Shown: one piece after another, positions 1 through 64,000 of the stretch | Layout of the letters: every line of letters begins with the position of its first letter | How positions within the stretch are numbered: the first letter of the stretch is position 1 | Assembly: GCA_048013815.1 (NCBI GenBank) | Contig: CM106585.1 | Coordinates: 3,038,001-3,102,000 of the forward strand | DNA: 64,000 nucleotides | Reading direction: 5' to 3' | Source of the DNA: Setoptus koraiensis | Lineage: Eukaryota > Animalia > Arthropoda | Notes under the pieces: generated by a model | The model's input: only the letters and a program-made list of their open reading frames with translations | Told to the model about the DNA's origin: nothing | Database searches by the model: none | Translations under genes and position numbers: made by a program

Positions 1-1789
1 ACTCACCTCAACGTAATTCTTTTACTTAAGCGAAGAATTTTACTTTTGAACAACTGTGTGTGTCAGTGAATGCGAGTAGAAAGAGCAAGAAAGAGAGAGA
101 GAAAGAAAAAAATATGTTAGCTAGAGTCTCTTCTTTTTTCCATTGCTTCTTCTTCTGCTTCTTCTTCATTCGAATGCTGACGTCGTGGCCATGGCCATTT
201 ATGATTGTGAAGCTACACAACAGGTGAGTTCTCTCTGTGAATCATTGCTGCTGTTGATGTTGCCAAGTGGCTAAACAACAACTGTTGAATGAGAGAGAGA
301 GAAAGAGAGACTCTGCCTCTGGTCTAATTCAGCCTGAGCTCACTGTTATTGTTACTGTGTTACGTAAGACTCGGCTCTCGCTAACCGGCTTTGGGCTGGG
401 CTTAGAATTTATTTATTCTATCGCGTTATTTCGTTGGCTCTTTTTGTAGGCTTCGAGAGAACGTTGAATTGAGAACATTAGACTCAAATAATCTAAGTCC
501 ATGTGATGTTGCCTCTTCATTCGTTTATCGTGAGTGAGTGTTGAATGCATCTGTCCATAGATGATGCAACCGACCATGCCAGTTACCCATTTTAGTACTT
601 ATAATGACTCGCTCATCAACAACCAACAGAACCAAACTAACCTTACTCATGTGTATGGACTCAGCGACAGCAATAGCAGTATCTATCTGTGATGTCTAGG
701 TTACTAGCAGTAGTAGTAAGTTAGTATTAGCTGGTGGTAGTATTAGTGGTTATGTATTGAGATGAGATGAGAGGGAGAGAGAGAGAGCAAAACCTAAAAG
801 CGAAGAGAGTCTTCGAAAACTAACTTGCTGTTGTTTGCTGTTTTAAATGACTTACTGACTAACGTTAGATTGGCTAACATAACATTAGGTTGGGATTAAT
901 TACAGAGAAATCGTTGAGCTCGCACTATTGAGATGATTGTGTGATGACTAGAATGATGATGCAATTTGCTACTAGAATTAATAATTGGATTTATTTAAGC
1001 ATTGTTTTAATGTAGACTTACAACTTTAATATAAAAGTAGTTGATTGTTGTAGCACCCTAGACTTATTAGAAATCGGATACTATTAGTAGTAATAGTCAG
1101 CTGAATGATTAACTAACTAATGTTTAGCTTTTGTGGATAATCTAATCCTAGCTCGCAGTCATACTTTTGCTCTCAAAAGAACATTGCAGCTTACACAATT
1201 CTTTTCTGATGAATTGCATTAAAATATGATCGTGGGCCATGTTTTACTGTTTTTTGTTCTTCAACAACACCTGGGCATATTTATTTTGGCTTTCACTGTC
1301 ATTCCGATATTCATATTGATCAACACATTTTTTTATGTAGGGCTAGGAGGGCGCTTCTCTATCACTCGCTATAGCTACTGTTCGTAGACTTGTATTTGAG
1401 GCAAATAATTCGCAGACTGGCAATCTGGAAGACAAATTTGTTGAAGATTGAATGACTTAATTGAGGAAAATGAGGTAGCTGTTGGGAACAGGAAAAAAGA
1501 AAAAGCGCTTTTATTACGGGGACCACATATTCAAGGAAACTCGTATCGCCATATTTGGCAAATCTGAATTTAGGGGTCGAAGAATCTGGATCTGAAAGAG
1601 AGGAGACCCACATAGATACTAATCAAAAAGTTAAATGTTTTGAAATGCACAGAAATAATTATTACATCTGGACCAGGAGAAACTGTTCTGGTTCCTGATG
1701 ATGTTGATGTTCGGGCTCCAGATCATTTTTAAACAACTTCAAACAATCGGTCATCTCAGAGCGAATGGTGAAATTGCAGTGGCAATCAA

Positions 1790-2076
1790 CCAATTACTAT
1801 TAGAATTTTATATAAGAACTCTTTATAATAATCAGTTGTAATTATATGTATATACATATGCCGTTGATTCCGTCAAACAATCCTCGATTGCCTTACTACC
1901 ATTGATAGTATGGCCCCAAACAATGAGACAGAAAAACGGCCTTCATATCTGACTACTGGAGGTTGCTTAAACTTCAATCAAACTACTCTTGCGACATTAG
2001 GAAATATATCATTGTACCTCACTGGTACAATCCCTGATGCAAAACAAAGAAAGGCGAACAAAATCAATCTGATAGT
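1790..2076 (+). repeat. ~285 bp segment, inverted near-copy of 4983-5269
   Basis: tactattagaattttatataagaactctttataataatcag...aaaatcaatctgatagt matches the reverse complement of 4983-5269 with scattered substitutions; both copies encode MAPNNETEKRPSYLTTGGCLNF in the ORF track. Confidence 0.9.
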
Positions 2077-2208
2077 GGCAAACGGGACTTCAAAATTGAT
2101 AGATTTTGGAGGCCTATTCCACTTTTTCTTTGTTTCTGTCAATAAGAGCTCGATTTCGGCGCTGAGCTGTGTTTCCTTCATTCCAGCCATCCTTTTAATC
2201 TTCCAAAC
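2077..2208 (-). pseudogene. AP2M1: Fragment of AP-2 complex subunit mu (C-terminal region)
   Basis: Translates to [44 protein letters not shown], matching the AP-2 mu motif [38 protein letters not shown]; similarity stops at both ends. Confidence 0.85.
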
Positions 2209-2522
2209 TGGATGCTAAGGCAAAGGTTATCCCCGCCAGATTGTTCCTGATAAACTTCAATTGTGTCGTCATTTTCCATTTCCATGAGTTTTGGTGTATC
2301 TGAGTCGTTAATTCTTTTACCGTCAAACAAAAATCTCAAAGACGATATAGGTACACCGACTCGATCTGAATAGCTTTTCTTAAGCTTGCTCATTGCGGTG
2401 GTCATCTTAACACGAAAATGTATCTCTGAAGAATCTTGTCCTACCACTTTCAATTTGATATATTCGGAAGAATTGTCACCTCCTTCTGCATTTGACTTAT
2501 TTTCCTCTACGCCGCTATCCAT
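2178..2522 (-). CDS. SUMO: Small ubiquitin-like modifier (SUMO), intronless, with 17-aa C-terminal extension
   Basis: [64 protein letters not shown]; di-glycine followed by [17 protein letters not shown]. Confidence 0.92.
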
Positions 2523-3625
2523 GCTTCAATGTATGTATGTATTGTGTCGTTTGTGTCGTCCTAGATTGCTTACCAAACGATTATTTGTGAACCACCTCGT
2601 GACAAATTGGAAATAAATCCGATTGCTGTAGTACATGTATTGCCTAACGTCCGATTTTTACAAAAAGTGTGTGTCAAGTTTGTTATCTGTCTTCGAGTCG
2701 GATTGCACATTTTATCGCTAGATTATTGCAAGCGCCATATTCAAATGTTTGTTTTCGTCTAATGATTTGGGGAGACGGGATTCTCCCAGTCGCAATCGGG
2801 AGTTGAGATTTGCTGTTCTGCTTGACGCATTCAAACAAGTAAACCTGAAAATGTACCTGATATGTATGAGATTTTAATTTTATAAGAGAACATAATCAAC
2901 TCAGTCACTCAGTGAGCATTCGTGAAAAAGAATATCTCGGAAAAAAGTTTGTCAGAAACAACATCAAGTTCTTCCTGGGAGATTGGGGAGCGGGCCGAAC
3001 AGACTGTCTCTATGGAGTGCCACATAAACAATTGTGCCCACCTAACCCAAGGATCGATGGTTATTGGGGTCCGAACATACGGATACATTATAAATATCAA
3101 TCGGATCACGTGAAATTATCGAGAATTTGTTTTGTGTCACCGGGTAACCTCATTATGCAACATGGAGGGAAGCTCGCAGCTCGCGCTCGTTAGTTGATAA
3201 CAGGGAGTGGAAGGTGGGAGGAGGAGGTGAGTCTCCGCCTCATCCCACGATCACCACGATACTCAGCGAGGGCCGCTTCTTCCCCGTGGCATTGTTGTTG
3301 ACAAGGATAATTCGTGTTTTTCCAATTACTATACGTGCAACTATTACCATCCACATAATATTAAATGAGATGCTGCTACCAAATAGTATTATCATCACCT
3401 GAATCACCGTATTTTATCTATTGCCTTTGTATCTACATAGATACTCAATTCAATTAATTATTAAAATCTTGTCATGACGGACACCGTTGAATGGATCAAA
3501 TAATCACGGATCAAATGTGAGAGACATCCTTGTCACTGTTATCATCCTAGGCGGTTAACAATCTAACATACAACACAAAAGGCTTGTTATAGGCGCGAGG
3601 AAAGATAAATGATTTTGTAACGCAA

Positions 3626-4933
3626 ATGCTTACCCGAGCTGCCATCGAGCTACGATCGCGTTCATTGCTGTCAGCTTTGCTCAATAGTAATGGAAATACT
3701 ATCACACAAAAGATTGTCCTCAAGGCCATATCCGAACATATTATTACGTATCCTCAATCCGCTGAACTATTCAGATATGGCAGGGGAAGCTTGTTAACAT
3801 TGTCTAGATTCTCGGATGATCTAGCCGTGCAGACTGAATCTCGACAAGCGTTATCTCTCTTGGGCTATTCAGAACCACCCAAGACTAAAGGAATCAAAAT
3901 TCTCTCTATCGATGGCGGTGGCACTAAAGGTCTTGTCTGCATAGAATTATTACGTTGCATAGAAAAACTGACTAATAAGCGCATACATGAATTGTTTGAT
4001 TTGATATGTGGAGTTAGTAGTGGTGCAATCATCACTATGGCTGTCGGATCCGGCAGGATGACACTGGATAAATGCGAGCAATTATATCGCGATCTTAGCC
4101 AAACTTTATTTGTCGCTGACATGTGGAGAGCTGCGCCCAGACTAATTATGAATCATGCCTATTATGATACAGCTGTGTGGGAGTCAATGCTAAAGCAACT
4201 GTTTGGGTCGACAAGTCTCATTTCTTTATCAAAAGACCAAAATATGCCCAAATTGATTGCAGTTGCAGCCATAATGAACACTCCATCGATACAACCCTTC
4301 TTATTTCGTAATTATCAACCGAAAAAATGGTCAGAGAGTAGATTCAAAGGTTGCTGCAAGGCTGAAGTTTGGCAAGCCGTCAGGGCCTCATCAGCAGCTC
4401 CTGGTTTTTTCGAAGAGTTCAAGTTCAATGATTTTATATTACAAGACGGCGGTGTTCTCGTCAATAACTCTACCGGCATAGCTCTTAGTGAGGCGAATAG
4501 CGTATGGTCTGATGAACCAATTCAATGTATTGTATCTATCGGAAGCGGAAGATTCATTCCTATGAATAAGCCAATAGTCACTAGTGGAACATCTGCCATA
4601 GAGAAACTATCACGTCTTGTTGAGTCAGCTACAGATACCGAGATGATACATATAATTCTACATGATTTACTACCAAACGGTGGCTACTATCGGCTCAATC
4701 CTACATTGAGTGAATACTTAACTATTAGTGAGAACAGAAAGGTAAAGTTAGACAAGATGAAACTAGACACAGTGATGTACATTAGAAAGAACGAGGTTAA
4801 ACTCCGTAATTTATCAGAGAGCTTGCAACATGAAAGACCGTTTCATAGACGATGCCTAGATTGGTTGAAAGCCCAAATTTCTATGTTTCAAGGTAGGAAA
4901 ATCTTCATAAAACGTGCCATATCATCTCTTTGA
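3626..4933 (+). CDS. PNPLA8: Calcium-independent phospholipase A2-gamma-like patatin phospholipase, intronless, 435 aa
   Basis: ILSIDGGGTKG glycine loop, GVSSG nucleophile motif, RASSAAPGFF, QDGGVLVNN (DGG), CIVSIGSG, YYRLNP; upstream RQALSLLGYSEPP region typical of PNPLA8. Confidence 0.88.
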   Translation: MLTRAAIELRSRSLLSALLNSNGNTITQKIVLKAISEHIITYPQSAELFRYGRGSLLTLSRFSDDLAVQTESRQALSLLGYSEPPKTKGIKILSIDGGGTKGLVCIELLRCIEKLTNKRIHELFDLICGVSSGAIITMAVGSGRMTLDKCEQLYRDLSQTLFVADMWRAAPRLIMNHAYYDTAVWESMLKQLFGSTSLISLSKDQNMPKLIAVAAIMNTPSIQPFLFRNYQPKKWSESRFKGCCKAEVWQAVRASSAAPGFFEEFKFNDFILQDGGVLVNNSTGIALSEANSVWSDEPIQCIVSIGSGRFIPMNKPIVTSGTSAIEKLSRLVESATDTEMIHIILHDLLPNGGYYRLNPTLSEYLTISENRKVKLDKMKLDTVMYIRKNEVKLRNLSESLQHERPFHRRCLDWLKAQISMFQGRKIFIKRAISSL

Positions 4934-4982
4934 ATTGTAAATTCTCCTTCCGAAATAAAGATTCACTACTTGACTACAACGA

Positions 4983-5269
4983 ACTATAAGATTGATTTTG
5001 TTTGCCTCTCCTTGTTTTGTATCAGGGATTGTGCCATTGAGGTACAATGATATATTTTCTAGTGTCGCACGTGTAGTTTGACTGAAGTTTAAGCAACCTC
5101 CAGTGGTCAAATATGAAGGCCGTTTTTCTGTCTCATTGTTTGGGGCCATACTATCAATAGTAGTACGGCAATCGAGGATTGTTTGACGGAATCAACGGCG
5201 TATGTATATACATATAATTACAACTGATTATTATAAAGAGTTCTTATATAAAATTCTAATAGTATTTGG
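4983..5269 (-). repeat. Inverted partner of 1790-2076, immediately 3' of PNPLA8
   Basis: Direct sequence comparison. Confidence 0.9.
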
Positions 5270-5658
5270 TCGAATTACCCGAAGGTTTTTGCTATTTTCA
5301 CTCCGTTTTCGAGTGGTACTTTTAAAGGATGTGTTCCATTTTCGATGATTTTTTTCGACTATTCCAGAGGGGCATGGGAGTATCATGGTTGGATAGGTCT
5401 CCACCAGGTGAACCGACACGCCCCCCTCAACTTCCGTTTACACGCCCCTTTTTCTTTTTATCACGGTTTTTCGCAGATTTTTTCATTTTAACGCGATTTT
5501 CGCCCATAAAACCTTTGCGTGCGCCAACGAGACCGGTCTATATCGAAAGAGGAACTCTTCCTCTACAAGATGAAGAAAAAAAAATAAAAAAAATCATGCG
5601 CGCGACCCTCATTTTCGACAAAAACGAAGCATAATTGGGTATTTATTTTGTATCGACT

Positions 5659-8600
5659 TTACAGATTTTCGGGAAAATCGTCAAAAAACATCGCATCGTC
5701 GAATAGCCCTTCTTCTACCTGCAAGTTATCATCTAGGGCGTCTTCATCCTCCGGCACTCCCTCGTGCTGACTGTCTAAGTCGATGTCTTTGGCGTCGAGC
5801 AGATAGCCCCTGTAATCTTTATGGGCAGTTGCTGCATTAATGTCTGCCAAATATATCAAGACACACGCAACGTGGGCACAAGTACCAGCAGTCCTGGCAC
5901 CTGACTCACATGTGCAATAATAGGTAATGTCCTCTATAAAATAATGAATAATGAATTAGATGGAAAAACTCTCAATAGATCTAGATTTGAGCACTCTACC
6001 CTGATTACTTACTTTCATCACCGTACTGGATGTAAGTTTTGTGATTTTTAGCACTGCGATGCGAGGACCCAAGTTTGCATTGGATAACTCTGTAGGGACC
6101 ATCACATATCTTGAAAGAAGGTCTCCTTTCTCGGAAGGAATCTCTGATGTACGACTCAGCTAGCTTGATTTGGTACCTTCCAAGTGTGTGTGAATAGACA
6201 TCATGCAATGTTAATCTAGGAAAATTAATGCTAGTACCCAATGTCTCTCCTGAAGGAACTGGTCCAACTTCCTTGAATTTCAATGTCGATATCTTTCCTT
6301 TCAACTGTTGACTGAATGTTGATGACGCTCGATCAAGCACGGCTGTGGTAGTGAAGTCGTCATCAACATTCTCCTTTACCGGACCTTTAAAGCAATTTAT
6401 CAGTGCGCATTCTATATCTAAATCGTTTTTGAGGGTCGGTATGTTGGTGTTGGTCACCACATTGCGGAAAAGCTTGAATTTTTTTAGCGCTTAATTTTAA
6501 TTAAGTAGCTATTGGGGTGGTGATTATGACTACGTTTATTCACGTGACAGAACAAATCAGTGCTTTTCTCCTTCTAGAAAAAATTAGCACAGCGGAGGCG
6601 TTGGTGAGCATTTTGTAGGCTTCATTGTTGTGAATCTATCTAGTTTGTTAGTGCAGAGAAAGCTAGGGGGCGTAGTCATTAGGAAACAATTATACAGTGA
6701 AGGCTGAGACGCTAACTAGTAAAAATTAGCATGCGATAATACTAGCTGTTTACAAATTGAATTTAGCACTGGGGAAGTTAGGAGTGCAAAAACTAGACAG
6801 ATTTAGCACAATGAAACGCTAAAATGTTGACTCTTAAAATCTAGCACACGTAAGGATAGGAGGCGGAGTTTCTAGAAATAAATTATACAGTAGAGGCTGA
6901 GACGCTAACTGGTAAAAATTAGCATGTGATCATACTAGCTGTTTACAAATTGAATTTAGCACTAGGGAAGTTAGGAGTGCAAAAACTAGACGGATTTAGT
7001 ACAATGAAACGCTTAGAAAATGACACGTTTATCAACATGAGTGTTGCGCGAAAGATCGATCAGAAGATATACCAGTTGTTACATATTATTTAAATCACAA
7101 AACAATTTGTTAGTTTACTGACAGCTCCGCACAATTTGAATTTATCATCACCAATCGTACTGAACATCGTCTGAGGTAATGCAGCTGTCAAGCCGGATGA
7201 GAATGGTCTGAAAATATAACCTCTAAATATGAATTCCTTAACCGTAAGTTTATTGTCAAAAATAAAATAGCAGATCGTTATATTTGATGTCCTCGAATCT
7301 GTTATATTTAGATATTCAAGAGTTGATCGTCTTATTTTGAGCAATCCAGAATATTCATCATGGCTGTATGTATGTTATTTATAGCTACATGCATGCATGG
7401 TGCGCGATATAACACATAGTGCGCCATTGCTGATTTTTTGTGTCTCGCAAAATTATTAATTGTGACTAAATTGGGTATCATAAATTAACCAAATTTTGTA
7501 CGCAAGCAGTCAACATGTGTATCTAGCTATATTGAAAATCTGAGACATTTTGATCTATTTTGTCACACTCTATAGCTGCTTTGAACAGACCAAACGACTC
7601 ATTCGCATAGCACACCGCACACAGGTCGCGCGATATAACACATAGTGCGCCATTGCCAGCTTGTTGTGTCTCGCAAATTTGTTCATTGTGGCAATATTGA
7701 CCGCTAGAACTGCACCAATTTCGGCATGCAGGCAGTTGACATGATCATCGAACTATGGTAGAAATTTGAAAAACTTGGATCTAGTCTGTCATATTTTGCG
7801 GACTCGTTGAAAATAGCTCATCAACACGAAGGAAGAGCATACCGCACACAGGTCGCGCGATATAACACATAGTGCGCCATTGCTGATTTTTTGTGTCTCG
7901 CAAAATTATTAATTGTGACTAAATTGGGTATCATAAATTCACCAAATTTTGTACGCAAGCAGTCAACATGTGTATCTAGCTATATTGAAAATCTTCAGGT
8001 AGCTCGTTCATATATGGAAGTAGCGAACAACATAGATTGTGCGTCTTACAGCACATACTGTGCCATTGCCTATCGGTGTATCTATCTAGATGGTTATCTC
8101 CGACATGTCGTTACATACTCGCTCCTATATTCTTATCATACTTGTCCATCCAAAAAATTAAGCGCTCGAGATACTGACATAATCAGTATCACTTGTAATC
8201 CTCGCATGGACAGCTTCAACTGCCCAGCGAACGGAGGTGACCCTCCTGGACCTATTGGCCTCAGATGTTTTGGCCTGTTTCTCTGCACTAGAGAGAAAGC
8301 AAGGCATCTGCGCGCTGATATCCATGTCATCTAAAAGAGCGAGCGAATCTCGGAACCCTCTGTCTAGAATCAAAACATCATCTGGCTGCAACCATAGTCT
8401 CATGCCACTTCCCACTCTCCTTATCTCGTTATTAAGAATGGACGCGTCGTTGTTCTTTGCCATAAAAGGGCCTAGCATGGCAACTATATACCCGTCTGTT
8501 GTGCAGACGGTGAATGGTTTTACGAGTGGGCGCCCTTTATGCATTGAGTATGTTGCCCTCCTTGTGGCAAAGTGATTCGACTTCTCAATGTAAATATAGG

Positions 8601-9314
8601 TACCGTCAAGGATAAGAATAGTAGCTTGAGGCTTATCAGGGCAGAAAATCCTTCTGGCGTGAGCACGAGTGTGATAGTTCGCTGCATCTTCATGACTGAT
8701 TGCATCGAACCCCAAGTAGTAAGGAACGAAACGATCTGTAAGCAATTTTCGTATCTCTTTGAACTGACGCGAGATAGTGTTGTGCGGCAGGTTGTCGAAA
8801 ATTCCGCTCAGGTCCCTCAAACTCGAACCCAATCTCAATCTCATAAGGAAACGACCAAGATGTGGGAAGACCTTCTCGTTAAGCATAAGTTTCCTGCTGA
8901 GCGCTTCGAAGTCAGCCACCTTTAAACCAGTTAAAGAGTTCATCCTTCTATCCCCCAACTCGCGAAATTTTACGAAGTCAATAGCAGGCTGCTTGCCTTG
9001 ATCGGCAACTGCAAGTAGTAGCCTAGACATATCCAAACTATGAGTCCATGCTCTCCTCGCCACTGGTCCAATCGATCTGTAACTCTCGATCTCAATGTAT
9101 CCATCATCAGGTGATAAATGGCTCAAGCATATTTTGCTGTACGGATAAATGAATATCTTGGTATGAACGAAAAATCTAGCTCGAGCTTTCAACGTAACCG
9201 TATTATTTGAAGCAACATTGCAGACTAAACAATTTGTTGACGAGTCCATGACGCTCTCGAAACTATACTCGACCGTTGCGTTTGAGGGGCCTGGTTCCGG
9301 TGGTCTGAAACTTG
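5659..9314 (-). mobile_element. PIF/Harbinger-type (DDE_Tnp_4-like) transposase with C-terminal SWIM finger, split by a HINE and carrying a 79-nt intron
   Basis: ILDGTYIYIEK, YSMHKGRPLVKP, NDASIL, ILDRGFRD, RWAVEAVHARI. Removing 6485-8196 gives in-frame HARI-KKFKLFRNVV. Intron GTAAGT..TTTTATAG (6012-5934) joins DEK-DITYYCTCESGARTAGTCAHVAC (CxC-xn-CxH). Confidence 0.85.
6485..8196 (+). mobile_element. Helentron-associated non-autonomous element (HINE/DINE-1-like), full length
   Basis: 5' T-AGCGCTTAATTTTAATTAAG (subTIR plus short inverted repeat); 3' AAATTAAGCGCT subTIR, hairpin GATACTGA-cataa-TCAGTATC, then ACTTGT; inserted in a T-run without TSD; clean removal restores the transposase frame. 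Confidence 0.75.
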
Positions 9315-9733
9315 TTGTTGCGAGTAACATGCACAACACACACACGCAGTATCATCAAAACGGATAGGTGGAAACATGTTCAGATATCAAGATATTCACA
9401 TGACATCCGCCATCCTAAATTTCTCTCTGTCTCGGAAACGGCCTATTGATGGCTGATCATACTCGCACAGATTGTTGCGAGTAACATGCACAACATACAC
9501 ACGCAGTATTATCAAAACGGATAGGTGGGAACATGTACAGAAATCGATGACTATACACGACATAATTCATCTGAAATTTCTCTCTGCCGCTATAGATAGC
9601 TCATTAACACATAGAAATAGATCTAGATGATTATCTCCGACATGTTATCACATATTCGCTTCTATATTCCAATCATACTTGTCCATCCAAAAAATTAAGC
9701 GCTCGAAATACTGATTTGATCAGTATTACTTGT
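9315..9733 (+). mobile_element. HINE 3' portion
   Basis: Internal repeats shared with 12640-12870; ends AAATTAAGCGCTCGAAATACTGATTTGATCAGTATTACTTGT. Confidence 0.7.
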
Positions 9734-11257
9734 TTTATTAACGTCTTATTAACATATCTTTACATATTTTAGCCGTGGCTATCGTGCCACTCATAAGTTG
9801 TCACAAGTGCTAATTGGACTAATTCATCCAATTGGCTGCTGTGCGCTAGTTAAGCGATCTGTGTTGATCGCACTTGTGGTGCATTAGATCACACGATCTT
9901 GTAGACTGTCTGTCTACAAGATCTGTCATTTGCTCTCTTAGTTGCGCCTTGCAACTAAGAGAGGATCGATTATTACAACCCCCCGGTTGTAAAATTGGCG
10001 ACCCGACAATTAATCTGTTAAATCACCTGATCATACTATTGGATGGTGAATAAAAAAAAGTGATATTAATGTGGTGTAGTTGTGTCGGCTTGGCGAGCCG
10101 AGGTGAATGTTGTTTGAACGTTGAGGACAATGAATTGTTGTTGTGTGTATGCCACCAGGCTTTTGATTTTGTAAGCTAGTACAAAATCGTCCGTTTCCGG
10201 GCAACCAGGTGTTGTTGCTAGAGCGACGATTTTGTTGATAAGGTTGTCCCTTATCTTCTCCAGCTTAACCTTCTCTGTCGCGTCTTTCGCTCTCTTTCTG
10301 ACAATCCTGTCGATGTCCTTATACCACCTACTAAACAGAGCCTTTTGGTGACTTGGGGTGCCCTTGAGGTCACGAGTCTTTTTGAATTGCCGTTGTTGGT
10401 TGTTCTTTCTTGGCTTGCTCTTCTTATTTTTTGTATTTTTCCGCATAGGCGTAGGTAGGCCGGAAGCGGAAGTGTGCGGTGTGGGTGATCTAGATGTCTG
10501 GGTCAATTAGCAGTCTAGCATCACCTCTATCATAGAACAGTATTCTGAATCGCACGTCGCGCAGCTCTTGTTGGGTGAACTTGTTTACGCGCTTTTTGCA
10601 GCCTTTGAGGTTGTCAATGGGCTCCCAAGTGGCGGCGGATGCTGGGTAGTTTGACCAAAGGACTAGATATTCCAGTCTATTTGTGATGTTGTTGTGTCTT
10701 TTTGCGAGGATTCGTTCGACCTCGAACACGTCAGAGTCCTCGCTATCAACGCTTGTTGTGGATGCCTCGCTGCTGTCCGAGGCGGAAGCGCTGCTTCGAG
10801 ACGTTATGTCGTCGTCGTCGTCGTCGTTATCGTCTTTAGCTGACCACGAGGGCACTTTATCGAGCAGCTCGCTCATCTGTGCTTTGATAGTTTGTGGGCA
10901 GCTGTTGGGTATGAGCTGATGAGCGGGTGGAGCTAAATAGCTTGGTGCCGAGTACTCTGGAGCTGGTTAGCTGGGCGGTGCGGAGTGACTTGGTGCAGAG
11001 TAGTCTGGTGCGGCTGAGTATGGTGTGGAATAGGCTGCTGGTGTAGGATGGTGCCGAGTAGCTTGATGAAGCTGTCTATGTCGGTGCCGATCAAGGTGGA
11101 GCTGCGTAGCTCGATGCTGGGCCGAGTAGCTAGGGCTTGATGCTGTGTAGCTTGTTGCTGGTGCAGGGTAGTTTGGAGCTGGATAGCTTGGTCGTGCAGC
11201 TTGGTGCTGAGGTCGTGTAGCTTGGTACCCAGCAACTAAGAGAGGATCGATTATTAC
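9734..11257 (-). mobile_element. Internally deleted LTR retrotransposon remnant (PPT plus 3' LTR start at 9977; 27-bp LTR start at 11257)
   Basis: gcaactaagagaggatcgattattaca occurs at 9951-9977 and 11231-11257; on the minus strand it reads TGTAATAATCGATCC, and the 9977 copy is preceded by GGGGGGT. Confidence 0.6.
10490..10876 (-). CDS. Chromodomain-containing ORF with acidic/Ser-rich N-terminus (inside the LTR remnant)
   Basis: FEVERILAKRH..RLEYLVLWSNYPASAATWEPIDNLKGCK; aromatic cage residues F, W, Y present; same frame as the Pro/Ser/Tyr-repeat ORF 10967-11275, separated by one TAA. Confidence 0.85.
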   Translation of the reverse strand: MSELLDKVPSWSAKDDNDDDDDDITSRSSASASDSSEASTTSVDSEDSDVFEVERILAKRHNNITNRLEYLVLWSNYPASAATWEPIDNLKGCKKRVNKFTQQELRDVRFRILFYDRGDARLLIDPDI

Positions 11258-11515
11258 ATAAGAACGATCCACCAACTATTGGCGAAGAATGGGGAACGTT
11301 CGAAGAGAATTGTGTAGACGATTGGGATATTAGCGATCGCCGCGAAGACCAGAGTAAACTACGTCCTCGCGAACGAATCACGTACAAGTTCCAACCCGAC
11401 GTCAACGTGCGAATGCTACGCACTCTACACAGAGACAGGTCGGGGAGATTTACGTCAAAGGACGAAACCTGGACACACTCCAGAAAAGCATGTAAAACCA
11501 AGCATAAGAGACGAC

Positions 11516-13978
11516 GGGTGTTCTTTCGAATAGCGCCACAGTTTGATTTGGATGAAACTTCACACACAGGGCCTGTAGGGCCCCATGACAATGCTCTGAG
11601 TAGTCCGGTGGTTCCGGTTTTAGCTTCATCTTTAAGATACAGTCTTGAAACTCAGTATGTTACCATATCAGACTACGACAACTCCGATGACATCATTTTC
11701 GAATCTATACAATTTCCGGTTCTCGAGATATTCAGAAAAATTGCATGTATGGGCGAATCTAGGCCGGTCTGGGTCTGTTCCTTACATCCAAAGCAGGGTG
11801 ACACGCATTCATGAACAGAACCCGTCTCAATCACGGGCCCCGCCCACTCGACTCCCAGTCCTCGGGAAGAATCTTTTTTAGTTAGGTGGCCGTCAGTCGT
11901 CCCGCCGGAGACCGCAGGCCGTAGGCGTGGACGACTGGGGGCCGAACCCCCCCTCCGGCCCGGACCCAAGCTGCATGGCAGACGGAAGGGCTATTATATA
12001 TTGAATATGGGTGAGCATGGGCACCCCGGGTTACCCTCGCGTAGCTCATTACATACTCGGATACCCTAAATACCTGGGTAGAACCTGGTATCGCACCTCG
12101 GGTTCATTTTCACACTTCCGGTATACAATTTCTGAGTTCAGAATACTCGACCGTACCTTGCTGTAGCAAAATTATCTCCAAAACAAGTTATACTGATTAT
12201 ACCAGTATAAGAGCGCTTAATTTTTCCAGTGAAAAATCTTAGAGGTTTGGACAGTTTATTAAGAAGTGATAAGTGCTAGCTGTCTCTAGAAAGTTTCAAG
12301 AATTTATCCTGGTGAGAACAGTTTCGAAAATTGCACATACTGTGGAAGAACATGTGCCACAAAATGGCCTATAGCGCCAATACTAGAAACAGAACAGTTT
12401 CGAAAATTGCACATAATGTATGGGCACATGTGATCAGAAATCACATGTATTGAATGAGCTAACATGATCCAGAATTGCCTATAGCGCCAATACTAGAAAC
12501 AGAAATTTGATAAAACTTGCACAGATCGTGTATGGCACAGTGCTTGCTGTCTCAAGAAAGTTTCAAGAATTTATCCTGGTGAGAACAGTTTCAAAAATCG
12601 CACATAATGTAATACTTGCACAAAATGTTGCTAGCAACATGCACAATACACACACGCAGTATCATCAAAACGGATAGGTGGGAACATGTTCAAATATCAC
12701 GATATTCACATGACATCCGTCATCCAAAATTTCTTTCTGTCTCGAAAACGACCGATTGATTTCTGATCATACTAGCACAAAATGTTGCGAGCAACATGCA
12801 CAATACACACACGCAGTATCATCAAAACGGATAGGTGGGAACATGTTCAAATATCACGATATTCACATGTGATCAGAAATCAGATGTATTGAATGAGCTA
12901 ACATGATCCAGAATTGCCTATAGCGCCAATACTAGAAACAGAAAATTGATAAGACTTGCACAGATCGTGTATGGCACAGTGCTAGCTGTCTCTAGAAAGT
13001 TTCAAGAATTTATCCTGGTGAGAACAGTTTCGAAAATCGCACATAATGTATGGGCACATGTGCCACAATATGGACTATAGCGCCAATACTAGAAACAGAA
13101 AATTGATTTGACTCGCACAGATCGTGTATAGCATCGATCCACCTCCTCACAATACATCAACCTCTGCATGAGCTCGGGACTTAAAATTCAATTCACCTCC
13201 CTGAAATGTGTGTTTGGGAGGTGGACGAACCTTCGAGTCTCAAACTTGTATGTAGGTTGTTGCATGCTCAGGAGGTGAACTTATTGTTTAAGCTCAAGCT
13301 AGTCCACCTCCCAAGCATGAGTCGCCCCACGCTATTTTGAGTAGCTAAACCTATCTCGTTATAGCTTCGGTCCACCTCCTAACTAGACATGAGCCCGAGA
13401 CTCAAGATTCAATCCACCTCCCTAGTAAATGTGTGTTTGGGAGGTGGACGAACTTTCGAATCTCAAGCTTGAGTGTACCTCCCACCTCCCACCTCCCAAG
13501 CACATTCCTGCCTACACACTCACTAAGCACTGATTATGCTAGTGCTAATGTATGCAAGCACACAGCGCGTGACTCTCAAGATCGAAAACTCGGTACGTGG
13601 ATATTCACTGGCATACAAAGTCGGAGTATTCACAAGCACACAGCGCGTGAATCACCATAGCACAATTGGTGAATATCCTATGAAATGCACGAATTAAGTA
13701 TCCACCATCATACCGTGCGTGGATATTCATGCGTGATTTATAGGATCCAACAACACTACATCATAAGCCCTTAATTAAAATTAAGCGCTAAAAAGCAGTG
13801 GGAACCGCTAGCGGTCGTCGGGTATCTCAAAACGCCCACTGTGCGGTACCTCGGTTATCTCGGGAACGAAGAATTTCCGCACTTCCGGAATACCCATCGC
13901 GATATTGGGGTACAATACCCTCCCCAAAAATACCCAAAATACCCTGATAAAAGTGTGGCGCTATTCGAAAGAACAACC
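11516..13978. mobile_element. GG-ended TIR non-autonomous element (hairpin-core family), interrupted by HINE 12183-13790
   Basis: Ends GGGTGTTCTTTCGAATAGCGCCAC / GTGGCGCTATTCGAAAGAACAACC; 8-bp TSD GAGACGAC at 11508-11515 and 13979-13986. Confidence 0.9.
12183..13790 (-). mobile_element. HINE, full length
   Basis: Reverse-complement 5' end (CTTAATTAAAATTAAGCGCTA) at 13770-13790; 3' end ACAAGTTATACTGATTATACCAGTATAAGAGCGCTTAATTT at 12183; removal restores a TIR-element arm matching 19630-19730. Confidence 0.75.
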
Positions 13979-14179
13979 GAGACGACTTCAGTCCGCCTCG
14001 CGAAAACAAACCGGGCCCTCGAAGCCTGTAAGCGGGGTGCGCTGGAGGGAGTGGCCGGAAAAGGAAGAGTTAGAGCATGCTATCCACCATGTCAACAACA
14101 AGGCGGAAAGCGAGGAGAGTGACACCGAAGTAGATGTCGTTGAAAGCGAGATTTCCGACGTACCAACAAACAGCAATAG

Positions 14180-14866
14180 ACGCTGAACACGATGGCACAA
14201 TTTTCAGCTCGGTGTGACTTCCGGTTCTCGAAATATCGGCATATTTATTGGTTCGGAAGACCGAACCAATGACGAATTTCAGCTTCGCTGCACTCGGGGA
14301 TGAACCTGCGATGGGTCTGAGAACTCGGCCTGCGGCCTCGTAATTTGGAGGCCGTCACATCTCCGTCGTCGCTCCCGCGACGACTGCGTGCGACGGGAAC
14401 CCTTCGGGTAGGGTTGATGAGCGCTTCGGATATCGGGCTACGCCCTCTACCCTCCGCTCACGTGACTGCAAACCATAGGAAATTCTTGGTTGAAGAAATG
14501 CGATGATAGAAACTGAATTCATCACAATGATGCGTATCATCATGAATCGGAGAGATATCGGGATGGATTGGCGGCAGTATATGGATATGGCGCGGATGCT
14601 TCGTTGCGAGCGGTACACCCGCGCGGTTTTCCCAGAATATCTCTAGAACCCGAAACCGCACACAGGTGTAACGAACTCTGTTTTACTCAGCACGTCCGCA
14701 TCCTGCTGTTCATCAAGTTTCATGGCTCTAGCTTGAAGTTTGTGTAAAACCGGAACCGGAAATTTCCGCACTTCCGGACTAGCGAATCCGTTGTTTGGGG
14801 GCCCTCCGAGGCCCATGTGTGAAGTTTGGTTGAAATCTGAGTGTGGCACTATTCGCTAGAACACCC
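14180..14866. mobile_element. Hairpin-core TIR element, left end missing
   Basis: Core GGTCTGAGAACTCGGCCTGCGGCC...CTCACGTGACTGCAA at ~14315-14470; right end CTATTCGCTAGAACACCC. Confidence 0.8.
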
Positions 14867-15021
14867 CTGAATTGGGCCAGAAGCAATCTATTCCGCTTGC
14901 ACGAATTATCAGTTACCATCCGAGACAGAATAGGACGCGGCAGTGGAAACTCTACCATCTACGTGACCTGGCTCACCAATACAGCCATAGAATCCTCATG
15001 AGGAAATAGAAAGAAGTGTGG

Positions 15022-15521
15022 NNNNNNNNNNNNNNNNNNNNNNNNNNNNNNNNNNNNNNNNNNNNNNNNNNNNNNNNNNNNNNNNNNNNNNNNNNNNNNN
15101 NNNNNNNNNNNNNNNNNNNNNNNNNNNNNNNNNNNNNNNNNNNNNNNNNNNNNNNNNNNNNNNNNNNNNNNNNNNNNNNNNNNNNNNNNNNNNNNNNNNN
15201 NNNNNNNNNNNNNNNNNNNNNNNNNNNNNNNNNNNNNNNNNNNNNNNNNNNNNNNNNNNNNNNNNNNNNNNNNNNNNNNNNNNNNNNNNNNNNNNNNNNN
15301 NNNNNNNNNNNNNNNNNNNNNNNNNNNNNNNNNNNNNNNNNNNNNNNNNNNNNNNNNNNNNNNNNNNNNNNNNNNNNNNNNNNNNNNNNNNNNNNNNNNN
15401 NNNNNNNNNNNNNNNNNNNNNNNNNNNNNNNNNNNNNNNNNNNNNNNNNNNNNNNNNNNNNNNNNNNNNNNNNNNNNNNNNNNNNNNNNNNNNNNNNNNN
15501 NNNNNNNNNNNNNNNNNNNNN
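15022..15521. other. Assembly gap (500 N)
   Basis: Run of N. Confidence 1.
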
Positions 15522-15704
15522 AGTATGATTGGCAACCAGTATCAAACCTCCACTCCTACTGTAGCTCATCTGAACAAGCGCGCACTTACTACTCACACAC
15601 TATCTATCTAAACCAAACTGCAGTTTTAACTGCAAAACAAACAATCGAAAAATACCCGGCAGCTGGTTCACAACCACTACCAACCCATCAATCACTCAAA
15701 TAAT

Positions 15705-16528
15705 GGTTGTTGTAGCGATTAGGTCCCCACTCAGATCTTGATGAAACTTCCGGTGTGGGTCCACCTTGACCCCAATAGAACGGAAAAAGTAGTCCGGATG
15801 CCAGGAAACTTCCGGTTCCGGTTTGACATAAAGTTGAGGCTAGAGATCTGAAACTCACCAGACCGACGTTTCAGAGAACGCTGAACACAATGGCATAATT
15901 TTCAGCTCTGTGCGACTTCCGGTTTTCAAGATATCGGCATATTTATAGGTTTGGAAGACCGGAAGTTGACGAATTTCAGCTTCGCTGCACTCGGGTATGA
16001 ACCTGCGATAGGTCTGAGAACTCGGCCTGCGGCCTCGTAATTTGGAGGCCGTCACATCTCCGTCGTCGCTAACGCGACGACTGCGTGCGACGGGAACCCT
16101 TCGGGTAGGGTTGATGAGCGCTTCGGGTATCGGGCTGCGCCCTCTACCCTCCGCTCACATGACTGCAATCCAGACACAGATGTTCGGAATGGCAGAAGAA
16201 TACGATAATGCATGGTTCTGCGCATAAGTGGCACAGAATGAGTCCGCTGAACGCAGCCGCACAGATCCGGCCACACCCTCGGATCAACTTAAACCTCTTT
16301 ATCTATCGAACCGGAAGTCATAAAAGATTAATTTTGATGTCATTATGCTCCGCTAGGTGTCTTCTATCTAATTCTGAAATTTGGGAGCTCTATCACGATA
16401 TTTTTGTATTTCCGGAACCGGAAGTTTCCTGGCATCCGGAATACTAAATTCATAGTATGGGGCCCCTACGGGGCCCTTGTGTGAAGTTTCATCGAAATCC
16501 GAGTGGGGACCTAATCGCTACAACACCC
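15705..16528. mobile_element. Hairpin-core TIR element, complete (824 bp)
   Basis: GGTTGTTGTAGCGATTAGGTCCCCACTC / GAGTGGGGACCTAATCGCTACAACACCC; 8-bp TSD CAAATAAT. Confidence 0.92.
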
Positions 16529-16558
16529 CAAATAATTATCATTTCAAGCTTCAAAAGA

Positions 16559-17446
16559 ATGAACCAGCTGTCGGGTACTTGGTCGCAAGTCCGGCTTGAC
16601 CGAGAGGTTCACCTCTCGGACAAACGAGCTTGCATCGAGTGGTGCCAACGAGTTGGCATGATACCTCAGACAAAACAATGCCGAAAGGATAGGGTAGCCT
16701 ACAAGCTAGAGCCGCGTCCTGATCTGATCATTGGGCACGGATGGCGCTGCCCTAAGTGCCGTCTAAGGAAGTCGATCGGGTCAGGCACGCCCTTCGAAGA
16801 AAGTCATATCGACATAGGGAGAGCCCTGATGATCGCGCTGAACTTCGCCAACAATGCAACATATGCCGACACTGCAGTGGCCTGCTCCTATGACGGTGAT
16901 CAACCAAGCCACACAACAATCACGCGCTGGTTCGATTACTTCAGGAGTCTAACATCTGATTGGGCAGTATCATACCAGAACCCCGATACTCGAATCGGTG
17001 GTCCAGGAAAGATAGTTCAGATCGATGAGGCATCGATAGGACGCCGTAAATATCACCGAGGGAGATCAGTGACAGGGCAATGGGTTCTGGGCATGATCGA
17101 TGAAGATGGAGAATTGAGATTGGAGATATGTCCAGGAAACAAGAGAACTCAAGAGGCTCTAATACCCCTGATTGAACAGCACGTGGAAAAAGGATCCGAA
17201 ATACACACAGACGAGTGGCGTGCCTACCAGGTGCTCGCAACGCGTGGGTACACTCATAGAACTGTGTGCCACAAGCGACAATTCGTGGCAGCGGACGGTA
17301 CCCATACCCAACGAATTGAATCAAGCTGGAGATCCTTGAGGAGGAAGTTCAACAAGGGAGGCATAAGAATTGAGGACATAAGCGAGCACATGATCGAGTA
17401 TCTGTGGCGTCGAAACTGTGCCCGTAGGCAAGCTGACCCATTCTAG
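16559..17446 (+). mobile_element. Merlin (IS1016/ISXO2-like) DDE transposase, probably with a premature stop
   Basis: WRCPKC zinc ribbon, VQIDEASIGRRKYHRGR, QWVLGMID, GSEIHTDEWRAY, HRTVCHKRQFV, GTHTQRIESSWRSLRR; DPF followed by TAG, frame stays open ~35 codons further. Confidence 0.9.
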
Positions 17447-17869
17447 ATTTTTCTCAACCTCGTTCTCATAACGATCAATGAGAGTAATGAGATCTTTCAC
17501 AGAGGTGACATTTTTGATACAAGTCATCATATTGAGGCGACCAACTGTTGAGCTAGGTAGGCTTGTATATAGGCTAATTATCACATCTTTCTCCTGTTGG
17601 GCACTTGGGGCAGAAGGGTGCGGCTAGGCATGACTCATCGGATGTTGTAAAATAGCGCCGTCTTCAAAAAATCTAAAAGCTGAGATTTCTCCCTAATGTT
17701 CATCATAAGTCTCAAATGTGCTGAATTTCAACGAATTTCACTAATATTGAATCAAAAAATTCTGGTAAAATATTGCAAAAAGCCGGCAAAAAAAGGGCAT
17801 GGGAATAGCGTATTTGTTCTCAGTTCGATCAGCCGAGAACAGATAGGCTATAGCCAGCCCCTTCTGACA

Positions 17870-18106
17870 CTACCACCTAACTAGGTTACCTTGTGAGTCT
17901 GTAAGTGCAGCGTGAAGGCCTAAACACTTATTCTTCTCATTCAAGGTGATCGTATGAGCCTTATACTTGGTGAAGAAAGCACCTGCATCTTCATTCGACG
18001 ATCCGCTGAATTTTGGTACTCCAACCAGAAGAGACGATGTCGCCTGAGAGAGATGATATGAAAGATTCTGAAGTGTTACATCCAAACCATTGATCGCGCC
18101 GTCATT
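17870..18106 (-). mobile_element. LTR retrotransposon gag-like fragment
   Basis: VPKFSGSSNEDAGAFFTKYK resembles the retrotransposon gag motif P-x-F-S-G..D...F. Confidence 0.5.
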
Positions 18107-18114
18107 AGAAAGAC

Positions 18115-19250
18115 GGGTGTTGTAGCGATTAGCGACCCAGTCAGATTTCGATGAAACTTCACACATGGGGCCCGTAGGGCCCCCTGACAACAGTTTGAGT
18201 GGTCCGGAAGTGCGGAAACTTCCGGTTCCGGTTTTACAAAAAAAGAGAGCTACGGCAATGAAACTCGGTTGACTGATTGATTAGAGCATGCTGAACATGC
18301 TAAACTCATTCTCCAGTTTCTGCGACTTCCGGTTCGGGAGATATCGAGGGAATTCTGGATATAGGAGCGTTTGGGTGTTGTAGCGAATAGTGCCCCAGTC
18401 AGATTTCGATGAAACTTCACACACGGGGCCCGTAGGGCCCAAAAACAATAACCTCGGTGGTCCGGAAGTGCGGAAACTTCCGGTTCCGGTTTTACAAAAA
18501 AAATGAGATACAGGCTTGAAACTCACTATACATGTGAATCAGAGCACGCAGAGTACGATAACGTCAATTTCAAATTTGTCTCACTTCCGGTTGACGAGAT
18601 ATCTGGATGAAACCGCTGCAGGGGCGTAGACGGGACGGAATACCCGCGCGCACGAACAAATACGTGCGCTATCAGGCCCATTCTGTTCAACACTTAAGGA
18701 TGCGCAGCTCCTTTTCTGTGCCGGATACATGTTCAGAGCCTTCCATGCGTCCCCATTTCGTTCTTTTTCTATCATTCGTGTATGGATTGCAGTCATGTGA
18801 GCGGAGGGTAGAGGGCGCAGCCCGATACCCGAAGCGCTCATCAACCCTACCCGAAGGGTTCCCGTCGCACGCAGTCGTCGCGGGAGCGACGACGGAGATG
18901 TGACGGCCTCCAGAATACGAGGCCGCAGGCCGAGTTCTCAGACACACCGCATGTGCATCCCCGAGCGCAGCGAAGCAATAATTTGGTCACTTCCGGTCTT
19001 CTAACCCTAGTAATATCTCTATATCTCGAAAACCGGAAGTCGCACAGAGCTGAAAATTATGTCATCGTGTTCAGCGTAGCTTGAAACGTCTCTGTAGTGA
19101 ATTTCAGAGCTCTAGATTCAACTTTTTGTAAAACCGGAACCGGAAGTTTCCGCACTTCCGGACCACTTTTCCCGATGGTTTTGGGTCAAGATGAACCCGT
19201 ACCGGAAGTTTCATCAAAATCGGGGCGGGGCACTATTCGCTACAACAACC
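18115..19250. mobile_element. Hairpin-core TIR element with a duplicated left arm (second arm start at 18373)
   Basis: GGGTGTTGTAGCG... / ...TCGCTACAACAACC; 8-bp TSD AGAAAGAC. Confidence 0.9.
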
Positions 19251-19467
19251 AGAAAGACTATCACCTATGTTTGATGCAGTCATTGTTTTTGGGTCTCGTT
19301 ATTTTCTCGGACAGAGGATTGAATAATCTCACAACCACGCTCTGATGTTGTGCCGGGCAGAGGGTACTTATGCCTTGGACTGGGTATTCCCGTCGGTACA
19401 CAGGCGGTAGTCGGTCAATGTATTGTATATTTGATACACACTTCGTTGTGTAGCGAACCGAACGCTT

Positions 19468-20447
19468 GGTTATACTTGCAAAGTGGGCACCCATCAGATT
19501 GAGGTATTTTGGGTATTTTTGGGTAGGGTATAGTACCCTGATACCAGATTGGGTATTTATAAGATGTAGAAACTTACAGTTTCCGAGTTACCCGAGGTAA
19601 CGCACAGTGGGCGTTTCGAGAAACCCGACGACCTCTAGCGGTTCCCACTCCTTTTTTTGAAGATAATTTTGTTACAGCAAGGTACAGTCGAGTATTTTGA
19701 ACTCAGAAATCGTATACCGGAAGTGTTAAAATGAACCCAATGTGCGATACCAGGGTTTACCCGGGTATTTCGGGTATCCGAGTTAGTAATAGGCTGCGCG
19801 AGGGTAATAATCACAACCGCATGAGTGCGGCATGACCGTTGCCGTCACCCGTCACCAAGGTAGATACCACACTTGGGACCGCACCTGTGATGGGTCTGAG
19901 AACTCGGCCTGCGGCCTCGTAATCTGGAGGCCGTCACATCTCCGTCGTCGCTCCCGCGACGACTGCGTGCGACGGGAACCCTTCGGGTAGGGTTGATGAG
20001 CGCTTCGGGTATCGGGCTGCGCCCTCTACCCTCCGCTCACATGACTGCAAACCATAGACGAGAGTAAGAGACAAGAAGAAAAGTTGAAAGCCTCGGAACA
20101 TGATTCAAGCGCTTCGACGACTTGTGTGGCGACATGTCTGAGCCTCTTGGCGCACGTATTTTCTCGTGCGCGCGAATATTTCGTCCCGGGCGGAATACCC
20201 GCGCGGTTTTTCCTGAATATCTCTGGAACCGGAAGTCGCACAGGCATGAAATGGACTACATTGTACTGAGAATGACTGTAGTCTGCTGCATACCAAGTTT
20301 CATGTCTCTAGCTCGAAGTTGAAGCTAAAACCGGAAGGAGTAATTTCTACACTTCCGGTCTAGAAGAATCGTCATCAGGGGCCTCTAGAGTACCCACATG
20401 GTGAGTTTCGTGGTGATCTGATGGGTGCCCACTTCGCAAGAACACCC
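19468..20447. mobile_element. Hairpin-core TIR element, complete
   Basis: GGTTATACTTGCAAAGTGGGCACCCATCAG / CTGATGGGTGCCCACTTCGCAAGAACACCC; 8-bp TSD GAACGCTT. Confidence 0.9.
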
Positions 20448-21013
20448 GAACGCTTATTCAAGGCAACGATATTATTATATGCGATGAATATATTTGAGGC
20501 TATCTGCCTTGGATTCGAGAAATCCCTCGACAGTAAATTATAATCAATTACGCTGAGTATTTATCACTAAGAAATAGTCTGATTTACCGATGGATAAAGA
20601 TATCCAATGTAGGACAATATTGAGGACTTTTGGTTATCACCTCTTACTTTGGTTTTCTAATTGTGTCGGTAATTGATACTACTTATTTATTCTATATGTT
20701 AATTAGCTAAGGTGCAACATATCTGTCGAGAGCTATTACCATTCTAAGGCAAAAATTGATATTGCACTCATATTAGATAGTCGCGTGTTCGACTCAACTC
20801 TTTTGTTACATTGAATTTCATTCTATTGCCTCGATTACCGGATGACCATCGAAAGCGTGTTAGGTCATCGTGTTTTACATGTTATTGTCGAACGGAATTG
20901 AGATACACCGACCAGTACCACGTTGCAATGCATGGTGCGGTGGAGGGGCGTGTTCAGGGTGCGGGTATTTCCCTACCGCTGTTGAGGGTACGGCAGCGCA
21001 GCATCACAACGTA

Positions 21014-21468
21014 TGTCATGCCGCACCGTGCACGCGTACACGCCCACACACATCCGCGCGCATACGGGCCGCGCACTACGCCTTATTCAAACCCGCACAG
21101 GCGCCAGTGACCTGGCAAAATGAAAAGTATTGCAAATCTTCCCGGCAACCTTTCAGTTGGCTGGCGCCAACTGAAACAAAGAGAGAATCTAGCTTGGTGT
21201 GATACACTATCGATAGATAATAACGCACTATATACATCATTGTACGTGTTTTCTCCGACACACAGATTCATTCGATATCAAGCCGTTGACCAATAAACAT
21301 ATTGACAGATAATAATAGTAATTATCCGTCGTTACTAATTAATAAAGCTAAATTGATATTAAGCCAACATATATACAACAGTAATAATTCGAAACTGGTA
21401 GTTCTGCCGGCAATTTATTCTAACGACGAACACACCCCCTTAGCTGCTAACACTCCCACGGCACGACA
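21014..21468 (+). repeat. 5' LTR (455 bp)
   Basis: TGTCATGCCG...GCACGACA; no difference from 28169-28623 found by eye. Confidence 0.95.
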
Positions 21469-21470
21469 GT

Positions 21471-21488
21471 TGGTAGCAGAGCGTGGTT
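21471..21488 (+). promoter_or_regulatory. Primer binding site, initiator tRNA-Met
   Basis: TGGTAGCAGAGCGTGGTT, complementary to a tRNAiMet-type 3' end (..CTCTGCTACCA), 2 nt after the LTR. Confidence 0.85.
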
Positions 21489-21529
21489 AGACTTTAGATT
21501 TTACCTGTTGAGGAATAGAAGAGTTAACT

Positions 21530-22654
21530 ATGGCCGGGAGAAGTACGAGAAGTGGTTCATCTAATGCCAATCAGACTTTGTCAGCGAATGACATAACTCA
21601 AAACATCGCAGAGGCTCTCCAACAGATCCCCAACATGAAAATGATCTACCAGATGAAGAGGTTTGATGGTCGGGGCAACGACCACGACGAGGCCAGAAAT
21701 TTCTTCAGAGAATTCGAACTGTTAACCACTGGCCTCTCTGATTCGCTCAAAATTCTTGGCTTAAAAATAACGTTGCGCAATGAGGCACAAGTGTGGTATA
21801 AAGAGGAGATAGCTGAATCTGACGATTGGAAGACAATTGCTCAAAAATTCAAAGATAGGTTCTATGCTCCAAATCGAGAGCTCGACTTGATTCAAAGGCT
21901 TCATGACTTGAAATATAATGCAGATGGTAACCAAACACTCATGTCATATCTCGAATATTACATACGCACTTACAAAAAAGCCCGCAAATTGCCTATTCAA
22001 CCATCATCTCAACAACAAATCGACATCATTCAAAGCTTTTATACCACCTTGCCATCCTCGATAAAAGGCCAACTGAACCTTATGACCGCGGTCTATGAGG
22101 TCAAGACACTGGATGAACTGAAGAACTACATTAAGAGATATGAGAATGATGTGAAGTCTCACCTCAACATGACTCCGAAACCGGACCAAACAGCTATGAT
22201 AAAGCTCTTCGAAAACCTCAGCAAAGGTATTCAAAGTCAAATAAAAGAACAATTGGACTCTGTCGTGGCGGCTAAGGATGAGATCAAGAAAACCGTGGCA
22301 ACTTTCGTACCGAAATATCAGAACCACCACGAAAATGTGCAACCCCATCAATCTTATAAGCGCAAATATGCTCAAGAGTACAATAGAAATTACCAGAAGC
22401 CTCGCTATGATAATTACAACAGGAATCGTGGACAGTACACTGATAGAAACCAGAGATTCTCATATCAGAAACCAATGCTTCCCCAAACTAACCAGCAGCA
22501 TCCAGCAATTGAAGGCAAAAAGAACGACGACATCGGTAACAAATTTAAACAACAGTACGAGCAGAAATACGGGCCAGTCCCAGCTCCTTGCAAATTTTGT
22601 GATGGTCATCACTTGCACAAACACTGTCCGTTCAACCTGGGCGATTTAAAATAG
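21530..22654 (+). CDS. gag: Gag (374 aa) with C-terminal CCHC knuckle
   Basis: RFDGRG..EARNFFREFE, LRNEAQVWY, CKFCDGHHLHKHC (CX2CX3HX4C). Confidence 0.9.
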   Translation: MAGRSTRSGSSNANQTLSANDITQNIAEALQQIPNMKMIYQMKRFDGRGNDHDEARNFFREFELLTTGLSDSLKILGLKITLRNEAQVWYKEEIAESDDWKTIAQKFKDRFYAPNRELDLIQRLHDLKYNADGNQTLMSYLEYYIRTYKKARKLPIQPSSQQQIDIIQSFYTTLPSSIKGQLNLMTAVYEVKTLDELKNYIKRYENDVKSHLNMTPKPDQTAMIKLFENLSKGIQSQIKEQLDSVVAAKDEIKKTVATFVPKYQNHHENVQPHQSYKRKYAQEYNRNYQKPRYDNYNRNRGQYTDRNQRFSYQKPMLPQTNQQHPAIEGKKNDDIGNKFKQQYEQKYGPVPAPCKFCDGHHLHKHCPFNLGDLK

Positions 22655-22689
22655 AGAGGGTGATCGTTAATGAGATCGACCGACCACCC
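22645..22689 (+). promoter_or_regulatory. Predicted -1 ribosomal frameshift signal (slippery heptamer plus hairpin)
   Basis: T TTA AAA in the gag frame just before TAG; pol is in the -1 frame; GGGTGATCG (22658-22666) pairs with CGACCACCC (22681-22689) with one mismatch. Confidence 0.7.
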
Positions 22690-25600
22690 GAGAGAGTTGT
22701 TAAAGGTCTCACAAAGACTTCTGATTTGATAATTATAAGGCTCACTGTTGATAAGCTCGAAGTATCTGCTATAATCGATACCGGAGCCACTGCATCCTTC
22801 TTACCCCAGTTTGGAACTGTTATGCAGCTATTAAGACCCGATACCAGTCCAGTTAATGTACGAGCTCAAAACGCTGACAATGCATGGACGTTTATAACAA
22901 TGTGTGCTTGTGTACCTCTAGGCCTATGTGAATTCCCAGAGGAACAAAGAAGAGCTAAATTCTTGATTTCCCCCGGCGGAACCGATATCTTAGATCACGA
23001 CTTACTTTTGGGGTTACCAGAAATCTTATCCCTTGGACTGAACATCATCAATGACGGAGAAAGTCTTTCAGTTGTGAAGAATAAGCGCATAATTAAAGAG
23101 ATATCTTCATCACAACTTGAGCATCAAGTGCACCAAAAATGTCTTGTAAGATCCGTTAATAACATAACAGATCGACTGACCAGCGAGAGAGGACAACTCG
23201 AAACCAAGTTACGTTCATTTAACTGTGTATTCGCCGAAGAAATTAGATCACGAATAAGATGTCAACCTATGGAAATTCCATTAATCTCCAGAAATCACCC
23301 ACAAGCTAGGTTGCGAAGACATAATCCTGAAGAGATAGCTGCAATCAAGGTCATTGTAGACAGATTGATCGATTCAGATATAGTGGAAGTTTCGCGATCG
23401 AATTTCGCCTCCAACGTACGATTGGTGCCAAAAAAGAATGGTCAACACCGACTGGTGATAAACTATATACCATTAAACCGTATCACTAAGAGAGATTGTC
23501 ACCCGCTCCCCAGGACAGAGGATCTGTTTCTATGCCTTAGAGGAGCTAAATTCTTCACAACCTTAGACGGGACAGAAGGGTTCTTTCAGATCCCGCTCGC
23601 TCTCCAGGACCGTCACAAAACAGCTTTCGTGACCCCTCATGGATTGTACCAATATAAGTGTTGTCCTTTCGGCTTGACAAACTCACCGGCCGAATATCAG
23701 CGAACAATGAATGACATCTTCTCCGAAGGTCTCTACAGATGGTGTGTCGTATATGTCGACGACATATTAGTTTTTGGTCGGACTATAGAAGAACACAACC
23801 AGCGGCTGCTTTGGGTGATGGAAAGATGCGTCAAATCCAACCTTAAACTCAAGAGGTCCAAGTGTAGACTCCTGCGAACAGAGGTAGAATTCTTAGGACA
23901 CATGATTGCCGAGAATAAAATAGGCCCTGTCCGTGGCAAGACCGACCCGATATACTCAATTCTACCGGCAGCTAAGAGAGATGTGCAGATCATATTAGGT
24001 ACTCTGAACTACTATGCCAGGTTCATTCCAAATTATGCTTCAAAGACGCAGTTTTTGCGCGAATTAATCAGAGATGACGTTACGTTTGAATGGACACGAG
24101 ACCAAAGTGCCGCTTTAAACGATCTGCGATCAACACTCGAACAGGCGGAATTTCAATACATCCCATCGTCAGACGAGCCTAAGACAGTCGAAATTTTCAT
24201 TCAGGAGAGGACTATCGAAGTCGTCTGCTTCGGTCATAAGGACCTCCTCATATCGAGAGCAGGACATGTGCTGACAACAGCCGAATCCAACTATGGTACA
24301 ATAGAGAAACACCTGCTTGGCATCATACTGGCTCATAAGAAGTTTGGTGTCTACTTGCCAAGAGAACACACAACTTATGTTACGTCTTTCAAAGGCTTAG
24401 ATCACCTACTAGATGCTAAGGAATTACCAGCAAGGATTGAAAGACTTATATCACGACTTCCGCCGAACATAATACCGATATTCAAGGTGAGAGAATCTGA
24501 CTCCATATCTGAACTTAGTGCAGATAGTTCAAGCCCATTAGAGGAACTATTTTTCACCGACGGGGCTTGCGTAAAAAATGGGACTAAAGAATGTCGCGCA
24601 TCATGGGCCGTGTGTGCCACATTCAATAGGAAATTGACGCATTCAGGCATAGTTAAAGACGAAAAACCCTCCAATCAAGTGGCTGAGTTACGTGCCGTTA
24701 TTGAAGCCTTAAGAATAGCCAAACAAAACAACTTGAAATCAGTTGTAATCAAATCTGACAGCAGGTATGTGACCAATGGTTTCAATAAATGGCTATCCAA
24801 TTGGCTTAAGAACGGATGGAGGGACCATAAGAATAAAGAAGTATTCCATCGGCAGATGTGGGAAGAACTCATCCAAATGAAGCAAGATCTTCAGGTCAAG
24901 TGTCTACATATCAAGGGTCACTCTGGAGACGCAGGTAATTGCGAGGCTGACACCTTGGCGAAGGTTACGCTGGAGAGAGATCTCATGGATAAGTGTACTA
25001 CTCATTCGATTGCTTCCAAAAGAATATTCACAGTCGCACGCGAAGATTGGGACGATGAAATGAACACGATAGAGCAAAATCTATCAAACGACCCAATGTC
25101 AGCGTATATCATAGTTGAAGATAAGCTCTATTTCGTGGATAAACATGCCTTGGACGAATACAAACTGCGATTGTTCATACCGAAAAGCAAGAGAACTGAA
25201 CTTATAAAGCTAGCACACTACCATCCCATATATGGAGGTCACCATGGTGTGAAAAAGACATCCTACAAACTGAGAGATTTCTACTGGCCTAAAATGAGGT
25301 TGAGTATCGAAGAGGCCATCAGATCGTGTAGATCTTGTCAACTATTTAAGCCACGTAATGGGAAACCACCCGGCCTGATGCAGCTGCTTCCAGTCACCTC
25401 TATTTTCAAGACTACACATGTTGACATTGTTGGACATGTCACCACTTCTACTGACGGTAACAGGTGGATCATCACAGCCATTGACTCATATTCTAGGTAC
25501 GGCTACGCGAGAGCAAGGCCTGAAGTAACGTCAAAAGATGTTATAAAATTCCTAGAAGAGGATGTTTTCTCAAAACACGGACTGCCAGACACGATTATAT

Positions 25601-26973
25601 CTGATAACGGGGCACAGTTCACGTCGCATGAGTACAAATTATTCATGAAAGTCAGAGATATTGACATACACTATACATGCGACTATCACCCTCAGTCTAA
25701 TGGCAAGGACGAGAGGTTCAATGGAACCCTCGTCAAAATTCTCAGGAATTACATTAATCTGCGTCAAAAGGATTGGGATCGACATCTCATGTGGGCCCTC
25801 TATAACTATAATACTACAAGAAATGAATCTACGAAAGCCAGCCCATTCAATATACTCTATGGAGCTGAGCCACGCAACCCTCTCAAGCAGTCAAACACAA
25901 TAAACGGGGAAGAGGCACCACTCGCAAAGGATTATCAAGACATGGTACGGAGATACGTTGATGCAAATATAGACATCAACCATCGTGTTCACAAATATTA
26001 CTATGACAAGAAGCACGAACCACAAAACTTCAGTGTTGGGCAGTTAGTGCTACTGAAATCCCACAAGGTACACCCTTCAATTTGTAAGAAGCTTGCCCAC
26101 AAATGGGTCGGACCATTCATGGTGTTGGACTTCATAGGAGAACGACACAACCCAAAAGCTCTTCTAATTTCTAATTTAACGACACTAGAGAATAAACGAG
26201 CATCATTCTCAGAGGTCAAGCCCTATTACTTGGACGATACAACAGATGAGATAGAAGACGAGCTTGCACAGTCTTTTGATGAGCTTCAAATGCATTCTCT
26301 GATGGATAGAATACAAAGTTCACCAGTTAACGACCCTGGCCAGGTTGTGGACGAGTGTTCTGAGTTTTTAGTTAATCAGAGTTTGCTCCCCGAAGACACA
26401 CGAATTCGAATAACTCTACCAGCACAGACAGACGGTCCCCAACCGGAGTCGAACATTGCAGTAAACGTAGAAATAAGTAATTCGCCCTCACCATCGACAG
26501 GTACGACGGACCCTGATACGGCCTCACCTTCGATCGGTACGACGGAGCTCAACAATACAACGCCTTTGCCTCGTTCTTCAACAGGCCAAAGGATAGCAAT
26601 ATCCTTGCCATATCCCTTGGCAGGTATTGAACATGCAAGTTCGAACTACGATAACTATGCTACTCTTGTCGGGTCGCTACCACAAAGTAGTCATACCACT
26701 AATGAACAGTTCACGCCTGTCGTAGCGCAAACGCAGAGCGAACAGCCAACATTTAATCATTCCCAACAGCTAACTAACAATCTTCTAGGTGACTCGAGAC
26801 CCATTTCCATCGGCAGAAATGGAAATAGTGACTCAATAACGCAAGCAGATGATGAGGAATCACACACTGTACCGGATTATGCTATAAATGACGCTAGAAT
26901 ACAACCCCCACAGGCACATGGGTCACATAGGCAGAAGAGAAACATCAGACCACCAGTTCGGTATAGGAATTAA
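22660..26973 (+). CDS. pol: Pol: protease - RT - degenerate RNase H - second intact RNase H - integrase - long low-complexity tail
   Basis: IIDTGA; PFGLTNSP, YVDD; FTDGAC/AEL/KSDSRY/GHSG..NCEADTLA; HHCC finger, HVDIV, SDNG, DERFN, WVGPF. Confidence 0.95.
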   Translation: MIVNEIDRPPERVVKGLTKTSDLIIIRLTVDKLEVSAIIDTGATASFLPQFGTVMQLLRPDTSPVNVRAQNADNAWTFITMCACVPLGLCEFPEEQRRAKFLISPGGTDILDHDLLLGLPEILSLGLNIINDGESLSVVKNKRIIKEISSSQLEHQVHQKCLVRSVNNITDRLTSERGQLETKLRSFNCVFAEEIRSRIRCQPMEIPLISRNHPQARLRRHNPEEIAAIKVIVDRLIDSDIVEVSRSNFASNVRLVPKKNGQHRLVINYIPLNRITKRDCHPLPRTEDLFLCLRGAKFFTTLDGTEGFFQIPLALQDRHKTAFVTPHGLYQYKCCPFGLTNSPAEYQRTMNDIFSEGLYRWCVVYVDDILVFGRTIEEHNQRLLWVMERCVKSNLKLKRSKCRLLRTEVEFLGHMIAENKIGPVRGKTDPIYSILPAAKRDVQIILGTLNYYARFIPNYASKTQFLRELIRDDVTFEWTRDQSAALNDLRSTLEQAEFQYIPSSDEPKTVEIFIQERTIEVVCFGHKDLLISRAGHVLTTAESNYGTIEKHLLGIILAHKKFGVYLPREHTTYVTSFKGLDHLLDAKELPARIERLISRLPPNIIPIFKVRESDSISELSADSSSPLEELFFTDGACVKNGTKECRASWAVCATFNRKLTHSGIVKDEKPSNQVAELRAVIEALRIAKQNNLKSVVIKSDSRYVTNGFNKWLSNWLKNGWRDHKNKEVFHRQMWEELIQMKQDLQVKCLHIKGHSGDAGNCEADTLAKVTLERDLMDKCTTHSIASKRIFTVAREDWDDEMNTIEQNLSNDPMSAYIIVEDKLYFVDKHALDEYKLRLFIPKSKRTELIKLAHYHPIYGGHHGVKKTSYKLRDFYWPKMRLSIEEAIRSCRSCQLFKPRNGKPPGLMQLLPVTSIFKTTHVDIVGHVTTSTDGNRWIITAIDSYSRYGYARARPEVTSKDVIKFLEEDVFSKHGLPDTIISDNGAQFTSHEYKLFMKVRDIDIHYTCDYHPQSNGKDERFNGTLVKILRNYINLRQKDWDRHLMWALYNYNTTRNESTKASPFNILYGAEPRNPLKQSNTINGEEAPLAKDYQDMVRRYVDANIDINHRVHKYYYDKKHEPQNFSVGQLVLLKSHKVHPSICKKLAHKWVGPFMVLDFIGERHNPKALLISNLTTLENKRASFSEVKPYYLDDTTDEIEDELAQSFDELQMHSLMDRIQSSPVNDPGQVVDECSEFLVNQSLLPEDTRIRITLPAQTDGPQPESNIAVNVEISNSPSPSTGTTDPDTASPSIGTTELNNTTPLPRSSTGQRIAISLPYPLAGIEHASSNYDNYATLVGSLPQSSHTTNEQFTPVVAQTQSEQPTFNHSQQLTNNLLGDSRPISIGRNGNSDSITQADDEESHTVPDYAINDARIQPPQAHGSHRQKRNIRPPVRYRN

Positions 26974-27078
26974 CAAGATGCGTCGAAACAATTTAATTAC
27001 GGTCTGTTCACCTCCGATGAGGTCATATTTATTTATGTCATTCAGAAATAATTAATTCTGCCGAGGGAATATATGCAT

Positions 27079-28020
27079 CTACTTCGAATGTTTAGCTTTG
27101 GCAGCTTCTGAGGCCTGGTTGGCATGATCCTTCGAGGTCAAAATGTGTTGAAAAGTAGACTTGAATGAGCTACCATTCAGTTTGAAACAGTAAGGACAAG
27201 TTCCCCCGTTAACTACTGATCGCTTATATAACAACTTGATGCGAGCCTTCGCCTCCACTAGTGCGGGAACCACTATCCCTGCATCTTGATTCGCCTTAAT
27301 TTTGGCATCGTATAGTCTGTCGTTGATATCTTTAACGATATGAGCTGGATATATGAGCCGCATCGGGAGCCAACGATACAGACTCAGGTACTTAGCCAAA
27401 GTCACTAACATGGCTATCACATGGAAAGAAGAGGCACCTGGATATCCGCCACAAACAACCGTTCCGAAATCATGTTCGTAGGATTCGATAACAGGATTAG
27501 CATTGACCATTTCTAACCACAATCCAATATTATCCTTCTCGAGGCATAAATTTAAATGGTCCACGCACAAACATCTCTTGTTCAGAGTGTCAACAAAGAC
27601 AATGGCTTGGAATTGGTTCTCTAAATACAAGTCTGATAATACGGTCAAAATATCATAGTTTTCGGGGTCCAAAACCTCATCTGGAATATGCATATCACGG
27701 ATTATTTTCATCTTCAGGCCACAGGAATCCTTAAAATGACGTTCCATAGTCTGATCTACTTTGGCCACATCATCATCTAATAGTTCCTCGTTATCCTGCG
27801 AAGGGCTAGGGTCCAATTCAAAGAAAGGAATATTAAATAATCTCCAGTAGTCGACTTTATCTCGGTCGATACCGCGTTTCGATCGCTTTCGTCTGGAAGG
27901 CTGTTCTTTATCCTTGGAACCAACGTTGGGATCATAAATTTGAGTGGCCTCATCCGAGGAGCTAGATTCTTCAATATCAGAGGTGACGTTCACCTCTCGT
28001 GAATGCGATGGACCAGACAT
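27079..28020 (-). CDS. Additional antisense ORF (313 aa) inside the LTR element; unknown function
   Basis: Uninterrupted ATG-to-stop ORF between the pol stop and the PPT; acidic/basic N-terminus, C-terminal CPYC-x13-H-x6-H. Confidence 0.75.
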   Translation of the reverse strand: MSGPSHSREVNVTSDIEESSSSDEATQIYDPNVGSKDKEQPSRRKRSKRGIDRDKVDYWRLFNIPFFELDPSPSQDNEELLDDDVAKVDQTMERHFKDSCGLKMKIIRDMHIPDEVLDPENYDILTVLSDLYLENQFQAIVFVDTLNKRCLCVDHLNLCLEKDNIGLWLEMVNANPVIESYEHDFGTVVCGGYPGASSFHVIAMLVTLAKYLSLYRWLPMRLIYPAHIVKDINDRLYDAKIKANQDAGIVVPALVEAKARIKLLYKRSVVNGGTCPYCFKLNGSSFKSTFQHILTSKDHANQASEAAKAKHSK

Positions 28021-28155
28021 TTGGCAATTTTGTCGGCAGGAGCGATAATTAATTCGAATACTTGATATAATTGAAACAAACTATGTCTGAATTGCTATTC
28101 TCACAAGTCAATAACGGTTATATTCTGAACAAGCATGTGTTTAACACATGTTTTC

Positions 28156-28168
28156 AGAAAGGGTGGAC
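28156..28168 (+). promoter_or_regulatory. Polypurine tract
   Basis: AGAAAGGGTGGAC immediately before the 3' LTR. Confidence 0.6.
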
Positions 28169-28623
28169 TGTCATGCCGCACCGTGCACGCGTACACGCCC
28201 ACACACATCCGCGCGCATACGGGCCGCGCACTACGCCTTATTCAAACCCGCACAGGCGCCAGTGACCTGGCAAAATGAAAAGTATTGCAAATCTTCCCGG
28301 CAACCTTTCAGTTGGCTGGCGCCAACTGAAACAAAGAGAGAATCTAGCTTGGTGTGATACACTATCGATAGATAATAACGCACTATATACATCATTGTAC
28401 GTGTTTTCTCCGACACACAGATTCATTCGATATCAAGCCGTTGACCAATAAACATATTGACAGATAATAATAGTAATTATCCGTCGTTACTAATTAATAA
28501 AGCTAAATTGATATTAAGCCAACATATATACAACAGTAATAATTCGAAACTGGTAGTTCTGCCGGCAATTTATTCTAACGACGAACACACCCCCTTAGCT
28601 GCTAACACTCCCACGGCACGACA
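28169..28623 (+). repeat. 3' LTR (455 bp)
   Basis: Copy of 21014-21468. Confidence 0.95.
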
Positions 28624-29131
28624 CGTACCACCCTTGTGCCAGCTCTATGCCACCTCTAGGCAATCTATGTGCAACCTCTGTGCCCGACGTGTGCATGGGC
28701 GCAATGCGCAAGCAACCAGAATTCAAACTCATTTTTCGCAAAAACCCGGCATTTTCTGGGCAGAATTCTTCCGAATTATGAATCAGCTTGAGACCCTCTA
28801 CAGAAAGTTTATAAAGATTTCCAAATCCGAGGGTCACAGAAACAAATGTTTCTTCGTCAGCGTAGAGAAGATGGCGCCTCGAATCATAACTTATGAGTTA
28901 CTCTCTTAGAGAAGAAGGCTCTTTCAGTTTTTTTATTATAATGTTTGGTACGCGATCTACAGTCTTTCTCTTCTTTTTGATCTTGAACTTGATATAACAA
29001 CTTGACAACTCCAACAGCTCGCCTAGCAACTCCACTCCCGTCCAATTTCCGTCAGTTGTAACTCTCTTGATTCCGCCATTCAAGCTGGACCTCGCATTTG
29101 CCACCATTCAATTTTTAATTTTGTTTTAACT

Positions 29132-29869
29132 CTAACCCACCACTCGTCCAATACCGTACCATTCACTCATAATCATGCAGAAGCTCTCGACGATGTTTCC
29201 TAAAAGCTTCGTTTCGTCTCTCAAATCGAGAAATGTTCTGATCGCACAACAAGTCCCACTCTTGTCAGCAAATTCTAAATAAAACCATTCGAGAAAGTTG
29301 GAACAATTGACATATTCATGAGCAGGGAGAGGACACACTGAGCTCATACTGCCAAGAAAAATGCACATGTGATAGATTTTGTCGCTCGTGGCTTGACTGT
29401 GGGAAATTCTCTTCGCAAAAAAGGGGAGATCTCGCTCCAGTGCAGTGCAGATCAAATGCAAATAGACCTCTCCCTTTTCTGTTTTTATGTGAGGTTCGGA
29501 AAGGTAAATCGCCTTCTTACACATTGTTATGCTGTCGCTAACTGATTGACCTAAAGTTTTCTCGTTCTTCATCTCAATTTCATTTATTAGCCGCTTTTGA
29601 TCTGAACTCACATCTACTTTCGATAGTAGATTCTTACACCTTTTATTTTTGTCAAAGGTAAGGCACGCGGTTAACTGGGCGAGTATCATTCCATCAGAGG
29701 GTTCCGCTGATGTTTTACTATTGGCATGTGATGGTGCATTGTCCTCATCTGCGTATGGTCCCCACCAATTAGAGTCATCTATGAAGGGTGGCTGATTCTC
29801 CTTCGAACGTCGGCAATCTCCGATTGCCAACAATGAATAAATGAATGATAATACGATAATGATTTTCAT
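29132..29869 (-). CDS. Putative secreted cysteine-patterned orphan protein (245 aa)
   Basis: Signal-peptide-like MKIIIVLSFIYSLLAIGDC; intronless intact ORF; aligns to 31085-31786. Confidence 0.75.
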   Translation of the reverse strand: MKIIIVLSFIYSLLAIGDCRRSKENQPPFIDDSNWWGPYADEDNAPSHANSKTSAEPSDGMILAQLTACLTFDKNKRCKNLLSKVDVSSDQKRLINEIEMKNEKTLGQSVSDSITMCKKAIYLSEPHIKTEKGEVYLHLICTALERDLPFFAKRISHSQATSDKIYHMCIFLGSMSSVCPLPAHEYVNCSNFLEWFYLEFADKSGTCCAIRTFLDLRDETKLLGNIVESFCMIMSEWYGIGRVVG

Positions 29870-30362
29870 CTTTCGTGCTGCGATTCAGTAGTGATTGTTA
29901 GAAATTTGCAACTGAGTAAATTACGCCTCTTGTCTCGGTAGTTTTGATTTTATCTGATTAGTTAAACAATCTAGTTAATTATCAACAGCACAATTTCATT
30001 TCACAATTTATGACGATGATTGATCGTCGAACTACGGTTGTTTCACTTTTGCCGAACAGTCTAGATAGTTTTGATTGGCTTGTATCCCCCGGTGAGATAC
30101 AAGATTATAAAATCGATTGAGAGAGTTAGGTGCTGAATCATGAGTATAGGTAATACTATCTTCTCCCCCATCAAGACTATTACACGTATGCTAAATTACT
30201 CTCTAAGTCCTTTCTCATGCTAGACTTATGCTGCTCGATTGGTATTTGCTCATAATGCAGAATAAGATGGAACATCCACAAAGTGCAGCCATGAGAATGA
30301 ATAGTCAATAAGAATCAAAATAATCTCGTTCAAGATTGATCATGTGCTTAGCAACATTGACG

Positions 30363-30910
30363 TTAGATTACAGGATAAGTAAGAGTCACGTTACAAAATT
30401 AGTTGTAGTATGTGTTGTTGAATGTGAATCTATTAACACCCAAATCCAAATTGTATCTAACATTTTCCATGATCAAGAAGACTATTTCGAGATCAATTTT
30501 TTACTTTCTAAATTTTATTGATCAATTTTTCAAGTTTAAATAGTTAGATTACAGGATAAGCAAGAGTCACGTTATAAAATTAGTTGTAGTATGTGTTGTT
30601 GAATGTGAATCTATTAACACCCAAATCCAAATTGTATCTAACATTTTCCATGATCAAGAAGACTATTTCGAGATCAATTTTTTACTTTCTAAATTTTATT
30701 GATCAATTTTTCAAGTTTAAATAGTTAGATTACAGGATAAGCAAGAGTCACGTTACAAAATTAGTTGTAGTATGTGTTGTTGAATGTGAATCTATCAACA
30801 CCCAAATCCAAATTGTATCTAACATTTTCCATGATCAAGAAGACTATTTCGAGATCAATTTTTTACTTTCTAAATTTTATTGATCAATTTTTCAAGTTTA
30901 CATAGTTAGA
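30363..30910. repeat. Three tandem copies of a 181-bp unit
   Basis: TTAGATTACAGGATAAG restarts at 30363, 30544 and 30725; copies differ at very few bases. Confidence 0.95.
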
Positions 30911-31084
30911 AAGATCTAGTGGATACAACATATATCCACTAGATCTATTTTCATCCCATTGCCAGTAATTGTGGACCAACAGTAGATCTTCGACCAGTGA
31001 TCACTGATTTGAATGATCTCACTTTGTCTATCAATGCAACAGGTTTACTAATTCAAGGATGTACAATTTTCAGGTTCCGTTGTA

Positions 31085-31786
31085 ATGAAAATGTTTGATA
31101 TAAATACCTCTCTCCATAGTGAATCTGCACACTGCGTTTCAGGCGACAATATGAGGATTGCTATGACGATTGTTCTCTATCTTCTCATAATAATAACCTG
31201 TATTGGCTTGAGTGAATCTGGCTCTCACATAATAACTGTCAAACACTCCGCGTACAGGGATGGCGATCAATTTCTTCACGATGATCCTTCATCAGATCCT
31301 CCCATTAAGTCCATAGAACCAAGCGAGAAAGATGTCTCAGATGGGCTATTGGCATATGTAATCATACGATGCCTCGAGGACAAGTCAGAAGGTTCATCAA
31401 CTGATCCGGAAGTCGATTTTTGTAATAGCAAATCTAAGACTGAACTGAGTCAACTTCTCAAGGAGCGTATAGAACTTATCGAAAAAGAAGACGAAAGAAC
31501 GTCGGGCCAGTACACTGAGGACAACATAAAAAAATGCGAGAAACTTGCGGGCAAAGACTTGGGGAATCTTGCAAAGAGAATTTGTAAAACATTGGAGAAG
31601 AAGCTACCCTCCATTGTGAAGAAAATATACCAAGCACAAACTGTAAAAGAGAAGTGGAAATTACTGTGCACCCTCCACGTTGAGATAGCTCTTGGTGAAG
31701 GCTCTTGGGTCAAATCAACTCTTGTCAGGGCATGTGTCAAGGATCATCTGGAAAACATGGAAGAGTTCCCTTTCCGTAGAAGATGA
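31085..31786 (+). CDS. Putative secreted cysteine-patterned orphan protein, paralog of 29132-29869 (likely start ATG 31151)
   Basis: MRIAMTIVLYLLIIITCIGLSES signal-like; SDGLLAYVIIRCL..E.EDERTSGQ..C..ICKTLEKKLP..QT..K..LC matches SDGMILAQLTACL..EMKNEKTLGQ..C..ICTALERDLP..QAT.DK..MC. Confidence 0.75.
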   Translation: MKMFDINTSLHSESAHCVSGDNMRIAMTIVLYLLIIITCIGLSESGSHIITVKHSAYRDGDQFLHDDPSSDPPIKSIEPSEKDVSDGLLAYVIIRCLEDKSEGSSTDPEVDFCNSKSKTELSQLLKERIELIEKEDERTSGQYTEDNIKKCEKLAGKDLGNLAKRICKTLEKKLPSIVKKIYQAQTVKEKWKLLCTLHVEIALGEGSWVKSTLVRACVKDHLENMEEFPFRRR

Positions 31787-32728
31787 AGCAGTTTGGATTC
31801 TGTTTCTGAACACGTATCATATTCTGAAAATAGTTCTGAGTGCGAATAACTGGTTATTCTTTGTCTACAATCGGTGTTGAATAGAACGACAATAAAGACA
31901 TTGAATCAAACTTCAAAGTGAACACTCAGTTGTAAACTTATCAGCTTTAATTGTCACACGCCCTAAAGCTTCCGACTTTCATATTTCAAAGTGCGCTGCG
32001 GACTGTCGCACTTATCTGATTATGGTACAAAAGTATCTGCTCCCTTGAATCAAGTCTGACTTCAATCTTGGACGAATCTATCCATTTGCCAATATCCGAC
32101 GTTTGTGCAAATTTTAATAAATATCACTCAACAACACATTTTACCAGAAAATGATCCCCGAAGCCTAGAATAGCAAGAAGGCGTGCTTCCTGAACCAGAC
32201 GAGAGAAAAACTCCATTTTCCACCCTTCTGGAGAGACCAAAACAAGAGACAAAAAGAAGGACAATTGAGGACCCGCCTTGTGTAAGAGCCTTCTCTGACA
32301 ATCATGATACAGTCATTGTGAGCAGATGCCAAAAAATGATTGTGCCAACTCGTTAGATTATTTGCGACAGGTGAGCCGGTGAATGATAAAAAACAAAGCA
32401 GAAGCGGGCAAACAAGCGACGAATGGTGATATCATTATTGCGGCCAGATATATGTTGTATAAACTGTGGCGGATCATCACTGTGAAGTGATGATTTGCCA
32501 GAGTGAGGACAAGCCAAAAAGTGATTGGGCCAATTACAAATTACATCTAGCAGCGACACCGGGTGCATTATCTTTTAATCTAAAATTACGCTCTTTTGTT
32601 GGCTTTTGTTGATTGTTGTGGTTGTTGTTGCTGCTGCTGTTGTTGTGTCAGGCGTGAACAAATACTCTCGATTTTGTCTGCAGCTACAACACAAACACAA
32701 TGGCTCACATTGTAGCCACCATCTTTTT

Positions 32729-33575
32729 CAGCGCTTAATTTTAATTAAGGGCTTATGATGTAGTGCTGTGGGATCCTGAAGATCACGCATGAATATCCAC
32801 GCACGGTATGATGGTGGATACTAAATTCGTGCATTTCACAGGATATTCACCAATTGTGCTATGGTGATTCACGCGCTGTGTGCTTGTGAATACTCCGACT
32901 TTGTATGCCAGTGAATATTCACGTACCGATTTATTTGTGGATATTCACAGTTTTCGATCTTTAGAGTCACGCGCTGTGTGCTTGCAAACATTAGCACTAG
33001 TATAATCAGTGCTTAGTGAGTGTGTAGGCTGAAATGTGCTTGGGAGGTGGGAAGTACATTCAAGCTTGAGACTTAAAAGTTCGTCCACCTCCCAAACACA
33101 CATTTACTAGGGAGGTGGATTGAATTTTAAGTCTCGGGCTCATGCAGAGGTTAATGTATAGTGAGGAGGTGGATCGATGCTATAACGAGATAGGTTAAGC
33201 TATTTCAAATAGCGTGGAGTGACAACTTAAGTCACTCCTCATCCCTAGCACACGGTTAGCTGCAGCTTGATTCAGACTTAAGTCATTCCTCCTCTTTAGC
33301 ACACAATAAACCACACATCAGTTTGAGACATGAGTCATTGCTCCCTAGCACACAGTAAGCTCGACACTAGTTTGAGAATTAAGTCACTCCACCTTCTAAG
33401 CACACAGTGTTCTACACACTAGTTTGAGACTCAAGTCGATCCACCCCCTAATACACAGTAAGCTACAGCTTGACGGAGACTTAAGTCGCTCCGCCTCCCT
33501 CGCACAAAGAAAGCTACAGTTTGATTGGAGATTCTAGTCTCTCAATTCCTGTGTTAAAGTATCCAAACATTACAC
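32729..33575 (+). mobile_element. HINE 5' portion with ~45-bp internal tandem repeats
   Basis: CAGCGCTTAATTTTAATTAAGGGCTTATGATG start; reverse complement of 13130-13790. Confidence 0.7.
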
Positions 33576-33604
33576 ATGTTAACTCAACGGAGATTTGAGT
33601 TTCG

Positions 33605-33879
33605 TGATTCCCGTGTTAAAGTGCATGCACTGAGTTCCAGATGGATGTTCACTACCAAATATCTCCCAAATGGAGAGATTGAGCGATATAAGGCGAGGTT
33701 GGTCATTCGAGGTTTTACGCAACGCCCTGGTCTGGACAATTCCGACACGTTCGCACCCGTAGTCCACCTTGAATCAATCAGAATACTCTTCGCGATTATT
33801 ACTCATTTCAGATTGGAGACAATCCATTCGATGTGCAGACAGCCTTTCTCAACGGCGAGTTAGAGGAAGACATTTATAT
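33605..33879 (+). pseudogene. Ty1/copia reverse transcriptase fragment
   Basis: SRWMFTTKY..ERYKARLVIRGFTQRPGLD.SDTFAPVV; DVQTAFLNGELEEDIY after a frameshift. Confidence 0.88.
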
Positions 33880-34320
33880 ACAAGTAATATTGATCAAATC
33901 AGTATTTCGAGCGCTTAATTTATTGGATGGACAAGTATGATTGGAATATAGAAGCGAGCATGTGATAACAAGTCGGAGATAACCATCTAGATTTACAGTT
34001 ATGTGCCTTTGACTGTGTTAATAGTGCGTGTGATAGCTGAGATCTCTGAATTTTTCTAGAGACAGCGAGCACTGTCTCACACACGATCTGTGCGAATTCA
34101 ATCAATTTTCTGTTTCTAGTATTGGCGCTATAGGCCATTTTTGGGCACAAAGGGTAATTGAGTATGTTCGATTTTGGAAACTGATCTCACCAGGATAAAT
34201 TCCTGAAACTTTCTAGAGACAGCTAAGACTGTGCCATACACGATCTGTGCAAGTTTAATCAATTTTCTGTCTCTAGTATTGGCGCTATGGGCCATTCCTA
34301 GGCACATGTGCCTCTACAAG
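33880..34320 (-). mobile_element. HINE 3' portion
   Basis: ACAAGTAATATTGATCAAATCAGTATTTCGAGCGCTTAATTT at 33880. Confidence 0.7.
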
Positions 34321-34539
34321 GCTGTGTGACGCACAAATGCACTGTGGAGGCTAGCGTAGCCTTTTTAGTTCAAAAAATAAGAATTTCGCGACCACCCTTT
34401 ACTAGCAAACCGTCGAAATTGAAAATAATCGTAGAAAATTAACACAACTAATCGTAGAAATAGAAAATTAACACAACTAATCGTAGAAATAGAAAATAAC
34501 GACTGAGCGTAGGGATAAATATCAACACAAACAACAACA

Positions 34540-35082
34540 ATGAGCAGACAAGCAGCAGCCAACCGCAACGAGAATCCACCACGACAAATACCAATTAACC
34601 CACGAGACGGGTGTTACATCTGTTGGAAAATTCCTAAAAAGGTACCCCGTATGATCGACTGCGGACATTCGTTTTGCCGCCACTGCATCATTGGTTGAGT
34701 TGGATTCCAAAATAACGATCCGGATCGGATCGAACGTAGAAGAGACCCACATGGAAACATCGTGGAGCAAAGAATAAGATCTCAGTGCCCAGTCTGTCGA
34801 GCAAGAATAACAATTCGTCACAGAATGACGACTGAAGAGGTCGAACCGATATTCGAGCCATTAATGGATATCGAAAATATCCCAATAGCTCCAATCCCAG
34901 AGCAAAATCCAGAAGAGGTTCATCAGCAACAGGAGGATCGAGGGATTGGCGACGAACAAGAAGTTCAAACCGTTGAAGAATTACCAGATCGAATAGGCCA
35001 ACAAGAAGCTCCCTATCCAGGAGAAATAATAAGTTGTTCAGGAAGAGGAATAAGCGTTAAGTACCTGTACTGTACTGTGTGA
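34540..35082 (+). pseudogene. RING-HC (C3HC4) finger ORF with one in-frame TGA (34696) and an E/Q/P-rich tail
   Basis: CYICWKIPKKVPRMIDCGHSFCRHC...CPVC in one frame from ATG 34540. Confidence 0.7.
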
Positions 35083-35308
35083 TAGATGAGGATGCTCATG
35101 CTCTCAGCTATGACACACACATTTAGCACAGCCAAAGGCACGCAAAAATTTGAACAGTGTAATAGCTGAGAATTGAACAGTTCTCAGCTATGACACACTA
35201 TAGGAAATAGGCTAGCATTGACTAGGTTATATATTGCTTTTATATATATACTACTTTATTGATAGCATGATACAGACTAACTATTGTTTAACCAATTATA
35301 TATATATA

Positions 35309-36450
35309 GGTTGTTCTAGCGATTAGGTCCCAGCGCCGATTATGATGAAACTTCCGGTACAGGTTCATCTTGACCCAAAACCATCAGGAAAAGTGGTCCG
35401 GAAGTGCGGAAACTTCCGGTTCCGGTTTTACCTTAAGTTGCTTCTAGAGAGTTGAAACTCATCAGAATGACGTTCCAGATGACGATCAACACAATGACAT
35501 AAGATTTAGCGGGTGTTCTTTCGATTAGGTCCCCACTCAGAATTCGATGAAACTTCACACACGGGCCCCGCAGGGGCCCCACATCATGGATTATGTGGTC
35601 CGGAAGTGCGGAAACTTCCGGTTCCGGTTTTACAAAAAGTTGAAGCTAGAACTCTGAAAATTCAGAATCAGGTAGGTGACCTCTAGCGGAGCACGATAAA
35701 ATCAAAATAAATCTAATATCACTTCCGGTTTGCTAGATATCGCGGTTAAACTGAAATTAGAGGTGCGGCCGGGCCTGTGCGGTTGCGGTGAGCGGGCCCA
35801 TCATGTGCACGGACTGCGCAACACCATGTATTGGCTTGTAAATCAATTGATTCGTCTCTGTATTATCCTTATCCTTGGTGATACACATTCTTATGATGGA
35901 AATTAATTCACTACAAGGATGCATGGAGTATTCCCACTTGTCTCATCCTTATTTTTGGTCCCCCGCCTCCATTTGTGGATGGATTGCGGTCATGTGAGCG
36001 GAGGGTAGAGGGCGCAGCCCGATACCCGAAGCGCTCATCAACCCTACCTGAAGGGTTCCCGTCGCACGCAGTCGTCGCGGGAGCGACGACGGAGATGTGA
36101 CGGCCTCCAGAATACGAGGCCGCAGGCCGAGTTCTCAGACCCGCCGCATGTTAATCATCCCCGAGCGCAGCGAAGCAATGATTTGGTCACTTCCGGTCTT
36201 CAAACCCCGCAAATATGACTATATCTAGAAAACCGGAAGTCGCACAGATCTGAAAATTATTCCATCGTGTTAAGAGTAGCCTGAAACGTCACTCCAGTGA
36301 ATTTCAGAGCTCTAGCTTCAGTTTTTTGTAAAACCGGAACCGGAAGTTTCCGCACTTCCGGACTACATTCTCAGCTCTATTGGGGTCAAGGGGAACCTAC
36401 ACCGGAAGTTTCATCAAGATCGGAGTGGGGACCTAATCGAAAGAACAACC
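35309..36450. mobile_element. Hairpin-core TIR element(s): partial arm at 35309 plus near-complete copy 35511-36450
   Basis: Family termini and reversed core at ~35985-36140; no TSD match. Confidence 0.8.
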
Positions 36451-36581
36451 GGTGTATCTATCCAGATGGTTATCTCCGACATGTCGTTACATACTCGCTC
36501 CTATATTCTTATCATACTTGTCCATCCAAAAAATTAAGCGCTCGAGATACTGACATAATCAGTATCACTTGTTCTAATTAG

Positions 36582-37081
36582 NNNNNNNNNNNNNNNNNNN
36601 NNNNNNNNNNNNNNNNNNNNNNNNNNNNNNNNNNNNNNNNNNNNNNNNNNNNNNNNNNNNNNNNNNNNNNNNNNNNNNNNNNNNNNNNNNNNNNNNNNNN
36701 NNNNNNNNNNNNNNNNNNNNNNNNNNNNNNNNNNNNNNNNNNNNNNNNNNNNNNNNNNNNNNNNNNNNNNNNNNNNNNNNNNNNNNNNNNNNNNNNNNNN
36801 NNNNNNNNNNNNNNNNNNNNNNNNNNNNNNNNNNNNNNNNNNNNNNNNNNNNNNNNNNNNNNNNNNNNNNNNNNNNNNNNNNNNNNNNNNNNNNNNNNNN
36901 NNNNNNNNNNNNNNNNNNNNNNNNNNNNNNNNNNNNNNNNNNNNNNNNNNNNNNNNNNNNNNNNNNNNNNNNNNNNNNNNNNNNNNNNNNNNNNNNNNNN
37001 NNNNNNNNNNNNNNNNNNNNNNNNNNNNNNNNNNNNNNNNNNNNNNNNNNNNNNNNNNNNNNNNNNNNNNNNNNNNNNNNN
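36582..37081. other. Assembly gap (500 N)
   Basis: Run of N. Confidence 1.
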
Positions 37082-37571
37082 CTAACTTCCCGTGCGCTAG
37101 ATCCTAATTGTCAACAGCTAGCCTTCTACTTTGCTAGATCCACCTAGTTTGCATCTCAGCCTTCTCTGTATCATTGTCTCCTAGTGATTCTGCCTCCTAG
37201 CTGTTCCTCTGTTAAATTTAACAAACCAACATTTAAGCGTTCTATTGCACTAAATCTACCTAGTTTTCGTCTTTCTAGCTTCCCTAGTGCTAATTCCAAT
37301 TTGTAAACAGCTAGCATTCTCGGTTCTAATTTTGACTAGTAAGCATCTAAGCTTCCACTGTATAATTGTTTTCCAATGACTCCGCCTCCTAGCTTTCACT
37401 GTACTAACAATCTAGGTAAATTTAAAACGATAAAACCTACCAGATGCTTCCCGATGCCTTCCTTGTGCTAATTTTCCCTAGATAGAAAATTGCACTGATT
37501 TGTTCTACTCACGTGAATAAACGTATCCATCATCACCACACGAATAGCTACTTAATTAAAATTAAGCGCTA
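37082..37571 (-). mobile_element. HINE 5' portion running into the gap
   Basis: CTTAATTAAAATTAAGCGCTA at 37551-37571; reverse complement resembles 6485-6900. Confidence 0.7.
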
Positions 37572-37579
37572 AAAATATT

Positions 37580-38182
37580 ATTGGCCTGATTTAGACAAAG
37601 ATGTTGAGAAATTTGTTGCCAGTTGTGATAAATGTCTCAGACGAAAAGTAACTCCAGTTAGTAAACAAGGTTCAAGTGAAGGGATATCATGTGACGAAAC
37701 ATTCAAAATGTGGGCACTCGACTTTATTGAAGAGAGGAAGACAACGAAAGAGAGCAATAAATATATCCTTGTTGCCATTGATGTTTTTAGTCGAATTGTA
37801 GAGGCTATCGCAACCAAAGATACGAGCGCGAGCACAGTTGCTCGCTTCGTGATCAACTCTATCGTCTGTCGATATGACAATGACTCCTCATTCGCATCTA
37901 ATCTGATGAGTGAAGTGACTAAGATACTTGAGATCAAATATACACAATCAACGCCATACCACTCGAAAGAGAATGGCGTAGTAGAGAGAGCTAATCGCTC
38001 GCTTCAAGACAAAATTGCTCTGTTAAATAAGCATGAAGATGAGTGGGATTTATCATTACCCCTAGCTGTGTTTGCGTTAAATAGAAGTTACCACCGTGGC
38101 ACCAGACACTCACCACATGAAATGATATTTGGCAGAAGCTTGAAAATGCCATGTGACCCTCTCAACAACCAATCGAGGGAAG
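37580..38182 (+). pseudogene. Ty3/gypsy integrase fragment
   Basis: YWPDLDKDVEKFVASCDKC..WALDFI..YILVAIDVFSR..DNDSSF..STPYHSKENGVVERANR..SPHEMIFGR. Confidence 0.9.
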
Positions 38183-38445
38183 ACAAGTGATACTGATTCG
38201 ATCAGTATCTCGAGCGCTTAATTTTCTGGATAGACGAGTATCGTTGGAATATACTGGGTGGAAAGGGACCTTTGTTGCGCCGTGTGCCAGGGTAGGGCAT
38301 TTCTTTGCGTATTTTGTCGTTGTTTTCGTGTGCTTTGTGTGCTTTATGCCAACTAGAAAAAAAATAGCACTGATTTATTCTGTCACGTGAATAAACCTAG
38401 TCATCATCACCACCCCAATAGCAACTTAATTAAAATTAAGCGCTA
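38183..38445 (-). mobile_element. Minimal HINE (263 bp) with both ends
   Basis: 3' hairpin/subTIR at 38183-38225 and 5' subTIR/IR at 38425-38445. Confidence 0.75.
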
Positions 38446-38715
38446 AAAACAATTGTGTCCGAAATTTACCCTCTGCACCTAGCCCCCCCCCTACCTTGTG
38501 TACCTTACCCGCCGTGCGAGCAGAGACGGCTCTGTGACGACGGGCAGGTAGCGCAGAAAACAGTTGTTGTTTGTGCTGATGCACACGGCGCAACAAAGGT
38601 CCCTTTCCACCCAGTAGATGCGAGTATGTGACAACATGTCGGAGATAAACATCTATGCCTGTCAGATCAGAGTAGCCGAAAAGATGACAGAATAAATACA
38701 AGTTCTCCAAATTTC

Positions 38716-39633
38716 GGGGCTTGTTCGGAAAGACGACACACCCCAATTTTGGTATTTCGTGTATTTTTGGGTGGGGTATGATGCCCTGAGACCGGAAAAG
38801 GTATTCCGGAAGTGCGGAAATTCTTCGTTCCCGAGATACCCGAGGTACCGCATTGTGGGTATTTCAGGGTATTTGTGGGCACATTTGGGGTACGGGCAGC
38901 CGTATCCTCCCGCATTCACATACGGTGTGGTGCTGATGGTCGATTATCGAGGCTAGATTCGACCTAACGGTCCCAGGAAGAGCATGAAAGTAGTTTAACT
39001 TAATGGGCGTGACCAATGGATGCAGCGCGAAGCACAGCTCCGGCCGCTGGATCATCGACGGGATTCTAAGCACGTACTTCGAGGCTGCGCCCCTCAGGAT
39101 ACGCCACGATGTGCGGGTGGGCCTTTGGCCCACCCGCATAGGCCGGCCTACCGTCCACGCCGTCGGCCGAAGGCGTGGACGGTAGGCCGGCCTGCCTCGT
39201 GACGGCCCTACGGGCCGTCCCGCATCCCGAGAAAGGATCGTTTCCCGTAGGCTGGAGGTCGAGTGGGCGGGGCCCGCGATCGGACTGGGTTTTATTCGAG
39301 CCCGCTTCCAAGTTGCCAGCTTGAACAAACGATTAGGCCAGAGAGACTACCCGATTCGCGTTTAATCTCGGACCGGAAGTGCTAGATTAAAAAAACAGTG
39401 AATTTCTCGAGATCAGGTTCTCAAATATGATTCGATCTAATGGAATCACGTACATCGTAGTGGAAACTGGGCGATTATATCGAAATATATGGTAAAAAGC
39501 ATCTGTGAGACAAAAAAAAATGGATTTTTTGATATCTCCGGAAGTGAAAATTTCCGCACTTCCGGACTGTCATATTTGAACCTGTGTTGAGTTTGATCGA
39601 AATCAGAGTGTGTCGTCTTTCCGAACAACACCC
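38716..39633. mobile_element. Hairpin-core TIR element with the type-2 core
   Basis: GGGGCTTGTTCGGAAAGACGACACAC / GTGTGTCGTCTTTCCGAACAACACCC; 8-bp TSD CAAATTTC. Confidence 0.88.
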
Positions 39634-40359
39634 CAAATTTCTATCGCAGCATGGTACACATGTTGATTGCTTGCGTATGAAATCTAGTAAGATTCTAATG
39701 GTCAGTTACGTCACAATGAGTAATTTAGTTAGGCACACCAATAAGTCAATGGCGCACACTTTTTTATAGTGCATCAATTTTGAAATTCGAAGTTCGAAAT
39801 GTGACCATCGAACTTTGAATTTTCACCGGCGAACTTCGAATTGTGACCATCGAACTCTGTACGAGCACCTGGAACTAGTATCGGAAATTGAGCACGAAGA
39901 AGGTTATTTCAATGGTGGGGAATTTCGCAGCACCTTAGTATAATTTGAACAATGGTTGATTGATGTTTAAGTATCTCAACATTACACATGCTAACCTTAT
40001 GGAGATTTGAGTTTCTCAATTTCTGTGTAAAAGTATCTTAACATTACACGTGTTAACCCTATAGAGATTTGAGTCTCTCAATTTCTTTGTTAAAGTTTCC
40101 AAGAAAAAAAGATTGAAAATTCATTCGAAAGCCACTAAATTCGCACTGTCGGACAGTCTATCTACGGCTATCTAGTGTGCGAAAATTGGCAATTTCATCT
40201 TGACTAACTTGGAAACTATGGCTGATTTTTGAAATTAAAATAGTGCATGAAAATGCGGATGCATCATAGCGATCAAGTACAGTTTAAATATAGATGCGAG
40301 TATGTGATAACATGTCAGAGTTGAACATCTATGCCCGTCGAATCAGAGTAGCCGTAAAG

Positions 40360-43300
40360 GGGTTGGTACATTTTCGTCGACATTACATGTTTGTCGACAG
40401 GCCATTTTCGTCGAACGCCAGTTTCGTCTAACGCCAGTTTCGTCTAACGCCAGTTTTGTCGATGCACAGTTTTGTCGATGCACGGTTTTGTCGACAGTGC
40501 ATGTTGGTCGAAATGAATAAATATCTATGATATTCACATGAGTATCCAACACACTTTTTGTCAATTGAATGCATAATGATGGTTCATCGCGAACAATCAT
40601 ATCCTCGGAAACTTCACTAGAGGATAGTGATTAATCTGATGAGATAGATGCATGGATATGGGTGATGGAAAGTGTATGAGCAGCATTCGGAGGATTGGCA
40701 AGGACCAGGTGGTCCTAGAGAGAGGAATACGGGAGGACAAGTTGGTCCTAGAAAGAAAGAGCGCTGAGGACAGATATGTCCTGGTCCTTTTAAACCTACA
40801 GAAAGACCAACGACAAACAGCAAACAAACCAACCAACCAAACTAACAGACCAACCAACAAACCAACCAACCAACCAACTAACCAACCAAAAGACCAACCA
40901 ACAGACCAACCGCCAAATTCGAGAAAATCGGCAAGGACAAGGTGGTCCTAGGGATGATAAGACGGTAGGACAAGTCAGTCCTAGCGTGGAAAAGCGCTGA
41001 GGACAAAGTAGTCCTGGGATGAAATTGAGCACGGACCGATTGCTCTTGGGATAATATTGAGCTAGGACCGAGTGGTCCTAGAATAGAGTGAAGTAAAAGT
41101 ATTGCCGAACTCGGCTTTATTATCCATTTAAACATCGATCAGACCTTTTATAGTTGAGCTAAGAGCGTACAGGAAGTCGTCTTGCGAGTAACATGCTTTA
41201 GATTCGAAGACAGACATGATTTTCTTCTCTTTTTGGTAGAATTTCGTGCCTTCTTTGCTGTCCTCACCTCTTTCTGCTCTGTTGACAAGATTCATCTGAT
41301 AATGATGTTCTTCTCTGAGTTTGTTCAGGATGAAATTGAAACCCGGGTGTGCCTTCCCAACTACAACTCTAATGCGCCTATGCCAGGCTTCAACACAATT
41401 TCGGGTACGGGGAAGACCCTCAGTCATAAGCTCAGATACTGACCAGAATTGAGGAGAATACTGAGCCCACATTGACTTCTGACCAAGGGTAGTCGATATG
41501 TAATTCCTCTTGAACCAATCTAAAAATTGGTCAACGTTGTCGTCATCAACTGGGAAGAAAATTGACTAGTTATCGAATGCTTCTTCGATCTCATTCGGAT
41601 CCAGGAATGCAAGAGCGATTAACTTCCTAACTGATACATTGAATGCACTATTCACTCCATATTCTTTCTTCAGTCCATTGCTGACCACAGCACGAAAGAT
41701 TATCTGGCCACAATGGAAAAGGCAGCCATGATGCTTAGAAGATGGAAACTCAACGCGGCAAGCTTTTATCGAAGCCCTCTCAAAGTCCGTTAAAATGAAT
41801 TTTGGTTGAAATAACAAATCGTGATGCACCATGTAAGCTTTTAAGTCTGTTAGGCAAAGCCTTGTTATATACTTTTTCTATATGTCTTTATTCATTTGAT
41901 ACGTAATACATAATGATCACTTCCCGCGATCATTCTCTCTTTTATAATAAACTTAGTATTTGAGTCTCGACTCAGCCATGACGCTGAGTCCGACTCTGAC
42001 AAGTCGATGAACAAACGCCTGTATGACGAGTAAGTTTTGTTTGTCATCAATGCGAATAGAAGTGGGAAAGCCCGTTTACCGGTTCCGATGCCGGCGATTC
42101 CGAAGATTGTATACAGTTGATAAAACAAGTTTGGAACAACATAGAAAGTCCCGTCCATAATTATCTCGGACTTGCCTAGAGATGAAATAATTTTGATTGG
42201 AAATGTGAGTTATCTCGCTTTAAAATCACATTCTATCACCAGAACGGCAAGATCCAGCAGAAATCGCTTAAGGACTGGTAGGTCCTGAGTAGATTTTTGT
42301 TAAGGACCGGTCAGTCCTTGACGAGAAATTCTTCAGGACCAAGCTGTCCTTAACCATAACTTCAATAATGTATCATGAGAATGCTAAAAATAAGGCTACT
42401 TACTGAGTAATTTCATAGATTCGTAGCTTCCAAAGGTGATAATGCGCTCATTATCTTCTGTTATAGAGTCGCTCACTATGAAGTGTAACATATCCTCAGG
42501 AATCAATATATCGTTCAATGAAACCGGCTCCCTCATACCGCTTGATTTCCTCGCATTCAATATTGTTCTCAACTGATTTCTTGTGCTGTGCAAACTGGCT
42601 AGCTCATCTCTAGTGAGACTTGTCTGACTCTGGTTGATCAATACCGATGGGCTAATATTGTCAGAGACTGATTGCCTCAGGATATCAAAGTAATCTAGCC
42701 TTGCTTTGTTAGTTGGCGAGGACACATGGCAGTGGTCTTTTCCGTTCTCAGTGATGTTGCTGTGAACATCATCCATTAAATCGGAAGTGAATCGTGCTGG
42801 ACAACTATGGGGAGCATATGCAGTACATTTCCAATAGGACTTCTTCACTGAGCTAACTTTAGTTTCTCTTATTCTTTCTTGGTGGAATGAATATCCCTCT
42901 ATTATACCAATGGTCTTGCCTCTTTTAGTCTTAGATAATTCTAGCAGCTTTTCCTCGAGCAATCCCCAACGGTCTGTCTGGCGCCAAGATGGCGCCAGAC
43001 AGACAGTTGATAATCATCTTCCTGTTTACGTTAAAGTAGACAAGCGAGTGATAATAACATAGCCTTCGACGGACAAGAGTGTCCTGCACAACTTTTTGTT
43101 AAAGGACCAGTTGGTTCTAATGGCTTTACGTGCAAGGACCGATCGGTCCTTGGAAGCATTTTACTGTATGTATTCCGATATGTATTCAGAGCATGGTCAT
43201 ATCACGATACATTCAAGGAAATTCATGAGATCTAGAAAAAGATTTTGAGAGGAGGTCCTTAATAAATGATTTTCACTAATTCAATCGCCTATTGACACCC

Positions 43301-43466
43301 TGTATACGAGAGATATTCATGTGAATATCATGGATATTTATTCATTTCGACCATCATGCACTGTCGACAAAACTGTGCATCGACAAAACTGGAGTTCGAC
43401 GAAACTGGCGTTCGACGAAAATGGCCTGTCGACAAATGTGTAATGTCGACGAAAGTGGCGTAACCG
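40360..43466 (-). mobile_element. Mutator-like element (FLYWCH-MULE transposase in several pieces, ~180-bp repeat-rich TIRs)
   Basis: GYSFH..YWKC..CPAR..HCH; MDGTFYVVP.LFYQLYTI; TDFERA..GCLFH; PRT.N.VEAWH. Inverted repeats 40361-40546 / 43311-43465; 9-bp TSD GCCG(T/A)AAAG within a HINE. Confidence 0.88.
40826..40912. repeat. (AACC)n-rich microsatellite inside the MULE
   Basis: aaaccaaccaaccaaactaacagaccaaccaac... Confidence 0.85.
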
Positions 43467-44339
43467 GCCGAAAAGATGACATAATAAATACAAGTTCTTC
43501 AAATTCCCATCACAACGTGATACACATGTTGACCGACTACTCTGATCGGACAGGCATAGATGTTCATCTCTTACATGGTGTCACAAACTCGCATCCATAT
43601 TCCAACGATACTCGTCCATCCAAAAAATTAAGCGCTCGAGATACTGACGGAATCAGTATCACTTTTTCTTTCTTGTTGGTATGTTTTCCAAGCGTCCGAG
43701 TCACCAATAACTCCTTTTGGAACCAGTCATGTTGTCGCAAACGTTGTATAATGCCGCCGAGCCGCGGGCATTTTTCCAGGGAATTATCTCTAGTGGGACC
43801 ACACCAGTTGAATTGCCCGGTTGAGGCTCTATTTCCTGTTCAGGAGGCTCCACCTGAGGAGGCTCTTCAGGCAGAGGCCTGACTTCATCGTAAGCCATAT
43901 TATAGGTTCGTCTTATGACCACTCTACCTATTGGGTAGTCGGTCGGGCCTCGTATATATATTGGTTCATTATATTCGTCAAAGACGATATGGCCATCATC
44001 GGTTCGCTTTATTATCTCCCGATTAGGCCTTGAGCGCCGCGCCTCCTGGTGGCCGTCGAGGCAGACTGCGCAAAAACTATGCCCGCAATTCTAATGAATG
44101 GGTATATACTTTATTTCGAAGCATATAGTGCAGTTTTCTCTCGGTTCAAACGGTTCTGGCCTTCCGGCAGAGCTGGGGAGAGTTCTGGACATGATTGGGT
44201 TGCTTTTTCTGAAGAATCGGCTTAATTCGAGTTTTTTTGGTGTCAGGGCGGACGTGATAGCTCGCAGAAATTTTAGAAACCAATTCTCATTTTTTTGAAA
44301 TTTGAATTTCGCGCTATTTTTCCAACACGTGTTTTGCAA

Positions 44340-44793
44340 ATCCTACGGTGACATACTCATTTAACATGGCGATTCTAAGAAATCGAAAATTCGAATTTTC
44401 GATGAGAGTTTCAGGTGCTCGTTTGGAGTTCATTGGTCGGTGTTCTAATTCGATGGTCACAATTCGAAATTCGAAAATTGAAAAATCGATTTCCTGATAG
44501 GAGTTCCAGCCGCTCGCTCAAAGTTGGTTGATCAGTATTCTTAGTTCGATGGTAAAAGTTCGATGGTCACAACTCGATCTTCGAAATTCGAGATTGATGC
44601 ACTGTAGCAAAGTGTGCGCCATTGACTAATTGGTGTGTCTAACTAACTCTGTCATCTTTTCGGCTTCTCTCATCTGACAGGCTTAGATGTGTATCTCCAA
44701 CATGGTGTCACATGCTCGCATCCATATCCCAACGATACTTGTCTATCCGAAATATCAAGCGCTCGAGATACTGATTGAATCAGTATCACTTGT
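44340..44793 (+). mobile_element. HINE 3' portion
   Basis: TTCGAT-rich internal repeats; ends AAGCGCTCGAGATACTGATTGAATCAGTATCACTTGT. Confidence 0.65.
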
Positions 44794-45877
44794 TATGCTG
44801 TGCCTCTGCCATTGGCAGATTATTGCGCCGATGGAATATCCGGAAATATCATCGAGGATATCACTAAAAGCGGTAAAACTGGTGTTATAATTGCTTATCA
44901 GCGTGGACCATTCGGGCCAGGGTGTAATATCGCCCTTAATCTGATATTTGTTGCATCTAATGGACATTACTTGTTTGGGACTGTGATCTATCCAAACTCC
45001 AGTCCTATAGTATCTGGACGGGACGCCCATAACAGATCTGAGGAGTTAATGGTCTCCAAAGCTCAACTGAAGGTTGCACTGGAGATGTGCTATCTCCCCC
45101 ATCCACCTGAGAGCACACAGCCCGCTGCGGATGATTTCAACGTTAGGCCACAGGTCATGTACCTCAATCTCAACTTGCCAACGTATTCTCCGGGATTTTC
45201 CAATTTTATCAGGGCTTTCAACATGGGTTATCTTTGTGATGCCTTGGTACGTCATCTTTTTCCGAAGTTACCCGAAAAGAAGATAATTAACTATGTTGAA
45301 AATGCTCAAGTCAAGTATTCTCTGGCTACTTATGTTCAAGCTCCAATGCCCATTAGAGTGGAGGCTATTAATATTAGCTATAGTTCTATGGATCACTCCT
45401 TTGGCCGGGCGATCATAGCCAGTGTTCTGGCTATGGTCGCCAGTAGGATGATTAATTACAACGTTAAGGGGACTGTCAAGTTGCCTGCACCCCAATATTA
45501 TGGTGGTAAAGGGGTCGATGATATTCTGGCTTTTGCCAATCGAGTTTATTCGCTCTTCACATGATTTGTTGTTTGGGGTTCAACAATTTCGTCTCTGATT
45601 ACAAATCCTCCGCAAGCTATTCGGATGGTATGGACTACGTACGATATACGCCTTTGGTACTGCCGCTCGCACTGCCCACTGGACTCATCTACATGGTGTT
45701 TGTGAATCCTGAGTTGGACTCGAAACTTTCTCATGTATTCATACTCACTGATGGTAATAACAGACCAGACGATTATTATGGTCTCAGTGATCCTGTGGGC
45801 ATATTGCTGCAGGCCAGCCGCATATTCAAATTTATCAGCGCCCTCGAGCCTTGTACTTTCCAAGTCTCTCGTCTTAT

Positions 45878-48367
45878 TAGCGCTTAATTTTAATTAAGTA
45901 GCTACTGGGGTAGTGATGTTGGATACGTTTATTCACGTGACCATGTAATCCTATGGAGGTTTGCAATTACATCTGCTCGTTCGATATTCGATGGTCAGAG
46001 TTCGATGGTCACAATTCCAAATTCGACAAGTAATACTGATCAAATCAGTATTCCGAGCGCTTAATTTTTCGTGTGGACAAGTATTGTTGAAGGATTCAAA
46101 GGAGTTTATAACAACCTGTTAACCACCGAACTTCAAAATGTGACCATCGAACATAGACCATCGAACACTGACCACCGAACATCGAACGAGCAGCTGAAAC
46201 TATCATCAGAAATTCGAATTTTCAATTTTGAATTTCGAAGTTCGAATTGTGACCATCGAACTTCGAATTGTGACCAGCGAACTTCGTATTGTGACCATCG
46301 AACTCTGTACAAACACCTGGAACTCGTATCGGAAATTCGAATTTTTCAATTTCGAAGTTCGAAATGTGACCATCGAACTTCGTATTGTGACCATCGAACT
46401 CTGTACAAGCACCTGGAACTCGTATCGGAAATTCGAATTTTTCAATTTCGAAGTTCGAAATGTGACCATCGAACTTCGAATTGTAACCACCGAACTTCGA
46501 CAATGCAGCTGAAACTATCATTGGGAATTCAAATTTTCAATTTTCGAATTTCGAAGTTCGAAGTTCGAAGTTCGAATTGTGACTATCGAATATCGAACTC
46601 TGACCATCGAACGAGCAGCTGAAACTATCATCAGAAATTCGAATTTTCAATTTTGAATTTCGAAGTTCGAAGTGTGACCATCGAATTGTGACCACCAAAC
46701 TCTGACCATCGAACATCAAACGAGCAGATGAAACTATCATTGGGAATTCAAATTTTCAATTTTCGAATTTCGAATTTTGAAGTTCGAATTGTGACCATCG
46801 ATTTGTGACTATCGAACATCAATCTCTGACCATCGAACATCGAACGAGCAGCTGTAACTCTTATCAGAAATCTGAATTTTCAATTTCGAAGTTCGAATTG
46901 CGATCATCGAATTGTGACCACCGAACTCTGACCATCGAACATCGAACGAGCAGATGAAATTCTTATAAGAAATTCGAATTTTCAATTTTGAAGTTCGATT
47001 TGTCACCACCGAACTCCGCACAAATGTGACCTAGTCAAATCTCCATAGGATTGCATACAAAATATTTTCGAGTGAAGCGATAATAGACCAAGTCGAATCT
47101 ACATAGGAATACATGTGTTATGTCTAGCAGGATTCTCACAAATTTGACTAAGTCAAACCTCCATAGGATTACATAGTCACGTGAATAAACGTAGAGCCCA
47201 GAACCATCCCAATAGCTGCTTAATTAAAATTAAGCGCTAAAAATTGAAAATTTGAATTCCCAATGATAGTTTCATCTGCTCGTTCGATGTTCGATGGTCA
47301 CATTTCAAACTTCGGTGGTAACAATTCGAACTTCGAACTTCGAAATTCTAAATTGAAAATTCGGATTTCTGATAAGAGTTACAGCTGCTCATTCGATGTT
47401 CGATGGTCAGAGTTCGATGTTCGATGGTCAGAGTTCGATGGTCAGAGTTCGATGGTCACAATTCGAGCTTCGAACTTCGAAATTCGAAAATTGAAAATTC
47501 GGATTTCTGATAAGAGTTACAGCCGCTCGTTCGATGTTCGATGGTCAGAGTTCGATGTTCGATAGTCACAATTCGATGGTTACAATTCGAACTTCGAAAT
47601 TCGAAAATTGAAAATTTGAATTCCCAATGATAGTTTCATCTGCTCGTTCGATGTTCGATGGTCACAGTTCTCAGTTCGATGGTCAGGATTCGATGGTCAC
47701 AATTCGAACTTCGAAATTCGAATTCCTGATGAAAGTTTCAGATGCTTACATGTCTGCTGCCTGCATGCAAAAATTGGAGCACTTCTATCGGTTAGTTTTG
47801 CCACAATTAATGATTTCAATACATACACCAAGACGCAATGGCGCACTATGTGTTGAAGCGCGCGCTTCATGTGCAGTGTTCTATCCAAATTGATCGTTTG
47901 GTCGTTTCATACCATCTAAAGAGTATCACAAACTAGATCAAGGTTTCTCAAATTTTCACCATAGTTAGATGTACATGTCAGCTGCCTGCATTTTTGAAAC
48001 TGTTCTCACCAGGATAAATCCCTGAATTTTTCTAGAGACCGCTAGCAATGTCTAACACACAATCTGTGCAAGTTTAATCAATTTTTTGTTTCTAGTATTG
48101 GCGCTATAGGCCATTCTAGATCATGTGAGCTCACACTATCTATGTGATATCAGATCAGGTATTCCTATAGATTAGTCGATTTTCTGATGATAGTTTCATC
48201 TGCTCTGTCGGAGTTCGGTGGTCAGTGTTCGATGGTCTATGTTCGATGGTCACATTTTGAAGTTCGGTGGTTAACAGGTTGTCATAAACTTCTTTGAATC
48301 CTTCAACAATACTTGTCCACACGAAAAATTAAGCGCTCGAAATACTGATTTGATCAGTATTACTTGT
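45878..48367 (+). mobile_element. HINE with TTCGAA-rich satellite-like interior, containing an inverted nested copy
   Basis: 5' TAGCGCTTAATTTTAATTAAG at 45878; 3' hairpin plus ACTTGT at 48367. Confidence 0.78.
46027..47239 (-). mobile_element. HINE nested in opposite orientation in a same-subfamily HINE
   Basis: 3' end at 46027 is the reverse complement of 48180-48367; 5' end at 47219-47239. Confidence 0.78.
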
Positions 48368-49147
48368 TTTTAAGGATGGTAGTGGCCATAATCCAGCACC
48401 AACGGATCATTTCAATGGACTCATACAATGGATCAGATTCATTCCTCATCCACCCTTGGAAATTTACGTTGACTTGGAACCGTCTGCCGATATCAATTGA
48501 TGCCTCAATGCTCTCATTAAGGATTACCATGATGATCAACATCTTATGGCTCGAGATAGACTGTATGAGCAATTGGCTATACGGCCAACCGATGTTGTTC
48601 CAACTTTGCACTATCTTGGTCAGGAGCGACTCTCCATAATGGCTGCTCGAGCACATGTTGCTCGCTGTAACTCTCTGTCGCAACAATTTAGTGGTAAGGT
48701 TTACACACCATTAGCAGTATTTCCACATGTGACGTCCAAGACTGTACATCTTGATAGAGGAACAAACCAGGATGCTATACCCTTGGCTATCACCAACACA
48801 CCTGGGAAATTTCAAGCCAGTGATGCGACCCTTGATGTTAGTTTGCCGGCTGCGAACTATTTGTTTGCTGTTATGGGACCACCAGCTATTGCCGTTTCAG
48901 ATGCTGCACCCTCTGCGGTTGCTGCCTCTGTTATTAATCTTCCAAGAGGCAGTGCTACCGGCCGTATTAACCATCTCAGGAGAGCGGCTTGCCGTTCTTA
49001 TGGTACTGAGGATAACGAACAAGGAGAGATTTATGAGCGAAAGTTTGTGACTTTGTGGTGTCACGAAAGAACCGACCCAATCCCATCTATCCGCGCCGGA
49101 TTTCGACTCGAACCTTTTGATGGCACTGTACGTGTGGAAGATCTTTC

Positions 49148-49986
49148 GGTTGTTGTAGCGATTAGGTCCCAGCGCCGATCATAATGAAACTTCCGATACA
49201 GGTTTATCTTGACCCGAAACCATTGGAAAAAGTGTTCCGGAAGTGCGGAAACTTCCGGTTCCGGTTCTACCTCAAGTTGCTTCTAGAGAGTTGAAACTCA
49301 GCAGACTAACGATTTAGATGACGATTAACACGATGACATAAATTTCAGCTCTTCACCAGTTCCGGTTCGCTGGTTGTAGCGATATCTCTGGAATTGAGAG
49401 ACCAGAAGTTGCCGAATTCAGGCTTCGCTACACTCAATGATGAGCTTTATAGCATCTGAAATCACATCTCCGTCGTCGCACCCGCGACGACTGCGTGCGA
49501 CGGGAACCTTTCGGGTAGGGTTGATGAGCGCTTCGGGTATCAGGCTGCGCCCTCTACCCTCCGCTCACATGACTGCAATCCTAACCCAGCTGCAGGCCGG
49601 AAGAGTGAGCGAACCACCCGACAGAGAATGAGAAAGAAGGAATTAAATGACTGAAATAGACGTGAATAAAGAGTGCAGCGAGCACGAGGCACAGAATGGG
49701 TCCGCTGACCGCAACCGCACAGGCCCGGCCTCACCCCAAAATTTGGTTCATCCTCTGTATCTTATGAACCGGATATTAAAGCAGATTAATTTTGATCTCA
49801 TCATGCTCCGCTAGTTGTCATCTGCCTAATTCTGAATTTTCAGAGCTCTATCTCAACATTTTTGCATCTTCGGAACCGGAAGTTTCCGCACTTCCGGACT
49901 ACTCAATCCATAATATGGAGCCCCTGTGGGGCCTGTGTGTCAAGTTTCATGATGATCGGCGCTGGGACCTAATCGCAACAACACCC
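49148..49986. mobile_element. Hairpin-core TIR element, complete
   Basis: GGTTGTTGTAGCGATTAGGTCCCAGCGCCGATCAT / ATGATCGGCGCTGGGACCTAATCGCAACAACACCC; 8-bp TSD GATCTTTC. Confidence 0.92.
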
Positions 49987-50355
49987 GATCTTTCCAATGT
50001 GGCTGGAGCTAGCACCCCATCGGCCATCGAGGGACCAACTGCTATTGAGGAACTCCATGAGGAAGTCATTCCCCCTCAAATTGATACCGGCTATGAGCCC
50101 TTGAGTGAGCCAATTATTGGTGAAAGCACTGAGGTACCGGATAGTGATGAAGTCTCCATTATCTCGCATCAGGCCACGGACATTGCCCTCAGTCAAGATG
50201 ATTCGGCCCCAACAACTCGAAGTAAGGCAAGCCCCAAAACCAAGGGTAAAAGGAAAACAGGCGATACATCCATCACTCCTCCAACACAAGGTGCCAAAAA
50301 AGCGAGAAAGTTTCCTTCTTAAGATTCTACGCCACTTACTATTGAGGAGCCGACT

Positions 50356-51142
50356 GGGTTATTCTATCTAATAGCGCCACACTTTTTTCGGGGTATTTTG
50401 GATATTTTCGGGTAAGGTATTGTACTCTGATACCGGAATGAGTATTCCGGAAGTGCGGAAATTCCCAGTTCCTGAGATAACCGAGGTACCGCACGGTAGG
50501 CGTTGATTGATACCCGACGACCGCTAGCGGTTTCTGGGGTATATTTTAGGGTATTGTCACTATTTCTGGGCAGTCAAACTCATTCTCAACCTATCTGAGT
50601 GAGAAGATATCGATAAACAGGACTAAAGATTGGCCAGCACCAAATTTTCCGCAGATTTGAGCTTCGCTGCACTCGAACATAAGCCTGAGTGTTCTGAGAA
50701 CTCGGCCTACGGCCTCGTATTCTGGAGGCCGTCACATCTCCGTCGTCGCTTCCGCGACGACTCCGTGCGACGGGAACCCTTTGGGTAGGGTTGATGAGCG
50801 CTTCGGGTATCGGGCTACGCCCTCTACCCTCCGCTCACATGACTGCAATCCATACACGAAAGTAGGTTGTGTAACATACTGTCTACTGCCGAATTCTATT
50901 ACGATCGCTCATTATCTCAAAAATCGGAAGTCCAACAGATATCAAAATGACTTCGAGGTGGTTATCACAGTCATATCAGGCTCTATGTTAAGTCTCTAAG
51001 CTGTATCTGCAAGTTTATGTAAAACCGGAACCGGAAGTTTCTGCACGTCCGGACCATTATAAGTGTTCTCAGGTGGCCCTTCGGGCCCCAAGTGTGAAGT
51101 TTCATCCAATTCGGAGTGTGACGCTATTCCATAGAATACCCC
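50356..51142. mobile_element. Hairpin-core TIR element (no TSD recognised)
   Basis: GGGTATTTT-type arm, core at ~50692-50850, right end CTATTCCATAGAATACCCC. Confidence 0.8.
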
Positions 51143-51439
51143 GCTCCAGCCCGGACATGCCCAAAATCACTGTTAAATCTGCAACCGGAACGGTGGAAAG
51201 GCGAGCAATTCGGCCAATTCCAATTAAAAATGAGAAAATGTGGGACATCCATTAAAAATGTTGACATTGCAATGATGTGTGATGAACAAACAGATAATGA
51301 ATCAAATGATGACGCCATTAATTCATCTGTTGCGAACGAAACTACAGCAACTACCTCACCAAATAAGCTAGGCAATACTATTCTAAGTTCGACATGGTCG
51401 ATGTAGAAGGGCGGGGTGGGTGGTTTTCTGGGGTGTTTG

Positions 51440-54050
51440 ACATATATAGAACAACAAAACTACAAAGAGGCCATGCAACATGCTAACAAGAGCGTCTGGC
51501 GACAAACCATCAATAATGAGCTGGAATCACTAATCTCTAATAATACATGGAAAAGTGTACCAAAAACAGATGAGATAGAAACACTAGGAACCAGATAGAT
51601 CTTCAAAAGAAAAGTGAACAAAGACGGAACAGTAGACAAAGTTAAAGCTCAGCTGGTAGCCAAGGGCTATGAGCAGCGAGAAGGCCTGGATTTCTTTGAA
51701 ACATGTGCGGCTGTTGTCCGTTATGACTCTATAAGGATGTTTTTCGCAATTATAGCTCAGCTTGAGTTGTCTATGGTTCAATTTGATGTGGAAACCGCTT
51801 TTTTAAATGGCCTTCTGGACGAGGACATATATATTGTGGCGCCAGAGGGGGTACAGTGTGAAGTAGGACATGTGCTCAATTCGAATAAAGCCTTATATGG
51901 GCTCAAGCAAGCCCCTCTATGTTGGAGAAACAGATTTGACGATATCGTGAGTAAACTCAACGTGTACCCGATTGTGTCTGATCCATGTTGACGATGGACT
52001 AGTGGCATGTTCAGATCGAAATATTGCTAAGCTATTCATCGAAGAAATTGGCAAATCAATTGAAATCAAAGTTCTCAACTCGAACAATTTTGTCAGTTAT
52101 GAATTGATAATCAACAGCAAAATTGTCATTGCTCATCAAAGATTATACATAGAGTCGATGTGCAACAAATATGGCGGTTATTCTATCGAATAGTGACCAC
52201 GCCCAATTTGGGTATTTTGGGTTTTGTCGGAGAGAGTGTTGTGCCCTGAGACCGGAAAAGGTATTCCGGAAGTGCGGAAATTCTTCGTTCCCGAGATACC
52301 CGAGGTACAGCATTCTGGGTATTTGAGGGTAAATTGACGGTACGATTGGCCGTACCCACCCGCCCTGATATCCGGTGAGTTACTGATGGTCGATTATCGA
52401 GGCTAGAATCTACACAACAGCCCCAGGAGCAGAATGAACGTAGTTCAACCTGAAGGGCGTGACCAACGGAAGTGGTACGGAGGGCAACTGCGGGGGCGGA
52501 TCATCGACGGGATTCTGAGCACGCACTTCGGGGCTGCGCCCCTCAGAAAGTGCCACGATGTGCGAGTGGGCCTTTGGCCCACCCGCATAGGCTGGCCTAC
52601 CGTCCACGCCGTCGGCCTTCGGCCGACAGCGGGACGATTGACGGCCTGCCTCGTGACGGCCCTACGGGCCGTCCCACACCCCGGGAAAGGAGTGTTTCCC
52701 GTGGGCTGGTTGTCGGGAGGGCAGGGCCCGCGATCGGGCAGGGTTCTGTTCGGCCTTGCGTTCAAGTTGCAAGCCTGAATGAACAATTATGCCAAATAGA
52801 TCACTCTATTCGCGTCGATTCTCGAACCGGAAGTGCTGGATATAGAAAACAGTGAATTTCTTGAGATCGGATTGTCAAATATGATTCCATTTGATGCCAT
52901 CGCGTGGATTGCGACAAGAGCTGTGCTATGATGCCAAAATTTACAATATAAGACTTTTGTGAGAACAATAAAACGGATTTTTCGATATCTCCGGAAGTAA
53001 AAATTTACGCACTTTCGGACTTACATGGAGATCGGGCTCGGTCACTTTTCGATAGAACACCCAATATGGCATGCAGAACCATTTTCCCTGTCACACGCCG
53101 CTAGTAGATCTAGATAAACTAATGACTATATCAGATCTAGACACACTCAGTGAGGCACCATACAGACAACTAATAGGGTGCCTCAACTACGTTGCGTGTG
53201 TGTCTAGACCTGACATCACGTATGCAGTGAATTTTCCGGCTCGTTTCAACAATCGGCACTATGAGAGGCACTGGCAGGCAACAATTCGAGACTACTGTCT
53301 GACGTATGAAAAGTTAGAATGTCTAAAACTGAATGTGTATACGGACTCTGACTGGGCGGGGAATGTGCACGACAGGAAGTCAATAAGCGGTCTTATCGTT
53401 CATCTGTCCGGAGGCCCAGTAGTATATAGGGCAGAGCAACAAGAGATAGTGGCTTTAAGCAGCTGTGAGGCAGAGTATATAGCCGCTAGTGATGCAGTCA
53501 AAGAACTCATTTGGTGTTCATCGATATTAAAAGAGCTTGGACTAGATCAGTATCGTCCAAAAGTTTTAATAGATAATCAATCTACAATCAAATTAATATC
53601 AAGCGAACAGTTCAGTAAAAGAAGTAAACATATAGAAGTCAAATATCATCATCTAAAAGATTCGTTCAGAAAGGGAATATTTGAAGTTGAGTATATAAAG
53701 AGTGAAAAACAAAAAGCGGACATAATGACGAAGGCGTTAGGCAAGAAGAAGAATATGGCTCTTATCGATCTTATTGGCTTATATTCTCTTCTGTTCCTGG
53801 CCCCGACAGCCAATTCATCGGCCGAAGTTTCTGAGATGGCCGTAGAAGACTTAGTATTGTGGCACAAGACGCCAATAGAACACTTAAAAGGGCAAACGGA
53901 TGTGAAATTAGACCTTCAGTTCAGGAGCCTGTGCCCCATACTATTTGGCAATTGCACCGACATATATATGATGAACAAAATCATGACGACTACGTGTGAA
54001 GACGCTTTTCAGAAGCTGGTAGTCGACGAAATGGATGACGTCTGTACGTC
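51440..54050 (+). mobile_element. Ty1/copia pol remnant (RT-RNase H), split by a TIR element and reading through into an unknown C-terminal extension
   Basis: KAQLVAKGYEQREGLDF.ET, QFDVETAFLNG, ALYGLKQAP, HVDDG, PYRQLIGCL, YTDSDWAG, SSCEAEY, KHIEVKYH, ADIMTKAL; removal of 52176-53070 restores NKYG-MQNH. Confidence 0.9.
52176..53062. mobile_element. Hairpin-core TIR element with the type-2 core
   Basis: GGTTATTCTATCGAATAGTGACC / GGTCACTTTTCGATAGAACACCC; 8-bp TSD AATATGGC. Confidence 0.9.
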
Positions 54051-54054
54051 AACA

Positions 54055-54983
54055 GCGACCACGCCCAATTTGGGTATTTTGGGTATTTTTGGGTAGGGTA
54101 TTGTACCCTGATACCCGAACAGGTATTCCGGAAGTGCGGAAATTCTTCGTTACCGAGATACCCGAGGTACCGCATACTGGGTATTTTAGGGTATTTGAAG
54201 GCATATTGAAGGTATAGTCGGCCGTACCCACCCGCTCGAACATCCGGTCAGATACTGAGGTCCTAACAACGGAGGTAGATCATTCCTAGAAGCCACAGGA
54301 AACGAATAAAAGGGGTCAAACTGAAGAGGCGTGGCCAATGCGCGCGGAGTGAAACTGCGCCCGCAGATAGTGAGACCACCCACCGAGTCCTAGCACTACT
54401 GAGGATGATGAAAGTTGAATAAAGGCTGAGCCCTAACTTTTTCGACGCTTTCGACCTCGCGGACCGCGCAGACCCAGAACTCCGCTCGTACTGACCCCTA
54501 TTTCGATCTTTACCGACTCGGCCTTCGGCCTCGCGAGCTTGCCTCGCTTCGGGTTGAGGGCTTCGCCCTCAACCCTCGCTCGAACCGACAACCCCGGCCT
54601 TCGGCCGAGTAATTGTCACACACCCGAACACCATAAACAATGCGAATGCGTGATAAGCTGAGTGCGGCTCGTGAGACGTCAGATGTGACTCGAATTGCGT
54701 GACCGGAAGTTGGTCCAACAGTGAATGGTGGATATCTTCTGAGTGGATGATTATAGAGGTTGGATTGCAACTGCATGTTGAAGGTGACAACTGAACCTAT
54801 TCGAAAATACCAAAACTTTTAGTCTGAGGCACTTCTGAGGCCCGGAAAATGCTTTTTCCCGTATCTCCGGAAGTAGAAATTTCCGCACTTCCGGACCTTC
54901 AAAAATGTTCTTTGGGGCCGCTTCGCGGCCCTTGTGTGGAGTTTGAAGGAAATCGGGCTTGGTCGTTGTTCGCTACTACACCC
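54055..54983. mobile_element. Hairpin-core TIR element with the type-3 core, left terminus truncated
   Basis: GGGTATTTT arm, TTC-loop hairpin cluster 54505-54612, right end CGCTACTACACCC. Confidence 0.75.
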
Positions 54984-55027
54984 GAAAAATTAAGCGCTCT
55001 TATACTGGTATAATCAGTATAACTTGT
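54984..55027 (+). mobile_element. HINE 3' terminus
   Basis: AAAAATTAAGCGCTCTTATACTGGTATAATCAGTATAACTTGT. Confidence 0.7.
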
Positions 55028-55097
55028 TTTCTCACTTTCCAAATGTTCGTTTGTTTGTTCGATTTATGAACCGAAAGCACACGCTTTATTCTATTTT

Positions 55098-55372
55098 TAG
55101 CGCTTAATTTCAATTGAGCGCTAATGATGTAGTGATGTTGGATTCTAAATGGAGGAGGCAATCCACACACAAGCCTACAATTTTGAGTCACGCCCCCTCT
55201 TTAGCACACAGAAAGCTACAGCCTGAATGAGACTTAAGTCGCTACGCTCTCTAGCACACAGTAGGCTACACACTAGTTTGAGACTTAAGTCGCTCCACCT
55301 CCCCAGCACACAGTAAGCTACAGCTTGATTGAGTCACTCCACCTCCCCAGCACACAGTAAGCTACAGCTTGA
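55098..55372 (+). mobile_element. HINE 5' portion with ~45-bp tandem repeats
   Basis: TAGCGCTTAATTTCAATTGAG start; ccacctccccagcacacagtaagctacagctt repeats as at 33240-33540. Confidence 0.65.
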
Positions 55373-56280
55373 GGGTGTTGTAGCGATTAGGTCCCCACTC
55401 AGAATTCGATGAAACTTCACACATGGGCCCCGTAGGGGCCCTGTATTACGAGTTGAGTGGTCCGGAAGTGCGGAAACTTCCGGTTCCGGAAATACAAAAA
55501 TATCAAGATAGAGCTTTGAAATTTCAGAATCTAGTAGATGACACCTAGCGGAGAATGATGAAATCAAAATCGATCTCCCATCACTTCCGGTTTAAGAGAT
55601 ATCAAGGTTTATTTGATTAAGAGGTGTGGCCGGGTCTGTGCGGATGCGGTCAGCGGACCCATTCTGTGCATAGAGTGAGCAACACCATGTATTGGGTCAT
55701 ATATCAGTCATCACATTGATATAATAAAAATAAAATAATTATCCATATCCTCTTGTCCCATTTGTTTTCATTTTTTGTCGGTTTTTTTCGTCTTTCTCCA
55801 TACATCTGTGCATGGATTGCAGTCATGTGAGCGGAGGGTAGAGGGCGCAGCCCGATACCCGAAGCGCTCATCAACTCTACCCGAAGGGTTCCCGTCGCAC
55901 GCAGTCGTCGCGGGAGCGACGACGGAGATGTGACGGCCTCCAGAATACGAGGCCGCAGGCCGAGTTCTCAGACACACCGCATGTGCATCCCCGAGCGCAG
56001 CGAAGCAATAATTTGGTCACTTCCGGTCTTCTAACCCTAGTAATATCTCTATATCTCGAAAACCGGAAGTCGCACAGAGCTGAAAATTATGTCATCGTGT
56101 TCAGCGTAGCTTGAAACGTCTCTATGGTGAATCTTGGAGCTCTAGCTTCAACTTTTTGGAAAACCGGAACCGGAAGTTTCCGCACTTCCGGACCACTTTT
56201 TCCATTCTATTGGGACCAAGGGGGACCCGCACCGGAATTTTCATCAAGATCTGAGTGGGGACCTAATCGCTACAACAACC
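55373..56280. mobile_element. Hairpin-core TIR element (both termini present, TSD not matched)
   Basis: GGGTGTTGTAGCGATTAGGTCCCCACTCAGA / TCTGAGTGGGGACCTAATCGCTACAACAACC; reversed core ~55815-55972. Confidence 0.85.
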
Positions 56281-59200
56281 GGTATTGTACCCTGATTCCA
56301 GAATAGGTAATCCGGAAGTGCGGAAATTGTCAGTTCTCGAGATAACCGACATACCGCTAGGGAGGCGTTTATCGATACCCGACGACCGCTAGCAGTTTCC
56401 GGGGCATTTTTTGAGGTATTTTGAGTACTCATGTGTAGGAAAACTCATTAGGAACCGATCTGGTGGTCTTGCATTAGCTTGCTTAAGTCCTGACAAGTTT
56501 TGATAGCAAAACTGTTGGTTAAATACTCCCTAGCGATTGGGAGACTGCGGGCTTACACAATAATGTTGACGAACAAGCTGTACGTCTCTAGATACCAACT
56601 GACTATTTTATGACACCGTAGACTGTAACGGTTTTAGTTGGTTGTGTGCTACCGAAAAAGAGAAGAACCAATAACACTTTTCTGTTGTGTTATCGTTGAG
56701 TAACGGCTCATGGCGAAAGCCTCTATTATCAGGCGCTATTGCATGGCGATCGATCTTTTTTGTCACTGCTGTTGCCACATATATAAATATACAAGTATAT
56801 AGTAAGGGATTGGTCTTACACGTACATGACTATTGGCAAAGTAGCGTGCAAAGCAGTAATTTTTCGAACATGTCGTCGTCACAGTCATCGTTTGTTGAGT
56901 CGATTTATCGATAAGACAGACCCCGAGTCACATCATTATTACGTGATAACGGTGAATATAACGGCAGCAACAACTACGACTACAACAACAACAGCATTAG
57001 AGTTATGGATGCTCTGATTGTACGAATGAGGCCTGCTATGAAAATAGTCAATCGATAAAGAATGAGTTTAGATGGCTAGATATGACATAAGTAGTGCCTT
57101 TGAAAGCGGCAAAAATAACTATTGGCCACCATTGGCCATCGATCAATTGACGCCACACGATTAAGGCATTGAACACTTGAAGAGGCTGTTGATACTATCA
57201 TCCAACTGAATTGTCAGCTGCTGAGCGTCATTGATCTGCAAAAGAGATGAAGAGACCAACCGCTTCCCACAAAAATAGATAGTTGCAACGTCACAGTAGT
57301 TTAAGATGATTAATCTCGATCCATGTCGAATGATGGTGCCTCTTGCTCTTGAGAAATTCTCTATGGTAATTTGTGTAACATGCAGGATTGCCCTGAGCGA
57401 TCGGCCTCACTTGACCAACAACAAACCACTATTCGATCCGCATGAAACGATTGACTAGAATGATGAACTGACCTTTGTTTGAGCTTTGACTCATCGAGCA
57501 ATGAAATTATTGCATTGAAATTTGTCTCTTATGAAATTTTTATGCAATTATGTCCAGTTCGATCAACTTTGCACTGTATTTATTTATACAGCGACCCTGA
57601 ATCAGTTAGTTGTTGCCGGATGCAAACTGTGAGCCTCTTTTTTACCCGGTGTGATTCTCATTGGTGTTATTTGAGCAAAAACAGATCAGCATAACACATA
57701 GTTAAATTTAAACAGTCGGATAGCTAGGGATGGGCCAACTGCTAGATAGCGCTCCAAATAACTCGCGGCAGAATCACTCTCGTGTGGTGTTCGTGGCGAA
57801 AGGGAAAAAAAAGAAGCACGAGCAGAGAGGAAAAAATTGTTTGCTGCTCATTACATAGTGATCACCATGTAATGAGCAATCAGCCTGCTGATCCATCTAT
57901 TTCTTCGTTCTCTATCTATATAAGTAGAGAGATAGGGGGCTGCATTCTCTTTTTTCCATGACATCATCAGCTTCTATTGATATCATTCCATTTCTATTGA
58001 GTGGTTGCATGGACAAAAGTTTTCAAGTTTCGTTAGTTCTTGGCTAGTCAGCCTTGGCTATTTGTCACTCGATGTTGGTAGTCTTGTATTTAGGTTTTTT
58101 TTGAAGCTATGGCATGAGTTTTCGATTGGCCAATCTTGAGTTTTTCCTCTATTTGGTATTTTCCATTCGTAAATAGTTCAGCCTCTTGCCACTCTATGTG
58201 GGCCTGGGTTCGTTTCAGAAAAGAGGACACAAACTATACTAACGAACAACAGCAACATCTAACGACGCCGGTGACAGTACAGCAACAGCATTGCCACGAT
58301 TAACCAACTCTGATATGATAATGGCTAAAAGTTGTAGCTCGCTAGTCGGCCTGTCGCTGAATAGAGTTGCAACAACGGGCTAGACGGCAAGACTTGCGGG
58401 CTTGCGACACACAAATGTATATTACATTATATAAAGTGGGGGCCTTTCGAAACTAGCCCGTTTTGTGAGTCAGAGTTATATTAATGCCGCAGCACAGCAG
58501 GCCAAGTTTGTGGTTGAATGCATCAAGAGCTGAGGGAAACCATACCAATAACAGCTTAGGCACAAAAGAGCTAACAGATCAGAAGGGGCCCAACAACAAA
58601 GTCTTGGGTGGTAATTGTGGTGTTGCCGGGAATGAGTTTGGGTTAGAGTTTTCGCCACTATGCACCAATTTGTGTGCCATCTAGCTGCACTGCAGTCTCC
58701 CTGTGATTATCTCATTGTGTTAATGGCTGGAGCAAGAACATAAGCGAGTTTTTCATTTAATTAACTTGTCGACCAACTAACGCGTTCCATTGGTTACGGC
58801 GGCGCTCATCGTTATCTCAATGCTGGAAGCTGAAGCAATTATTTTGCAAAACAACACGAGTCATGTGTGCGCTGTGAACAGAATTGGCCCCACCGAAACT
58901 AAACAGATTATTATTGTCATTTGAGAGGAATTGCGTCCCTCCGCAATGATTTTGATATTGAGCTGAAGAAAAAAAATTACAATCTTAGCAGCAGCTGCGT
59001 CACTTTAAGGTTTGCGTCTTCATCACCGTCAAGAGTGAAAGTCACACCAGACTAAATCAAGCGACACAAAAATTTGACACTTGACACATGATAGAGTTCG
59101 ATGAGCAAGAAAAAGCAATTTTTCTCACTTATTTCCATTGAGATTGTTGTTTTCGCTGTTGTTTTAGCAACCGAGTAAAGCAAAAAAGATCCACCCTCTA

Positions 59201-62200
59201 TCTATCGCGATATTATTGTGCTTTCTGCTTTTTTTTCTTTTTAATAACTGCAACCACCGCCACCACCATCACCAGAGTAAACTAACTAGGCGGAAACAAA
59301 GTTGTCAGTTAGACCAGGGTGCACGCCTTTGTTATAGAAACATCAGCTACATCAATTACCCTTGCGTTCACTCTAGTGATGATCATCCACACTCTCCAAT
59401 GGGCCTTCAGGTGACATCAGACTTGAATTGGGGACCTGACCTATCTCGGCACGAGCACTCTGTTTGATGCAGCAGAGACAAACACACAGGCGCAAAACAA
59501 CAACTGTGCAACCAACGAATAGTCACCTAGAATATATACGAAACTCAATCAAAAACAATCGCTTGATATAGCGCACAGTGACAACAACAGGCTTGATTCG
59601 GTGTAAATTACAGTGAGAATAATAATAAATCTCGTGCAAGCCAAATCCCGAAACGGCTGCTCTAGCATGCTTCCCAATCACCCTATATGCTGTGACCCAA
59701 ATGTCTAGTCCAGACTGTGTGTCTGTGTGCCTTATTTGCTTGCCATTAATCAACGAGCTGTATATTTGTGCAGCACGCTCGGTCTGATAAGAGCGCCACA
59801 ACGCTCTTCTCGTCAGCCGCAACTAAATTTTTATTTATAAATTCTGCTTTGACGCAGACTAAGGCAGCGTGGAGGGGAGGAAATCGGTCCTCCGTTCCAA
59901 GTCGCTATTGCTCGCATGGCTTGGTGCCGTGTTCGCAATATCAATCAATCGACAATACTGATCAATATGTGTATACTCACTATTAATATTCTAACTATCT
60001 AATTCGGGGATCGTGTTTCTGGCCTTGGGCATCGTGATGCTTAAATTAATTTGATTCGATGCCAAACTGTGATGCTACCCGTCTATACTGTCCCTATATG
60101 TATCTGATGGAAAGTCGACTGGAGCCCCAATCCAAAGCCGACCCCGAACGAATAATGATCGCATTGATGAAGTCTAGATGCTAATTAAATAATAGCCATG
60201 AAGCGATGGAACTAAAATAAAATGTAACCATCGAATACAGATAACACAGAGAGCAACGAATAGACAACAAAATATTATATGTACGAAGTTGCAATAGAAT
60301 CAGTTATAACTGACTGACACATTCATATATAAAATAGACAGGTAATACAATTGAACTATTGCTGCAGTTGGCAGAACTGACAAGAACTGGCCGGTTGGCC
60401 GACTGGATTGTTGATCCAGAGAACGAATACAATAGAAGAGAATAGAATAGAAGTGATGCGATGCGATAATTTATTAGAAAGCCCTCCCTTAGAAGAGGCC
60501 CCGAAGAAAAGTGAATATAAGCTTGTCTGCCTCTGACACAAATAACTTCAAGATGGTGAAGGAAGGAAATTAGATGAGTGGAAGAAACTAGCAATTTGGC
60601 AACCCTCAATTCAATTATAAATCACGGCAGAAGCTATCCGTTATTAGTGACATGGGCGCATTAGATCTGGTCATTCAAATGGTCTCATATAAAGGCGAAA
60701 AAGTTACCAAGACGACAGTGGCTGCTTCGGAGAGGAACTAGGTTAGCTTCTGTTTACTTTCTCACTGTGGCCATTGATTGAATAAAATATGGGCAAGCAT
60801 TGATCAAACTTCCAGTTCAATGCAGCATCATTGCCGCTTTGCTTCGCCCGTTGGTTGGTTGTTTACATAACAGTGGAAACCTTTTATTTGTATTAATATT
60901 CCAATATCGCTAGGTGCACGCAATCATAATTGTCACCTACATATACTGGTCATACTAACAATAGGAGTGAACAACAACTATGAGCCGTCAATGCAAAAGT
61001 GGGGCCCAACATTGTATGACGATACAACATGAACAAACATTCATAGGCGTTCTGTCTTTTTTGTAGTGCAACTATTTCTTTGACGGAGCTGCCTATCGAT
61101 TTTACTGTCGCTGGCCACACAGCCAATTTATATGCAAATGACGCCGGTAGCGTTAGCAAAGTGAGCCATTATTGCTAATTCTGAGGCTCCCATCGCTTCA
61201 CGTGATGCTGCTTTTGTGCTGGCTGGCCCCAGTGAATGTGTACACAACATTAACAAGTTGTAACCTCACTGTTGTTGTTGCTGTTGTTGTTGTTGAGTCG
61301 TCGTGCCAGTCAGAGCCACCACAGATGCACCTTTCATTCACTTGCATCGGAGTGCTGCCAACTTGCTCTGGGGCGACTTGTGGCTTCGATTATGGTTGCT
61401 GCTGAGAAAATAGTCCCTTCCACACACCATCCATTTGAAGGAAATTTGTTTTTGTCATTTTTGGCCCCTGGGTCGCAAATTGTAGTCGTTTTTTCTTTAT
61501 CTATGCATTCTGCAAAAGACGCTGGCAGAAACAAGAAGCCAGCTAGCAAGTAGCATTTAGCGTAAAACTTATGAATGATCAAATGGCATGATGAATTGAT
61601 GCATTGCATTGATCCAAATCTATTCAAAACGGAAAGTTACACCAGCGAACGAAAGCAAACAAACAAACATGCAAACAGCTATACGGATCCCACGACAACA
61701 ACAATAATCTCCCTATCTAAACTTTATTCAGAGCCTCTTTTTCAATATTCGATATTTACTCACCCTTTGCATCACTGGCTCTGTTCACTTGGTATTTGGG
61801 GACGGGTATGGAGCCAAGGCCCACTAACAGACACTATCAGCGTAGCCAACTTTTTAACTTGCAATGAGATCTGCTTGCATTGAATTGAATTTCGTCCACT
61901 GGCAGTCGGCCCTTGTTGTTGTCCGATCATCTGATAGGATGGAGCCACATGAATGTAGAAAAGAATCAATCAAGGTGAAGTCAACCAAGCGAAATGAAAC
62001 TATAAAATGGATTCTCTTTACTTTGCTCCTTTTGGATCATCTTTCTCATAAATGAAATTCTGTCACAGCTTTATATCCAACCATCACTCAATATATCTCT
62101 CACTCTCTACAATTGTGTATATCTACAATTTTTCTCGAACAAATTCAATGCGATTCATCTATAAGAATGGCAGAGAAAGAAAGAGATAAACATTCATCAT

Positions 62201-64000
62201 TACTTAAGCTGCCTGACAAAGCAGCATTTAGTGGCGTCACGTCAAATTGTGAGGCGTCCACATTGTGCGCTTCGTGGCGAAGCCTACCAAACCAAACGAA
62301 CACGGGCTCTATCTCTTTATAACCGGCTTATGTTCGAGCATAGATAAATTGTATAATGTTTTGATGCGGATCTATCTGAACTGGGATGGATAAGGGAAGT
62401 GGGGAGGGTGCCAGAAGAATAGTGAGTTAGTTGGCCAAATGGCCAACTAACTCACTACCTGGTATAGAAAGGAGGCGAAAGAAATAGCATCATGATGATG
62501 TTTTATCGTGTGCGGCCTGTGTGTTGCATCGGTACAACTATCAAAGTATTTTGCACTGAACAAACCTAGTCTAGTTTTGTTAGCAAACAAGATGCAAGAT
62601 CTAGATAGGAGATAGGCAAATATTAAGATATTTATCTCGCCATAACCACATCTGCACACACGCTGATAGACGAAGCAAAACAACCAAACCAGTATCTTTC
62701 TCTTCGCCATGAATTGACGCTCAGTGGATTCCTCGAAATATCACGACCCTCTATATGCGGTACGATGCCAACGAACGACTGGGCCCGAACACGTCGTTAT
62801 CATTGGTTATTCAGCTATGCTATGTGATACTGATTGGTGTTCGGCCTAGAACCTCTGATTTGAGGGTTTCTTTTAATGCAGTTTCCTAACAAAAGAAGCG
62901 CCCCTTTTCGCAGCCTCCAATTGAGTGATCTTATTTGTGGCAAGACAAGCTGGGGAGGTTAAAAAATGGTGCAGGTGAATACCACAAAAGGGTTGGCTAG
63001 GTCGCTGTTATTGTTGTCATTATTATTGTTCGTATTTGAGGCACTCTCGAAACGTTAATGATTATGGTTATTAATTCTCGCCTTTTGCAACTTATCGAAA
63101 CACTTCTTGGAGCCGATGAACATTTCGTTGCCTTTTGGCAAACAACAATGCGCCCAACAAATGAGAAATACTGAACGCATTGAACGACAACTCAGTGGCA
63201 AGTGGCAACTATTGGTTACCACGAGCTATCACGTGCTATGGAGAGCACCACAACATGACAGCGATAACAACAGCACAGATAACAACAATACCAGCACTGT
63301 CAATGTATTCACGTGCTGGTTGTGCTGCTTTTGTGAGGCAAACAATAACAGAAATGGTCGGCAGACAACACCATAAAACACGACAACAAAAAAGATCTGG
63401 ACATGTGTACAGTGACAGTGTTTTGTTCTTGGCAAATTTGCGACTGCAAACAGTCTCACATGCAAACTTTGACGTATCTATTCACCTAGCGGCTAGAGAC
63501 TCGCGTGTAGCCAACCAATGATTGTTCCGGTGGGAGAGCGCAAGTCGAAACAACTGTTGTTGATGAGGTAGCGAGAAGATTTCTCTGTTTCGTCTGTTTC
63601 TATTCATGCCTTGCACTTGTGCATGGAATGAATGTAGTAAGTTATATTTCAAGTAGTCTCCCAAATGTGATTGCTCCATCAAGGGCAGAAAAGGGTAAAA
63701 CACAGATAGCTAGCACCTCGTCAAAAGAGGGGTCCACTTGTACACACTGGCTCGACTTATGGCCATAACTTATCGGAATGGCCACTTTTAGCTAGATCGT
63801 AAGATGGCAACACAACGATCGTTGTGCCTTGTGAGTGATGGCTCATTTGTGTGACAGCTAGTGCGAGATGGTAATATAATGTGTGTCCAGTTTGTATGTG
63901 TGTTTAATTTAAATAATTGCTTTTGTGTATGTGCGTGCATTTAGGCACATTTATAGCGAGTGTCCGAATCGAGTGTTAGCCAAAATGGTCTGGCCAGCGC

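Follow-up and report, generated by a model that had tools for sequence, protein, structure and literature searches.

Twelve transposable elements, located between positions 11516 and 56280 of the window (the whole 64-kb stretch of DNA that was analysed), are on sequence criteria non-autonomous deletion derivatives of Merlin, an IS1595-like DDE transposon, in an acariform-mite-like genome. Each of them carries an internal GC-hairpin cassette. Comparison of the copies shows that this cassette and one downstream-arm hairpin are under purifying selection on the element lineages, which preserves the pairing and keeps C-G(N)NA-G loops on one strand. The full reading that we propose, in which these Merlin derivatives are mobilised in trans and the selected one-strand cassette works as a folded DNA cis-module, has in our judgement an even chance of being correct.

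The elements were counted by BLAST, nhmmer and motif mapping, which located the twelve elements together with solo arms (Table 1); an earlier note on this DNA had estimated about twelve terminal inverted repeat (TIR) copies with GG(T/G)TGTT-like ends. All copies end in GG(G/T)TGTT or GGTTATT, and the arms are ~230 bp long and ~73% complementary within one copy. Exact 8-bp target-site duplications (TSDs) stand on both flanks of seven copies (I, D, K+A, H, L, F and M), the same seven that had been listed before, and an empty site matching the insertion of element D is present in a related contig. A near-identical 'alpha' core was found in eight of the twelve elements (A, B, C, D, E, F, G and H), while the other four hold different GC-hairpin cassettes, 'beta' in L, M and I and 'gamma' in J. 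Ends in tandem are seen, and type-2 sides have been swapped among copies. No copy contains an N-gap: gap 1 falls in the interval from E to D, and gap 2 begins 131 bp past C. None of the conclusions depends on continuity across these gaps.

Table 1. Positions of the elements and related features in the window
Feature	Coordinates	Strand	TSD	Remarks
Element I	11516-13978	+	GAGACGAC	2463 bp; beta-like cassette ~11830-11960; unrelated 1.6-kb insert
Element E	14180-14866	-		Low-coordinate side truncated; alpha core 14316-14469
Element D	15705-16528	-	CAAATAAT	Alpha core 16013-16166; inserted 31 bp 5' of the transposase ATG
Merlin/IS1595-type DDE transposase ORF	16559-17446	+		295 aa
Element K+A	18115-19250	+	AGAAAGAC	Extra left arm K 18115-18345, then full copy A 18373-19250; single TSD round the whole
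Arm hairpin GGGGCCC-GTA-GGGCCCC	18167-18183	+		
Alpha core of copy A	18789-18942	+		Four hairpins
Element H	19470-20447	-	GAACGCTT	Alpha core 19895-20048; opposite side is a 'type 2' subterminal region, GGGTATTT-rich
Element C	35309-36450	+	none	C proper 35511-36450; alpha core 35986-36139
Second terminus-bearing arm preceding C	35309-35510			
Element L	38716-39633	-	CAAATTTC	Beta cassette ~39079-39219
Element F	49148-49986	-	GATCTTTC	Alpha core 49455-49576
Element G	50357-51141	-	none	Alpha core 50693-50846; type-2 side
Element M	52176-53062	-	AATATGGC	Beta cassette ~52530-52673; element-strand loops GCA, AAA, GAA, GTA
Element J	54040-54983	-		Left boundary approximate; gamma cassette ~54515-54612, three C-GAA-G hairpins
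Element B	55373-56280	+	none	Alpha core 55819-55972; abuts type-2 arm fragment 56281-56414

The assignment to Merlin begins with the transposase gene that follows element D, which is the only transposase coding sequence found by tblastn in the window (16559-17443). Its product matches the Pfam domain DDE_Tnp_IS1595 (PF12762; E=1.9e-18) and has 237 homologues, insect Merlin-like proteins among them, and the DDE triad (D156, D218 and E254) aligns with that of its relatives. The gene lacks its last ~10 codons as well as the 3' flank, and no arms belonging to it can be recognised. Gap 1 interrupts its leader, since the homology of contig L018 to this region begins at 15522, the first base past the gap. 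Merlin elements are defined by an 8- or 9-bp TSD, 5'-GG termini and TIRs of 24-462 bp (PMC8101967). The transposase domain, the 8-bp TSDs and the GG-starting TIRs found here all agree with membership of Merlin/IS1595. The elements themselves contain no transposase ORF, have ends in common with the autonomous element and keep internal remnants, as MITEs and other deletion derivatives do; in J, for example, a transposase 3'-end remnant and its AATAAA are kept upstream of the cassette.

The autonomous partner that had been sought for this family is Merlin, with autonomous relatives in public contigs that have matching termini, an 8-bp TSD and arm sequence. The autonomous relative L014 is identical to copies I and C over its first 11 nt and is flanked by the 8-bp TSD CGCATTTA, the downstream arm of L010 aligns with the left arm of the MITEs, and in L014, L010 and L018 the same termini, arm or cassette adjoin a DDE_Tnp_IS1595-type gene. 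In L018 the transposase is followed by its stop, an AATAAA, ~75 nt and then the start of a gamma cassette that is 87% identical to that of J. From this layout the cassette is seen to belong to the autonomous element, where it lies just 3' of the transposase poly(A) signal and before the downstream arm. The G(N)A loops of the L018 cassette are on the strand antisense to the transposase.

That the ~160-bp core is better conserved than its surroundings had been noticed earlier, and the alignments bear this out. When the eight alpha copies are compared pairwise, the core averages 93.8% identity, against 66% for the left arm, 75% for the right and 45% for the variable region. The divergence of the arms is old, because transversions are as many as transitions and CpG has not been lost. 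Within the alpha core, only 4 of 84 stem nucleotides vary against 17 of 76 unpaired ones (p=0.0017, ~4-fold), and the five free loop 'N' positions have collected five changes, ~1.0 per site, which is near the 1.11 per site of the arms. Most stem changes still leave a G.T wobble pair when read on the element strand (5 of 6 by RNAalifold, or 3 of 4 in a narrower stem set). A cassette is also kept in all 12 deletion derivatives, in at least three types. Recent amplification alone, which was an objection raised in advance, hardly explains this pattern: the core is constrained and not merely young, and the constraint tracks base pairing.

The hairpins of the alpha core are present as they had been described. 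Hairpin 1 of copy A (18798-18840) is long, with tandem G.A internal loops and a GCA triloop, and the others are a 6-bp hairpin, an 8+8-bp hairpin with a GGGA loop, and GGCCTC/GAGGCC or GGCC-GCA-GGCC. Loops of the types GTA, GCA, GAA, GGA, GGGA, GTTA and GGAA were seen, each closed by C-G. In the G-N-A triloops N can be any of the four bases, and the G-NN-A loops include GTTA, which is not a GNRA loop; the consensus stems are nearly wobble-free and almost all Watson-Crick. The elements thus follow the DNA mini-hairpin rule C-G(N)NA-G with a free N on one strand.

Covariation, which the earlier note had proposed to look for, was found in part, solely in the arm hairpin and in the comparison of alpha with gamma. 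In the arm hairpin, present in 10 arms at ~55-80 nt from the 'left' terminus, two pairs covary, with five cells changed on both sides and 93% paired, which is equalled by 1 of 500 shuffles; a C-G pair is swapped for G-C with the pairing retained. Between alpha and gamma, the tandem G.A loop of hairpin 1 is replaced by Watson-Crick pairs and one A-T by T-A. No double compensatory change was detected by RNAalifold within the alpha core among the alpha copies. The three cassette types retain the hairpin format in spite of their different sequences, and the pairing is maintained via compensatory changes in gamma and the arm hairpin, and probably in beta. In DNA, templated correction of quasi-palindromes can imitate covariation without selection.

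The strand bias that had been suspected for the triloops holds within the window. Among triloop hairpins inside the elements whose stems have 4 bp or more, G-N-A is on the arm-defined strand in 40 cases and T-N-C in 3, against 18 and 27 outside them, although these counts come from 64 kb and 12 copies, many of them non-independent, and correspond to ~9-10 independent hairpin positions against one exception. The motif GCGNAGC occurs 44 times in the window (15.8 expected), with a strand ratio of 30:1 within elements and 6:7 elsewhere. The local exception near 39168 is real and results from a fold-back rearrangement of copy L relative to M, in which the beta cassette has a 22-bp perfect fold-back palindrome at 39139-39194. 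Another mutational scar associated with the hairpins is found in element F, where a 32-bp deletion of the core removes exactly hairpin 4. In the more distant autonomous Merlin relatives L014 and L015/16 comparable hairpins have their G..A loops on the transposase sense strand, so that the strand rule may not be universal. The contrast between stem and loop rates, the compensatory changes and the strand polarity together indicate that the cassette is a selected, strand-polar structured cis-module.

The elements would be moved in trans by a Merlin transposase like the one whose ORF is at 16559-17446, and the cassette would most likely work as folded DNA, either as hairpins or as a cruciform, when the strand antisense to the transposase is exposed by replication, repair synthesis or supercoiling. 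The folded cassette may then be a structural or recognition module in cis that raises the chance that the element is mobilised or copied, and candidate steps that it might serve are transpososome assembly, replication coupling or priming. A stronger version, in which the Merlin lineage passes through or depends on a one-strand ssDNA stage (replication-coupled, copy-out-type, or with hairpin-dependent priming or repair) and the cassette is its cis signal, we consider doubtful, somewhat more so than an RNA role or the absence of any function. The idea of an origin or priming site in the earlier note is speculation, and the sequence itself gives no sign of such a site or of an ssDNA stage. RNA of the same strand would fold likewise, with at least equal significance, and the fold alone fits ssDNA, cruciform DNA or RNA.

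One other explanation, an unlikely one, is a role of the cassette at the RNA level. The element strand would be transcribed, antisense to the transposase and perhaps from a start in the downstream arm, and the transcript would fold and act as a regulatory or antisense RNA (IS10 RNA-OUT is the comparison case), as a protein-binding RNA, or as a 3'-end or termination signal. This would agree with the z scores of RNA folding, which are -3.9 on the element strand and -2.6 on the opposite one, with the wobble-only stem changes, which favour the same strand, and with the tandem G.A loops, the GGGA and GGAA loops and the purine-rich unpaired positions, which are typical of structured RNAs; the cassette also adjoins the transposase 3' end, and the arms are rich in ETS-like CCGGAAGT motifs that could drive transcription. 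Yet searches of Rfam 15 gave no match to the cassettes, whether the gathering thresholds were applied or a local search was run at E<=10. Of the earlier caveat that the core is a structured RNA, the link to a known RNA family has thus fallen away while the significant element-strand fold stands. The consensus stems, being nearly all Watson-Crick, also speak against RNA, no evident promoter-terminator pair flanks the core, and an inhibitor RNA is not expected to persist in every non-autonomous lineage. The C-GNA-G triloops and the GTTA loop are stable loops of the DNA type and not of the RNA type (PMC13037366). An origin of the core in the host, by capture of a sequence or as a non-coding RNA gene carried along, is prompted by its conservation in excess of the surroundings and by nothing more specific, and it is very improbable: all nine alpha/gamma cassette matches in the window are inside elements, so this earlier caveat is not borne out, in another sample a Merlin transposase 3' end runs directly into the gamma cassette, and no match was found in Rfam, in a tRNA search or in protein databases.

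The absence of any function has about the same low probability as an RNA role. GC-rich palindromes with ultra-stable G(N)A mini-hairpins at their centre would be made and kept perfect by fold-back or template switching in repair synthesis, and the alpha core would have spread recently by recombination or gene conversion. The copies are indeed mosaic (A and B share the core and right half at 89-100% and the left arm at only 72%), which means that segments were exchanged between lineages and that part of the core uniformity could therefore be due to recombination or gene conversion. Tandem ends, exchanged type-2 sides and the absence of double changes within alpha point the same way, and the fold-back of L and the hairpin-exact deletion of F indicate that the cassette sequences do fold during DNA synthesis. 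However, it is hard to obtain from recency alone free loop positions that change like the arms beside 84 stem positions with only four changes, and the loop G and A stay constant while N takes each of the four bases. The retention of cassettes of at least three types in every derivative, and of one in an autonomous relative from another sample, also argues for selection. Another hypothesis is that the transposase or a host factor binds the palindromes as duplex DNA, at a site that is enhancer-like or of promoter/terminator type, and that the hairpin never forms. The alpha stem sequences are invariant beyond what pairing alone demands, and other DDE transposons such as the P element, piggyBac and Ac are known to require internal sequences in cis. 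We nevertheless find this improbable, as the three cassette types differ in sequence yet keep the hairpin format, the arm hairpin has swapped C-G for G-C with pairing kept, and loop strand polarity would be meaningless for a symmetric duplex site.

The proposed folded DNA module can be compared with several known systems. The family resembles the Merlin superfamily, eukaryotic relatives of bacterial IS1016/IS1595, and its non-autonomous derivatives in its DDE_Tnp_IS1595 domain, 8-bp TSD, 5'-GG termini and long TIRs, and differs from it in an internal strand-polar cassette that is better conserved than the TIR arms; a survey of Merlin does not mention hairpins or palindromes (PMC8101967). The DNA mini-hairpins d(GCGNAGC)/d(GCGNNAGC) of phage G4-type complementary-strand origins, the ssiA priming site and phage N4 early promoters obey an identical rule, in which a C-G pair closes a sheared G.A pair with one or more free middle bases, and they too are clustered and functional on a single strand (PMC13037366), but they act on true ssDNA of phages or plasmids or with a dedicated polymerase, whereas here they belong to a DDE transposon in an animal chromosome. 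Similarly, Streptomyces linear-replicon telomeres and the 3' hairpins of autonomous parvoviruses have packed GC palindromes, GCA loops and sheared G.A on one strand (PMC4513846). Those structures are terminal, with a 3' overhang and end-patching or rolling-hairpin replication, while the cassette lies inside the element, 300-400 bp away from both ends.

The subterminal hairpins of IS200/IS605 and Helitron are likewise encoded by transposons and read on one DNA strand. These elements use HUH nucleases and have no TIRs and no TSD. An HUH ssDNA transposon is excluded here by the TIRs, the 8-bp TSDs and the presence of only DDE-type domains; no HUH ORF was found in the window. Classical eukaryotic DDE transposons are known to require in cis their ends and nearby duplex binding sites. 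The internal domains of the P element and piggyBac, the subterminal regions of Ac and the internal enhancer of Mu are, like the cassette, non-terminal DNA, and deletion derivatives need them for efficient movement as they may need the cassette here; to our knowledge proteins bind these sequences as duplexes and there is no sign in them of selection for hairpins, and we know of no biochemical study of the Merlin transposition mechanism. What differs in the present family is an internal module, kept far more strictly than the 230-bp arms, which follows the rule of the most stable known DNA mini-hairpins and has one polarity over the full length of the element. Should mobility require this module, it would point to a structural or single-strand step in Merlin transposition, for which loop and stem mutants offer a simple handle, and the ssDNA-stage reading, if true, would be a requirement unknown for any eukaryotic DDE transposon. 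If it is a mutational by-product only, the family would still illustrate clearly how, in nature, hairpins drive the evolution of sequences within transposons.

Self-comparison of the window resolved twelve elements, together with solo arms, between positions 11516 and 56280. In a full copy such as A, two arms of ~230 bp each enclose first a variable stretch and then a core of ~160 bp, the right arm being an inverted repeat of the left (~73%). The elements end in GG(G/T)TGTT, and the GAAACTTCACAC motif marks one arm and can be used to orient the copies. All seven target site duplications (TSDs) described in the earlier note are exact. At the insertion point of copy D, a related contig from another sample (L018) is continuous and has a single CAAATCAT, and it therefore represents the empty site for D. 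Both assembly gaps lie outside all copies and the findings on the elements do not depend on continuity across either of them; the first gap interrupts the leader of the transposase gene, since homology to L018 starts at the first base past it.

The window has a single Merlin transposase gene, an ORF with 237 homologues, insect Merlin-like proteins among them. Its D-D-E triad is intact and its last ~10 residues are missing, the homology of its relatives stopping after ~17410. It sits between the outward-facing ends of D and of K, an extra left arm before A; D lies 31 bp 5' of its ATG, and no arms belonging to it were found in the window. We take this ORF to be what remains of an autonomous element after loss of its 3' end. 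The small elements are tied to this clade by three public contigs with related transposases. L014, with 44% identity at the protein level, represents an entire autonomous Merlin that has an 8-bp TSD and shares its first 11 nt with copies I and C; in L010 (65%) the terminal arm aligns with the left arm of the window elements; and L018, which is 66% identical to the window transposase at the DNA level, shares a cassette, i.e., a central GC-rich block of hairpins. The autonomous partner, whose class the earlier note had left open, is thus of Merlin type. Judged by the characters of a published survey (PMC8101967), namely GG termini, 8-bp TSDs, arm length and a linked transposase clade, the elements are members of Merlin. 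A single-strand transposon of the HUH type is ruled out for the family because the elements have terminal inverted repeats and TSDs. About 230-260 nt 5' of the transposase ATG, two related contigs carry GGTTCGA(A/C)TCC, a tRNA T-arm or B-box-like motif (L001:255-270 and L010:145-165); ARAGORN, run on L001, called no tRNA in that contig.

Coordinates of features in the window
Feature	Positions	Remarks
Patatin-like iPLA2-gamma gene	3626-4933	intact
PIF/Harbinger DDE_Tnp_4 ORF	8158-9345	DDE fragment
Dispersed repeats in element I	12190-13780	~1.6 kb
Merlin-type transposase ORF	16559-17446	Pfam DDE_Tnp_IS1595, E=1.9e-18
Extra left arm K	18115-18372	before A
Copy A	18373-19250	full copy
Gypsy-type LTR retrotransposon gag/pol	21530-26973	RT, RNase H, integrase
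Second terminus-bearing arm at C	35309-35510	before C
Opposite-strand GCGAAGC in copy L	39027	outside the 22-bp palindrome
GGGTATTT-rich subterminal regions	19503-19807, 50380-50560, 38740-38900, 52200-52340, 54060-54200, 56281-56414, 13790-13950	
CCGGAAGT examples	18204-18225, 19140-19161	element arms

The hairpin loops of these elements have a clear strand polarity. With the elements oriented from their arms alone, the triloop hairpins within elements whose stems reach 4 bp or more read G-N-A on the strand set by arm orientation (the A-strand) in 40 cases and T-N-C in 3, compared with 18 and 27 outside. The heptamer GCGNAGC occurs 44 times in the window against 15.8 expected; within elements 30 occurrences are on the A-strand and 1 on the other, and outside they number 6 and 7. 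When orthologous positions are counted once the bias remains, at ~9-10 versus 1, in a small sample drawn from a single 64-kb window. These counts bear out the one-strand triloops of the earlier note and show a loop rule with one-strand polarity within this family. The same note allowed a single local exception. There are in fact two, both in copy L: one lies inside a perfect palindrome of 22 bp, a fold-back rearrangement that takes the place of a 7-bp hairpin of copy M; the other is a GCGAAGC elsewhere in the copy.

The alpha core, a cassette of four hairpins present in copies A to H, has a mean identity of 93.8% among its eight copies, whereas the left arms reach 66% and the right arms 75%, and the stretch preceding the core cannot be aligned between subfamilies. 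The better conservation of the core than of its surroundings is thereby upheld. One explanation, which would have undone the functional reading, is that recent amplification alone produced this pattern. Yet the arm differences include equal numbers of transitions and transversions with no depletion of CpG, so the arm divergence is ancient and not due to deamination. In addition, the middle positions left free in the G-N-A and G-NN-A loops, five in all, show five changes (~1 per site), close to the 1.11 per site of the arms, compared with 0.05 in the stems; these rates argue for old age and constraint over recent amplification. Variable sites fall on 4 of 84 stem positions and 17 of 76 unpaired ones (Fisher p=0.0017), and RNAalifold, run independently, returned the same four hairpins. 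Of six changes in the RNAalifold stems, one disrupts pairing and the other five produce G.T wobbles when read on the element strand; in a narrower stem set, three of four changes lead to wobble. Together, the distribution of changes among the copies shows purifying selection on the cassette that tracks pairing. Recombination, seen in mosaic copies, contributes to the conservation pattern.

The hairpins are also kept where the sequences differ. The central position is taken by other cassettes in four elements: beta (L, M and I-like) and gamma (J), both of them strings of GC hairpins (DNA-fold z = -6.4 and -3.5, respectively). Gamma is collinear with alpha; its hairpin 1 has Watson-Crick pairs in place of the internal loop of tandem G.A, and an A-T pair has been turned into T-A. 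A further hairpin lies 55-80 nt inward of the left terminus in ten arms, with the loops GTA (five), GCA, GAA (two), GGA and ACA (one). Its stems, paired at 93%, switch from C-G to G-C at two positions, a covariation matched in 1 of 500 shuffles. Covariation, which the earlier note had proposed to look for, is thus found in the arm hairpin and between alpha and gamma, but no double compensatory change exists inside alpha. Correction of quasi-palindromes can mimic covariation.

The origin of the cassette can be read from L018, where the transposase is followed by its stop codon, AATAAA and, ~75 nt further on, the first gamma hairpin, with 87% identity to J; J still aligns to the last codons of the transposase and AATAAA. 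The cassette therefore belongs to the autonomous Merlin, in which it comes just past the likely 3' end of the mRNA, and the small elements are internal deletions that lost the gene and kept the cassette. A position upstream of the transposase, suggested by L001 and by nearness to one arm, was overturned by L018, where the cassette is downstream of the poly(A) signal; likewise, hairpins "upstream" of a truncated transposase in L011/L012 fall in the N-terminal coding region and were dropped. Read along the sense strand of the transposase, the loops are T-N-C, and the G(N)A strand is antisense. One hairpin that follows the stop codon in L001 (71% identity) has this polarity too. L014 and L015/16 are more distant; there, GC hairpins also occupy the interval from the gene to the downstream arm, with the loops GAA, GTGA and GTTA on the sense strand. 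The hairpin position recurs across the transposase clade and the strand relative to the gene varies. The L014 cassette shares with those of the window only matches of 9-15 nt (E ~0.05), for which we claim no homology. The sequence directly 3' of the L001 stop codon (1460-1505) folds into a hairpin similar to the histone 3' stem-loop of metazoans; it scores 22.8 bits against Rfam RF00032, short of the gathering score of 34, and may simply be a local form of the cassette.

Insertions with intact TSDs are young, and differences between copies would therefore mostly be differences between their sources; selection would then act on source lineages, so that the cassette would help the element to be mobilised or copied. 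It could do so as folded DNA or as RNA of the same strand. The RNA folds equally well (z=-3.9), and with DNA parameters the two strands are indistinguishable (-40.5 vs -39.9 kcal/mol). However, C-GNA-G and C-GNNA-G loops with any N are a hallmark of extraordinarily stable DNA mini-hairpins (PMC13037366), one copy has a GTTA loop, which is outside the GNRA class, and the consensus stems are Watson-Crick almost throughout. Furthermore, a deletion in F removes exactly hairpin 4, and this and the fold-back in L are scars typical of hairpins formed in DNA synthesis. Between these two readings we lean slightly towards folded DNA. Phage G4-type origins and N4 promoters (PMC13037366), as well as Streptomyces telomeres and parvovirus ends (PMC4513846), resemble the cassette in motif and strandedness, but the cassette is internal to a chromosomal DDE transposon. 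That it serves as an origin or priming site, the idea of the earlier note, is one possibility among several and an improbable one.

A known RNA family for the cassette is excluded by the absence of an Rfam match, as none fits the cassettes in searches of the whole window (gathering and E<=1) or in local ones (E<=10), and ARAGORN found no tRNA. The invariant hairpin-3 pattern had 7 loci in metagenome DNA, all chance matches to a short palindrome; the arm motifs had no match in viral contigs and, among bacterial genomes, a single chance match in a GC-rich MAG; and spurious core-spanning ORFs used as protein queries gave no matches or low-complexity ones. The metagenome, protein-query and bacterial-genome scans recovered no additional genomic copies beyond the window. 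The Merlin survey (PMC8101967) does not mention hairpins or palindromes, and a literature search that covered mostly openly accessible papers found no report of such a cassette.

Other features of the elements can be mentioned. Both K+A and C have a second terminus-bearing arm of the same direction beside the proper left end; a single TSD flanks the whole of K+A and C has none. This arrangement suggests aberrant or nested transposition events. Element I contains unrelated dispersed repeats, in which TRF found no tandem array. In H, G, L, M, J and I one arm is replaced by a second subterminal type rich in GGGTATTT repeats. Going by how J and L018 are oriented, this type probably represents the arm upstream of the transposase in another autonomous subfamily. 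CCGGAAGT occurs 61 times in the window against 1.3 expected, nearly always within element arms and often as close inverted pairs. It reads like an ETS-class transcription-factor consensus, and such repeats could be transposase-binding subterminal sites, or host-factor or promoter sites. The gene content of the window looks like that of an animal genome; the patatin gene has its best named relatives among mites, first Aceria tosichella (an eriophyoid, 52%) and then Halotydeus, Leptotrombidium and Tetranychus.

Follow-up and report, generated by a model that had tools for sequence, protein, structure and literature searches.

How does a Ty3/gypsy pol gene come to hold two RNase H domains, the first apparently dead and the second of cellular type? 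Retroviruses differ from Ty3/gypsy elements in two structural hallmarks, one of which is a dual RNase H. To our knowledge, the known origins of such arrangements are few: that in retroviruses, lokiretroviruses, and Odin elements, with an RNase H of the fungi/metazoa type, and those in Tat and Chronos/Archon elements, with an RNase H of the archaeal type. An earlier note on the stretch of DNA analyzed here (64 kb, hereafter the window) had described such a pol gene and offered two explanations, an independent acquisition of host RNase H1 by an arthropod LTR lineage or a relationship to the precursor lineage of retroviruses. We analyzed the element, both of its RNase H domains, and the family to which it belongs.

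The Window Contains a Complete Ty3/gypsy Element

Positions 21014–28623 of the window are a complete, young LTR retrotransposon of the Ty3/gypsy (Metaviridae) type. Its features and their immediate flanks are as follows.

21010–21013, no strand: left copy of the target-site duplicate, CGTA; the four bases recur at 28624–28627
21014–21468, + strand: 5′ LTR, 455 bp, with TG...CA termini; 455/455 positions match 28169–28623
21471–21486, + strand: primer-binding-site-like stretch read from the sequence, starting with TGG 2 nt past the LTR
21530–22654, + strand: gag ORF from the ORF list, 374 aa, uninterrupted; weak Retrotrans_gag match, and a Cys/His knuckle toward the end
22660–26973, + strand: pol ORF, 1437 aa, uninterrupted, in frame −1 relative to gag
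22717–23034, + strand: protease-like region of pol, with Asp-Thr-Gly at aa 40–42, placed by alignment with relatives
23425–23907, + strand: reverse transcriptase core, aa 256–416 (RVT_1, E = 1.5e-31; Ty3 RT, E = 1e-60)
24181–24489, + strand: RNase H fold of the native Ty3 type, aa 508–610, with the catalytic acids lost (Pfam RT_RNaseH and RT_RNaseH_2)
24490–24546, + strand: inter-domain linker, aa 611–629, where pLDDT dips to 67–80; contains S620
24547–24969, + strand: RNase H1-type domain, probably acquired, aa 630–770 (PF00075, E = 3e-32)
25177–25692, + strand: integrase, with zinc-binding part at aa 840–899 and catalytic core at aa 920–1011 (Pfam Integrase_H2C2 and rve)
27079–28020, − strand: antisense ORF from the ORF list, 313 aa, located past the pol stop and ahead of the 3′ LTR
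28156–28167, + strand: polypurine-tract-like run read from the sequence, 11 purines in 12 positions, 1 nt before the 3′ LTR
28169–28623, + strand: 3′ LTR, identical to the 5′ LTR (455/455 positions)
28624–28627, no strand: right copy of the target-site duplicate, CGTA, matching the left copy

The order of Pfam matches along pol (RT, Ty3-type RNase H, RNase_H, Integrase_H2C2, and rve) is the Ty3/gypsy gene order after gag. Together with the LTRs, the 4-bp duplication, and yeast Ty3 as the best solved match (see below), it bears out the assignment to Ty3/gypsy made in the earlier note. A heptamer that fits the pattern X XXY YYZ (T TTA AAA) lies just ahead of the gag stop codon. No Pfam protease model matches the window pol at E ≤ 0.01; aspartyl-protease models match the relatives P0006, P0057, and P0171 at the same place in Pol. 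Downstream of the integrase core, Gly-Pro-Phe follows a conserved Trp, and its Gly-Pro is invariant in a six-protein alignment, identifying a GPY/F module. An assignment to Troyka was rejected: Troyka elements have CG...CG termini, a 3-bp target duplication, and no GPY/F (PMC12440569), whereas the element has TG...CA termini, a 4-bp duplication, and GPF.

As regards env, ORFs that fall entirely within the interval from the pol stop to the 3′ LTR do not exceed 55 aa on the sense strand. The antisense ORF in this interval is longer than any obtained in 2,000 first-order Markov simulations (0/2000 reached 313 aa; longest simulated, 210). It has no match in Pfam, in the PDB, or among the proteins gathered in the analysis; its single-sequence AF2 model (pLDDT 35) was not used. 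When the window was searched by tblastn with pol, gag, and the antisense ORF, the only other copy found was a short gag-like fragment, with no second pol and no solo LTR. Scans of the 64-kb window for tRNAs and Rfam families gave no match and no tRNA gene. Ten ORFs of the window that lie outside the element were looked up by exact sequence, and the collection searched contained none of them.

The Native RNase H Is Predicted to Be Catalytically Dead

The RNase H of yeast Ty3, with catalytic residues D358, E401, D426, and D469, is an active enzyme that lacks the His loop and is the sole RNase H of its Pol (PMC5371799). In the window pol, Pfam models of this type match weakly at aa 478–599 (RT_RNaseH_2, 1e-7; RT_RNaseH, 3e-8). 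When the protein was aligned to the Ty3 structures 4ol8 and 7q5b (E = 1e-60), F513, H551, and S576 were found opposite D358, E401, and D426; in the family alignment, S620 faces the fourth native acid, which is Asp in 32/32 controls. All four acids are thus replaced, as the earlier note had read from the letters, and the bounds that it gave for both RNase H domains were right. The AF2 model of the native domain has the order β1–3/α/β4/α/β5, with per-block pLDDT mostly above 90. Mean pairwise identity within the family is 0.42 for this domain versus 0.20 for the linker. We conclude that the native RNase H is predicted, from its residues and its model, to be catalytically dead while keeping its fold, and that it is moderately conserved in the family. 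It may serve as a tether, or connection, between the RT and the domain that follows.

A Complete RNase H of Cellular Type Follows

Pfam RNase_H (PF00075) matches pol at aa 630–769 with E = 3e-32, far above the score of RVT_3. Residues D634, E676, D700, H754, and D764 each align to active-site positions of human RNase H1, and a Trp-rich basic protrusion lies at aa 711–721. Among solved structures, human RNase H1 (2qk9) is the best match (E = 1e-23, 87 bits), followed by E. coli RNase HI (E about 1e-16), with retroviral RNases H at E values of 1e-8 to 3e-5 and at most 39 bits. A cellular-type enzyme with a basic protrusion therefore does follow the native domain, as had been claimed. The E values on which the two domain assignments rest lie far outside what chance would give. 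The AF2 model (pLDDT 92.8) contains two RNase H-like folds, of which the second superimposes on human RNase H1 with a target-normalised TM of 0.86–0.91 and an rmsd of about 1.7 Å for most chains (Foldseek). In both structure libraries, the two-domain model aligns over about 300–350 columns with the connection and RNase H of foamy, gamma-, and lentiviral RTs, in agreement with the retrovirus-like layout proposed earlier. Judged by its residues, the second domain would carry the RNase H activity of the element.

The second domain thus shares four acids, the His, the basic protrusion, and the fold with metazoan RNase H1 (human 2qk9). It differs in context: metazoan RNase H1 is free-standing and has a hybrid-binding domain, whereas the domain studied here lies inside a 1437-aa polyprotein, and the Pfam search of pol gave no match to the hybrid-binding domain (PF01693).

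Where the domain came from was examined among 1.84 billion representatives. In the nearest 110 RNase H matches from outside the family, a reverse transcriptase was present in 0/110 and the RNase H1 hybrid-binding domain in 23/110. Twenty of the nearest cellular matches were looked up, and the 11 that are named are all metazoan RNase H1. Non-LTR retrotransposons also carry RNase H of the PF00075 type, and for some retroviruses they have been suggested as its source (PMC4408406). It is nevertheless improbable that such an element, rather than a cellular RNase H1 gene, supplied the second domain, given the make-up of these 110 matches, the exclusively cellular identity of the named ones, and the basic protrusion and close fold match to human RNase H1, which point to a cellular source.

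Identity between the second domain and cellular RNase H1 is about 32%–38%, and the second domains of the family are closer to each other than to any cellular protein. The named relatives are RNases H1 of vertebrates, a sea slug (mollusc), and a crinoid (echinoderm), with no arthropod among them (0). The proposal that an arthropod element captured the RNase H1 of its own host is accordingly upheld in part: independent acquisition is favored by the bit scores given below, but an arthropod donor is not, since the named nearest relatives are all non-arthropod.

The Dual Layout Is a Family Trait

At least 69 dual Pol proteins, that of the window included, share the layout of a dead native RNase H followed by a second RNase H. 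The other members, at least 68 Pol proteins from independent assemblies with about 31%–50% identity, have the second domain at the same position. All 57 closest relatives listed carry PF00075, and the score falls sharply to relatives without it. In the second domain, the active-site residues are kept almost without exception (D 69/69, E 69/69, D 69/69, H 68/69, and D 68/69). Three native sites were also scored: they are kept in 1/69, 17/69, and 4/69 dual proteins, and no protein keeps two or more (0/69), whereas each is kept in 32/32 single-RNase-H gypsy controls. Absence of the second RNase H from other copies, an outcome that would have told against the earlier reading, was looked for; all relatives found carry the second domain. 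It is scarcely credible that this domain came along as a passenger, arose as an assembly chimera, or reflects a single fusion with no role in the element. The pol that contains it in frame is uninterrupted and lies between identical LTRs, and no fewer than 68 other Pols, drawn from independent assemblies, have the domain at that position; its active-site residues are kept in 68–69 of 69.

In neighbor-joining trees with p-distance-based corrections, the core family comes out as a single clade both by RT (bootstrap 100/100) and by integrase (80/100). Pol-borne second domains fall on one side of a single split in 72 of 74 cases, the exact split having a bootstrap of 45/100; the divergent dual proteins P0057 and P0171 lie outside it. 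Clades that include both proteins have exact-split bootstraps of 3/100 for RT, 24/100 for integrase, and 45/100 for the second RNase H. We conclude that the dual layout is a family trait, of which only the core clade is well supported. Because the bootstrap of the second-domain split is 45/100 and P0057 and P0171 lie outside it, the second domain may have been captured more than once. The clade is diverse and apparently undescribed. No published description of this dual layout in arthropod gypsy elements was found in open-access papers and preprints, in line with the earlier note, whose author knew of none.

RT and Integrase Resemble Those of Ty3

Yeast Ty3 (4ol8 and 7q5b) is the best solved relative of the RT, the native RNase H region, and the integrase of the element. 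The RT region matches the Ty3 RT/RNase H with E = 1e-60 and 208 bits, compared with 154 bits for caulimovirus RT, at most 84 for foamy-virus RTs, and at most 42 for gamma-retroviral and lentiviral RTs. The integrase matches that of Ty3 in 7q5b with E = 8e-34 and 121 bits; retroviral integrases reach at most 76 bits. The nearest non-family proteins to pol are ordinary gypsy Pols. The grouping of RT and integrase with Ty3/gypsy is read from these scores as a proxy.

These scores bear on the second explanation in the earlier note, by which the family would share an ancestral capture with Odin, lokiretroviruses, and retroviruses and would thus be a relative, carried by protostomes, of the lineage that preceded retroviruses. 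The layout of tether plus RNase H is the same, as is the broad RNase H subtype, fungi/metazoa-like with a catalytic His (PMC10508981), and the 300–350 columns aligned with retroviral RTs in both structure libraries fit such kinship as well. Set against these likenesses are the RT (208 bits to Ty3 versus at most 84 to foamy virus), the integrase (121 versus at most 76), and the second domain itself (87 bits to human RNase H1 versus at most 39 to retroviral RNases H). Ty3-type Pfam models still recognize the native domain, and a screen for retrovirus-like RTs in 3,624 animal genomes, 1,710 of them from protostomes, found such elements in sea anemones only (PMC9040795). The score proxies against solved structures do not support the kinship, which we regard as unlikely. 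Independent capture is favored over it because yeast Ty3 is a far closer match to RT and integrase than any retroviral structure is; independence from the Odin/lokiretrovirus/retrovirus capture rests on these score comparisons with solved structures.

Probable Independent Capture of a Cellular RNase H1 Domain

We therefore consider it probable that the element belongs to a Ty3/gypsy clade whose ancestor captured the catalytic domain of a cellular RNase H1, independently of the retroviral/Odin and the Tat/Chronos/Archon captures. The ancestor would have inserted an RNase H1 catalytic domain of metazoan type, lacking the N-terminal hybrid-binding domain, between its own RNase H and its integrase. 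To judge by its residues, the acquired domain would do all of the RNase H work in reverse transcription, presumably degradation of the RNA template, cutting out of the polypurine primer, and primer removal. The dead native domain would set the distance and orientation of this RNase H with respect to the polymerase site along the RNA/DNA hybrid, much as the connection of retroviral RTs does. Proxies suggest that the capture took place inside Ty3/gypsy, independently of that in retroviruses, lokiretroviruses, and Odin, and likewise of the captures by which plant Tat and oomycete Chronos/Archon elements gained a domain of archaeal type.

Several known systems share parts of this arrangement. Retroviruses, lokiretroviruses, and Odin, like the element, have a degenerate native RNase H as a tether, followed by an acquired RNase H that bears the His. 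Odin lacks env, as does the element; in retroviruses and lokiretroviruses env is present, whereas the window element has no env ORF. Unlike in the retroviral/Odin group, RT and integrase of the element are Ty3-like by a wide margin in bit score, and its acquired domain matches cellular RNase H1 much better than it matches any solved retroviral RNase H. Odin has been reported from sea anemones only (PMC9040795); the host of the element is an arthropod, to judge by one host gene.

Tat and Chronos/Archon share with the element a backbone of the Ty3/gypsy type and an RNase H added after the degraded native one, a layout that is likewise fixed across the family; some Tat lineages have an extra antisense ORF at the 3′ end, as in the window element (PMC4408406, PMC10508981). 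What Tat and Chronos/Archon have added belongs to the archaeal type, in which Arg replaces the catalytic His, whereas the family described here has His in 68/69 proteins and the basic protrusion. An archaeal-type additional RNase H was rejected for the element on the grounds of this His, of a PF00075 score far above that of RVT_3, and of nearest relatives that are RNase H1/HI.

Insect errantiviruses are likewise arthropod Ty3/gypsy elements whose Pols contain two RNase H-like folds (eLife 2026, PMC13524379). Their order, a canonical RNase H followed by a degenerate copy with changed strand order, is reversed in the element. An RNase H plus pseudo-RNase H layout of the errantivirus kind was rejected, since the degenerate domain comes first and the complete cellular-type enzyme second.

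Taken further, and with somewhat less assurance, our preferred reading is that a diverse and so far undescribed clade of Ty3/gypsy elements in animals, with at least 69 distinct Pols of about 35%–50% identity, retraced the step with which retroviral RT evolution began, and did so separately from retroviruses and Odin: it took up a metazoan RNase H1-type domain, and its native RNase H became a tether. The window copy, if not others, would also carry a Tat-like 3′ antisense gene. This would make the clade the closest living parallel in animal Metaviridae to the change in Pol inferred for the retrovirus ancestor. If so, it would be a further convergent case, by an animal Ty3/gypsy clade with a metazoan-type RNase H1 domain, and the first in which an RNase H of retroviral type occurs on a true gypsy backbone. 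It would also strengthen the view that replacing the native RNase H is a solution that recurs and can be selected, rather than a historical accident. The many diverged members, together with closely related single-RNase-H elements, would offer a large natural comparison set for the conserved needs of the tether. Screens based on similarity to retroviral RT miss such lineages.

The 64-kb window also contains a PNPLA8-like host gene, whose closest proteins are from mites. The arthropod host named in the earlier note is consistent with this gene, by which the host is probably an acariform mite.

Anatomy of the element

A complete LTR retrotransposon was found on the forward strand of the window, with the following coding regions.

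21014-28623, + strand: complete LTR retrotransposon with LTRs, target duplicate, and uninterrupted gag and pol
21530-22654, + strand: gag, 374 aa, 0 internal stops, 0 frameshifts
22660-26973, + strand: pol, 1437 aa, 0 internal stops, 0 frameshifts

The two 455-bp LTRs start with TG, end with CA, and are identical at 455/455 positions; by the usual LTR-divergence reasoning, this identity points to a recent insertion. CGTA is present on both flanks of the element, a TGG-initial stretch lies 2 nt past the 5' LTR, and a run rich in purines precedes the 3' LTR by 1 nt. The frame of pol is -1 relative to that of gag, and an X XXY YYZ-type heptamer directly precedes the gag stop. In the interval between pol and the 3' LTR, the sense strand has no fully contained ORF of more than 55 aa; hence the element is without an env-like gene.

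The same interval contains an antisense ORF (27079-28020, - strand) of 313 aa with an ATG start. Its length is far beyond chance (reached in 0/2000 simulations; longest simulated, 210), and its codon-position GC pattern is similar to that of gag and pol. It had no match in Pfam, PDB, or the proteins collected in this analysis, and its single-sequence AF2 model was poor. Some plant Tat elements, which also have dual RNases H, likewise carry an antisense ORF at their 3' end. Upstream of the element, on the opposite strand, a short gag-like fragment (17414-17617, - strand) with 44% identity to aa 155-222 of the element's gag is apparently a relic of a related element.

Native and second RNase H domains of Pol

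Pfam analysis of Pol revealed RVT_1 (aa 256-416), weak matches to Ty3-type RNase H models (aa 478-599), and PF00075, the cellular/retroviral RNase H family (aa 630-769, E = 3e-32), with the zinc and core domains of integrase downstream. The RNase H1 hybrid-binding domain was absent from Pol in this search. When the RT and native RNase H region was aligned with yeast Ty3 RT/RNase H (4ol8; 368 residues, E = 1e-60), the first three of the Ty3 catalytic residues, D358, E401, D426, and D469 (PMC5371799), were matched by F513, H551, and S576; the numbering offset was set from the Asn in crystal form 4ol8 that lies opposite an Asp in wild-type 7q5b. In the family alignment, S620 stands at the position of the fourth acid, an Asp in 32/32 single-RNase-H gypsy Pol controls. 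In the second domain, D634, E676, D700, H754, and D764 align with active-site positions of human RNase H1, and a Trp-rich basic protrusion spans aa 711-721. The earlier note had described a dead native RNase H followed by a complete second one at 24181-24972; Pfam bounds and the Ty3 and human RNase H1 alignments bear out both its coordinates and its residues.

Among solved structures, the second domain was closest to the human RNase H1 catalytic domain (E = 1e-23, 87 bits), followed by E. coli RNase HI (E about 1e-16, about 64 bits) and retroviral RNases H (E = 1e-8 to 3e-5, 39 bits or less). An AlphaFold2 model of aa 470-780, built from a 64-sequence alignment, had a mean pLDDT of 92.8 and contained two RNase H-like folds and, between them, a linker of lower confidence; both folds are thus retained. 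The second fold superimposed on human RNase H1 with a target-normalised TM of 0.86-0.91 and an rmsd of about 1.7 A for most chains, and in both structure libraries the whole two-domain model aligned, over ~300-350 columns, with the connection and RNase H portions of RTs from foamy viruses, lentiviruses, and gammaretroviruses. From these superpositions, the modelled layout is retrovirus-like and the modelled second enzyme cellular-like.

Conservation across the dual family

A query with aa 470-780 retrieved five Pols of the same domain composition. The whole-Pol query added 52 Pols scoring from 1349 down to 492 bits, with PF00075 in 52/52; below ~400 bits, ordinary gypsy Pols without PF00075 appeared. 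All dual relatives from these two queries came from assemblies in Logan, JGI, and ENA; NCBI and UniRef contributed none. When 1.84 billion representatives were queried with the second domain, Pol-sized proteins of the family ranked at the top (37-54% identity), the sole exception being a protein of 538 aa whose three tandem RNase H domains put it first by summed score; cellular-sized proteins came next, at about 85-103 bits. In total, 68 proteins besides that of the window contained RT, a native RNase H-like domain, a second RNase H, and IN.

Catalytic residues in the dual proteins and in single-RNase-H gypsy controls
Second domain, first Asp: 69/69 dual proteins
Second domain, Glu: 69/69 dual proteins
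Second domain, second Asp: 69/69 dual proteins
Second domain, His: 68/69 dual proteins
Second domain, last Asp: 68/69 dual proteins
Native D358 equivalent: 1/69 dual proteins, 32/32 controls
Native E401 equivalent: 17/69 dual proteins, 32/32 controls
Native D426 equivalent: 4/69 dual proteins, 32/32 controls

None of the three native acids was present in 47 of the 69 dual proteins, one was present in 22, and two or more in 0. The Trp, Trp, Asn, and Trp of the protrusion are kept in 65/69, 69/69, 65/69, and 62/69, respectively. Judged by these alignments, the native active site is lost in the family, and the acquired active site, with its His and basic protrusion, is complete and conserved. Mean pairwise identity was highest in the RT core (0.58), followed by the second domain (0.47), the native domain (0.42), and the linker (0.20); since the native domain is better conserved than the linker, it is still constrained despite being dead.

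The acquired domain would, from its residues, carry out template degradation, polypurine-primer generation, and primer removal, and the native domain would act as a tether or connection. Ty3 lacks the His loop, which is thought to help product release (PMC5371799); this suggests a possible kinetic benefit.

Four RNase H search matches (P0124, P0140, P0128, and P0135; 509-804 aa) have two or three tandem PF00075 domains, and P0128 and P0135 have RNase H1 hybrid-binding domains besides.

Origin of the second RNase H

With 66 non-dual gypsy proteins for comparison, neighbour-joining trees recovered the core dual family as a clade by RT (bootstrap 100/100) and by IN (80/100). In the second RNase H tree, one split takes 72/74 Pol-borne domains and four short fragments (bootstrap 45/100); the mean distance within the family was 0.93, and the nearest outsiders were at least 1.29 away. 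P0057 and P0171, two divergent dual Pols, have second domains that lie beyond this split; these proteins may be basal members or represent a separate capture. Both have a dead native RNase H and PF00075, and Ty3-type RNase H models score better there.

Against solved structures, the RT scored 208 bits with yeast Ty3, 154 with caulimovirus RT, 84 or less with foamy-virus RTs, and 42 or less with gammaretroviral and lentiviral RTs. For IN, the scores were 121 bits with yeast Ty3, 76 with foamy-virus integrase, and 29 or less with other retroviral integrases. The native domain is still recognised by Ty3-type Pfam models. When 3,624 animal genomes were screened in a published study for RTs resembling those of retroviruses, Odin turned up in sea anemones only (PMC9040795), and a 2023 review of the subject names no dual-RNase-H lineages beyond retroviruses, lokiretroviruses and Odin, Tat, and Chronos/Archon (PMC10508981). 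Together, these data, with scores against solved structures as proxies for a joint tree, favour an independent capture within Ty3/gypsy.

Among the 110 nearest non-family RNase H matches, a reverse transcriptase domain was found in 0/110 and the N-terminal hybrid-binding domain of RNase H1 in 23/110. The named ones are RNases H1 of snakes, turtles, mammals, a newt, a crinoid, and a sea slug, none being from an arthropod; those of roughly 150 aa are without names. Comparison of sequences thus favours a cellular-type donor over a non-LTR element.

Surroundings of the element

The window is transposon-rich and contains several tandem arrays.

3626-4933, + strand: PNPLA8-like gene (patatin, calcium-independent phospholipase A2-gamma), single ORF, 435 aa
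8158-9345, - strand: DDE_Tnp_4 (Harbinger-type) transposase
10490-10876, - strand: chromodomain ORF
16457-17446, + strand: ISXO2-like transposase
18115-18603: tandem array, about 258 bp x two copies, 79%, upstream of the element
30362-30910: tandem array, 181 bp x three copies, 98% identity, directly downstream of the element
37708-38190, + strand: integrase-core fragment
42396-42962, - strand: FLYWCH zinc-finger ORF
46256-47722: complex tandem array, 96-226-bp periods
51614-51991, + strand: copia-type RT fragment

Four ORFs of 170-207 aa overlap in different frames on both strands at 14973-15611, a region that is therefore poor in stop codons; the one ORF of the four that was tested had no match in Pfam. 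By one gene, the PNPLA8-like ORF, the host would be an arthropod and most likely an acariform mite. The closest named relatives of this ORF are from mites (Aceria tosichella, 52%, then Halotydeus, Leptotrombidium, Brevipalpus, and Tetranychus); proteins of spiders are interspersed with those of the mites, ticks and other arthropods come after, and one nameless Logan fragment is 94% identical.
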